From Heterodontus francisci (Eukaryota), in contig NC_090397.1 in NCBI RefSeq assembly GCF_036365525.1, positions 16,319,657-16,383,656 on the forward strand: a DNA stretch of 64,000 bases, written 5' to 3'. Below, one piece after another: positions 1 to 64,000 of this stretch; position 1 is the first letter of the stretch; every line of letters starts with the position of its first letter. The notes under the pieces are model-generated. The model was not told where the DNA came from. It searched no databases and worked only from the letters and a program-made list of their open reading frames with translations. Made by a program: the position numbers and the translations under genes.

Positions 1-135
1 ATGGATTTATGTTATCAAGGGTATCAAGAGTTTCGGATCAAAGGCAGCAAAATGGAGTTGAGGTGCAGATCAGCCATGATCCGACTGAATGACGGAGCAA
101 GGTCGAGGGGCTGAATGGCCTGCTCCTGTTCCTAT
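1..135 (+). mobile_element. CR1-type LINE 3' end fragment
   Basis: 3' UTR-like text 'gatcagccatgatc..gaatgacggagcaagg..gggctgaatggcctgctcctgttcctat' resembles the CR1 tails at about 17900-17970 and (reverse strand) about 14860-14940. Confidence 0.75.
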
Positions 136-225
136 CTTATTTAAGGCTGTTAGAAGTGAAGTTGTGCAGGTTCCCAGTGCTACATAGTCAAATTGAGAAG
201 TATTTTACTCCAGGTCAGCCTTGGT

Positions 226-989
226 GGGCTGAAATGTATTCTGGCGGCGGACATAAACAATGGCCGTCTGCACTCGCAGGCTGCGCGTCATGGAGCCATC
301 GCGATATTAAGTGCGGCGTCTCATTTACATAGCCGGGGTGGACTGCGGACACCGATGACCCCCACAATGGTGTCAGCCACGTTTGCGCAGGTGTGATGCC
401 ATTTTTAAAGGGCTACACGCCCTACATTTTAATTTAAATATTTAAAGCCAGATTGATACAAAAAATTAAATAAATTGATCTTGACCCTCTCCCACCCCTC
501 CAATAACCATGGAATTAATTCCTTGCCCTCTCGCACCCCCCCACAAAAAATACTTAACTTGTGCACCTGACCTTCCATCCCAAAGTTCATAAACAGTGCA
601 CTGTAACCCTTCCCCGACACCAATCAGATGAGTTTGACCCTGCTCCCCCACCTCTGAAAAATTTACCTGCTTCCCCCTCCCCACCAACATTTCACCTTGG
701 ATCCCCGGATGCCAGCCATTGGCACCAATATCGCTCTGGGACGGATGGCAGGAGCGCGACGGTAATTCATTCAGTTATTTAAATTAATTTACATATTTAA
801 ATTGGGCTCGCGTCACCAAGCTGTGGCGGGGGTGCAGTGGGGGCCGCCTGGAGGCCTCACCGCTGCCAGCAATATGGGGGCCAGGCATTCCCAACATCGA
901 AGTCCATGGTGGGCCTGTCCTGGAGGCATTTTCCAGCTCCCACACCCAGAATGACCCCCTAACGTCAGGGAGTCTGTAAAATTCAGCCC
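226..989. mobile_element. Non-autonomous TIR DNA transposon (MITE-like, possibly Harbinger-related)
   Basis: GC-rich block that starts GGGCTGAAAT (226) and ends AAATTCAGCCC (989), an imperfect terminal inverted repeat. No coding capacity and no clear TSD. Confidence 0.5.
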
Positions 990-1249
990 ATTATTGCTGG
1001 TCTGAGCGAATTGGGAAACATTCAAAAGCTCAGCACAGGCAGAACTCATTGGAGCTGATCACAGATTGAATGGTTAGATTTGAAATGAGCCTTGGTACTT
1101 AATGCACAGGAGAAACAGGAGAGGAAAATAAAGAATTAAACAGGTTAGTAAATTGATGGCCATTTGACTTAACTTTAAAGGCAAGAATACAGCAGTGAAC
1201 GATGTAAACATTTCTGCCCAGCCCTTGAGCATATTATCTAAGCCAACAT

Positions 1250-1565
1250 TCAGTGCTGCACCGTCAGAGGTGCAGTTGCTCACTGGACCTCGTTCCCCCT
1301 GTGGATGTAAAAGATCCCACGGCATTATTCAAAGAAGAGCAAGTGAGTTCTCCCCGGTGTCTGGGCAACTTTTGTTCCTCAACCAACATTCATTAAAAGC
1401 AGATTATGTGGTAATTATCTCATTGCGAATTCTAAATCCTTGCTGTGCAGAAATTGTCACCATTGCCTGTGACTACACCTTGGAAGTAATTAATTGACTG
1501 TGAAACATTTTGGAACATCCTGAGGTTGTGAAAGATGCTATATAAATGCAGTTTGTTTTCTTTTT
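1250..1565 (+). mobile_element. DeuSINE-like SINE (AmnSINE1/SacSINE1 type), partial
   Basis: 'gtggatgtaaaagatcccacggcattattcaaagaagagc..gttctccccggtgtc..ctcaaccaacat..aaagcagattat..tcctgaggttgtgaaagatgctatataaatgca' matches the Deu-domain SINE body and tail as I recall it. A reverse-strand homolog lies at 14165-14320 and 19979-20100. Confidence 0.7.
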
Positions 1566-2814
1566 TAATTGTTTCATGTTCCTCTGCTCCAGATATGCAC
1601 TGGAGCATTTATCGAATCTAATAACTGACCCTCTGTCGACAGTACGGAACATTTTCCTTCTGCATTGTGAAGTTATCATAATGTTTGAGCTTTCCCTTCT
1701 ACTCTCCTGAGTTTTTACCGACTCACTGTGGAATCTAAGGGCACTGAACTATGAAATAAAAATGGTGCTTCTTATCTTCCTAACCTGCTATTCTAACAGT
1801 TGCTGTTGATGTAACAAACTTAACTAGTACAGACTCACAGCATTGATTTATGTTATCAGTGTGAGTTGTGAAGTGACTACATAAAATGGGTATCTTATAA
1901 ATATCATACTCCAACCGTCTGCTGGCCATTTAAAGAGGCAAAGATCACTGCAGTGTGGAAGGCCCATTTCTAATTCCTGTGTTAAATCTGATTGAAATCC
2001 AACATGTCCTGGAATTCATGATATAATATTTGATTATAATTCTTTCAAATGTACACTAGAATAAAAGTTGGACACCTTCAGTAAGTTTGGATAAATATAT
2101 AAGTAATTTATAGAGTTACTAGCATTAAACTAAATTAAACTAAGCAACTTGGGGCATTTTACTTTGTTAAAAGCACTATATCAATGCAAGTTGTTGCTCT
2201 TAAATTGGGATTTGAATTTGCCAGTAGAGGATGTGTAAGTGAATTTGATTGCAAGGGCTTAAAGGAAATGTTGTTGAGAAAAGTATAACTTAATAGAATT
2301 TAATATGAGCGGCTAACGCAGGGCTGGGCGGGCAATGGGGAGAGGTGGGGGTGGAGGGGTAAATGGTGGGGAGAAATTGGACTCATGCCCAAAATGGATG
2401 ACAAGTTACTGATGTGATTGCTTCATGTGTTGGTCAGAAACGTGAAACAGGCAGCCTGATGCAGCTCGCCAATCAGGACCTGATGAAACTCAGCTGCTCC
2501 AGTGCTGAGCTGACCCACAGGCAGTCTGAGGGTGGGGGGAACACAGCAATGCAGAAGTGGGGGGTGAGCCTGGTGGGTGACAATGGACCAGTGGTATTTT
2601 CGTGGAACGCTAGCCCTGCTCCTCCTGACTCCGAAACAGAAATGCTTTGGAGATCATTTCTTCAACGGCTTCCAGTTGCCCCATCAGGAATCTTGAGACC
2701 TGGTATAACTGAGTAGATCCGGCACAGAACAAGCTCCCTCCATTTTGTACATGAAGTTTGCACCAGGGCCTTGCAGCTGGCATTAGGCACGTGCATGGAA
2801 TCCAAAGTCTGCTT

Positions 2815-3043
2815 CAAAGAACGAAGAACAATACAGCACAGGAACAGGCCATTCGGCCCTCCAAACCTGCGCCGATCTTGATGCCTGCCGAAACTAACAC
2901 CTTCTGCACTTCCGGGGCCCATATCCCTCTATTCCCTTCCTATTCATATATTTGTCAAGATGTCTCTTAAACGTCGCTATCGTATCTGCTTCCACCACCT
3001 CCCCTGGCAGCAAGTTCCAGGCACTCCCCACCCTCTGTGTAAA
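2815..3043 (-). mobile_element. CR1 LINE 3' fragment
   Basis: The minus frame encodes the ORF2 C-terminus 'FTQRVGSAWNLLPGEVVEADTIATFKRHLDKYMNRKGIEGYG', followed by a CR1 3' UTR and tail. Confidence 0.85.
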
Positions 3044-3564
3044 CCCTGGATACCTAAAAAGTGCCAGCGCACTTGCAGGGCAGATCAGGCACATAAATCA
3101 CCCGCCTCCAAAATTTTCAGGCCTAGTGACCATTTTACACCCAAGGAAACAAGAATGATAAGCTAAATTTCTCCCCCCACCAACTCACTGGAATTTGCTT
3201 TATTCTGATTCTAAGACTCAACTTTACATCCGTGTTGTATACACTACTGTTCCTGTGCATGGTGGGAATTCACTTCATGTCCCTCAGGTGGACACTGGAA
3301 TGAGTGAACCCACTATTCCGCAAGATTTGGTATTTTTTACGTGTCAAATGGCTGTCAAAACAGATTGAGCAAAGTAGCCACCAACTCATTCTGATCATCT
3401 TGGAGAGCTCAGCAGTTGTTTTCCAGCCTGACAGAGCTTGTATCGCTATATCGTGTCATAGACTGAAAAGCTAGAGTCAGTCCACGGGCAGCATTTATCG
3501 CAATACAGTCTGAGGGGAAAGAAGCAAGCAGGAAAAGCTAGAGAAACAGCTAAGAGACAGGAAT

Positions 3565-4040
3565 TTGCCCGTACAATAGTGTCTTTAATGTCATAAAATG
3601 TCCCAAGTTGCTTTACAAAGGTGAAAAATAATCAGAAACCAAGACATAGAAGAATTAAGAAAATTAAGAATTAAGAAAAAGCAAGATTGAAGAGGTTAGG
3701 CTTTAATGCGACATTTCGGAGGGGGGAACAATGGAATGCAATGTGAAAGGGGCTTAGGTAGAATGTTGCAGAGTGTGGGGGTGTAATGACTTCAGCCAGA
3801 AGTGTAGCAGAAAGAAGGAATGTGTAAAAGAAGCCAGGACTGGAAGAATGAAGGAATCTACAGGAATGTAGGGGTGAATGAGATTTCAAGGTGGGAGGGT
3901 GATGACCAAAGGGCGATCTATAAATGAGAGCAAAGTTTTTATGAGGACAAAGTTTTAAAATTGATGTATAGGCAGATAGGAAGCCAGTGAAGGTCTGTGA
4001 GTACAGGGGTAATAGAGAGCCAGGACTTGGTGTGGGTTAA
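3565..4040 (-). mobile_element. Old L2-like LINE 3' fragment
   Basis: Purine-rich + strand that begins with a reverse-complemented L2-type tail ('gtctttaatgtcataaaatgtcccaagttgctttaca'), similar to 23060-23450. Confidence 0.45.
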
Positions 4041-4342
4041 GCTGCATGGGACCAAACCTTTCAAAAGGGTACAGTACAGTTTGTAAAAAGTAGAACTTGG
4101 GATGCTGACAAGTAGACTGCTGAAATAATTAGTCTGAAAGTGATAACGGATAAACTTAAATGAATCAAAACATTACTAAAATAGCTTTTATATATATATA
4201 TAAATATATATATATCATTTACTTTCCCAAGATACCACTGCTCTTTCTTCTTGTTGATTTTGCCATGTCCACCCAATTTGGTTCAGAATATTTGAGCAGT
4301 TTATATCTTTCTGTGATTTTTGTAGGAAAACTGGGATCTCGG

Positions 4343-4848
4343 TGTAAACCGTGGCGCGGAGTCAACTCCCCTTGTCCCCTTTATTCCCTATACCCACTTA
4401 ATCCTGGCTGTCACGTGGGAATGAAGTCCTCTTAATTCAGGCTCAGGCTGGGTGTTTGGGATATCGGATTTCAAGAGAGCCACCCTCCAGCTTAATCCAC
4501 AGCTACAGTTAATGGCTTAGTACAAAGAGGAGGAACTCAGTCCTTTCTTTAACTATTACTTTACTTTATTCACGTTGTTGTACAATGTAAGAATAAGGCT
4601 TATACACTTAGTTAGACAAAAGCATACAACTCCCACTGAGTTATACAGTTAATAACAAAACTAGCTAGAATTCATAAGCACACCCACTAGGTTCCTCTGA
4701 CCTTTCCCTGACCTAGTCACAGAATACAAAGGATATTACCCGAAAAAGGGAGTTAACGCTGGCCAGGCGTTCCGTTCTCTCTCTCTCTTCTATGTCGTCG
4801 CCGCGTCGCTCACTCAGGGTCTTCCGCTTCCACGATTGTTGATCTCCG
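4343..4848 (-). repeat. 3' LTR, truncated (U3 portion and PPT deleted)
   Basis: Gapless match to 12050-12555 (offset 7707; about 12 mismatches in 506 bp by hand count). Starts TGTAA on +. Minus-strand AATAAA at 4565-4570. Confidence 0.93.
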
Positions 4849-4919
4849 TGTGCAATACTGTTACATATAAAAAGATACATTATAAAACTTAGTATATACA
4901 GTTTTCTTTCAGTTTTTGT

Positions 4920-6126
4920 TCATATTGATAACCGTTCCTTCTGTTTCATTATAGTCCCATCATCCAATCTTCGCAAAAGTTCATTTTTCCACCTTCTAAG
5001 CTGATATACATTGAATACAACAATTAATAGCGCACATAGAATCACTATGACAGCAATATGTGATACAATTCTGACCCATGGATGTATTTGGACATTAGAT
5101 CCCCAATTCCAAAACTTACTCCAAAACCCGGGTCACGCAACAGTTCATTTGCTTTGTCGGCATGAGTTCTAATTGTTTTAGTGTGTTTATTCCATTGATG
5201 AATTATCTCTTTTGCCTCTTCTGCTATTTGTGCCCAATCCGCTGTCAGGTGTGGGATGGGTGGTAATTCGGTGGCAATATATTCCCGTACCTCTTGATCT
5301 GTATCAGTACGCTGGACCGTGAAATTTTCCTTTATCACTATCCTCGTTATTGGCTTAGGCAGGACTTGTCCACCAACAACCAAGTCCGAGGTTACATTGT
5401 GAATGGCTACATTGTGTCCCTCCAGAGGGCACTGTTTCCATCCCTTGTTGTAATTCATAGCAGCCGTGGCTATGTAATACGTTTGCCCCACAAGGGCATA
5501 TTGTAAAAAGGTCTGGTTATTGACAGGCAAAATGGACAATGAACAATTTTCATAGATGCTGAGCCCGCAATTTGTACGTTTCTGTTTCGTTGTCTCTTCC
5601 GGACAGGCCCAGTGATTCCCCTCTTGATGACATTTTGACAAATCTACCCCTTTCTCAACACCATCCATTACAATGGCATGAGATGGTGGGTTATTTAAAG
5701 ATATCCAAATACCCTCCTGGTACTTGCCCACATTATGGACTCTCTTTAAAGGGTAGGTCAAATTACTCCAGTGTCGGGGAATATGAAACACTGCCCCAAC
5801 ATAATATCTTCCTCTATCCTCGTCACAGGTACCTAACACTCTGTTAGTTAAGGTCAAACTTCTGTTCCCTCTAGTATCCCCAATGTTTTTCCCGCGCACG
5901 CCAACTCATCCACTCCCGCATAATACAAATTTAAATCTTCTCGCTGTCCTTTGTTGGTTCGAACTATCTTGATCTGCCGAGCAAAGTTGTTTCTGGCCAC
6001 GGGATAATCTTCCCGTGTTGACATTGCTTCCGGCGCATTCATTTGTTGTGATAGCTTCGATGCGGATTCACCTATCGTCCCAAATATGGTCAATCCAATA
6101 GCAGTGCAATGTATCACCCTCTTCAT
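4920..6126 (-). pseudogene. env: env-like fusion glycoprotein, frameshifted and probably internally deleted
   Basis: Three pieces. (1) Signal-peptide-like start 'MKRVIHCTAIGLTIFGTIG' at 6126. (2) Cys-rich ectodomain 'VFHIP..YPLKRVHNVG..W..P..VDLSKCHQEGNHWACP..CGLSIYENCSL' followed by a heptad-like helix. (3) After a frameshift near 5125, Trp-rich 'FWSKFWNWG', TM segment 'IVSHIAVIVILCALLIVVFNVY' and a basic tail ending at TGA 4922-4920. Confidence 0.82.
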
Positions 6127-6137
6127 TGTGGGCTGGA

Positions 6138-6152
6138 CCTGTAATATACAAG
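6138..6152 (-). promoter_or_regulatory. Putative env splice acceptor
   Basis: Minus strand reads ttgtatattacAG|GTCCAGCCCACAATG, placing the acceptor 12 nt before the env ATG. Confidence 0.5.
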
Positions 6153-6371
6153 TGTAATTTCTGCTCTTATTTACAGTTTCTTTCTTATCCTATTTTAAGT
6201 TCAGTCTCTCCATACACTGAGCCAGACTGTCTATATCTTGTTCCCAATTTGTTACTGATTCTAACCGTCCATTTCTTCTAGCCCACTTACTTCCCCTGTT
6301 TTCTTTATTTTGCTTTCGTTTTTTTCCCTCAATTTTCCTCTGTATGTGGATGTACAACTTCAGGTTGTCTT

Positions 6372-7700
6372 TCAAACACTTCCGCTTGGATCTGCAGTTG
6401 ATCCTTGATCTCCCTGACCTTCGATTGGAACATCGGTAGCATCAAGCATCACATGCCAACTGTGATTATCTTGTTTTTCTCCTACTAACTTTAACTGATT
6501 AATGTGATACCAGCCACATTTATCTGGTGCCATCAATACTTTGTATACAGATGGACTAGCTTTATCGACAATCTCATAAGGACCGGTGAACTTTGGACTC
6601 AAAAATGAGATGGGCTGGTATATTCTGATCATTACCCTTTGTCCGGGGTCCAACTCTATCGGGCTGGCTTTCGCATCGAAATAAGCCTTACTTTGCTGTC
6701 TCTTCTTTCCCTGTTGGTAAGCTGCCACGTAATCTGCTTCCCTCACTGTTTCTACTAGTTGTTGTACCCATTTTTCTGATATGATACTGTCTACCTCGGG
6801 TTCGGACCAGTCCAAACCTACCAACCCCTCCATTCCTCTCATGTCCCTTCCCGTCATGAGTTTATAGGGAGTATAACCTGTTGATGAAGCTACGGTATTC
6901 CTGATTACCATCAACACATAGGGCAAAACAATCTGCCAGGTCGTCTTGTGCTGCCGTACCATTTTAGCTATCATGTTTTCCAATGTCCGATTCATCCTTT
7001 CCACAATTCCACTAGACTGTGGTCTATAGAGTATGTGGAATTTCTGTTTAACCCCAAAGAGGGTCATTACGTTTTGCATTACCTGGGCTGTAAAATGTGT
7101 TTCCTGATCTGATTCTATGCTTCGGGGTAAACCCCACCGAGTGAATACCCTTTCCAAAAGAATTTTTGCAGTGACTTTGGCTGTATTTGTTCTGGTTGGG
7201 AAAGCTTCCACCCATTTGGTAAATGTATCTACTATTACTAGAATGTATTTAAACCCTCCTGGAGTGGGGGGTAAGGGTCCTACATAGTCTATCTGTAAAT
7301 TAGTCCAAGGCCCTTCTACCGGTCTAGTATGTCGGACGGCCCCTTTCTTGACATTCCTATCGGGGTTGTGTTGTGCACAGATCAAACAATTCTTGACATA
7401 GTGTTCCACGTCACCTTTCATTCCAGGCCACCAGCACACCTCCTTTATCCTTTCCAGGGCACTCTCTGTCCCTTTATGTCCCCATAAGTCATGGTACCAG
7501 TGGATTATTTGGTTTCGTCCCCCCGCTGGCATTACGAATTTTCCTTCACATAAAACTACTCCGTCCTGAATATAGATCCCCTTGTACTCTTTGTATGTGT
7601 CTGACTCTACTCCTTCTATCAGTTTTTTCAATTCTCTATCTTTCTTCTGCTCCTCTGTTAAATCCATTACCTTAACCTGTTTTCCATTACTGTTCCCCAA
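6372..7700 (-). pseudogene. pol: pol: integrase domain (uninterrupted ORF segment)
   Basis: HHCC (H-DLWG-H ... C-LI-C), DDE core (QIDYVG, ESDQETHF, PQSSGIVERMN) and a GPY-type C-terminus (PKFTGPYEI). Confidence 0.95.
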
Positions 7701-7734
7701 TGTCCTCTATCGGTGGCTGCCATTCCTGCCCACT

Positions 7735-8175
7735 AACAGCACCTTGTTTGGCTAGCTCATCCGCTTTCCTGTTCCCTTCCGGAGTAAGTTTTGAATGAGC
7801 TTTTACCTTCGTGATCCCATATCCTTTCCCCTGTGCTCCTACAAAGATATATCTTAATCATGGAGCCGATGGAAGGGCTTCCCATCCGCTGAGATAAAAC
7901 CTCTCGCCTCCCATAAGGGCAAATGTTCCGTGAGGCTATTACAGACATACATGCTATCAGAATATATAACTGATCCACGCGGGAAGTATTCTGGGTGGCC
8001 AACCACATATGCGACGGCTGCTAATTCTGCTGCCTGCGCGCTCATTGTTTTAGGCAATTTTAAGGCTGCGCTAAACTTTTCCTGACCATGTTCGTCTTCT
8101 ACATATATTCCGCACCCAGTCCTCCTCTCGCCATCCTGTACTGATGAGGAACCATCCACAAAAATTTTTAAGTGG
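7735..8175 (-). pseudogene. pol: pol: second, retroviral-type RNase H (frameshifted)
   Basis: IFVDGSS...SAQAAELAAV...IYSDSMYV...WEARGFISADGKP, then in another frame KVKAHS...GNRKADELAKQGA. Confidence 0.9.
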
Positions 8176-10143
8176 GGTTCCCTTTGCATCTTTACTTTCT
8201 GTCTCCATTACTTTCTCCAATCCACTCCTACCCCCTCCTTTTTGTTTTGATACAAATGGTCCCTTGGGATCATTTGCTATCATGACTTGACACTCCTGTT
8301 TCTCTCCTTTATACACTAGGTTGTCTGCCAACATAGTGGTAGTTTCTACTCCTTTCACGCTTATGTTTCTTCCCTGCAACAATAGTGTCCACCTAGCAAT
8401 TCGGTTCTGACTTACTGACCCGTCTTTGATCCTACCGTCTAATAGTAACTGTACAGGGGTATGTTCTGTCAGTATTGTAAGTGGATTCAGTCCCACTATG
8501 TAAGTAAAATACTGTACTGCCCAAAAAACTGCTAACAAATGTTTCTCGCACGTCGTATACCCCTGCTCTACCGGTGAAAGCATACGCGAGACATATGCTA
8601 TTGGTCTCAATTTCCCGTGTGTCTCCTGTAACAGAACTGCCGAGAGGGTGGTGTCTGTGGTAACTACCTCCAATGAAAACGGCTCAGTTGGATTTGGGGT
8701 TTTCAGAGCAGACGCAGCAGCTAGTGCCTGCTTTAAATCTGAAATGGCCTGTGTGTGTTCAGTTTTCCACTCCCACGCCACATTCTTTTTCAATATTCCA
8801 TTAATGGAGCTGCTTTTGTAGCGAATGTGGTTCCTGCAATATCCCACCAAACCCAGGAAAGATCTCAACCCTTTTACATCCCTCGGGACAACTGCTACTA
8901 CCCTCCGTTGGTCAATTTCTCTCTTTCCCGATGTCAAGATCATTCCCAAGTAAGTAACCTTCTGTTTCATAACCTGCGCTTTTTTAGGGTTTACTTTTAG
9001 TCCCAATTCGCGTAACAATTGTAATAATTCACTTAGTAACTGATAATGTTCCTGTTCTGTTTCAGTTTGTAGTAATAAATCATCTACATACTGCACCAGA
9101 CATTCAGGCTTTGAGAACCTTTTTAAGCCTTCCCTTAAACGTTGGTGAAATATAGACAGGGAATTATGAAATCCCTGTGGCAGGGCGGTCCATGTATATT
9201 GTTGTCCTTGAAAGGTAAACGCAAATTTATATTGGCATTCTGTCTCCAATGGAATAGACCAAAAACCGTTACTTATGTCTAAAACAGTGAACCACTGTGC
9301 GTCCTCATTTTGTTTAACTACCGTCTCTGGGCTAGTTGCTACGGTAGGGGCCGTTAACGGGGTTATCTTATTTAATTCTCGATAGTCTATCGTTAGTCGC
9401 CAGCTACCGTCCAGTTTCCTCACCGGCCAAATAGGTGAGTTGTTAGTGGAGGCTACCGGTCTTAGTATCCCTTGTAGCAACAAACTCTGTATCACCTTTC
9501 CCACCTCCTCTTCTGCCTGTTTCGGAAAACCATACTGCTTCTGTGGTTTGGGGTCTGGGCCCTGTATACACACACTCCCGGTCATTTTCCCACAATCATG
9601 TTTATGTCGAGCAAATACTACTTAATTCCGTGTGATAATTTGTTGTACTTCACTATCGCTACTCATTTCTTCTGGTCTTGTCCACAGTTCCCCAAACGTG
9701 CATATCCTATCCTGGTATTCCTCCACCGGGACGGATGTGTGATCTATACTACCCATGCCCAAGGGCATTTGCCAAATCGCGCAATTAACAGAGTCAAAAC
9801 AGAGTCCCGCTTTAGCCATGTAATCACACCCGAATATATGTTCTTGTTCTCTGGGTAACTCAATGAGAACCACTGAGTGCTCTATTGCTACGTCCCCCAC
9901 ACTGACTTCCAACGGTACGCTCACATATCCCACTTGTGAATGTCCTGTGAATCCACGTAAAACAAGTTTACTTTGAATTTTCCAATTTACTAGACTAACA
10001 TTGGTGGTGTTTATGGTGGTTCGGGATCCTCCAGTGTCCCAAAGGAACGTGACAGGGCAGCCTCCAACCCTACCATTCACTAGGGGTCTCCCTGTGTTAC
10101 CCCACCGCGTGTCATACACCCATAACGGAGAGGCCTGCGACCA
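8176..10143 (-). pseudogene. pol: pro-pol: aspartic protease, reverse transcriptase and degenerate RNase H (tether)
   Basis: Protease LWDTGGSRT. One in-frame TAA at 9624-9622. RT motifs NSPIWPVRK, WRLTIDYRELN, LDISNGFW, LPQGFHNS, YVDDLL. Gypsy-like RH fold 'RPIAYVSRMLS..Y..CEKHLLAV..TEH' with altered catalytic residues. Confidence 0.95.
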
Positions 10144-11918
10144 TCATTGTAGTTCAGGGTACAACCCCGAAGACGGTGCTATCTCTAATATATCACATTG
10201 AGGATTTGACCTATTCGGTCCTTCCACAAGTGGGCTCTGGAGTTTGTTCTGGCCTCCTCCCCGACCTACATTTTCTCGTCTCAGGTTTGGGCATTCTCTT
10301 TTGAAATGTCCCTCCTGTCCACAATTATAGCAGTGGGTCGGCCTGCCCTGAGTTCTCCCTGTTCCTGGGATGGATCCTCTCCCAATGCCTCTACCCCTTC
10401 CTCCTGTCTGAAAGGCTGGGTGGGGTGCCCCCTGTGCAGTTCCCCTCCCTTCATTTCTCCAGGTTATTGTCTGATCTTTTACAGGCATTGCCTTTCCCCC
10501 AGGGGCCTTGGAAAATTTTGTTGTTTCCTTCTCCCATGCCCTAACCATCCTCCTGAGTACCCAAGCCTCTGTGTGCGTGTCATCAGAGGGATCAAATCGA
10601 TCTAGTACCCTTCTTGACTCCTCAGTGCCATGCGACACCAGCGTTCTCAGCCATCAATTTCTAATCTCTGGCGTTGGATTTGCTCTATCTCGGCTCGCGC
10701 CATATACCCCTTGAAACACCGCCCAGATGCGAGCTGCAAACACGACAGGGTGTTCACCTTTTCTTTGATAGCATTTCGTTAGCACCTCCACTGGGTCCCC
10801 TCTGTTAGCACCCATGACATTTAATACTTGTTCTTTTAAATCCTCATTTGTGCCTCTACCGAGTTTTTGCTCCTCCGGTAGGGTGGAGTGTATGTGTGGG
10901 TGTAGGCACATTATAATTAATTTTCTTTCTTCAGCATCATCTAAGCCGTGTATTCCTCTCTGTTGACTGACCGCTTGGAACAGCTCCCTAGGATCATCTC
11001 CGGGTGCGCACGTCCCAATATCTTTCGCAATATCCCTCAATTGCTGTACCCCCATTGGAGTGGAATATGTCATACGCGGGCCAGCTGCCATCTGACCATC
11101 TGCCCCTATCGCTGCCCTAGTGGTCACAAGGGGGGCCATGGGGACCGATGACTCCTTTGGCTCTGGTTCATATGCTGGCGGAGGATCCTCGAGTAGAGGG
11201 TCTCCGTCATCATGGCTGTGTCTAGCCGCTTCGTCTGCTAACTCATTCCAATCTATGCCCCCTTCACCATTCTCCTCACTTCCTTCGGGTGCAAAAGCAC
11301 AGATTATACCTCTCTGCGTGGCTAGCTGCTCTTGCAGTCTCGCTATGTATTTTTGACACTTTGTGTGATCACCTGAATTACTTCTCTTTTCCTGAGCTGC
11401 TCTCTGAATCACATTCATGGCAGTTTTTAAATCACTGCATTGCTGTTTTCATCCTTCCACCTCAGCTTTAGCTGCTTGGGCTTCTCTCTCTCGCCTACTT
11501 TTTTCCGTAACTAGTTTTTCACACTGTAACTGATATTGGTTCATATGCATCAAATTCTCACTTCTCTGTCCCTGCAAATTAGTTACTTTTTCACTATGGC
11601 GGGCTGCCTCCTCACGGAGTTTTTTATTTTCTTCCTCTAGTCTTTTCTGCTCAGTTTTAGCCTGCTGTTGGCATTCTATCCATTCCTCAAGTAAGCAGCC
11701 GACTGCTACTGACTTCTGTAGCTTTTTAAATTTCCTAGCTGACATCTTTGCTTGTGCAGTCTTCCAAAGGGCTTCCCCTACGGGTTTTCCATTATCACTA
11801 TTGTGACCAGTATATTCTCCGTATTGTGGCCACTTCGCTATTACGTATTTTTGGGGAATCCTTTCCAATCAAAACAATCCGAGTCTGCAAGGTTTGGAGA
11901 TTCCCTTTGTTTCGTCAT
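10144..11918 (-). pseudogene. gag: gag (one early frameshift, two premature in-frame TGA stops)
   Basis: ORFs 11449-11868, 10654-11418 and 10144-10638 share one frame. Likely ATG at 11918 with a frameshift near 11855. Contains a long coiled coil, a PPPAY motif, a capsid-like region, RG-rich boxes and the zinc knuckle CYNCGQEGHFKREC. Confidence 0.88.
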
Positions 11919-12023
11919 CTTATGTTAGTAGCTACAAATTAACCCCTAAGTTCCTGTTCTCTCTGTACTTTGCCAATTCGGTTCGGCTCGAGTCTCCCGC
12001 TGATTCAATGGAGAGATTTATCC

Positions 12024-12045
12024 TCGAGCCCACCCAGGGACGCCA
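12024..12045 (-). promoter_or_regulatory. Primer binding site, tRNA-Asn
   Basis: Minus strand TGGCGTCCCTGGGTGGGCTCGA is complementary to the 3' end of vertebrate tRNA-Asn(GUU) (..TCGAGCCCACCCAGGGACGCCA). It lies 4 nt (TAAT) from the LTR end. Confidence 0.92.
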
Positions 12046-12049
12046 ATTA

Positions 12050-12960
12050 TGTAAACCGTGGCATGGAGTCAACTCCCCTTGTCCCCTTTATTCCCTATAC
12101 CCACTTGATCCTGGCCGTCACGTGGGACTGAAGTCCTCTTAATTCAGGCTCAGGCTGGGTGTTTGGGATATCAGATTTCAAGAGAGCCACCCTCCAGCTC
12201 AATCCACAGCTACAGTTAATGGCTTAGTACAAAGAGGAGGAACTCAGTCCTTTCTTTAACTATTACTTTACTTTATTCACGTTGTTGTACAATGTAAGAA
12301 TAAGGCTTATACACTTAGTTAGACAAAAGCATACAACTCCCACTGAGTTATACAGTTAATAACAAAACTAGCTAGAATTCATAAGCACACCCACTAGGTT
12401 CCTCTGACCTTTCCCTGACCTAGTCACAGAATACAAAGGATATTACCCGAAAAAGGGAGTTAACGCTGGCCAGGCGTTCTGTTCTCTCTCTCTCTTCTAT
12501 GTCGTCACCGCGTCGCTCACGCAGGGTCTTTCGCTTCCACGATTGTCGATCTCCGGAGTTTTCGCTGGCTCTATGCCCAAAAAGCTCTATTCTTATCTTC
12601 ACTCTTATCTCTCCAAATCTGAGCTGTCTCTTTCCGGTTGGTTTAGCCTTGCTCACCTCGTTCACATCTTCTCTTAATTGGCCCAGGCCCAAAGACCCCG
12701 GTATCACACCGTGTCCAAATAAGGCCCTTTTCCTGTGATTGATCCTTTGTCTTGTCTCATAAAGTAACTACTTCAAACTGGTTTTTACCAGCACAGGCCA
12801 GTGTCTGAACTCTAGGTTACTACAGGTCAAACAATCCCAGCAGTTTGTAACTGATTCTGTGTTTCTTGCAGCCCCTGGCCAACATTGGGACAATTATTGT
12901 ATTTGCCTTTTGGTGTAAACTGAAATTTTTCTGAATTAAAGCTTTATGCCCTCCATTACA
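12050..12960 (-). repeat. 5' LTR (about 911 bp)
   Basis: Bounded by the inverted termini TGTAA...TTACA and adjacent to the PBS. The outer boundary at 12960 is inferred from the terminus only, because no TSD confirms it. Confidence 0.8.
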
Positions 12961-14164
12961 CTTTTTAAAACTGTGACTTTTACAAGACAACCTCCTTCCC
13001 CCCCTTCCCTCTCACCCCAACTTTTTGTGGAGAACATTTTGATGACTTGGCTCTTCAGTGCCTCCATTTGAAGTTCTAAGGAGGATTTAATCGTTCTATC
13101 ACTCATCAATTAAGAATTCAACGTGCTGTCATTTTTAGATTGCGCATGTGAGAGCTTTGTGTTGACTGCTCCAACCATTTTGTCCTATCTTGTAGCATTG
13201 CTGTGTTTCCTTGGTGTTATTTAATAAGCTGCGTTTGTTAAACAGTCATTGTGTGCACAGTACACTTTTATAGACAGAAGTCCCGGTCAGTTGAGTTCAA
13301 CGCAGTTCATTGATATCCTTCACAGATACAACATAATACTAACACACCTTTGGGACAAAAATGAAGCCAAATTTAATATTTATGCAGCTTCCTGAGCAAG
13401 ATAAGATCTGCTTTTACACAGTTACCTGATTCAATCTTTTGTACCAACATGAATTTGACTTTGTTGCTTAAATGTCAATCCTGTTTAATTTTCGCAACAC
13501 GTGTTTGAAAAGTCGTCACTATAAACAAGTTTTTACAACTTAATTTACTACAATTAAACACTGAGGTGGAGAAGCCAAAGCAGAAGTTAATACTTCTGAG
13601 AGTGGTTATAACTTACCAGACTTAAACCTATAGTGCACAGATTGGAATAGTGCAAAAGTGATTACAATCCAATATCTACCTAATCAGACACTTTAGTGGA
13701 GATTAAGTTGAGTTACTTTTGTTTGATTTTATGCCACATGCCATGCATCTGGTAAAACCGACGGAACCAGTTTAACATTGATGCGAAACAGCTTGAGCTT
13801 CACACTGATGCTAAACTTGGATAATTCACATGAGGTATTGAGGCTGGAAATGACTGCAAAGTGAAGCAGAGTGGGACTCCCTCCTCCAGGGCCCCTATTC
13901 AGGAATTTAAGCCACATTTGTAGTTGGGGGGAAGATTTCGGAGAACCTCAACACCATGAACAGAGTCTCATATACATAAAGTAACTTATCAGAGGATCGC
14001 AGGGACAGAATGAACATGAGCATTTTATATCATGCTCCTGATTAAAATTGAAGGGCAAATGGCAGAGTGTGGATTGATTGGGATTCCAGGAAAAGTATTT
14101 CTGAAGATTCAAAGCCATTTTTCCCACCAGTACCCAACAACAGTCACTTAGACACCGAAGAAAA

Positions 14165-14320
14165 AAATAAAGACTTGCATTCATTTAGCACCTTTCAAGA
14201 CCCTCAGGACATCCCAAAGCATTTCACAGCTAATGAAGTATTTCTGAAGTGTATTCAGTGTTGCAATGTAGGAAATACGGCAGCCAATTCATGCACAGCA
14301 AGATCCCACAAGCAGCAACT
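14165..14320 (-). mobile_element. DeuSINE-like SINE, 3' part (split by Harbinger insertion)
   Basis: Reverse complement of the tail seen at 1430-1560. The sequence resumes at 19979. Confidence 0.75.
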
Positions 14321-14853
14321 GGGACAGAATTTTTTCGATGCAGTGGCAACGGGCTGGGAGGTGGGTGGGGCAGCAATGCTGGTGGTTAGCTTCGGGGCGG
14401 AAGGGGATATTCCCAAAGGCTCCCGGACTGGCAGATGGAGGCCGCACTTGAAGGTGGTGGGAAGGCAATTGAGCCTGGTAAACAGGCAATTAATGGCGAT
14501 TTTACCAGCTCTTTACAATTTTGTGAGGGGCGCACGAGAACAGTACAGCTTCGGCACCTCGCCAGCTATAAGGTGGCAGAAGCTCAACAGAAGGCCCGTC
14601 TTGACCACAGTCAGCAGCCATTGTGAAAGGTACCAGAGCAATATAGGAAGAGGAGATAGTCCATAAACAGCAGCAGCAGCAATCTGGAGGCTACCTGAAC
14701 TTGGGGAGCAGAGTGGAGGTATTCTGATTGAGTGTTCTCTCTGAATTGCCACTAGCGTGTACAGAGTAAGGGGGAGGTGAGAGGACTTGAAAAGTGAGTG
14801 TAGCAATGGGCCTCATTTACTCAGGCTTTGAATCCTCCAGTGAGGAGGAGCAT

Positions 14854-16530
14854 CATAGAAACATAGAAAATAGGAGCAGGAGTAGGAGCGGCCCTTCGAG
14901 CCTGCTCCACCATTCATTATGGTCATGGCTGATCATCCAACTCAGTAACCTGTTCCCGCTTTCTCCCCATATCCTTTGATCCCTTTCGCCCCAAGACCTA
15001 TATCTAACTCCTTCTTGAAAACATACAATGTTTTGGCCTCAACTGCTTTCAGTGGTAGCAAATTCCACAGGCTCACCACTCTCTGGGTGAAGTAATTTCT
15101 CCTCATTTCAGTCCTGAAAATTTTACCCTGTATCCTTAGACTATGACCCCTGGTTCTGAACTCCCCCACCATTGGGAACATCCTTCCTGCATCTACCCTA
15201 TCAAGTCCTGTTAGAATTTTATAAGTTTCTATGAGATCCCCCCTCAATCTTCTGAACTCCAGCGAATATAATCCTAATTGACTCAATCTCTCCTCATACG
15301 TCAGTCCCGCCATCCCAGGAATCAGTCTAGTAAACCTTCACTGCACTCCCTCTATAGCAAGAACATCCTTCCTCAGATAAGGAGACCAAAACTGCACACA
15401 ATATTCCAGGTGTGGCCTCACCAAGGCCCTGTGTAATTGCAGCAAGACATCCCTGCTCCTGTACTCAAATCCTGTCGCTATGAAGGCCAACATACTATTT
15501 GCCTTTTTTACCACCTGTTGCACCTGCATGCTTACCTTCAGCGACTGGTGTACGAAAACACCCAGGTCTCATTGCATATTCCCCTCTCTCAGTTTATAGC
15601 CATTCAGATAATAATCTGCCTTCCTGTTTTTGCTACCAAAGTGAATAACCTCACATTTATCCACATTATACTGCATCTGCCATGCATTAGCCCACTCAGT
15701 TAACTTGTCCAAATCACCCTGAAGCCTCTCTGTATCCTCCTCACAACTCACCCTCCCACCCAGTTTTGTGTCATCTGCAAATTTGGAGATATTACATTTA
15801 GTTCCCTCATCTAAATCATTAATATATATTGTGAAGAGCTGGGGTCCTAGCACCAATCCCTGCGGTACCCCACTAGTCACTGCCATTTGGAAAAAGGCCC
15901 ATTTATCCCTACTCTTTGTTTCCTGTCTGCCAACCAATTTTCTATCCATCACAGTACACTACCCCCAATCCCATGTGCTTTAATTTTACATGCTAATATC
16001 TTATGTGGGACTTTGTCGAAAGCCTTCTGAAAGTCCAAATAAACCACATCCACTGGCTGTCCCTCATCAACTCTACTAGTTACATCCTTGAAGAATTCTA
16101 GTAGATTTGTCAAACATGATTTCCCGTCCGTAAATCCATGCTGACTCTGACAAATTCTACCACTGTTCTCCAAGTGCTCTGCTATAAAATCTTTGATAAT
16201 GGACTCTAGAATTTTCCCACTACCGACATCAGGCTGACTGGTCTATAATTCCCTGTTTTCTCTCTACTTCCCTTTTTAAATAGTGGGGTTACATTAGCTA
16301 CCCTCCAATCTGTAGGAACTGTTGCAGAGTCTATAGAATCTTGGAAGATGAACACCAATACATCCACTATTTCTAGGGCCACTTCCTTAAGTACTCTGGG
16401 ATGTAGATTATCAGGCCCTGGGGATTTATCGGCCTTCAATCCCATCAATTTCCCCAACACCATTTCTCTACTAATACTGATTTCCTTCAGTTCCTCACTC
16501 TCACCAAACCCTGTGTTCCCCAACATTTCC
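14854..16530 (-). mobile_element. CR1 LINE, 5'-truncated, RT ORF2 remnant
   Basis: KSPGPD, NYRPVSL, QHGF..GKSCLTNL, VYLDFQKAFDKVPH, SGVPQG.VLGP, KFADDTKL, LVRPHLEYC, FTQRVV..WN, and a (CATAGAAA)-type tail at 14854. Confidence 0.95.
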
Positions 16531-17315
16531 CTCAGAGAGGGAGAGAGCTGCAGCCACCAGGAGTGCGGCTGCAGCACCAAGAGGGGCACCAGGAACATGA
16601 GGCTGGAAGTGGGCACAGACGAGGAGGGCAGAGAGGGGCATGCAACCAGCAGAGGACACTACCTACCAGAGAGGATTTACAGTCAGAGGCTCTGCTTCCT
16701 GCAAATGTTGGCGCAGCAGTGTTGCCAAAGAGAGGAGGCGTTCATCGAGCTGTGCACCTTGATGGAGGAGGGCCTGACCCCAATGGGAAGTGGTGGGCAC
16801 CCATTGCGTGTAGCTGTGAAGGTCACAGTGGTGCTGAATCTTTATGCCTCAGGATCATTCCAGGGATCCTCTGGAGACACCTGTGGATTTCCGAGTCTGC
16901 AGCTCATCGCTGCATCAAGATGGTCACAAATGCCATGTTCAAGATGGCTGGCCAATATGAACAGTTTGGCACTGATCCACACCATCAGCCTGAGAGAGCT
17001 GTAGGATTTGGAGCCATAGCTGGATTCCCCCAGGTGCAAGGAGTAATCAACTGCACCTGGGGGCCATCATAGCTCCTAGAGAGCAGGCAGCAGCCTTCAT
17101 CAACAAATAGGCCTTCCACTCACTCAATATACAACTGGTTTGTGACTAGGTGTCAAGAGCTAACCACTGAAGACATGGCTCCTTATGCCTGCGCGGAACC
17201 CCAGCACAGATACAGAGAAGAGATACAACAGCTGCCGCACAACAACTTGATTGACCATTGAGCAGGCTATAGGGCTTCTGAAGATGTGGTTCAGGTGCAG
17301 ATGGATCTGGATATC
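16531..17315 (+). pseudogene. Harbinger (HARBI1-like DDE) transposase, middle fragment
   Basis: 'VAVKVTVVLNLYASGSFQGSSGDTCG / ISESAAHRCIKMVT..GFGAIAGFPQVQGVINCT..FHSLNIQLVCD', with frameshifts and stops. Confidence 0.85.
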
Positions 17316-17319
17316 CTAG

Positions 17320-17975
17320 TGCATGAACCACAAATGGTTAGTATACAGGTACAGTATGTAATTAGGAAAGCTTTGGAATGTTGTCATTTATCGCGAGGGG
17401 AATTGAATACAAAAGTAGGGAGGTTATGCTTCAGTTATACAGGGCATTGGTGAGACCACATCTGAAGTGCTATGTACATTACTGGTCTCCTTATTTAAGG
17501 AAGGGTGTAAATGTGTTGGAAGCAGTTCAGAGAAGGTTTCCTAGACTAATACCTGGAATGGGCGGGTTGCCTTATCAGGAAAGATTTGACAGGCTAGGCT
17601 TGTATCCGCTGGAATTTAGAAGAGTAAGAAGCGACTTGATTGAAACATAAAAGATCCTGAGGAGTCTTGACAGGGTGGATGTGGAACTAGGGGTTACTGT
17701 TTAAAAATAAGGGGTCGCCCATTTAAGATGGAGATGGGGAGAATTTTCTTCTCTCATAGGGTTGTGAGTCTTTGGAATTCTCTTCCTCAAAAGATGGTGG
17801 AAGCAGAGTCTTTGAATGTTTTTAAGGCAAAGGTAGATAGATTCTTGATAAGCAAGGGGGTGAAAGGTTATCAGGGGTAGGTGGGAATGTAGAGTAATCA
17901 GTTCAACCATGAACTTATTGAATGGTAGAGCAGGCTCGAATGACCTACTCCTGCTCCTAATTTGTATGCTCGTAT
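17320..17975 (+). mobile_element. CR1 LINE 3' fragment
   Basis: 'FIARGIEYKSREVMLQLYRALVRPHL..WSPYLRK..LGLYPLEFRR' followed by a CR1 3' UTR. Confidence 0.92.
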
Positions 17976-17979
17976 GCCT

Positions 17980-18498
17980 TGATGGATCAGAGGCTAGGAA
18001 TCCTGTGGCGAGTAACTCACCTCCTGACTCCCCAAAGCCTGTCCACCATCTACAAGACACAAGTCAGGAGTGTGATGGAATACTCTCCACTTGCCTGGAT
18101 GGGTGCAGCTCCAACAACACTCAAGAAGCTCAACACCATCCAGGACAAAGCAGCCCGCTTGATTAATACCCTATCGCACCAAAGCTCCTTAGACAGCACC
18201 TTCCAAACCCGTGACCTCTACCACCTAAAAGGACAAGGACAGCAGATGCATGAGAACACCACCCCCTGCAAGTTCCCCTCCAATTCACACACCATCCTGA
18301 CTTGGAACTATATCGCCATTCCTTCACTGTCATTGGGTCAAAAGCCTGGAACTCCTTCCTAACAATACTGTAGGCGTACCTACCCCACATGGACTGCAGC
18401 AGTTCAAGAAGACCACCACCTTCTCAAGCGCAGTTAGGGATGGACAATAAATGCTGGCCTAGCCAGTGACGCCCACATCCCAGGAACGGAAAAAAAAA
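17980..18498 (+). mobile_element. LINE (CR1/L2-group, second family) 3' fragment
   Basis: 'QRLGILWRVTHLLTPQSLSTIYKTQVRSVMEYSPLAW..LNTIQDKAARLI' and the tail 'gggatggacaataaatgctggcc..cccacatccc..aaaa'. Confidence 0.85.
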
Positions 18499-18767
18499 TC
18501 TGATGGTGCCCTTCCATATGCCCCAGCAAGGGTCTCGCATATCGTGGTGGTGTGCTGTGCTCTAAAGAACCTCTGTGGCTACAGAGGGGAGAAGCTTTGA
18601 ACATTGAGAACATCCTGGAGTGTGATGCCTCCTCCGAGGATGAGGATTTGGAAAGGGCTGCTGACCAGGCAGACAACGGTGATGAATCCAAAGGACCGCA
18701 GGCAAGGCGCAATGAGATATGCGCAAGGGAGGCTCACGAGGCACTAATGCAGAAACGTTTCTCATGA
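18499..18767 (+). pseudogene. Harbinger transposase C-terminal fragment
   Basis: 'GALPYAPARVSHIVVVCCAL..' then an acidic stretch and 'AHEALMQKRFS*'. It continues the sequence interrupted near 17315. Confidence 0.75.
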
Positions 18768-19249
18768 GCATTCGTTACAAGCCCATATAAACAAATAAAT
18801 CTTCAACGTTCTATAGCCCTGTTACGCCTTCCTTGAATGCCCTTACCATCTCACTGGACCCATTATCACATGAGGCCAAAGCATGAAAAATGCATTGACC
18901 TCATGCAGTGTCGTCCTTCCCATCACACCCTTTGCAAGAGCAATCGAACTGTTAATGTGGCCCAATAGTGGATAAATGTGCAAAGGATTCATTTGGTGGT
19001 GCAGCATATCAGGTTTCAAATAAACAACAAAGTGACATTGAACTATACACTATAAACCAGTGAAACCTAAGAGCAGCTATGTGGACTTTCTCACACGCTT
19101 GCAGGTGTTCCTATGCGGTGCTCCCCCTGCTCTGTCAGCTGAAGTGAAGCCAAGCTGCTGATGTTACTGCTCCATGGCTTTCGATGGCCGTGGCAGTCAT
19201 CCCCTGGTCCTTCAGGCAGCTTATGCCCCTCTTACCCAGCCATTGCTCC

Positions 19250-19670
19250 TCAGAGCACATGGAGAAGGCGATGGCATGCACGTCCGCGCCCATCTCCATC
19301 ATCCACTGTGATAAACTGGATGTGACTCTCCATGAGGGTCACCACTCTCTCAATGGAGGAAGCCATGCGTGCACATGCCAGAGACATACCAGACACGCCA
19401 AATGTGACCTTACTGTTATGCACTGCATTCACCTTGCCAGACCTCATCAGGTCATTGATCCGCTTCCTACACTGCAGCTACATATGTTGGGCCCTCATGG
19501 CTGCTTACCTCTTGCGTTATCTCCATCGATGCCCTTTTCGTCTGGCTAGCTGGCCTCCTCCTTCCATCTCGCGGGAAAAGGGCTTCCCTCTGAGCCCTTT
19601 CCACCTAGAGGAGCACCTCCAGGGAGGCATCAGAAAACCTGGGTGCCACACTTGCTCTGCCTTCTGCCAT
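19250..19670 (-). pseudogene. Harbinger-associated Myb/SANT-like DNA-binding protein fragment
   Basis: 'MAEGRASVAPRFSDASLEVLL*VERAQREALFP.DGRR', a typical Myb/SANT-like N-terminus, facing the transposase. The lower boundary is approximate. Confidence 0.65.
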
Positions 19671-19978
19671 CTCGCAATCTGTCCAGTTGTCAGGCCTCCC
19701 TCTCAGTTTCCTCTGGGGCTCCTGCTTTAAAACGATTGCTGGCTGCTTTTTAAATATGGTGCCAGCCTCGCATGACCTGGTACTTACCCTTGCCTGTGCC
19801 ACCTAACTCGCCGGCTCCCATGCCTGCCGACTGTTAATTGGACAGCCCCGACAATATTGCAGTTTCACTTCCGCGCTCCGCCACCCCACCCACCCCCCCC
19901 CCCACCATTCCCACCAGTGCAGCCACCCGCTTGCTGTCCTGACATCAGGACTTTGTCGCTGCCAGTAAAATCCCAACC

Positions 19979-20100
19979 GTGACACTGATCAAATAATTCG
20001 TTTTTTTAGTGGTTGATTGAGGGATAAATATTGAGCAGGGCACCAAGATAGCTCCCCTACATTTCTTCAAATAGTGCCATGGAATCTTTTAGGTCCATTT
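19979..20100 (-). mobile_element. DeuSINE-like SINE, continuation of 14165-14320
   Basis: 'tgatcaaataa..ttgagggataaatattg..ttcttcaaatagtgccatggaatctttta' is the reverse complement of 1300-1410. Confidence 0.72.
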
Positions 20101-20619
20101 GCGAAGGACATGGTGAAGAGGTGAGCATTAATGTTCAATAGGACTTCAGTTCAAGTTTGCTTGTTTGTTTTGGAAAAGGGGACATGAGGTCCATTTGAAT
20201 GTTTCAAAATTATAAAGAGGCAAAACTGATCCAGGCAATTCGCTTATTATGGCAAGGGGTTCAAATACCAAGGGGTACAAGTCAGAAAGTATAAAGTTAG
20301 GATAAAGAAAGGAAACGGGGCAGGCCTTCTCACCCAAGAGTTAATAGTGTGGTGGAATGAGTTTATCTGTGGAAAAGGAATGAATTGCTTTGACTTTGTA
20401 GTCTTTTTCCAGAGCCTACCCTAAGCTGCTATACTACATGACAGAAGTAGGTATTGCAAAGAGCCCAAGAATTCCTCCTAGCACATACCCTTGGCAGGAG
20501 GGAACAGGATGCTGATCCAATCACTCCTACACCACTGGAATTTACAGGCCAGTACAAGCAGGGCAAAGTCCTTGGAGAAGGTGAAGAGGAGATCTTTCAG
20601 AATGGTAGGAAGAATGAGG

Positions 20620-21060
20620 AACATCAGTTCTATGGGGAGATTAGAGAAGCTGGGCTTGTTCTCCTTTGTGCAGAGAAGATTAAGGAGAGATTTAATGGAG
20701 GTGTTTGAAATTGTGAGGGGTATCGCTAGAGTAAATAAGGAGAAACCTTCCACTGGCAGGAGGGCGAGTTACCAGAGAACATAGTTATAAAATAATTGGC
20801 AAAAGAACCAGAGGGGAGATGAGGTGAATGTTTTTCAATGCAGCAAATTGTTACCATCCTGAACACGCTGCATGAAAGGGTTGTGGAAGCATATTCAATA
20901 AATAATTTTCTAAAGGGAATTAGATAAATATTTGAAAAGGAGCAATTTGCAAGGCTACGGGGCAAGAGCAGGGGAGTTGGTCTAATTAGATAGTTCTTTC
21001 AAAGTAGTGGCACCAACATGATGGGCCGAATGGCCTCCCTCTGGTGCTGTAAGTTTCCTA
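20620..21060 (+). mobile_element. Old CR1 LINE 3' fragment
   Basis: 'RLEKLGLFSFVQRRLRRDLMEVFEIVRG' followed by the 3' UTR 'gatgggccgaatggcctcc'. Confidence 0.8.
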
Positions 21061-22029
21061 ATTTTGATCCAAATTCCTAGCTGCCCTGGGGCTGCCAAGC
21101 TGTCCAGCCCCAGAAAAATCGGAGCTATAGCACCAAGCTGTCAAAACTCTTCTGCCTTACCTGGGCAGGGAGTCAGTAACATTCATATTTAATCTTCTGA
21201 AAGAGTGACAAAATTCGTGTGTTTTTCTGAATCACCTTAAACTGTGAATGTTGGGGTGGGGTGAGACTGTGGGGGCGCGAGTCGAGGGGAGGAATAAACT
21301 AGGACCTTTAAATTTAAAATGCCACTAGTATGAATAACATGATATTTCTATTTGATATTTTTATGCCTGAAGTAAAATGAAACATAATTCATCACCTTTG
21401 CAGAATTCAATAATTGTGTTCTCTACTGATGGGATATTTCAATAGAGCCACAGATGTTCCAATTGTTTTATAAAATAGAAATGTTACATTCATAAGGACA
21501 ATGTCGCATTTCCTGGAATTCACTTGGTGGGAGAAACATATGACAGCAGATTCATTCATCCTAAAGTGCTTAAAGTGGGCCAGTTTGTACTTGTGACACT
21601 CATTTTTAAAACACACAGAATTTCCACGTTCACACTATTGGATATTGAAACAGAGTTGTGCCACCAGGACTGTTTTGTAGTCATTTTAACTTTTATTAGA
21701 TAATAGACTTTAAAAGTTTCATGCCCAGGGAGTTTTTATTTCATTCTATTAGAATGGTATAGACTGTTGTGTACTTATTCGTAATACTTCCACAGTTTGA
21801 TCTCTTGGTATCATTGCGATTTTTTTTTATTAACAGTTTAATCAGCTGGGTGCTTATCTTAAAAAGCTAACATTTCTGAAATTGGAAATGAAATGAAAAG
21901 CTTTCTAAACAATGCAGTAGCTGTGGGAAAGTGTCCAGCAGAACCTGTAAGCCTTGGGCTGATGAGGTAAATGGCTTTTATTTCCTGCCAACTGGAAAAG
22001 TCCACCTAGTTCTGCCCTTGTGTAACTTG

Positions 22030-22640
22030 AGAGCCTGATAAGTGGCAAATAATACTTGTGCCACAGAAGTGTTTGGTAATGGCCATCGCCAACAAGAGAG
22101 AATCCAACCAGCCCTCACCCCCTTGATTGTTCCCATGATTACCATTGCTGAATTTCACACCATCATCATCCTGGGGGTCACACTCCACTTGTCTGGATGA
22201 GTGCAGTTCTAACAATTCTCAACAAGCTTACCGCCCTCCAGGACAAAGCAGCCCGCTTGATCAGCAGCCCTTCCATCACCCTAAACATTCACTCCCTCCA
22301 CCATCAGTGCACAGCGGCAGCAGTGTGTACCATCTATAAGATGCACTGCAGCAACTCACCAAGGCTTCTTCGACAGTACCTTTCAAACCCGCGACCTCTA
22401 CTACCTCGAAGAACAAGGGCAGCAGACGCATGGGAACACCACAAAATGCAAGTTCCCCTCCAAGCGAAACTATCCTGACTTGGAAATCTATCACCGTTGC
22501 TCTCCGTCGCTGGGTCAAAATCCTGGAACTTCCTTCTTAACAGCACTGTGGGAGTACCCGCACCACACGCACTGCAGTGGTTCAAGAGGTGGCACATCAC
22601 CAGCTTCACTGGGGCAATCAGGGATGGGCAATAAATGCAC
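22030..22640 (+). mobile_element. LINE 3' fragment (same family as 17980-18498)
   Basis: 'LQDKAARLISSPSITLNIHSLHHQCTAAAVCTIYKMHCSNSPRLL' and the tail 'gggatgggcaataaatgc'. Confidence 0.85.
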
Positions 22641-23059
22641 AAACTTCGTATGTTTCCTGCATTGCAATGAATGGGCACTGGTTACTCAAGATCCCTGCCT
22701 AATTACTAATCCAATTTTTCCCCTGATAAGTCTGTTATGTGATGTGGAGGGTAGGGAAGGGTGCGGAAGGGGGTGAAATTTGGAGACCTCAGACTGTGGT
22801 AGCAGTGGCCCAGGCTGGATTTATCCTGCTCCTCCTGGCCCCACAGAAATATAACAGAACTCTCCTCAGGACCAACTTCAGCTGGTACTGGTCGGACTGC
22901 ATACTACACGTCCCACCCAGTTCACTGCATAAGTGGCAATCGTGGTCCCCGGGCCCGGGGATTGTTGCCAGGAGCTAACAATGGAGGCAACAAGGTTACT
23001 ACTATTACTACTTGGATGGTAATCTGGTGAAGTAGATTGCCTGCATTTTAAAGAGCAAC

Positions 23060-23450
23060 AATAACACAACATTCATTTATATAGCATCTTTAACATCCAA
23101 GTCACTTCACAGGAGTAGAATCAGACAAAAATTGACTCCAAGACAAAGAAGGATGTATTAGAACAGGTGACCAAAGCTCATTCAAAGAAGTAGGTTTAAA
23201 CAGGTGTTTCCAAGGAGAAGAGAGAGGCAGAGAAATTTAGGGAGGGAATTTCAGAGCTTAGGGCCTATACAGTTGAAGCCATGGCCACCAATGTTGGGTT
23301 ATTGAACCGGGGATGCGCAAGAGGCCATAATTGGAGAAGCACAGAGGTTATGGGGCTGGAGGAAGTTACAGAGTGAGGAGAAATGAGGCCATGGAGGGAG
23401 TTGAACACAAGATTCAGTATTTTAAATTCAATGAGTTGCTAGACCGGTGA
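23060..23450 (-). mobile_element. L2-like LINE 3' fragment
   Basis: Reverse tail 'caacattcatttatatagcatctttaac', homologous to the + copy at 29370-29662. Confidence 0.6.
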
Positions 23451-23949
23451 CAGTTTTAGTAACATTACAGGTGACATTTCAGATATAAAAGAGGCAGATG
23501 TGTCAGCAGCAATGACATTTAAAATGTTTGCCTGCAAATAAATATGACCCCCTTCTCCAATATTTTTTTCAGTACTCAGTTTAGATTGGCTCAGTATTTA
23601 AAAGACTAAATAAATTCAAATGAAAAAACATGTGATTATTTTTGTTACACTGAAGAACTGTAATTTGATTCATTTCAGAGCACAAAGAGACTAAATTATA
23701 ATCCTTTCCTCTGCCAAAGCAAAGTATATTGAATGGCAGTATTTGAATTAGTAAACACGTGATCTCCTTTTGTGACTGCTTTTTTAAGTTTCAATCAGAA
23801 CTATTGTATTGATGCAGTGGAAACAAAAACATTGGACTCAGTGAAATGCTTTAATCCCATTTTTGAGGCAAGGCAGTGACATTGTTCAAAATGGGAACCC
23901 TGCTTCCACAAGGTAAATTTCGTGCTCCCTGCAGAGAGCCACATCAGAA

Positions 23950-24680
23950 GGAAGCACAGATCAGAAAACGTCCGATGTGCCATTGTAGTCCTACTTCTAA
24001 ACTACGCTCCCTTTGGGTCATTGTGATTGATGGGAGTTTGTGCCAGAAAAGGTACAGATTCTGGAGTAGTTGAAGTTTGTGTAGGAGAGAGGCCAGTGAG
24101 AAGCATATAGTGAAATCAATCCTTGGGATTATGAAGGTGTTGATGAGGATGATGTAGAATGTAATTGGGCAGTTTCCCTGAGGTGGAAGGCAGTAGTCTT
24201 GGTACAGATCAGATGTGGGGTTGCAAGACAAACAGAAGGTGAAACAGAATGCAGCGAATAACTTTGGAGATTAATAGAATTGGTGTCAGAGTTACTCAGT
24301 GTTGGCAAAGGCCAAGTAGGAAAGCTTACAGTACTGCAAATGTGGAACAGAAAGAGGCTTCGATTCATCCAGTATGGGACATTGGACAGGAAATCAAATA
24401 GTGCAACTGCCCTGGAGTCACGGGTAATGGTAAAGTTGCCCAACATGAGCAGAGATCTGGAGGACAGCACCAAAGGATATCATAGAGATGAATAGGAGAA
24501 GATAAAGAAAGAAGTCATGGAGTACAAGCATGAGACAAGAAAAAACTTATATTGACTGCATTGAGACAAGTAGGACAAGTCAATGTGTGCTGCTACGGAG
24601 GGGAGGCAGTGGAGAAAAATGGAGCGACCAAGAGTGTCCAAGGAGCGGACGGGGGTCAAGGAGAGCATGGATCCCATTTG
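23950..24680 (-). mobile_element. Old L2-like LINE RT remnant
   Basis: The minus frame has degenerate 'FIIPRIDF..SLASL LHKLQLLQN' (compare L2 'SRLDYCNSLL..LQLVQN'). Confidence 0.5.
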
Positions 24681-25321
24681 CTGCTCCAGTTGTAGTATAT
24701 GGTATTATAATTTGCATATGGCAGTGGTTACAGATTATACTGCTGTCATTCCCTTTTTAATCTGGGAATATGACCTAAGCCACATTTGGAACTTGGAGCA
24801 TTAATGTGCACAAATCTGGTTTATGGCATGAACGGAATCTCTCTCCCCCCACCCCAGACACTTATCTTTTATCCAATTTTAGTCTGGAGATTACAGCCAA
24901 ATCTTGTGAGATAACATGCAGAGCACTGATCCATCCAATCTATCCCATATAGTTATGATGCCCTCAGCATCACAATATAGACATAACCTACCTACCCAAA
25001 GCCATGAAATCTGTTGGGAGAGGTGAAAAACCAGACACAAAGTAAGGCCAATCAGGGAAAATAAAATCTGGAAAATTCTTTTCCCACCCCCTCAATCAAT
25101 TGAAACTGGTCCAGGAGATCACATGACCCTGATTTATGTTATAGGATACCTAACTCTTGTACAAGGTGGTTTCTGCCCAAGCCAGAAACAGGTCAAGTTC
25201 TCTCTAAACGGAATTCAGTGAATAAGCATTCATCACACAAGCCAGCAGCCACTCCACATGTTCACTATTCTCTGAGAAAAGAACAACTGCTTAACAACCA
25301 ACCAAGTTCAATCCATAGAGA

Positions 25322-25538
25322 GGGGAGATGGTGGTGTAGTTGTAATGTCATTGGACTACTAATCCAGAAGCCCCAGGTTCTGGGGACATGGGTTTGAATC
25401 CCACTATGGCAGATGGTGAAGTTTGAATTCAATTAATAAATCTGGAATTAAAAGCTAGTCTAATGGTGACCATGAAACCATTGTCGATTGTTGTAAAAAC
25501 CCATCCAGTTCACTAATGCCCTTTAGGGAAGGAAATCT
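25322..25538 (+). mobile_element. tRNA-derived SINE, 5' part (split by Penelope-like insertion)
   Basis: A-box-like 'tggtggtgtagttg' and B-box-like 'ggtttgaatccc'. The body ends '..gggaaggaaatct' and resumes at 28116. Confidence 0.8.
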
Positions 25539-28115
25539 TAGGCCCCCACCTCAATGAATTTTGTGCCCGGCGTGACATTGAGCTCTTCTTCCGTCGCCTT
25601 CACCTCCAGGCTCATTTCCTTGACCAGGAGTCCTCCCCGCAACCAGCAGACCCATTCACCCACCTCCAGCATTCTCCCTCCTGTTGGACCCCTCCCTCTG
25701 GCCGATTACCCACACTTGATGTTTTCATTGAAAACTGTCGGTGAGACATTGACCATCACAATTTCTCTGCCCCTCTCACCAGCTCTAACCTGTCTCCCTC
25801 TGAACTTGCTGCACTCCGTTCTCTTAGGTCGAATCCCAACATTGTCATCAAACCAGCAGACAAGGGTGGTGCTGTTGTTGTCTGGCATACTGACCTCTAC
25901 CTTGCAGAGGCTCAGTGCCAACTCTGAGTCACTTCTTCCTACTGCCCCCTGGACCATGACCTCACCACTGAACATCAAGCTACTGTCCACAGGACTGTCG
26001 CTGACCTCATCTCCTCTGCAGATCTTCGCTCTACAGCTTCCAACCTCATAGTCCTGCAACCGCGGACAGCCCGCTTCTACCTCCTTCCCAAAACCCACAA
26101 ACAGGACTGTCCTGGCAGACCCATTGTGTCTGCCTGTTACTGCCCCACTGAACTTATTTCTTCCTATCTTGACTCTATCTTTTCTCCCCTGGTCCAGTCT
26201 CTTCCCACCTACATCTGTGACTCTTCTGATGCCCTATGTCATTTTGACAATTTCCAGTTTCCTGGCCCCAACCGCCTCCTCATCACTATGGACGGCCAAT
26301 CTCTCTACACCTCCATCCACCACCAGGATGGTTTGAGGGCTCTCCGCTTCTTCCTTCAACAGAGGCCCAACCAGTCCCCATCCACCACCACCCTCCTCCA
26401 CCTGGCTGAACTTGTTCTCACATTGAACAACTTCTCCTTCAACTCCACTCACTTCCTTCAAGTAAAAGGGGTTGCTATGGGTACCTGCATGGGTCCTAGT
26501 TATGCCTGTCTTTTTGTGGGATATATCAAGCATTTCTTGTTCCAGTCCTAGTCAGACCCCCTCCCCCAACTCTTTTTCTGGTACACTGATGACTGTATCA
26601 ATGCCATTTCCTGCTCCTGCCCCGAACTGGAAAACTTTATCAACTTTGCTTCTAATTTCCACCCTTCTCTCACCTTTACATGGTCCATTTCTGACACTTC
26701 TCTTCCCTTCCTCAACTTCTCTGTCTCCATGTCTGGGGATAGGCTGTCTACTAATATTCATTATAAGCCCACCGACTCCCACAGCTACCTCGACTACACT
26801 TCTTCACACCTTGCCTCCTGTAAGGACTCCATTCCATTATCCCAGTTTCTCCGTCTCCGACGCATGTGCTCTGATGATGCAACCTTCCAGGACAGCGCTT
26901 CTGATATGTCTTCCTTTTTCCTCAACCGAGGACTCCCCCACCCCCCCACTGTGGTTGACAGGGCCCTCAACCGTGTCCGTCCCATTTCCTGCACCTCTAC
27001 CCTCACACCTTCCCCTCCCTCCCAGAACCACGACAGGGTTCCCCTTGTCTTCACTTTCCACCCCACCAGCCTCCACATCCAAAGGATCACCCTCCGCCAT
27101 TTCCGTCATGTCCAGCGTGACGCCACTACCAAACGCATCTTCCCCTCCCCTCCCCTGTTAGCATTCCGTATGGATCATTCCCTCTGTGACACCCCTACCA
27201 CCTCGTCCCCTTCCCACGGCACCTTCCCGTGCAATAGCAGGTGGTGTAATATCTGAATTTTTACCTCCTCTCTCCTCACTATCCAAGGCCCCAAACACTC
27301 TTTTCAGGTGAAGCAGGATTTACTAGTACTTCTTTCAATGTAGTATACTGTATTCGCTGCTCACAACGTGGTCTCCTCTACATTGGGGAGACCAAACGCA
27401 GATTGGGTGACCGCTTTGCGGAACACCTCGGCTCTGTCCGAAAGCATGACCCCAAGCTTCCGGTTGCTGGCCATTTCAACACACTTTCCTGCTCTCATGC
27501 CCACATGTCTGTCCTGGGCTTGCTGCAGTGTTCCAGTGAACATCAACGCAAGCTTGAGGAACAGCATCTCATTTACCAATTAGGCACGCTACAGCCTGCC
27601 AGACTGAACATTGAGTTCAGTAATTTCAGAGCATGACGGGCCCCCCCTTTTTATTTTCAGTTATTTTTTTCTTTGCTCTTTTTATTTTATTTTAGTTTGC
27701 TTCAGCATTCATTTTTTTTAACATGCGCCTGCCCACTGTTTTTTTTCATGATTGTGCTTTGGGCCAGGGCTGTTCATTTTTCTGTCCATTAGCACCCTCG
27801 CTGCACTAACGCTTTGTCATTCAATAAGCCATTAACATACCATTTGCCTTTGTTCCATGACATTCTGGTCAGTTATTCTCTGTGACCCTCTGTCCTATCA
27901 ACACCTTCTCTTTTGTTATCTCTTGCCCCACCACCCACTTTACTTGCTTAAAACCTTTTACATTTCTAATATCTGTCAGTTCTGAAGAAGGGTCACTGAC
28001 CTGAAAGGTTAATCTGCTTCTCTCTCCACAGATGCTGCCAGACCTGCTGAGTATTTCCAGCATTTCTTGTTTTTATTTCAGATTTCCAGCATCTGCAGTA
28101 TTTTGCTTTTATTAT
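25539..28115 (+). mobile_element. Penelope-like retroelement (RT + GIY-YIG), 5'-truncated, decayed
   Basis: KPADKGG, FYLLPK.HK..PGRPIVS, TMD..SLYTSI, GVAMGTCMGPSYA, YTDD, YKPTD, then 'VVYCIRC..LYIGET..LGDRFAEHL' ending at 27636. Flanked by AATCT repeats (25534-25538, 28116-28120). Confidence 0.92.
27974..28016 (+). ncRNA. Minimal hammerhead ribozyme-like motif in the Penelope-like 3' region (probably degenerate)
   Basis: CTGAAGA (27982-27988), hairpin GGGTC-ACT-GACCT, then GAAA (28003-28006). Confidence 0.55.
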
Positions 28116-28290
28116 AATCTGCCATCCTTACCTGGTCTGACCTACATGTGACTCCAGACCCACAGCAATGTGATTGAATCTTAAATGCCATATGAAATGG
28201 CCTAGCAAGCCACTCAGTTCAGGGCAATTAGGGATGGGCAATAAATGCTGGCCTTGCTAACAACACCCACATCCCATGAATGAATAAAAG
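28116..28290 (+). mobile_element. tRNA-derived SINE, 3' part
   Basis: 'aatctgccatccttacctgg..gggcaattagggatgggcaataaatgctggcc..cccacatcccatgaatgaataaa'. The tail is shared with the LINEs at 18430-18498 and 22610-22640. Confidence 0.8.
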
Positions 28291-29369
28291 CAATACAACT
28301 TGCCAGCCTAACCCCTAGTCACCATAACCTCTCCATTTCAGTAGTTGGTTCACATAAACACAGAAAAGTCCCTTGATTATTTTATAAACCAGGGGAAGTT
28401 TTGATCAAACTGTACAGGGTTCTGTCAGACCACATGTTGACAATAGTATTCAATTCAGATTGTGAAGAAAAACAAGTAGGCATTCAAGGACTGAAAGCAG
28501 TGCAGAGAAGAACCATGAGGCTGGTCCAAAGGTAACATCCTCTTCACTCACTTCTTCCAAGCACATTCATCTAGACTTCCAATAATAAGGCAATCTCTGG
28601 TGACCCCGTTGGTCTTTTCTCCTCCACAAACCCTGAGCCTTTGAACCGGGTTCAAATCTTAGCAGATTTTTGCTGTATTGGTGATCTGAGAGCAGCAGTT
28701 TCCCCAGAACCAGTCCACTGGTCTCTCTCTCTTTCTCTCTCTCTTTAAGCTGCACAGCTGATTGCTGGTCTCCGTTTCTACTTTCAACCCCCAGACCCAG
28801 GAAAGCCTCTCAAATTTATCCAGATCAGAAGTCAATAGTTGTTTGCCTTTGACAATTCTGAGAGACCTAAGTCTGACTTGAGCAAAACCACCTGGGCCTT
28901 CCTTCGTTTCCAGGTGTTTAGCAACTCAAATTTGCATTTTAGAGCCCCTGGCTCCCTGTTTATGATCTGTGCATTTGGCAGAGTGAAACCCATTGTCCTT
29001 CAGCTGTTACAACCTTGCACCCTGCTTTCAAGAGGGCTTTTGAACTGGCTTCCCTGTTCTCATGGTAGCAAAGACCCCTGGCTTGTCACTTTGTGTGAGG
29101 TCACATGTTTCCTCTGCATGTCCATTTTACGCTGCATTAAAGAACACGTTTTTAAAACATGACCAGACTACAAAATCCAGCATTGATAATAGTTTGAAAA
29201 ACTAGAAAAACTCAGGGGTGCCGGTGCAGGGGTAATTCTTTAGCTTCACTGTGTGGACGCTGACCTGGGAGAGTGAATTACCTGGCTATTGTATTTGATT
29301 CCATGTGAAATCATTTCAGTAAAAAATTATCTAGGGCTTCTCAGCCTGGAAAGGAGGCATCTAAGAGGT

Positions 29370-29662
29370 CCTCCGACTTCTGCCTCTTGTCCATACCCCC
29401 TCTCCTTCACCACACCTTTGGCGGCTATATCTTCAGCCATCTAGGCCCTAAGCTCTGTAATTCCTTCCCTAAACCTCTCTGCCTCATTACCACACTTTCC
29501 TAGTTTAAGATGCTTCTTAAAACTACCTCTTCAGCCAAGCTTTTGGCCATCTGCCCTAATATCGCCTTTCGGTGTCAAATTGTATTTTATAATGCTCCTG
29601 TGAAACGCTTTGGAATTTCTTTTCCATTAAAGGCACTATATAAGTACAAGTTGTTGTTATTG
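29370..29662 (+). mobile_element. L2-like LINE 3' fragment
   Basis: Pyrimidine-rich body ending 'gtgaaacgctttgg..ttaaaggcactatataagtacaagttgttgttattg'. Confidence 0.65.
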
Positions 29663-29793
29663 CTAATTCTTGGTGACCCTAGGACAATCCTGGAGGGTTG
29701 GTTACCCTAGATTAAAGTGGCCCTGTACCTCCTTGGGTTGGCTTATAAGATGGCCCTTTAACTGCTCCTGTTACACCCTCTACCTGTCTAGTC

Positions 29794-30190
29794 CAGTGGT
29801 TCTCAAACTGGGTTCCCAGACACTTGGGAGTCCACATAGATTTTACGACGCTCCGCAAAATACTGTGAAGGTGCTTACATGGGCAGCTGGAAGCAGGCTT
29901 GATGCAATCTAGAAAGCAGGAGCGGAGCACGGCCACCACATGTGCAGTGCAGAGTCAGTTGCCTCGCTCACCTCTGATGGGAGAACACACCGAGGAGCAC
30001 TGACAGTGGCAGGAAGATCACTATATCTGTAAGTAAATATCTGTTTTCTTAAAAGTATCATTAAAACTCTCTTTACATGCAGCACTTTCACATCATGTGT
30101 CGTATATATCACTGCAATTTAAATCTGTGTCTGTGATTATTAGTCCATTTGAAAAGGGGTCCTGCAACCAAAAGAATTTGAGAACCACTG
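29794..30190. mobile_element. hAT (Charlie-like) MITE, 397 bp
   Basis: TIRs CAGTGGTTCTCAAACT / AATTTGAGAACCACTG. The 8-bp TSD-like flanks GTCTAGTC and GTGCAGTC match at 6 of 8 positions. Confidence 0.82.
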
Positions 30191-30354
30191 GTGCAGTCAT
30201 GGCCATTTCATGGCACATCTAATATTTGAGAGAGACTGAGTGGATGACAGGCTACATTCTCTTCCATGCCCACTAAAGCTGCATTGCTGCTATGGATCAC
30301 TGCTTGTCCACTACTCTACATGGGAGCAGCAATTAGATCACAGTATATTTATTG

Positions 30355-30504
30355 GGCTGGGTAGCATCGGCCATGGTGGGATTTGAACCCGTGTCCCCAG
30401 GGCATTGGCCACACACGTGCCAGGCAAAGACCATCAACAAGAGAGAATCCAGCCAACTCCCCTTGAGATTCAGCGGCAGTACCATCGCTGAACCCCCCGC
30501 AATC
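30355..30504. mobile_element. Chimeric SINE-head (minus) and LINE RT (plus) fragment abutting the satellite
   Basis: 30370-30402 is the reverse complement of the SINE B-box region (compare 25381-25410). 30408-30504 resembles the LINE segment 22060-22165 ('PHTCQAKTINKRESSQLPLRFSGSTIAEPP'). Confidence 0.7.
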
Positions 30505-33500
30505 AAACAGCAGCACTGGAAAACAATAGAGCTCACAGTGAAACAGCAGCACCAGAAAACAATAGAGCTCACAGTTAAACGGCAGCACCAGGAAACAATA
30601 GAGTTCACAGTGAAACAGCAGCACTGGAAAACAATAGAGCTCACAGTTAAACAGCAGCACCAGGAAACAGTAGAGCTCAAAGTGAAACAGCAGCACCGGA
30701 AAACAATAGAGCTCACAGTGAAACAGCAGCACCGGAAAACAATAGAGTTCACAATGAAACAGCAGCACTGGAAAAAAATGGACCTCACAGTGAAACAGCA
30801 GCACTGCAAAACAATAGAGATCACAGTGAAACAACAGCAGCAGAAAACAATAGAGCTCACAGTGAAACACCAGCACTGGTAAACAATGGGGCTCACAGTG
30901 AAACAGCAGCACTGGAAAACAATAGAGCTCACAGTGAAACAGCAGCAGCGTAAAACAACAGAGCTCACAGTGAAACAGCAGCACCAGGAAACAATAGAAC
31001 CCGCAGTGAAACAGCACCAACACGAAACAGTCGAGCTCACAGTGAAAGAGCAGCACTGGAAAACAATAGAGCTTACAGTGCAACAGCAGCACCAGGAAAC
31101 AATCGAGCTCACAGTGAAACAGCAGCACCAGGAAACAATTGAGCTCACAGTGAAACAGCAGCACCAGGAAACAATAGAGCTCACAGTGAAACAGCAGCAC
31201 CAGAAAACAATAGAGCTCACAGTGAAACAGCAGCACCAGAAAACAATAGAGCTCACAGTGAAACAGCTGCACTGGGAAACAATAGAGCTCACAGTGAAAC
31301 AGCAGCACCAGAAAACAATAGAGCTCACAGTGAAACAGCAGCACCAGAAAACAATAGAGCTCACAGTGAAACAGCTGCACTGGGAAACAATAGAGCTCAC
31401 CGTAAAACAGCAGCACCAGAAAACAATAGAGCTCACAGTGAAACAGCAGCACTGGAAAACAATAGAGCTCACCGTGAAACAGCAGCACCAGAAAACAATA
31501 GAGCTCACAGTGAAACAGCAGCACCAGGAAACAAAAGAGCTCACAGTGCAACAGCAGCACCAGAAAACAATAGAGCTCACAGTGAAACAGCAGCACCAGG
31601 AAACAATAGAGCTCACAGTGAAACAGCAGCACCAGAAAACAATAGAGCTCACAGTGAAACAGCAGCACCAGGAAACAATAGAGATCACCGTGAAACAGCA
31701 GCACCAGGAAAACAATAGAGCTCACAGTGAAACAGCAGCACTGGAAAACAATAGAGCTCACCGTGAAACAGCAGCACCAGAAAACAATAGAGCTCACAGT
31801 GAAACAGCAGCACCAGGAAACAATAGAGCTCACAGTGAAACAGCAGCACCAGGAAACAATAGAGATCTCAGTGAAAGAGCAGCAGCGGAAAACAAGAGAG
31901 CTCACAGTGAAACAGCAGCACCAGGAAATAATAGAGCTCACAGTGAAACAGCAGCACTGGAAAACAATGGAGCTCACAGTGAAATAGCAGCACCAGGAAA
32001 CAATAGAGTTCACAGTGAAATAGCAGCACTGGAAAACAATGGAACTCACAGTGAAACAGCAGCACCAGGAAACAATAGAGTTCACAGTGAAATAGCAGCA
32101 CTGTAAAACAATGGAGCTCACAGTGAAACAGCAGCACCAGTAAATAATAGAGCTCACAGTGAAACAGCAGCACCAGAAAACAATAGAGCTCACAGTGAAA
32201 CAGTAGCACTGGAAAACAATAGAGCTCACAGTGCAACAGCAGCAATGGAAAAAAATGGACCTCACAGTGAAACAGCAGCACTGGAAAACAATAGAGCTCA
32301 CAGTGAAACAGCAGCACCAGAAAACAATAGAGCACACAGTGAAACAGCAGCACCAGGAAACAATAGAGCTCACCGTGAAACAGCAGCACTGGAAAACAAT
32401 AGAGCTCACAGTGAAACAGCAGCACTGGAAAACAATAGAGCTCACAGTGAAACAACAGCAGCAGAAAACAATAGAGCTCACAGTGAAACAGCAGCACTGG
32501 TAAACAATGGGGCTCACAGTGAAACAGCAGCACTGGAAAACAATAGAGCTCAAAGTGAAACAACAGCAGCAGAAAACAGTCGAGCTCACAGGGAAACAAC
32601 AGCAGCAGAAAACAATAGAGCTCACAGTGAAACAGCACCAACAGGAAACAGTCGAGCTCACAGTGAAACAGCAGCACTGGAAAACAATAGAGCTCACAGT
32701 GAAACAGCAGCAGCGTAAAACAACAGAGCTCACAGTGAAACAGCAGCACCAGGAAACAATAGAAACCGCAGTGAAACAGCACCAACAGGAAACAGTCGAG
32801 CTCACAGTTTAACAGCAGCACTGGAAAACAATAGAGCTTACAGTGCAACAGCAGCACCAGGAAACAATCGAGCTCACAGTGAAACAGCAGCACCAGGAAA
32901 CAATAGAGCTCACAGTGAAACAGCAGCACCAGGAAACAATAGAGCTCACAGTGAAACAGCAGCACCAGGAAACAATAGAGCTCACAGCGAAACAGCAGCA
33001 CTGGAAAACAATTGAGCTCACAGTAAAACAGCAGCACCAGAAAACAATAGAGCTCACAGTGAAACAGCAGCACCAGGAAACAATAGAGCTCACCGTGAAA
33101 CAGCAGCACTGGAAAACAATAGAGCTCACAGTGAAACAGCAGCACTGGAAAACAATAGAGCTCACCGTGAAACAGCAGCACCAGAAAACAATAGAGCTCA
33201 CAGTGAAACAGCAGCACCAGGAAACAATGGAGCTCACCGTGCAACAGCAGCACCAGAAAACAATAGAGCTCACAGTGAAACAGCAGCACCAGGAAACAAT
33301 AGAGATCTCAGTGAAATAGCAGCAGCGGAAAACAATAGAGCTCACAGTGAAACAGCAGCAGCGGGAAACAAGAGAGCTCACAGTGAAACAGCAGCACCAG
33401 GAAACAATAGAGCTCACTGTGAAATAGCAGCACTGGAAAACAATGGAGCTCACAGTGAAACAGCAGCACCAGGAAATAACAGAGCTCACAGTGAAACAGC

Positions 33501-36500
33501 AGCACTGAAAAACAATAGAGTTCACAGTGCAACAGCAGCACAAGGAAACAATGTAGCTCACAGTGAAACAGCAGCACTGGAAAACAATCGAGCTCAAAGT
33601 GAAACAGCTGCACCAGGAAACAATAGAGCTCACAGTGAAACAGCAGCAACAGGAAACAATAGAGCTCAAAGTGAAACAGCAGCACTGGAAAACAATAGAG
33701 CTCAAAGTGAAACAGCAGCACTGGAAAACAATCGAGCTCAAAGTGAAACAGCTGCACCAGGAAACAATAGAGCTCACAGTTTAACAGCAGCACTGGAAAA
33801 CAATAGAGTACACAGTGAAACAGCAGCACTGGAAAACAATAGAGCTGACAGTGAAACAGCAGCACAAGGAAACAACAGAGCTCACAGTGAAAGAGCAGCA
33901 ACAGGAAACAATCGAGCTCACAGTGAAACAGCAGCAGTGGAAAACAATAGAGCTGACAGTGAAACAGCAGCACAAGGAAACAACAGAGCTCACAGTGAAA
34001 CAGCAGCACAAGGAAACAATAGAGCTGACAGTGAAACAGCAGCACAAGGAAACAACAGAGCTCACAGTGAAAGAGCAGCAACAGGAAACAATCGAGCTCA
34101 AAGTGAAACAGCAGCAGTGGAAAACAGTAGAGCTCACAGTGAAACAGCAGCACTGGAAAACAATAGAGCTGACAGTGAAACAGCAGCACTGGAAAACAAT
34201 AGAGCTGACAGTGAAACAGCAGCACAAGGAAACAACAGAGCTCACAGTGAAAGAGCAGCAACAGGAAACAACAGAGCTCACAGTGAAACAGCAGCACTGG
34301 AAAACAATCAAGCTCACAGTGAAACAGCAGCACTGGAAAACATCGAGCTTACAGTGAAACAGCAGCAGTGGAAAACAGTAGAGCTCACAGTGAAACAGCA
34401 GCACTGGAAAACAATAGAGCTCACAGTGAAACAGCTGCACCAGGGAACAACAGAGCTCACAGTGAAACAGCAGCACTGGAAAACAATCAAGCTCACTGTG
34501 AAACAGCAGCACTGCAAAACATCGAGCTCACAGTGAAACAGCAGCAGTGGAAAACAATAGAGCTCACAGTGAAACAGCAGCACTGGAAAACATCGAGCTC
34601 ACAGTGAAACAGCAGCACTGGAAAACAATCAAGCTCACTGTGAAACAGCAGCACTGGAAAACAATCGAGCTCACAGTGAAACAGCAGCACTGGAAAACAA
34701 TCGAGCTCACAGTGAAACAGCAGCACTTGAAGACAACAGAGCTCACAGTGAAACAGCAGAACCAGGAATCAATAGAGCTCACAGTGAAACAGCAGCATTG
34801 GAAGACAATAGAGCTCACAGTGAAACAGCAGAACAAGGAATCAATAGAGCTCACAGTGAAACAGCAGCACTGGAAGACAATAGAGCTCAAAGTGAAACAG
34901 CAGCACAAGGAAACAATGCAGCTCACAGTGAAACAGCAGCACTGGAATACAATAGAGCTCACCGTGAAACAGCAGCACTGGAATACAATAGAGCTCACCG
35001 TGAAACAGCACCACCAGGAAACTGTAGAGCTCACCGGGAAACAGCAGCACCAGGAAACAACAGAGCTCAAAGTGAAGAGCAGCACTGGAAGACAACAGAG
35101 CTCAGAGTGAAACAGCAGCACTGGAAAGCAATCGAGCTCACAGTGAAACAGCGGCAGCAGAAAACAATAGAGATCACAGTGAAACAGCAGCAGTGGAAAA
35201 CTATAGAGCTCACAGTGAAACAGCAGCAGCAGGAAACAATGGAGCTCACAGTGAAACAGCAGCAGCAGGAAACAATGGAGCTCACAGTGAAACAGCGGCA
35301 CTGGAAAACAATAGAGCTCACAGTGAAACAGCAGCACTGGAAAACGATAGAGCTCACAGTGAAACAGCAGCACTGGAAAACAATATAGCTCACAGTGAAA
35401 CAGCAGCCCTGGAAAACAATAGAGCTCACAGTGAAACAGCAGCCCTGGACAACAATAGAGCTCTCAGTGAAACAGCGGCACCAGAAAACAATCGAGCTCA
35501 CAGTGAAACAGCAGCACTGGAAAACAGTGGAGCTCACAGTGAAACAGCTGCACCAGGAAACAATACAGCTCATATTGAAACAGCAGCACTGGAAACTAAT
35601 ACAGCTCAAAGTGAAACAGTTGCACCAGGAAACAATAGAGCTCACAGTGAAACAGCAGCACAAGGAACCAATGCAGCTCACAGTGAAACAGCAGCACTGG
35701 AAAACAATCGAGCTCAAAGTGAAACAGCTGCACAAAGAAACAATAGAGCTCACAGTTTAACAGCAGCACTGGAAAACAATAGAGTACACAGTGAAACAGC
35801 AGCACTGGAAAACAATAGAGCTGACAGTGAAACAGCAGCACAAGGAAACAACAGAGCTCACAGTGAAAGAGCAGCAACAGGAAACAATCGAGCTCACAGT
35901 GAAACAGCAGCACTGGAAAACAATAGAGCTCACAGTGAAACAGCAGCACAAGGAAACAACAGAGCTCACAGTGAAAGAGCAGCAACAGGAAACAATCGAG
36001 CTCAAAGTGAAACAGCAGCAGTGGAAAACAGTGGAGCTCACAGTGAAACAGCAGCACTGGAAAACAGTAGAGCTCACAGTGAAACAGCAGCACTGGAAAA
36101 CAATAGAGCTGACAGTGAAACAGCAGCACAAGGAAACAACAGAGCACACAGTGAAAGAGCAGCAACAGGAAACAATAGAGCTCACAGTGAAACAGCAGCA
36201 CTGGAAAACAATCAAGCTCACAGTGAAACAGCAGCACTGGAAAACATCGAGCTCACAGTGAAACAGCAGCAGTGGAAAACAGTAGAGCTCACAGTGAAAC
36301 AGCAGCACTGGAAAACAATAGAGCTCACAGTGAAACAGCTGCACCAGGAAACAACAGAGCTCACAGTGAAACAGCAGCACTGGAAAACAATCAAGCTCAC
36401 TGTGAAACAGCAGCACTGGAAGACATCGAGCTCATAGTGAAACAGCAGCAGTGGAAAACAATAGAGCTCACAGTGAAACAGCAGCACTGGAAAACAATAG

Positions 36501-39500
36501 AGCTCACAGTGAAACAGCTGCACCAGGAAACAACAGAGCTGACAGTGAAACAGCAGCACTGGAAAACAATCAAGCTCACTGTGAAACAGCAGCACTGGAA
36601 AACAATCGAGCTCACAGTGAAACAGCAGCACTGGAAAACAATCGAGCTCACAGTGAAACAGCAGCACTTGAAGACAACAGAGCTCACAGTGAAACAGCAG
36701 AACCAGGAATCAATAGAGCTCACAGTGAAACAGCAGCATTGGAAGACAATAGAGCTCACAGTGAAACAGCAGAACCAGGAATCAATAGAGCTCACAGTGA
36801 AACAGCAGCACTGGAAGACAATAGAGCTCAAAGTGAAACAGCAGCACAAGGAAACAATGCAGCTCACAGTGAAACAGCAGCACTGGAATACAATAGAGCT
36901 CACCGTGAAACAGCAGCACTGGAATACAATAGAGCTCACCGTGAAACAGCAGCACCAGGAAATAATAGAACTCACAGTGAAACAGCATCACTGGAGGATA
37001 ATAGAGCTCACAGTGAAAAAGCAGCACTGGAGGACAATAGAGCTCACCGTGAAACAGCACCACCAGGAAACTGTAGAGCTCACCGGGAAACAGCAGCACC
37101 AGGAAACAACAGAGCTCAAAGTGAAGAGCAGCACTGGAAGACAACAGAGCTCAGAGTGAAACAGCAGCACTGGAAAGCAATCGAGCTCACAGTGAAACAG
37201 CGGCAGCAGAAAACAATAGAGATCACAGTGAAACAGCAGCAGTGGAAAACTATAGAGCTCACAGTGAAACAGCAGCAGCAGGAAACAATGGAGCTCACAG
37301 TGAAACAGCAGCAGCAGGAAACAATGGAGCTCACAGTGAAACAGCGGCACTGGAAAACAATAGAGATCTCAGTGAAACAGCAGCAGTGGAAAGCAAGAGA
37401 CCTCTCAGTGAAACAGCAGCAGCAGGAAACAATGGAGCTCACAGTGAAACAGCAGCAGCAGGAAACAATGGAGCTCACAGTGAAACAGCAGCAGCAGGAA
37501 ACAATGGAGCTCACAGTGAAACAGCAGCAGCAGGAAACAATACAGCTCACAGTGAAACAGCAGCACCTGAAAACAATAGAGCTCACAGTGAAACAGCAGC
37601 ACTGAAAAAGAATAGAGCACACAATGAAACAGCAGCAGCGGCAAACAGTCGAGCTCACAGTGAAACAGCAGCACCGGGAAACAATACAGCTCACAGTGAA
37701 ACAGCAGCACTGGAAAGCAATCGAGCTCACAGTGAAACAGCAGCAACAGGAAACAATTGAGCTCACAGTGAAACAGCAGCAGTGGAAAACTATAGAGCTC
37801 AAAGTGAAACAGCAGCAGCGGAAAACAATAGAGATCACAGTGAAACAGCAGCAGTGGAAAACAAGAGACCTCTCAGTGAAACAGCAGCAGCCGGAAACAA
37901 TAGAGCTCACAGTGAAACAGCAGCAGCGGAATACAATAGAGCTCACAGTGAAACAGCAGCAGCGGAAAACAATAGAGATCACAGTGCAACACCAGCAGTG
38001 GAACACAATAGACCTCTCAGTGAAACAGCAGCACCAGAACACAATACAGCTCACAGTGAAACAGCAGCACTGGACAACAATAGAGCTCTCAGTGAAACAG
38101 CGGCACCAGAAAACAATAGAGCTCACAGTGAAACAGCAGCACTGGAAAACAGTGGAGCTCACAGTGAAACAGCAGCACCAGGAAACAATACAGCTCATAT
38201 TGAAACAGCAGCACTGGAAACTAATACAGCTCAAAGTGAAACAGTTGCACCAGGAAACAATAGAGCTCACAGTGAAACAGCAGCACAAGGAAACAATGCA
38301 GCTCACAGTGAAACAGCAGCACTGGAAAACAATCGAGCTCAAAGTGAAACAGCTGCACCAAGAAACAATAGAGCTCACAGTTTAACAGCAGCACTGGAAA
38401 ACAATAGAGTACACAGTGAAACAGCAGCACTGGAAAACAATAGAGCTGACAGTGAAACAGCAGCACAAGGAAACAACAGAGATCACAGTGAAAGAGCAGC
38501 AACAGGAAACAATCGAGCTCACAGTGAAACAGCAGCAGTGGAAAACAACAGAGCTCAAAGTGAAACAGCAGCACCGAAAAACAATAGAGCTCACAGTGAA
38601 ACAGCAGCACATTTAAAACAGTCAAGCTCACAGTGAAACAGCAGCAGTGGAAAACAGTAGAGCTCACTGTGAAACAGCAGCACTGGAAAACATCGAGCTC
38701 ACAGTGAAACAACAGCACGGGAAAACAATAGAGCTCACAGTGAAACAGCAGCACCAGGAAACAATCGAGCTCACAGTGAAACAGCAGCACTTGAAGACAA
38801 TAGAGCTCACAGTGAAACAGCAGAACCAGGAATCAATAGAGCTCACAGTGGAACAGCAGCACTGGAAGACAATAGAGCTCACAGTGAAACAGCAGAACCA
38901 GGAATCAATAGAGCTCACAGTGAAACAGCAGCACTGGAAGACAATAGAGCTCATAGTGAAACAGCAGCACTGGAAAACAATAGAGCTCACAGTGAAACAG
39001 CAGCACTGGAATACAATAGAGCTCACCATGAAACAGCAGCACCAGGAAATAATAGAACTCACAGTGAAACAGCATCACTGGAGGATAATCGAGCTCACAG
39101 TGAAACAGCAGCAGTGGAAAACAATAGAGCTCAAAGTGAAACAGCAGCACCGGAAAACAATAGAGCTCACAGTGAAACAGCAGCACATTTAAAACAGTCA
39201 AGCTCACAGTGAAACAGCAGCAGTGGAAAACAGTGGAGCTCACTGTGAAACAGCAGCACTGGAAAACATCGAGCTCACAGTGAAACAGCAGCACTGGAAT
39301 ACAATAGAGCTCACCGTGAAACAGCAGCACCAGGAAATAATAGAACTCACAGTGAAACAGCAGCACAGGAGGATAATAGAGCTCACAGTGAAAAAGCAGC
39401 ACTGGAAGACAATAGAGCTCACCGTGAAACAGCAGCACCAGGAAACTGTAGAGCTCACCGGGAAACAGCAACACCAGGAAACAACAGAGCTCACAGTGAA

Positions 39501-42500
39501 GACCAGCACTGGAAGACAACAGAGCTCACAGTGAAACAGCAGCACTGGAAAGCAATCGAGCTCACAGTGAAACAGCAGCAACAGGAAACAATTGAGCTCA
39601 CATGTGAAACAGCAGCAGTGGAAAACTATAGAGATCACAGTGAAACAGCAGCAGTGGAAAACAAGAGACCTCTCAGTGAAACAGCAGCAGCAGGAAACAA
39701 TAGAGCTCACAGTGAAACAGCAGCAGCGGAATACAATAGAGCTCACAGTGAAACAGCAGCAGCGGAAAACAATAGAGATCACAGTGCAACACCAGCAGTG
39801 GAACACAATAGACCTCTCAGTGAAACAGCAGCACCAGAAAACAATACAGCTCACAATGAAACAGCAGCACTGGACAACAATAGAGCTCTCAGTGAAACAG
39901 CGGCACCAGAAAACAATAGAGCTCACAGTGAAACAGTTGCACCAGGAAACAATAGAGCTCACAGTGAAACAGCAGCACAAGGAAACAATGCAGCTCACAG
40001 TGAAACAGCAGCACTGGAAAACAATCGAGCTCAAAGTGAAACAGCTGCACCAAGAAACAATAGAGCTCACAGTTTAACAGCAGCACTGGAAAACAATAGA
40101 GTACACAGTGAAACAGCAGCACTGGAAAACAATAGAGCTGACAGTGAAACAGCAGCACAAGGAAACAACAGACCTCACAGTGAAAGAGCAGCAACAGGAA
40201 ACAATCGAGCTCACAGTGAAACAGCAGCAGTGGAAAACAATAGAGCTGACAGTGAAACAGCAGCACAAGGAAACAACAGAGCTAACAGTGAAAGAGCAGC
40301 AACAGGAAACAATCGAGCTCAAAGTGAAACAGCAGCAGTGGAAAACAGTAGAGCTCACAGTGAAACAGCAGCACTGGAAAACAATAGAGCTCACAGTGAA
40401 ACAGCAGCACAAGGAAACAACAGAGCTCACAGTGAAAGAGCAGCAACAGGAAACAATCGAGCTCAAAGTGAAACAGCAGCAGTGGAAAACAGTAGAGCTC
40501 ACAGTGAAACAGCAGCACTGGAAATCAGTAGAGCTCACAGTGAAACAGCAGCACAAGGAAACAACAGAGCTCACAGTGAAAGAGCAGCAACAGGAAACAA
40601 CAGAGCTCACAGTGAAACAGCAGCACTGGAAAACAATCAAGCTCACAGTGAAACAGCAGCACTGGAAAACATCGAGCTCACAGTGAAACAGCAGCAGTGG
40701 AAAACAGTAGAGCTCACAGTGAAACAGCAGCACTGGAAAACAATAGAGCTCACAGTGAAACAGCTGCACCAGGAAACAACAGAGCTCACAGTGAAACAGC
40801 AGCACTGGAAAACAATCAAGCTCACTGTGAAACAGCAGCACTGGAAAACATCGAGCTCATAGTGAAACAGCAGCAGTGGAAAACAATAGAGCTCACAGTG
40901 AAACAGCAGCACTGGAAAACAATAGAGCTCACAGTGAAACAGCTGCATCAGGAAACAACAGAGCTGACAGTGAAACAGCAGCACTGGAAAACAATCAAGC
41001 TCACTGTGAAACAGCAGCACTGGAAAACAATCGAGCTCACAGTGAAACAGCAGCACTGGAAAACAATCGAGCTCACAGTGAAACAGCAGCACTTGAAGAC
41101 AACAGAGCTCACAGTGAAACAGCAGAACCAGGAATCAATAGAGCTCACAGTGAAACAGCAGCACTGGAAGACAATAGAGCTCACAGTGAAACAGCAGAAC
41201 CAGGAATCAATAGAGCTCACAGTGAAACAGCAGCACTGGAAGACAATAGAGCTCAAAGTGAAACAGCAGCACAAGGAAACAATGCAGCTCACAGTGAAAC
41301 AGCAGCGCTGGAATACAATAGAGCTCACCGTGAAACAGCAGCACTGGAATACAATAGAGCTCACCGTGAAACAGTAGCACCAGGAAATAATAGAACTCAC
41401 AGTGAAACAGCATCACTGGAGGATAATAGAGCTCACAGTGAAAAAGCAGCACTGGAAGACAATAGAGCTCACCGTGAAACAGCACCACTAGGAAACTGTA
41501 GAGCTCACCGGGAAACAGCAGCACCAGGAAACAACAGAGCTCACAGTGAAGAGCAGCACTGGAAGACAACAGAGCTCAGAGTGAAACAGCAGCACTGGAA
41601 AGCAATCGAGCTCACAGTGAAACAGTGGCAGCAGAAAACAATAGAGATCACAGTGAAACAGCAGCAGTGGAAAACTATAGAGCTCACAGTGAAACAGCAG
41701 CAGCAGGAAACAATGGAGCTCACAGTGAAACAGCAGCAGCAGGAAACAATGGAGCTCACAGTGAAACAGCGGCACTGGAAAACAATAGAGATCACAGTGA
41801 AACAGCAGCAGTGGAAAGCAAGAGACCTCTCAGTGAAACAGCAGCAGCAGGAAACAATGGAGCTCACAGTGAAACAGCAGCAGCAGGAAACAATGGAGCT
41901 CACAGTGAAACAGCAGCAGCAGGAAACAATGGAGCTCACAGTGAAACAGCAGCAGCAGGAAACAATACAGCTCACAGTGAAACAGCAGCACCTGAAAACA
42001 ATAGAGCTCACAGTGAAACAGCAGCACTGAAAAAGAATAGAGCACACAGTGAAACAGCAGCAGCGGCAAACAGTCGAGCTCACAGTGAAACAGCAGCACC
42101 GGGAAACAATACAGCTCACAGTGAAACAGCAGCACTGGAAAGCAATCGAGCTCACAGTGAAACAGCAGCAACAGGAAACAATTGAGCTCACAGTGAAACA
42201 GCAGCAGTGGAAAACTATAGAGCTCAAAGTGAAACAGCAGCAGCGGAAAACAATAGAGATCACAGTGAAACAGCAGCAGTGGAAAACAAGAGACCTCTCA
42301 GTGAAACAGCAGCAGCAGGAAACAATAGAGCTCACAGTGAAACAGCAGCAGCGGAATACAATAGAGCTCACAGTGAAACAGCAGCAGCGGTAAACAATAG
42401 AGATCACAGTGCAACACCAGCAGTGGAACACAATAGACCTCTCAGTGAAACAGCAGCACCAGAAAACAATACAGCTCATATTGAAACAGCAGCACTGGAA

Positions 42501-45500
42501 ACTAATACAGCTCAAAGTGAAACAGTTGCACCAGGAAACAATAGAGCTCACAGTGAAACAGCAGCACAAGGAAACAATGCAGCTCACAGTGAAACAGCAG
42601 CACTGGAAAACAATCGAGCTCAAAGTGAAACAGATGCACCAAGAAACAATAGAGCTCACAGTTTAACAGCAGCACTGGAAAACAATAGAGTACACAGTGA
42701 AACAGCAGCACTGGAAAACAATAGAGCTGACAGTGAAACAGCAGCACAAGGAAACAACAGAGATCACAGTGAAAGAGCAGCAACAGGAAACAATCGAGCT
42801 CACAGTGAAACAGCAGCAGTGGAAAACAATAGAGCTCAAAGTGAAACAGCAGCACCGAAAAACAATAGAGCTCACAGTGAAACAGCAGCACATTTAAAAC
42901 AGTCAAGCTCACAGTGAAACAGCAGCAGTGGAAAACAGTAGAGCTCACTGTGAAACAGCAGCACTGGAAAACATCGAGCTCACAGTGAAACAGCAGCACG
43001 GGAAAACAATAGAGCTCACAGTGAAACAGCAGCACCAGGAAACAATCGAGCTCACAGTGAAACAGCAGCACTTGAAGACAATAGAGCTCACAGTGAAACA
43101 GCAGAACCAGGAATCAATAGAGCTCACAGTGAAACAACAGCACTGGAAGACAATAGAGCTCACAGTGAAACAGCAGAACCAGGAATCAATAGAGCTCACA
43201 GTGAAACAGCAGCACTGGAAGACAATAGAGCTCATAGTGAAACAGCAGCACTGGAAAACAATAGAGCTCACAGTGAAACAGCAGCACTGGAATACAATAG
43301 AGCTCACCATGAAACAGCAGCACCAGGAAATAATAGAACTCACAGTGAAACAGCATCACTGGAGGATAATCGAGCTCACAGTAAAACAGCAGCAGTGGAA
43401 AACAATAGAGCTCAAAGTGAAACAGCAGCACCGGAAAACAATAGAGCTCACAGTGAAACAGCAGCACATTTAAAACAGTCAAGCTCACAGTGAAACAGCA
43501 GCAGTGGAAAACAGTGGAGCTCACTGTGAAACAGCAGGACTGGAAAACATCGAGCTCACAGTGAAACAGCAGCACGGGAAAACAATAGAGCTCACAGTGA
43601 AACAGCAGCACCAGGAAACAATCGAGCTCACAGTGAAACAGCAGCACTTGAAGACAATAGAGCTCACAGAGAAACAGCAGAACCAGGAATCAATAGAGCT
43701 CACAGTGAAACATCAGCACTGGAAGACAATAGAGCTCACAGTGAAACAGCAGCACAAGGAAACAACAGAGCTCACAGTGAAAGAGCAGCAACAGGAAACA
43801 ATCGAGCTCAAAGTGAAACAGCAGCAGTGGAAAACAGTAGAGCTCACAGTGAAACAGCAGCACTGGAAAACAGTAGAGCTCACAGTGAAACAGCAGCACT
43901 GGAAAACAATAGAGCTGACAGTGAAACAGCAGCACAAGGAAACAATAGAGCTCACAGTGAAAGAGCAGCAACAGGAAACAACAGAGCTCACAGTGAAACA
44001 GCAGCACTGGAAAACAATCAAGCTCACAGTGAAACAGCAGCACTGGAAAACATCGAGCTCACAGTGAAACAGCAGCAGTGGAAAACAGTAGAGCTCACAG
44101 TGAAACAGCAGCACTGGAAAACAATAGAGCTCACAGTGAAACAGCTGCACCAGGAAACAACAGAGCTCACAGTGAAACAGCAGCACTGGAAAACAATCAA
44201 GCTCACTGTGAAACAGCAGCACTGGAAAACATCGAGCTCATAGTGAAACAGCAGCAGTGGAAAACAATAGAGCTCACAGTGAAACAGCAGCACTGGAAAA
44301 CAATAGAGCTCACAGTGAAACAGCTGCATCAGGAAACAACAGAGCTGACAGTGAAACAGCAGCACTGGAAAACAATCAAGCTCACTGTGAAACAGCAGCA
44401 CTGGAAAACAATCGAGCTCACAGTGAAACAGCAGCACTGGAAAACAATCGAGCTCACAGTGAAACAGCAGCACTTGAAGACAACAGAGCTCACAGTGAAA
44501 CAGCAGAACCAGGAATCAATAGAGCTCACAGTGAAACAGCAGCACTGGAAGACAATAGAGCTCACAGTGAAACAGCAGAACCAGGAATCAATAGAGCTCA
44601 CAGTGAAACAGCAGCACTGGAAGACAATAGAGCTCAAAGTGAAACAGCAGCACAAGGAAACAATGCAGCTCACAGTGAAACAGCAGCGCTGGAATACAAT
44701 AGAGCTCACCGTGAAACAGCAGCACTGGAATACAATAGAGCTCACCGTGAAACAGTAGCACCAGGAAATAATAGAACTCACAGTGAAACAGCATCACTGG
44801 AGGGTAATAGAGCTCACAGTGAAAAAGCAGCACTGGAAGACAATAGAGCTCACCGTGAAACAGCACCACTAGGAAACCGTAGAGCTCACCGGGAAACAGC
44901 AGCACCAGGAAACAACAGAGCTCACAGTGAAGAGCAGCACTGGAAGACAACAGAGCTCAGAGTGAAACAGCAGCACTGGAAAGCAATCGAGCTCACAGTG
45001 AAACAGTGGCAGCAGAAAACAATAGAGATCACAGTGAAACAGCAGCAGTGGAAAACTATAGAGCTCACAGTGAAACAGCAGCAGCAGGAAACAATGGAGC
45101 TCACAGTGAAACAGCAGCAGCAGGAAACAATGGAGCTCACAGTGAAACAGCGGCACTGGAAAACAATAGAGATCACAGTGAAACAGCAGCAGTGGAAAGC
45201 AAGAGACCTCTCAGTGAAACAGCAGCAGCAGGAAACAATGGAGCTCACAGTGAAACAGCAGCAGCAGGAAACAATGGAGCTCACAGTGAAACAGCAGCAG
45301 CAGGAAACAATGGAGCTCACAGTGAAACAGCAGCAGCAGGAAACAATACAGCTCACAGTGAAACAGCAGCACCTGAAAACAATAGAGCTCACAGTGAAAC
45401 AGCAGCACTGAAAAAGAATAGAGCACACAGTGAAACAGCAGCAGCGGCAAACAGTCGAGCTCACAGTGAAACAGCAGCACCGGGAAACAATACAGCTCAC

Positions 45501-48500
45501 AGTGAAACAGCAGCACTGGAAAGCAATCGAGCTCACAGTGAAACAGCAGCAACAGGAAACAATTGAGCTCACAGTGAAACAGCAGCAGTGGAAAACTATA
45601 GAGCTCAAAGTGAAACAGCAGCAGCGGAAAACAATAGAGATCACAGTGAAACAGCAGCAGTGGAAAACAAGAGACCTCTCAGTGAAACAGCAGCAGCAGG
45701 AAACAATAGAGCTCACAGTGAAACAGCAGCAGCGGAATACAATAGAGCTCACAGTGAAACAGCAGCAGCGGTAAACAATAGAGATCACAGTGCAACACCA
45801 GCAGTGGAACACAATAGACCTCTCAGTGAAACAGCAGCACCAGAAAACAATACAGCTCACAGTGAAACAGCAGCACGGGAAAACAGTGGAGCTCACAGTG
45901 AAACAGCAGCACCAGGAAACAATACAGCTCATATTGAAACAGCAGCACTGGAAACTAATACAGCTCAAAGTGAAACAGTTGCACCAGGAAACAATAGAGC
46001 TCACAGTGAAACAGCAGCACAAGGAAACAATGCAGCTCACAGTGAAACAGCAGCACTGGAAAACAATCGAGCTCAAAGTGAAACAGATGCACCACGAAAC
46101 AATAGAGCTCACAGTTTAACAGCAGCACTGGAAAACAATAGAGTACACAGTGAAACAGCAGCACTGGAAAACAATAGAGCTGACAGTGAAACAGCAGCAC
46201 AAGGAAACAACAGAGATCACAGTGAAAGAGCAGCAACAGGAAACAATCGAGCTCACAGTGAAACAGCAGCAGTGGAAAACAATAGAGCTCAAAGTGAAAC
46301 AGCAGCACCGAAAAACAATAGAGCTCACAGTGAAACAGCAGCACATTTAAAACAGTCAAGCTCACAGTGAAACAGCAGCAGTGGAAAACAGTAGAGCTCA
46401 CTGTGAAACAGCAGCACTGGAAAACATCGAGCTCACAGTGAAACAGCAGCACGGGAAAACAATAGAGCTCACAGTGAAACAGCAGCACCAGGAAACAATC
46501 GAGCTCACAGTGAAACAGCAGCACTTGAAGACAATAGAGCTCACAGTGAAACAGCAGAACCAGGAATCAATAGAGCTCACAGTGAAACAGCAGCACTGGA
46601 AGACAATAGAGCTCACAGTGAAACAGCAGAACCAGGAATCAATAGAGCTCACAGTGAAACAGCAGCACTGGAAGACAATAGAGCTCATAGTGAAACAGCA
46701 GCACTGGAAAACAATAGAGCTCACAGTGAAACAGCAGCACTGGAATACAATAGAGCTCACCATGAAACAGCAGCACCAGGAAATAATAGAACTCACAGTG
46801 AAACAGCATCACTGGAGGATAATCGAGCTCACAGTAAAACAGCAGCAGTGGAAAACAATAGAGCTCAAAGTGAAACAGCAGCACCGGAAAACAATAGAGC
46901 TCACAGTGAAACAGCAGCACATTTAAAACAGTCAAGCTCACAGTGAAACAGCAGCAGTGGAAAACAGTGGAGCTCACTGTGAAACAGCAGCACTGGAAAA
47001 CATCGAGCTCACAGTGAAACAGCAGCACGGGAAAACAATAGAGCTCACAGTGAAACAGCAGCACCAGGAAACAATCGAGCTCACAGTGAAACAGCAGCAC
47101 TTGAAGACAATAGAGCTCACAGAGAAACAGCAGAACCAGGAATCAATAGAGCTCACAGTGAAACATCAGCACTGGAAGACAATAGAGCTCACAGTGAAAC
47201 AGCAGAACCAGGAATCAATAGAGCTCACAGTGAAACAGCAGCACTGGAAGACAATAGAGCTCATAGTGAAACAGCAGCACTGGAAAACAATAGAGCTCAC
47301 AGTGAAACAGCAGCACTGGAATACAATAGAGCTCACCATGAAACAGCAGCACCAGGAAATAATAGAACTCACAGTGAAACAACATCACTGGAGGATAATC
47401 GAGCTCACAGTAAAACAGCAGCAGTGGAAAACAATAGAGCTCAAAGTGAAACAGCAGCCCCGGAAAACAATAGAGCTCACAGTGAAACAGCAGCACATTT
47501 AAAACAGTCAAGCTCACAGTGAAACAGCAGCAGTGGAAAACAGTGGAGCTCACTGTGAAACAGCAGCACTGGAAAACATCGAGCTCACAGTGAAACAGCA
47601 GCACGGGAAAACAATAGAGCTCACAGTGAAACAGCAGCACCAGGAAACAATCGAGCTCACAGTGAAACAGCAGCACTTGAAGACAATAGAGCTCACAGTG
47701 AAACAGCAGAACCAGGAATCAATAGAGCTCACAGTGAAACATCAGCACAAGGAAACAATGCAGCTCACAGTGAAACAGCAGCACTGGAAAACAATCGAGC
47801 TCAAAGTGAAACAGATGCACCAAGAAACAATAGAGCTCACAGTTTAACAGCAGCACTGGAAAACAATAGAGTACACAGTGAAACAGCAGCACTGGAAAAC
47901 AATAGAGCTGACAGTGAAACAGCAGCACAAGGAAACAACAGAGATCACAGTGAAAGAGCAGCAACAGGAAACAATCGAGCTCACAGTGAAACAGCAGCAG
48001 TGGAAAACAATAGAGCTCAAAGTGAAACAGCAGCACCGAAAAACAATAGAGCTCACAGTGAAACAGCAGCAGTGGATAACAGTAGAGCTCACTGTGAAAC
48101 AGCAGCACTGGAAAACATCGAGCTCACAGTGAAACAGCAGCACGGGAAAACAATAGAGCTCACAGTGAAACAGCAGCACTTGAAGACAATAGAGCTCACA
48201 GTGAAACAGCAGAACCAGGAATCAATAGAGCTCACAGTGAAACAGCAGCACTGGAAGACAATAGAGCTCACAGTGAAACAGCAGAACCAGGAATCAATAG
48301 AGCTCACAGTGAAACAGCAGCACTGGAAGACAATAGAGCTCATAGTGAAACAGCAGCACTGGAAAACAATAGAGCACACAGTGAAACAGCAGCACTGGAA
48401 TACAATAGAGCTCACCGTGAAACAGCAGCAGCAGTAAATAATAGAACTCACAGTGAAACAGCAGCACAGGAGGATAATAGAGCTCACAGTGAAAAAGCAG

Positions 48501-51500
48501 CACTGGAAGACAATAGAGCTCACCGTGAAACAGCAGCACCAGGAAACTGTAGAGCTCACCGGGAAACAGCAACACCAGGAAACAACAGAGTTCACAGTGA
48601 AGACCAGCACTGGAAGACAACAGAGCTCACAGTGAAACAGCAGCACTGGAAAGCAATCGAGCTCACAGTGAAACAGCAGCAACAGGAAGCAATTGAGCTC
48701 ACATGTGAAACAGCAGCAGTGGAAAACTATAGATATCACAGTGAAACAGCAGCAGTGGAAAACAAGAGACCTCACAGTGAAACAGCAGCAGCAGGAAACA
48801 ATACAGCTCACAGTGAAACAGCAGCACCAGAAAACAATAGAGCTCACAGTGAAACAGCAGCAGCGGAATACAATAGAGCTCACAGTGAAACAGCAGCACG
48901 AGGGAACAATACAGCTCACAGTGAAACAGCAGCACTGGAAAACAATGGAGCTCACAGTGAAACAGCAACACCAGGAAACAATGGAGCTCACAGTGAAACA
49001 GCAGCACTGAAAAAGAATAGAGCACACAGTGAAACAGCAGCAGTGGAAAACAGTCGAGCTCACAGTGAAACAGCAGCACCGGGAAACAATACAGCTCACA
49101 GTGAAACAGCAGCACTGGAAAACAATAGAGCTCAAAGTGAAACAGCAGCATTAGGAAACAATCAAGCTCACAGTGAAACAGCAGCACTGGAAAACAATAG
49201 AGCTCACAGTGAAACAGCAGCAGCGGAAAACAATAGAGATCACAGTGCAACACCAGCAGTGGAAAACAATAGACCTCTCAGTGAAACAGCAGCACCAGAA
49301 AACAATACAGCTCACAGTGAATCAGCAGCACTGGACAACACTAGAGCTCTCAGTGAAACAGCGGCACCGGAAAACAATAGAGCTCGCAGTGAAACAGCAG
49401 CAACAGGAAACAATACAGCTCACAGTGAAACAGCAGCACTGGAAAACAGTGGAGCTCACAGTGAAGCAGCAGCACCGGAAAACAATAGAGCTCGCAGTGA
49501 AACAGCAGCACCAGGAAACAATAGAGCTCACAGTGAAACAGCAGCAGCGGATAACAGTCGAGCTCTCAGTGAAACAGCAGCACCAGGAAACAATAGAGCT
49601 CACAGTGAAACAGCAGCACCGGGAAACAATCGAGCTCACAATGTAAAAGCAGCACGAGGAAATAATCGAGCTCACAGTGAAACAGCAGCACTGGAAAACA
49701 ATAGAGCTCACAGTGAAACAGCAGCACTGGAAATCAATAGAGCACACAGTGAAACAGCAGCACTGGAAAACAATTGAGCTCACAGTGAAACAGCAGCACT
49801 GGAAAACAATAGAGCTTACAGTGAAACAGCAGCACCAGGAAACAATAGAGCTCACAGTGAAATAGCAGCACCAGAAAACAATAGAGCTCACAGTGAAACA
49901 GCAGCACCGGAATACAATAGAGCTCACAGTGAAACAGCAGCGCTGGAAAACAATAGAGCTCAAAGTGAAACAGCAGCACCAGGAAACAATAGAGTTCACA
50001 GTGAAACCGCAGCACCGGAATACAACAGAGCTCACAGTGAAACAGCAGCACTGGAAAACAATAGAGCTCAAAGTGAAACAGCTGCACCAGGAAACAATAG
50101 AGTTCACAGTGAAACCGCAGCACTGGAAATCAATAGAGCTCACAGTGAAACAGCAGCACTGGGAAACAATAGAGCTCACAGTGAAACAGCAGCACCAGGA
50201 AACAATCAAGCTCACAGTGAAACAGCAGCACCAGAAAACAATAGAGCTCACAGTGAAACAGCAGCACCAGGAAACAAAAGAGCTCACCGTCAAACAGCAG
50301 CACCAGAAAACAATAGAGCTCACAGTGAAACAGCAGCACCAGGAAACAATAGAGCTCACAGTGAAACAGCAGCACCAGAAAACAATAGAGCTCACAGTGA
50401 AACAGCAGCACCAGAAAACAATGGAACTCACAGTGAAACAGCAGCACCAGGAAACAATAGAGCTCACAGTGAAACAGCAGCACTGGGAAACATTAGAGCT
50501 CACAGCGAAACAGCAGCACCGGAAAACAATAGAGCTCACAGTGAAAAAGCAGCACCAGGAAACAATAGAGCTCACAGTGAAACAGCAGCACCAGGAAACA
50601 ATAGAGCTCACAGTGAAACAGCAGCACCAGGAAACAATAGAGATCACCGTGAAACAGCAACACGAGGAAACAATAGAGCTCACAGTGAAACAGCAGCACT
50701 GGAAAACAATATAGCTCACAGTGAAAAAGCAGCACCAGGAAACAATAGAGCTCACAGTGAAACAGCAGCACTAGGAAACAATACAGCTCACAGTGAAACA
50801 GCAGCACCAGGAAACAATAGAGCTCACAGTGAAACAGCAGCACTGGAAAACGATAGAGCTCACAGTGAAACAGCAGCACTGGAAAACAATATAGCTCACA
50901 GTGAAACAGCAGCCCTGGAAAACAATAGAGCTCACAGTGAAACAGCAGCCCTGGAAAACAATAGAGCTCACAGTGAAACAGCAGCACCGGAAAACAATAG
51001 AGCTCACAGTGAAACAGCCGCACCAGGAAACAACAGACCTCACAGTGAAACAGCAGCACTGGAAAACAATCAAGCTCACAGTGAAACAGCAGCACTGGAA
51101 AACATCGAGCTCACAGTGAAACAGCAGCAGTGGAAAACAGTAGAGCTCACAGTGAAACAGCAGCACTGGAAAACAATAGAGCTCACAGTGAAACAGCTGC
51201 ACCAGGAAACAACAGAGCTCACAGTGAAACAGCAGCACTGGAAAACAATCAAGCTCACTGTGAAACAGCAGCACTGGAAAACATCGAGCTCACAGTGAAA
51301 CAGCAGCAGTGGAAAACAATAGAGCTCACAGTGAAACAGCAGCACTGGAAAATAATAGAGCTCACAGTGAAACAGCTGCACCAGGAAACAACAGAGCTGA
51401 CAGTGAAACAGCAGCACTGGAAAACAATCAAGCTCACTGTGAAACAGCAGCACTGGAAAACAATCGAGCTCACAGTGAAACAGCAGCACTGGAAAACAAT

Positions 51501-54500
51501 CGAGCTCACAGTGAAACAGCAGCACTTGAAGACAACAGAGCTCACAGTGAAACAGCAGAAGCAGGAATCAATAGAGCTCACAGTGAAACAGCAGCACTGG
51601 AAGACAATAGAGCTCACAGTGAAACAGCAGAACCAGGAATCAATAGAGCTCACAGTGAAACAGCAGCACTGGAAGACAATAGAGCTCAAAGTGAAACAGC
51701 AGCACAAGGAAACAATGCAGCTCACAGTGAAACAGCAGCACTGGAATACAATAGAGCTCACCGTGAAACAGCAGCACTGGAATACAATAGAGCTCACCGT
51801 GAAACAGCAGCACCAGGAAATAATAGAACTCACAGTGAAACAGCAGCACTGGAGGATAATAGAGCTCACAGTGAAAAAGCAGCACTGGAAGACAATAGAG
51901 CTCACCGTGAAACAGCACCACCAGGAAACAGTAGAGCTCACCGGGAAACAGCAGCACCAGGAAACAACAGAGCTCACAGTGAAGAGCAGCACTGGAAGAC
52001 AACAGAGCTCAGAGTGAAACAGCAGCACTGGAAAGCAATCGAGCTCACAGTGAAACAGCGGCAGCAGAAAACAATAGAGATCACAGTGAAACAGCAGCAG
52101 TGGAAAACTATAGAGCTCACAGTGAAACAGCAGCAGCAGGAAACAATGGAGCTCACAGTGAAACAGCAGCAGCAGGAAACAATGGAGCTCACAGTGAAAC
52201 AGCGGCACTGGAAAACAATAGAGATCACAGTGAAACAGCAGCAGTGGAAAGCAAGAGACCTCTCAGTGAAACAGCAGCAGCAGGAAACAATGGAGCTCAC
52301 AGTGAAACAGCAGCAGCAGGAAACAATACATCTCACAGTGAAACAGCAGCATCTGAAAACAATAGAGCTCACAGTGAAACAGCAGCACTGATAAAAGAAT
52401 AGAGCACACAGTGAAACAGCAGCAGCGGTAAACAGTCGAGCTCACAGTGAAACAGCAGCACCGGGAAACAATACAGCTCACAGTGAAACAGCAGCACTGG
52501 AAAGCAATCGAGCTCACAGTGAAACAGCAGCAACAGGAAACAATTGAGCTCACAGTGAAACAGCAGCAGTGGAAAACTATAGAGCTCAAAGTGAAACAGC
52601 AGCAGCGGAAAACAATAGAGATCACAGTGAAACAGCAGCAGTGGAAAACAAGAGACCTCTCAGTGAAACAGCAGCAGCAGGAAACAATAGAGCTCACAGT
52701 GAAACAGCAGCAGCGGAATACAATAGAGCTCACAGTGAAACAGCAGCAGCGGAAAACAATAGAGATCACAGTGCAACACCAGCAGTGGAACACAATAGAC
52801 CTCTCAGTGAAACAGCAGCACCAGAAAACAATACAGCTCAGTGAAACAGCAGCACTGGACAACAATAGAGCTCTCAGTGAAACAGCAGCACTGGAAAACA
52901 GTGGAGCTCACAGTGAAACAGCAGCACTGGAAAACAGTGGAGCTCACAGTGAAACAGCAGCACCAGGAAACAATACAGCTCATATTGAAACAGCAGCACT
53001 GGAAACTAATACAGCTCAAAGTGAAACAGTTGCACCAGGAAACACTAGAGCTCACAGTGAAACAGCAGCACAAGGAAACAATGCAGCTCACAGTGAAACA
53101 GCAGCACTGGAAAACAATCGAGCTCAAAGTGAAACAGCTGCACCAAGAAACAATAGAGCTCACAGTTTAACAGCAGCACTGGAAAACAATAGAGCTTACA
53201 GTGCAACAGCAGCACCAGGAAACAATCGAGCTCACAGTGAAACAGCAGCACCAGGAAACAATACAGCTCACAGTGAAACAGCAGCACCAGGAAACAATAG
53301 AGCTCACAGTGAAACAGCAGCACTGGAAAACAATTGAGCTCACAGTGAAACAGCAGCACCAGAAAACAAAAGAGCTCACAGTGAAACAGCAGCACCAGGA
53401 AACAATAGAGCTCACCGTGAAACAGCAGCACAGGAAAACAATAGAGCTCACAGTGAAACAGCATCACTGGAGGATAATCGAGCTCACAGTAAAACAGCAG
53501 CAGTGGAAAACAATAGAGCTCAATGTGAAACAGCAGCACCGGAAAACAATAGTGCTCACAGTGAAACAGCAGCACATTTAAAACAGTCAAGCTCACAGTG
53601 AAACAGCAGCAGTGGAAAACAGTGGAGCTCACTGTGAAACAGCAGCACTGGAAAACATCGAGCTCACAGTGAAACAGCAGCACGGGAAAACAATAGAGCT
53701 CACAGTGAAACAGCAGCACCAGGAAACAATCGAGCTCACAGTGAAACAGCAGCACTTGAAGACAATAGAGCTCACAGTGAAACAGCAGAACCAGGAATCA
53801 ATGGAGCTCACAGTGAAACAGCAGCACTGGAAGACAATAGAGCTCACAGTGAAACAGCAGAACCAGGAATCAATAGAGCTCACAGTGAAACAGCAGCACT
53901 GGAAGACAATAGAGCTCATAGTGAAACAGCAGCACTGGAAAACAATAGAGCTCACAGTGAAACAGCAGCACTGGAATACAATAGAGCTCACCGTGAAACA
54001 GCAGCACCAGGAAATAATAGAACTCACAGTGAAACAGCAGCACAGGAGGATAATAGAGCTCACAGTGAAAAAGCAGCACTGGAAGACAATAGAGCTCACC
54101 GTGAAACAGCAGCACCAGGAAACTGTAGAGCTCACCGGGAAACAGCAACACCAGGAAACAACAGAGTTCACAGTGAAGACCAGCACTGGAAGACAACAGA
54201 GCTCACAGTGAAACAGCAGCACTGGAAAGCAATCGAGCTCACAGTGAAACAGCAGCAACAGGAAGCAATTGAGCTCACATGTGAAACAGCAGCAGTGAAA
54301 AACTATAGATATCACAGTGAAACAGCAGCAGAGGAAAACAAGAGACCTCTCAGTGAAACAGCAGCAGCAGGAAACAATACAGCTCACAGTGAAACAGCAG
54401 CACCAGAAAACAATAGAGCTCACAGTGAAACAGCAGCAGCGGAATACAATAGAGCTCACAGTGAAACAGCAGCACGAGGGAACAATACAGCTCACAGTGA

Positions 54501-57500
54501 AACAGCAGCACTGGAAAACAATGGAGCTCACAGTGAAACAGCAACACCAGGAAACAATAGAGCTCACAGTGAAACAGCAGCACTGAAAAAGAATAGAGCA
54601 CACAGTGAAACAGCAGCAGTGGAAAACAGTCGAGCTCACAGTGAAACAGCAGCACCGGGAAACAATACAGCTCACAGTGAAACAGCAGCACTGGAAAGCA
54701 ATAGAGCTCAAAGTGAAACAGCAGCATTAGGAAACAATCAAGCTCACAGTGAAACAGCAGCACTGGAAAACAATAGAGCTCACAGTGAAACAGCAGCAGC
54801 GGAAAACAATAGAGATCACAGTGCAACACCAGCAGTGGAAAACAATAGACCTCTCAGTGAAACAGCAGCACCAGAAAACAATACAGCTCACAGTGAATCA
54901 GCAGCACTGGACAACACTAGAGCTCTCAGTGAAACAGCGGCACCGGAAAACAATAGAGCTCGCAGTGAAACAGCAGCAATAGGAAACAATACAGCTCACA
55001 GTGAAACAGCAGCACTGGAAAACAGTGGAGCTCACAGTGAAGCAGCAGCACCGGAAAACAATAGAGCTCGCAGTGAAACAGCAGCACCAGGAAACAATAG
55101 AGCTCACAGTGAAACAGCAGCAGCGGATAACAGTCGAGCTCTCAGTGAAACAGCAGCACCAGGAAACAATAGAGCTCACAGTGAAACAGCAGCACCGGGA
55201 AACAATCGAGCTCACAATGTAAAAGCAGCACGAGGAAATAATCGAGCTCACAGTGAAACAGCAGCACTGGAAAACAATAGAGCTCACAGTGAAACAGCAG
55301 CACTGGAAATCAATAGAGCACACAGTGAAACAGCAGCACTGGAAAACAATAGAGCTCACAGTGAAACAGCAGCACTGGAAAACAATAGAGCTTACAGTGA
55401 AACAGCAGCACCAGGAAACAATAGAGCTCACAGTGAAATAGCAGCACCAGAAAACAATAGAGCTCACAGTGAAACAGCAGCACCGGAATACAATAGAGCT
55501 CACAGTGAAACAGCAGCGCTGGAAAACAATAGAGCTCAAAGTGAAACAGCAGCACCAGGAAACAATAGAGTTCACAGTGAAACCGCAGCACCGGAATACA
55601 ACAGAGCTCACAGTGAAACAGCAGCACTGGAAAACAATAGAGCTCAAAGTGAAACAGCAGCACCAGGAAACAATACAGCTCACAGTGAAACAGCAGCACC
55701 AGGAAACAATAGAGCTCACAGTGAAACAGCAGCACCAGGAAACAATAGAGCTCACAGTGAAACAGCAGCACTGGAAAACAATTGAGCTCACAGTGAAACA
55801 GCAGCACCAGAAAACAAAAGAGCTCACAGTGAAACAGCAGCACCAGGAAACAATAGAGCTCACCGTGAAACAGCAGCACAGGAAAACAATAGAGCTCACA
55901 GTGAAACAGCATCACTGGAGGATAATCGAGCTCACAGTAAAACAGCAGCAGTGGAAAACAATAGAGCTCAAAGTGAAACAGCAGCACCGGAAAACAATAG
56001 TGCTCACAGTGAAACAGCAGCACATTTAAAACAGTCAAGCTCACAGTGAAACAGCAGCAGTGGAAAACAGTGGAGCTCACTGTGAAACAGCAGCACTGGA
56101 AAACATCGAGCTCACAGTGAAACAGCAGCACGGGAAAACAATAGAGCTCACAGTGAAACAGCAGCACCAGGAAACAATCGAGCTCACAGTGAAACAGCAG
56201 CACTTGAAGACAATAGAGCTCACAGTGAAACAGCAGAACCAGGAATCAATAGAGCTCACAGTGAAACATCAGCACTGGAAGACAATAGAGCTCACAGTGA
56301 AACAGCAGAACCAGGAATCAATAGAGCTCACAGTGAAACAGCAGCACTGGAAGACAATAGAGCTCATAGTGAAACAGCAGCACTGGAAAACAATAGAGCT
56401 CACAGTGAAACAGCAGCACTGGAATACAATAGAGCTCACCGTGAAACAGCAGCACCAGGAAATAATAGAACTCACAGTGAAACAGCAGCACAGGAGGATA
56501 ATAGAGCTCACAGTGAAAAAGCAGCACTGGAAGACAATAGAGCTCACCGTGAAACAGCAGCACCAGGAAACTGTAGAGCTCACCGGGAAACAGCAACACC
56601 AGGAAACAACAGAGTTCACAGTGAAGACCAGCACTGGAAGACAACAGAGCTCACAGTGAAACAGCAGCACTGGAAAGCAATCGAGCTCACAGTGAAACAG
56701 CAGCAACAGGAAGCAATTGAGCTCACATGTGAAACAGCAGCAGTGAAAAACTATAGATATCACAGTGAAACAGCAGCAGAGGAAAACAAGAGACCTCTCA
56801 GTGAAACAGCAGCAGCAGGAAACAATACAGCTCACAGTGAAACAGCAGCACCAGAAAACAATAGAGCTCACAGTGAAACAGCAGCAGCGGAATACAATAG
56901 AGCTCACAGTGAAACAGCAGCACGAGGGAACAATACAGCTCACAGTGAAACAGCAGCACTGGAAAACAATGGAGCTCACAGTGAAACAGCAACACCAGGA
57001 AACAATAGAGCTCACAGTGAAACAGCAGCACTGAAAAAGAATAGAGCACACAGTGAAACAGCAGCAGTGGAAAACAGTCGAGCTCACAGTGAAACAGCAG
57101 CACCGGGAAACAATACAGCTCACAGTGAAACAGCAGCACTGGAAAGCAATAGAGCTCAAAGTGAAACAGCAGCATTAGGAAACAATCAAGCTCACAGTGA
57201 AACAGCAGCACTGGAAAACAATAGAGCTCACAGTGAAACAGCAGCAGCGGAAAACAATAGAGATCACAGTGCAACACCAGCAGTGGAAAACAATAGACCT
57301 CTCAGTGAAACAGCAGCACCAGAAAACAATACAGCTCACAGTGAATCAGCAGCACTGGACAACACTAGAGCTCTCAGTGAAACAGCGGCACCGGAAAACA
57401 ATAGAGCTCGCAGTGAAACAGCAGCAATAGGAAACAACACAGCTCACAGTGAAACAGCAGCACTGGAAAACAGTGGAGCTCACAGTGAAGCAGCAGCACC

Positions 57501-60500
57501 GGAAAACAATAGAGCTCGCAGTGAAACAGCAGCACCAGGAAACAATAGAGCTCACAGTGAAACAGCAGCAGCGGATAACAGTCGAGCTCTCAGTGAAACA
57601 GCAGCACCAGGAAACAATAGAGCTCACAGTGAAACAGCAGCACCAGGAAACAATCGAGCTCACAATGTAAAAGCAGCACGAGGAAATAATCGAGCTCACA
57701 GTGAAACAGCAGCACTGGAAAACAATAGAGCTCACAGTGAAACAGCAGCACTGGAAATCAATAGAGCACACAGTGAAACAGCAGCACTGGAAAACAATAG
57801 AGCTCACAGTGAAACAGCAGCACTGGAAAACAATAGAGCTTACAGTGAAACAGCAGCACCAGGAAACAATAGAGCTCACAGTGAAATAGCAGCACCAGAA
57901 AACAATAGAGCTCACAGTGAAACAGCAGCACCGGAATACAATAGAGCTCACAGTGAAACAGCAGCGCTGGAAAACAATAGAGCTCAAAGTGAAACAGCAG
58001 CACCAGGAAACAATAGAGTTCACAGTGAAACCGCAGCACCGGAATACAACAGAGCTCACAGTGAAACAGCAGCACTGGAAAACAATAGAGCTCAAAGTGA
58101 AACAGCTGCACCAGGAAACAATAGAGTTCACAGTGAAACCGCAGCACTGGAAATCAATAGAGCTCACAGTGAAACAGCAGCACTGGGAAACAATAGAGCT
58201 CACAGTGAAACAGCAGCACCAGGAAACAATCAAGCTCACAGTGAAACAGCAGCACCAGAAAACAATAGAGCTCACAGTGAAACAGCAGCACCAGGAAACA
58301 AAAGAGCTCACCGTCAAACAGCAGCACCAGAAAACAATAGAGCTCACAGTGAAACAGCAGCACCAGGAAACAATAGAGCTCACAGTGAAACAGCAGCACC
58401 AGAAAACAATAGAGCTCACAGTGAAACAGCAGCACCAGAAAACAATAGAACTCACAGTGAAACAGCAGCACCAGGAAACAATAGAGCTCACAGTGAAACA
58501 GCAGCACTGGGAAACATTAGAGCTCACAGTGAAACAGCAGCACCGGAAAACAATAGAGCTCACAGTGAAAAAGCAGCACCAGGAAACAATAGAGCTCACA
58601 GTGAAACAGCAGCACCAGGAAACAATAGAGCTCACAGTGAAACAGCAGCACTGGGAAACATTAGAGCTCACAGTGAAACAGCAGCACCGGAAAACAATAG
58701 AGCTCACAGTGAAACAGCAGCACCAGGAAACAATAGAGATCACCGTGAAACAGCAACACGAGGAAACAATAGAGCTCACAGTGAAACAGCAGCACTGGAA
58801 AACAATATAGCTCACAGTGAAAAAGCAGCACCAGGAAACAATAGAGCTCACAGTGAAACAGCAGCACTAGGAAACAATACAGCTCACAGTGAAACAGCAG
58901 CACCAGGAAACAATAGAGCTCACAGTGAAACAGCAGCACTGGAAAACGATAGAGCTCACAGTGAAACAGCAGCACTGGAAAACAATATAGCTCACAGTGA
59001 AACAGCAGCCCTGGAAAACAATAGAGCTCACAGTGAAACAGCAGCACCGGAAAACAATAGAGCTCACAGTGAAACAGCCGCACCAGGAAACAACAGAGCT
59101 CACAGTGAAACAGCAGCACTGGAAAACATCGAGCTCACAGTGAAACAGCAGCAGTGGAAAACAGTAGAGCTCACAGTGAAACAGCAGCACTGGAAAACAA
59201 TAGAGCTCACAGTGAAACAGCTGCACCAGGAAACAACAGAGCTCACAGTGAAACAGCAGCACTAGAAAACAATCAATCTCACTGTGAAACAGCAGCACTG
59301 GAAAACATCGAGCTCACAGTGAAACAGCAGCAGTGGAAAACAATAGAGCTCACAGTGAAACAGCAGCACTGGAAAATAATAGAGCTCACAGTGAAACAGC
59401 TGCACCAGGAAACAACAGAGCTGACAGTGAAACAGCAGCACTGGAAAACAATCAAGCTCACTGTGAAACAGCAGCACTGGAAAACAATCGAGCTCACAGT
59501 GAAACAGCAGCACTGGAAAACAATCGAGCTCACAGTGAAACAGCAGCACTTGAAGACAACAGAGCTCACAGTGAAACAGCAGAACCAGGAATCAATAGAG
59601 CTCACAGTGAAACAGCAGCACTGGAAGACAATAGAGCTCACAGTGAAACAGCAGAACCAGGAATCAATAGAGCTCACAGTGAAACAGCAGCACTGGAAGA
59701 CAATAGAGCTCAAAGTGAAACAGCAGCACAAGGAAACAATGCAGCTCACAGTGAAACAGCAGCACTGGAATACAATAGAGCTCACCGTGAAACAGCAGCA
59801 CTGGAATACAATAGAGCTCACCGTGAAACAGCAGCACCAGGAAATAATAGAACTCACAGTGAAACAGCAGCACTGGAGGATAATAGAGCTCACAGTGAAA
59901 AAGCAGCACTGGAAGACAATAGAGCTCACCGTGAAACAGCACCACCAGGAAACAGTAGAGCTCACCGGGAAACAGCAGCACCAGGAAACAACAGAGCTCA
60001 AAGTGAAGAGCAGCACTGGAAGACAACAGAGCTCAGAGTGAAACAGCAGCACTGGAAAGCAATCGAGCTCACAGTGAAACAGCGGCAGCAGAAAACAATA
60101 GAGATCACAGTGAAACAGCAGCAGTGGAAAACTATAGAGCTCACAGTGAAACAGCAGCAGCAGGAAACAATGGAGCTCACAGTGAAACAGCAGCAGCAGG
60201 AAACAATGGAGCTCACAGTGAAACAGCGGCACTGGAAAACAATAGAGATCACAGTGAAACAGCAGCAGTGGAAAGCAAGAGACCTCTCAGTGAAACAGCA
60301 GCAGCAGGAAACAATGGAGCTCACAGTGAAACAGCAGCAGCAGGAAACAATACAGCTCACAGTGAAACAGCAGCATCTGAAAACAATAGAGCTCACAGTG
60401 AAACAGCAGCACTGAAAAAGAATAGAGCACACAGTGAAACAGCAGCAGCGGCAAACAGTCGAGCTCACAGTGAAACAGCAGCACCGGGAAACAATACAGC

Positions 60501-63500
60501 TCACAGTGAAACAGCAGCACTGGAAAGCAATCGAGCGCACAGTGAAACAGCAGCAACAGGAAACAATTAAGCTCACAGTGAAACAGCAGCAGTGGAAAAC
60601 TATAGAGCTCAAAGTGAAACAGCAGCAGCGGAAAACAATAGAGATCACAGTGAAACAGCAGCAGTGGAAAACAAGAGACCTCTCAGTGAAACAGCAGCAG
60701 TAGGAAACAATAGAGCTCACAGTGAAACAGCAGCAGCGGAATACAATAGAGCTCACAGTGAAACAGCAGCAGCGGAAAACAATAGAGATCACAGTGCAAC
60801 ACCAGCAGTGGAACACAATAGACCTCTCAGTGAAACAGCAGCACCATAAAACAATACAGCTCACAGTGAAACAGCAGCACTGGACAACAATAGAGCTCTC
60901 AGTGAAACAGCAGCACTGGAAAACAGTGGAGCTCACAGTGAAACAGCAGCACTGGAAAACAGTGGAGCTCACAGTGAAACAGCAGCACCAGGAAACAATA
61001 CAGCTCATATTGAAACAGCAGCACTGGAAACTAATACAGCTCAAAGTGAAACAGTTGCACCAGGAAACACTAGAGCTCACAGTGAAACAGCAGCACAAGG
61101 AAACAATGCAGCTCACAGTGAAACAGCAGCACTGGAAAACAATCGAGCTCAAAGTGAAACAGCTGCACCAAGAAACAATAGAGCTCACAGTTTAACAGCA
61201 GCACTGGAAAACAATAGAGCTTACAGTGCAACAGCAGCACCAGGAAACAATACAGCTCACAGTGAAACAGCAGCACCAGGAAACAATAGAGCTCACAGTG
61301 AAACAGCAGCACCAGGAAACAATAGAGCTCACAGTGAAACAGCAGCACTGGAAAACAATTGAGCTCACAGTGAAACAGCAGCACCAGGAAACAATAGAGC
61401 TCACCGTGAAACAGCAGCACAGGAAAACAATAGAGCTCACAGTGAAACAGCAGCACTGGAAAACAATAGAGCTCACCGTGAAACAGCAGCACCAGAAAAC
61501 AATAGAGCTCACAGTGAAACAGCAGCACCAGGAAACAATAGAGATCTCAGTGAAATAGCAGCAGCGGAAAACAATAGAGCTCACAGTGAAACAGCAGCAG
61601 CGGGAAACAAGAGAGCTCACAGTGAAACAGCAGCACCAGGAAACAATAGAGCTCACTGTGAAATAGCAGCACTGGAAAACAATGGAGCTCACAGTGAAAC
61701 AGCAGCACCAGGAAATAACAGAGCTCACAGTGAAACGGCAGCACTGAAAAACAATAGAGTTCACAGTGCAACAGCAGCACAAGGAAACAATGCAGCTCAC
61801 AGTGAAACAGCAGCACTGGAAAACAATCGAGCTCAAAGTGAAACAGCTGCACCAGGAAACAATAGAGCTCACAGTGAAACAGCAGCACCAGGAAACAACA
61901 GAGCTCAAAGTGAAACAGCAGCACTGGAAAACAATAGAGCTCAAAGTGAAACAGCAGCACTGGAAAACAATCGAGCTCAAAGTGAAACAGCTGCACCAGG
62001 AAACAATAGAGCTCACAGTTTAACAGCAGCACTGGAAAACAATAGCGTGCACAGTGAAACAGCAGCACTGGAAAACAATAGAGCTCACCGTGAAACAGCA
62101 GCACCAGGAAACAATAGAGATCTCAGTGAAATAGCAGCAGCGGAAAACAATAGAGCTCACAGTGAAACAGCAGCAGCGGGAAACAAGAGAGCTCACAGTG
62201 AAACAGCAGCACAAGGAAACAATAGAGCTGACAGAGAAACAGCAGCACAAGGAAACAACAGAGCTCACAGTGAAACAGCAGCACTGGAAGACAATAGAGC
62301 TCAAAGTGAAACAGCAGCACAAGGAAACAATGCAGCTCACAGTGAAACAGCAGCACTGGAATACAATAGAGCTCACCGTGAAACAGCAGCACTGGAATAC
62401 AATAGAGCTCACCGTGAAACAGCAGCACCAGGAAATAATAGAACTCACAGTGAAACAGCAGCACTGGAGGATAATAGAGCTCACAGTGAAAAAGCAGCAC
62501 TGGAAGACAATAGAGCTCACCGTGAAACAGCACCACCAGGAAACAGTAGAGCTCACCGGGAAACAGCAGCACCAGGAAACAACAGAGCTCAAAGTGAAGA
62601 GCAGCACTGGAAGACAACAGAGCTCAGAGTGAAACAGCAGCACTGGAAAGCAATCGAGCTCACAGTGAAACAGCGGCAGCAGAAAACAATAGAGATCACA
62701 GTGAAACAGCAGCAGTGGAAAACTATAGAGCTCACAGTGAAACAGCAGCAGCAGGAAACAATGGAGCTCACAGTGAAACAGCAGCAGCAGGAAACAATGG
62801 AGCTCACAGTGAAACAGCGGCACTGGAAAACAATAGAGATCACAGTGAAACAGCAGCAGTGGAAAGCAAGAGACCTCTCAGTGAAACAGCAGCAGCAGGA
62901 AACAATGGAGCTCACAGTGAAACAGCAGCAGCAGGAAACAATACAGCTCACAGTGAAACAGCAGCATCTGAAAACAATAGAGCTCACAGTGAAACAGCAG
63001 CACTGAAAAAGAATAGAGCACACAGTGAAACAGCAGCAGCGGCAAACAGTCGAGCTCACAGTGAAACAGCAGCACCGGGAAACAATACAGCTCACAGTGA
63101 AACAGCAGCACTGGAAAGCAATCGAGCGCACAGTGAAACAGCAGCAACAGGAAACAATTAAGCTCACAGTGAAACAGCAGCAGTGGAAAACTATAGAGCT
63201 CAAAGTGAAACAGCAGCAGCGGAAAACAATAGAGATCACAGTGAAACAGCAGCAGTGGAAAACAAGAGACCTCTCAGTGAAACAGCAGCAGTAGGAAACA
63301 ATAGAGCTCACAGTGAAACAGCAGCAGCGGAATACAATAGAGCTCACAGTGAAACAGCAGCAGCGGAAAACAATAGAGATCACAGTGCAACACCAGCAGT
63401 GGAACACAATAGACCTCTCAGTGAAACAGCAGCACCATAAAACAATACAGCTCACAGTGAAACAGCAGCACTGGACAACAATAGAGCTCTCAGTGAAACA

Positions 63501-64000
63501 GCAGCACTGGAAAACAGTGGAGCTCACAGTGAAACAGCAGCACTGGAAAACAGTGGAGCTCACAGTGAAACAGCAGCACCAGGAAACAATACAGCTCATA
63601 TTGAAACAGCAGCACTGGAAACTAATACAGCTCAAAGTGAAACAGTTGCACCAGGAAACACTAGAGCTCACAGTGAAACAGCAGCACAAGGAAACAATGC
63701 AGCTCACAGTGAAACAGCAGCACTGGAAAACAATCGAGCTCAAAGTGAAACAGCTGCACCAAGAAACAATAGAGCTCACAGTTTAACAGCAGCACTGGAA
63801 AACAATAGAGCTTACAGTGCAACAGCAGCACCAGGAAACAATACAGCTCACAGTGAAACAGCAGCACCAGGAAACAATAGAGCTCACAGTGAAACAGCAG
63901 CACCAGGAAACAATAGAGCTCACAGTGAAACAGCAGCACTGGAAAACAATTGAGCTCACAGTGAAACAGCAGCACCAGGAAACAATAGAGCTCACCGTGA
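30505..64000. repeat. 36-bp tandem satellite, about 930 monomers, running off the window end; consensus CACAGTGAAACAGCAGCAC(TGGA/CAGG/CAGA)AAACAATAGAGCT
   Basis: Directly visible uninterrupted head-to-tail array with occasional 35- and 37-bp variants, a SacI site (GAGCTC) in most monomers, and higher-order duplications. Confidence 0.99.

Follow-up and report, generated by a model that had tools for sequence, protein, structure and literature searches.

A single-locus 36-bp satellite array in Heterodontus francisci, probably of minisatellite origin, with units resembling weak cryptic 12-RSSs

The downstream part of the stretch of Heterodontus francisci DNA analyzed here (64,000 nucleotides, referred to as the window) consists of a tandem repeat whose 36-bp unit reads like a V(D)J 12-RSS, with a CACAGTG heptamer, a spacer of 12 bp and a nonamer-like sequence. 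This raises the question whether recombination signals from an antigen-receptor locus or from the end of a RAG-type transposon were amplified at this site, or whether the likeness simply came with the origin of the repeat. We regard the latter as the probable answer: the single-locus array likely expanded by unequal exchange, starting with a dimer from a family of 15-17-bp minisatellites, and its units are likely to be incidental, weak cryptic 12-RSSs.

The array extends 18.8 kb beyond the end of the window to window coordinate 82,796 (G000:C27:16,402,452) and comprises in total 52.3 kb with 1,452 units of 36 bp in a single orientation, which confirms and enlarges the satellite of more than 33 kb in the initial annotation. 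It is confined to one locus of the assembly, as the 531 genome matches of an array 19-mer are made up of 347 in the window and 184 downstream, and all 986 genome matches of an array 26-mer with up to two mismatches are local. Higher-order blocks of 2.3-4.3 kb are 97-98% identical, compared with 85% matches between single units, and self-comparison of the array gave no match on the minus strand, no inverted block and no head-to-head heptamers. Such a long head-to-tail array in one orientation, in which blocks of several units resemble each other more closely than individual units do, corresponds to a locus-specific satellite with higher-order repeats. The left end lies just after a heptamer position, where the array interrupts an interspersed-repeat fragment (Table 1) that we take to be a LINE, and the right end lies within the nonamer slot, with the last unit grading into unique flank. 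Reads were aligned over the right junction together with two units. The summed read depth of units relative to flank in a run of the same sample (about 14,300 to 9.9) is consistent with the unit count, but does not represent a copy number. In a second organism (organism B) 6% of the sampled words were present, and at 80% likeness its contigs cover the repeat units and not the unique flank. Therefore, a related satellite is present there. In one run presumed to be RNA, no contig covered the repeat units, which speaks neither for nor against expression.

Table 1. Coordinates of the array, the adjoining repeat fragment and the parts of individual units in the window
Feature	Position	Strand	Remarks
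Interspersed-repeat fragment, interrupted by the array start	30408..30504	+	Four paralogues continue into different sequence at this point
36-bp tandem array, part within the window	30505..64000	+	931 copies, 85% unit matches
Perfect RSS heptamer, example unit	30534..30540	+	993/1,452 units carry a perfect heptamer
12 bases 3' of the heptamer ("spacer")	30541..30552	+	Most conserved part of the unit (mean column identity 0.96)
Nonamer-like slot (CAGAAAACA)	30553..30561	+	Least-conserved block, 0.82; 4-5/9 in 885/989 heptamer units
First 16-bp half (heptamer + AAACAG + CAG), natural copy of the commonest unit	30606..30621	+	Resembles the 17-bp C3 satellite unit
Second 20-bp half, same copy	30622..30641	+	Agrees with the first half at 11/16 positions; the A-tract of the "nonamer" comes from its AAACA

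The example unit had been placed correctly to the base (Table 1). The accompanying description, according to which each consensus unit combines the heptamer, exactly 12 bp and one of three nonamers, is only partly true of the array. Perfect heptamers are frequent and 1,168 of the 1,452 units begin the heptamer with CAC, but 284 lack even the CAC and the full combination occurs in 288 units (186 of the 930 whole units in the window). At 12 bp, the nonamer reaches at most 6/9 and thus stays below a near-consensus match. Nor is the spacing strict: at least 5/9 is attained by 335 of the 989 heptamer units if 11 bp are allowed for the spacer (6/9 by 88), compared with 449 at 12 bp (6/9 by 6). As noted initially, there is no nonamer at 23 bp, where 2 of 989 heptamers reach 5/9, and none on the opposite strand, where six spacer lengths were tried and none of the 36 heptamers attained 4/9 with any of them. 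Mean column identity amounts to 0.95 in the heptamer and 0.91 in the linker, and the columns of the nonamer are the most variable.

The commonest unit can be divided into halves of 16 and 20 bp (Table 1), an inner duplication of only marginal significance (P 0.03-0.05 for the self-match in comparison with shuffles). When 396 bp of the array were searched against the whole genome at the DNA level, the only matches outside the locus were satellites of 15-17 bp on contigs C3 and C16 (17 matches, best E 1.2e-9) at C3:94.31-94.45 Mb, C3:48.9 Mb, C3:149.9 Mb and C16:94.7 Mb, with none at Ig/TCR loci. The density of common array 12-mers per 10 kb is 99 and 71 in two stretches of C3 and 22 on C16, as opposed to 1.7 in the flanks and 1.0 in 27 Ig/TCR stretches; sharing with C3 is 40-60 times the flank level and includes variant words of both halves. 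Furthermore, none of 1,500 heptamer-keeping shuffles attained the median score of the unit against 68 sampled of the 134 distinct C3 40-mers. The array and these minisatellites therefore have subunit sequence in common beyond composition, which fits common descent as well as convergence; as the C3/C16 matches were picked as the best in the genome and are of low complexity, their E-values are inflated and convergence is conceivable. Like the array, the C3/C16 satellites contain strand-biased blocks of CACAG, AAACAG and GAG, and perfect heptamers are present in the C3 unit as well (20 kb contain 240 of them on one strand), but their period is shorter, they are more diverged (74-77% matches), and the exact join of heptamer and AAACAG is absent from the C3/C16 stretches examined. 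The C3 period of 17 keeps the A-tract outside the nonamer slot, and 6 of the 240 C3 heptamers reach the score of the array unit.

We assume that a member of this 15-17-bp family gave rise to a diverged dimer (16+20), the 36-bp unit, and that ordinary unequal exchange likely expanded it to about 1,450 co-oriented units in 52 kb. If the heptamer-AAACAG subunit recurs 16 bp further on, its AAAC automatically occupies positions 5-8 of the nonamer in a 12-RSS; a single coincidence, the heptamer, would then account for the whole architecture. The resemblance to an RSS beyond the heptamer is poor and likely a by-product of the origin of the repeat.

To score this resemblance we used a position matrix derived from the genome's own 12-RSSs instead of RIC. 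It was trained mostly on one J cluster, with 49 J signals picked by motif and distance and 5 V signals picked by consensus pattern, the latter being circular, and retains 4 of 52 distinct training sequences that look misregistered. The commonest unit scored 4.4 bits compared with a leave-one-out median of 25 for the 52 distinct own 12-RSSs. Equal or better scores were obtained by 5 of 76 perfect heptamers in the flanks (301.7 kb) and by 114 of 9,519 flanking CAC sites, which places the unit in the top 1.2% of CAC sites. Full shuffles of the unit reached its score in 1.5% of 20,000 cases and shuffles that kept the heptamer in 22.6%, indicating that the signal resides almost entirely in the heptamer. 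A match of 5/9 at 12 or 23 bp is attained in 41% of heptamer-keeping shuffles, and AAAAC at nonamer positions 4-8 in 1.0%. The 12-RSSs of the own light-chain V and TCR J segments have the heptamer in common with the array, and the light-chain V spacer also starts with A-x-ACAG. In contrast, 39 of 49 own J nonamers match the consensus at 7-9/9, and the array is without a coding segment or partner and outside the receptor loci. One own J segment has a nonamer that scores below that of the array unit.

A more favorable picture emerges from the nonamers themselves. A published model ranks the commonest one, TGGAAAACA, present in 264 of the 989 heptamer units, within the top 1,000 of its predictions for 262,144 nonamers (top 0.4%); this list also contains TGGAAAACT and none of the eight other array nonamers searched, and in total 285 of 989 heptamer units (264 + 21) carry a listed nonamer. 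Moreover, TGGAAAACA is one base from the nonamer of the LMO2 cryptic 12-RSS, TGGAAAATA, from which it differs by the consensus C at position 8. The LMO2 nonamer yielded 1% of signal joints compared with 22% for the PAX3 nonamer, the remainder going to the consensus, and a heptamer followed by AA recombined better than one followed by AG, 0.33% versus 0.096% (Hoolehan et al., 2022, PMC9723617). Heptamer plus AG is the form found in this genome's own light-chain V genes. The activity of the units may therefore exceed the matrix estimate, and given the rank of TGGAAAACA and its LMO2 neighbor, weak cutting by RAG on a plasmid is likely. We would expect RAG to bind and cut a unit there with no more than about a few percent of the efficiency seen for a consensus signal. 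Unlike the array, the LMO2 site is a single one in an accessible gene and was measured with mammalian RAG. In this weak and predicted sense, the original reading of the units as co-oriented cryptic 12-RSSs is plausible.

In vivo, the array would probably be a minor RAG target, since it has no 23-RSS partner, is far from recombination centers and adds about 1% to the equally good perfect-heptamer sites of the genome, of which about 100,000 are expected elsewhere by extrapolation from the 5 in 301.7 kb. There is no 23-RSS in the array itself, and consensus RSS patterns on C27, the contig of the array, gave one match each at a distance of 21 and 26 Mb, the latter being the nearest exact 23-pattern. 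The neighboring genes encode lactate dehydrogenase (LDH), 31 kb downstream, and glycogen synthase; the RSS clusters are located on other contigs, and no V/D/J remnant or Ig domain was detected in 300 of 623 non-repeat ORFs scanned (at least 60 residues, 354 kb), a scan that may overlook short exons. Linkage to Ig/TCR loci, which had been considered at the beginning, is therefore not apparent. The assignment of the host to the jawed vertebrates, and likely to the sharks, is in line with the clustered Ig light-chain genes and TCR loci of the genome.

Could the unit, or even the whole 15-17-bp family, nevertheless descend from a genuine receptor RSS, transferred to C27 and amplified there? The most plausible sources are a V 23-RSS on C34 and a light-chain 12-RSS on C8. 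Gapped alignments of the unit with the C34 signal (27/28 bases, three gaps) and with the C8 light-chain V 12-RSS plus its downstream flank both score 35; under a Markov null each has P 0.0002, a value not corrected for the 68 comparisons made. In addition, CAC recurs 15 bp after the start of the C34 RSS, which is itself tandemly duplicated behind V genes, a CACA lies exactly 36 bp past the start of the C8 RSS, and RAG-like activity has been described in shark germ cells (PMC2193156). However, the best score to 68 natural RSS 40-mers was reached by 6.5% of heptamer-keeping shuffles (family-wise P 0.065), the two alignments require 3 gaps and 8 bases and disrupt the real nonamer, and other satellites match the unit better than the RSSs do. 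All 28 exact matches of the C34 motif are on C34 without a dispersed intermediate, the scanned ORFs contained no V/D/J remnant, and two array patterns and one C34-type pattern revealed no single-copy progenitor outside the array in a DNA search that skips very common words. With minisatellites as the closer relatives, we consider this origin, already proposed in the initial annotation, improbable. The stronger version, in which a real RSS left its locus in the shark germline and seeded the array (perhaps also the C3/C16 satellites) and about 990 signals are still bound and cut by RAG, is more improbable still. About as improbable as RSS descent in general is a purely local beginning, in which the likeness to RSSs and to C3/C16 is due to chance and the seed came from unique purine-rich sequence. 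The low complexity, the fading of the last unit into unique flank and flanking heptamers about twice as frequent as expected (76 in 301.7 kb) would fit such a seed, which makes the same predictions for RAG function as the minisatellite dimer, but the 40-60-fold sharing of 12-mers with C3 in both halves speaks against it.

Whatever its origin, the array could have been kept for RAG binding or nicking as a sink, decoy or hotspot, and the about 990 co-oriented heptamers at 36-bp spacing, the 285 units with a listed nonamer, the vicinity of the active housekeeping gene LDH and the related units in organism B would be compatible with such a role. We assess it as very unlikely, as the bases read by RAG are not constrained: divergence at the CAC and at nonamer positions 5-7 is not lower than in the remaining columns (0.084 vs 0.069, P 0.18), and the CAC is often lost. 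The 5' edge of the heptamer shows 0 insertions and 3 deletions across the 1,452 units, and no germline RAG scars, inversions or joints were found among them, so that neither selection nor a germline RAG footprint is evident; equally good sites are abundant elsewhere, and there is no CpG island within 30 kb at the cut-off applied. Ends of RAG/Transib-type transposons begin with a CAC heptamer, as does the unit, and an amplified terminal inverted repeat of such an element had been suggested. Yet neither end of the array coincides with the edge of a heptamer, an inverted partner and a target-site duplication are both absent, the flanks are unlike, all pattern matches of the unit are inside the array, and a strict search, which may miss weak copies, found the RAG1 family with one match on C14. 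We rejected this identity on the basis of the array ends and the lack of dispersal, and consider it still less likely than a retained RAG function. Finally, a period divisible by 3 (12 codons per unit) and open frames of up to 1,059 codons might point to a coding repeat, but every frame in the window contains 200-689 stops, units of 35 and 37 bp are frequent, and for a 300-residue piece none of the 8,000 proteins scored, which were limited to lengths of 165-525, was a relative at E 1e-5. This idea was rejected as well, with practically no probability left for it.

A satellite with RSS-like sequence in its tandem unit has a precedent in the mouse major (gamma) satellite, for which cryptic recombination signals were reported (Cowell et al., 2003, PMC2193808). 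There, 23-type signals with imperfect heptamers are described in a 234-bp unit that makes up about 6% of the genome; two of three tested recombined on plasmids, and they were broken in a RAG-inducible line. Its authors proposed a link to the RAG transposon as well as a sink where breaks made by RAG would be safe, and thus anticipated the ideas put forward for the array. Unlike the mouse satellite, the array has a 36-bp unit, one 52-kb locus, 12-type geometry and a perfect heptamer. As it stands, the array is a further example of a satellite in which cryptic RAG signals are incidental, of the kind reported for mouse in 2003. A literature search whose coverage excluded most subscription papers brought up no publication dealing with this satellite or with RSSs arranged in tandem behind V genes of sharks.

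If descent from a true RSS were shown, the array would provide direct evidence for an escape of V(D)J signals from receptor loci and their conversion into satellite DNA. Independently of its origin, the array offers a natural substrate in which hundreds of differing 12-type signals all point the same way, which bears on contact of RAG with heterochromatic arrays in a lineage with germline RAG activity. On C34, genuine 23-RSSs occur in tandem runs of 2-5 behind one V family. These tandem signals bear more directly than the array on how RAG chooses among adjacent signals, and are the better lead.

The 36-bp satellite noticed in the initial annotation extends beyond the window. Tandem Repeats Finder reports 931 copies with 85% matches from position 30505 to the window end, and in the neighbouring stretches the array continues to window coordinate 82,796, giving 52.3 kb and 1,452 units, all in one orientation as had been annotated. 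The right junction is crossed by a same-sample contig with zero differences. The array is a single locus in the assembly, because all genome matches of array words fall locally: a 19-letter word has 531 matches (347 in the window and 184 in the next 20 kb), and for a 26-letter word with two mismatches allowed both the genome and the local count are 986. Higher-order blocks of 2.3-4.3 kb share 97-98% identity. The left end interrupts an interspersed repeat, whose paralogues continue there into different sequence, and the right end is gradually lost into unique DNA.

The annotation had read each unit as a cryptic 12-RSS with heptamer CACAGTG, a spacer of exactly 12 bp and a nonamer matching at 4-5 of 9 positions, and both this observation and its interpretation stood in part. 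The example unit is exact in coordinates and sequence, but the whole description fits 288 of the 1,452 units and not the remainder, and the heptamer is perfect in 993, whereas the CAC is missing in 284. Among 989 heptamers, 442 are followed by a nonamer match of 4/9 and 443 by one of 5/9, but 98 reach at most 3/9 and six reach 6/9. An 11-bp spacer is about as good (335/989 heptamers with at least 5/9), so the spacing is not sharp.

The proposed comparison with natural signals, background and shuffles was carried out with an own-signal matrix from 52 distinct signals, taken from 49 J-segment signals chosen by FGxG motif and distance alone plus five pattern-picked V signals; a cross-species RSS classifier is described in the accessible part of PMC5203794. 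Nonamers of the own J segments match 7-9 of 9 in 39/49 cases, and one real-looking J has a nonamer weaker than that of the unit. The commonest unit scores 4.4 bits versus 25 as leave-one-out median of the own 12-RSSs; the heptamer contributes +11.8, while both spacer and nonamer lower the score. Only 4/52 natural picks lie below it, script picks that look wrong-register. In 301.7 kb of flanks, 114/9,519 CAC sites and 5/76 perfect heptamers score at least as high, which extrapolates to about 100,000 equally scoring heptamer sites genome-wide, so that the array adds about 1%. The score is equalled or exceeded by 22.6% of heptamer-keeping shuffles. A chance RSS-like unit, a 22-spacer pattern ending in a CA run, is also present in another repeat, on contig C29 (see table).

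Published data point in part in the opposite direction to the matrix score, i.e. toward activity. Among the 1,000 top-predicted nonamers available from PMC12711392, whose model was built from mouse RAG data on a 23-RSS, TGGAAAACT is row 153 and TGGAAAACA row 901, and eight further array nonamers that were looked up are absent from this list. The accessible part of PMC9723617 gives 1.14% of reads for heptamer+AT, 0.33% for heptamer+AA and 0.096% for heptamer+AG, and 1% of joints for the LMO2 nonamer, which differs by one base from the commonest nonamer of the array. Flank endings AC and TT account there for 92% versus 3-5%; in most array units the flank ends in CT. For about 285 of the 989 heptamer units we infer a weak but non-zero plasmid activity. 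The unit is predicted to function like a weak cryptic 12-RSS, which retains this part of the claim, but its nonamer is poor and its matrix score far below natural. According to the accessible part of a preprint (10.64898/2026.09.01.748595), cryptic use is poorly predicted by RSS likeness and chromatin marks, and therefore rare cutting of the array in vivo is possible.

Mean column identity is 0.96 in the spacer, 0.95 in the heptamer, 0.91 in the linker and 0.82 in the nonamer, and divergence at CAC and nonamer positions 5-7 is 0.084 versus 0.069 elsewhere (P 0.18, 310 distinct units). In the germline of this one assembly, the heptamer 5' edge carries three deletions and zero insertions among 1,452 units. 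Joined co-oriented signals would yield head-to-head heptamers or an inverted block; none of these occurs in the germline array of this assembly.

The proposed check for linkage to Ig/TCR loci gave no support for it. In this 6.0-Gb genome, RAG1 has one match, on C14. Contigs C8 and C46 carry repeated light-chain-type V clusters with 12-RSSs, and C34 and C5 carry TCR-type J and V clusters, an organisation that suggests a shark host. The complete set of consensus matches on C27, the contig of the array, is one 12-pattern and one 23-pattern, 21 and 26 Mb away; reversed-pattern controls gave 38 and 55 matches genome-wide, so these single matches are at chance level. A Pfam scan of 300/623 non-repeat ORFs in the surrounding 354 kb revealed lactate dehydrogenase, glycogen synthase and transposon domains and no Ig domain. 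The first lactate dehydrogenase coding exon is 31 kb past the array, in what we take to be an LDHB-GYS2 neighbourhood.

Features around the array and on other contigs (C) of the same genome; L, individual sequence stretches; window, window coordinates
Feature	Location	Strand	Unit or composition
LTR retroelement, Gypsy domain order	window 5048-11868	minus	zinc knuckle, protease, RT, RNase H, integrase; several broken frames
Second RNase H match	window 7857-8207		
Broken retroelement-like stretch, presumably Penelope-like	window about 25540-27640	plus	overlapping ORFs of 128-234 residues; no Pfam matches in pieces scanned
Small minisatellites unrelated to the array	L013:6-1099 region (window 84,086-85,099); window 215,915-216,820		22-24 bp and 29 bp
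Lactate dehydrogenase exons	window about 113,900-124,200 (L015-L017)	plus	
Glycogen synthase exons	window 234,700 on (L028-L029)	plus	
Main C3 satellite	at least C3:94.31-94.45 Mb (L001, L110, L111)		17 bp
Other related satellites	C3:48.94 Mb; C3:149.87 Mb (L112); C16:94.73 Mb (L113)		
22-spacer RSS pattern	C29:47.50-47.51 Mb		six identical matches, 0.5-3.5 kb apart
Tandem 23-RSSs, examples	L103:6336-6680 (C34:5,466,336 on), L104, L105, L106, L107, L125		61-66 bp

A genome DNA search with the array returned only satellites of 17 bp (C3) and 15 bp (C16). On C3, the main array extends over at least 138 kb, with perfect heptamers at about 12 per kb and no in-register nonamer. The 36-mer consists of halves of 16 and 20 bp, 11/16 alike (P 0.03-0.05), and both resemble the C3 unit. 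The 16-bp step places a second AAAC at nonamer positions 5-8, so the spacer start AAACAG and the nonamer A-tract count as one feature and give no second, independent match. The density of common array 12-mers in C3 is 40-60x that of flanks or Ig/TCR stretches, and the median C3 alignment score is reached by 0/1,500 unit shuffles, although C3 is of low complexity and was picked as best genome-wide match.

Descent of the unit from a real receptor RSS, as the annotation had proposed, is not an empty explanation: the unit aligns with a score of 35 both to a light-chain 12-RSS of C8 and to the 23-RSS of one V family on C34 (P 0.0002 each, Markov null), and the C3/C16 satellite family could itself descend from a signal. 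However, these alignments are obtained only with three gaps and disrupt the true nonamer. Exact matches of the C34 motif number 28, all of them on C34. Unit shuffles give P = 0.065 after correction for 68 signals compared; other satellites align better than RSSs, and the proposed amplification is not supported. The suggested RAG/Transib-type transposon end also fails, as both array ends lie away from the heptamer 5' edge and lack a visible target-site duplication. We consider it very improbable that the satellite originated from a genuine V(D)J signal and that RAG still cuts it. Membership in a bona fide RSS family or a transposon-end family was rejected, as the defining features were looked for and not found.

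The array is a homogenised satellite at a single locus. Its unit contains an inner dimer, and related satellites also carry heptamers. It may have grown via unequal exchange or slippage, and the 12-type geometry would be incidental. Reactivity with RAG in vitro is probably weak, and exposure in vivo would be small because there is no 23 partner, the receptor loci are distant and the region is CpG-poor and, by the cut-off used, free of CpG islands for 30 kb around. No description of this 36-bp satellite was found in the literature searched, but cryptic signals in a satellite are of a known kind: the accessible part of PMC2193808 reports functional ones in mouse gamma-satellite, for which it proposes both a connection to a transposon and a role as harmless sink. 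According to the accessible part of PMC2193156, shark germ cells show RAG-like activity.

Genuine 23-RSSs in tandem were observed in the TCR alpha/delta-type region of C34, where one V family, with an identified Ig V domain, carries 2-5 head-to-tail copies directly after V. We presume that this family is NAR-TCR-like. Multiple copies follow 6/6 V genes examined, and further pairs were listed by motif search. In 6/6 genes, the frame continued from V into the first copy runs into a stop codon, and therefore joints that use a distal copy would likely be non-productive. No report of tandem RSSs behind shark V genes was found in the literature searched. These copies are a true RSS array, which merits a study of its own.
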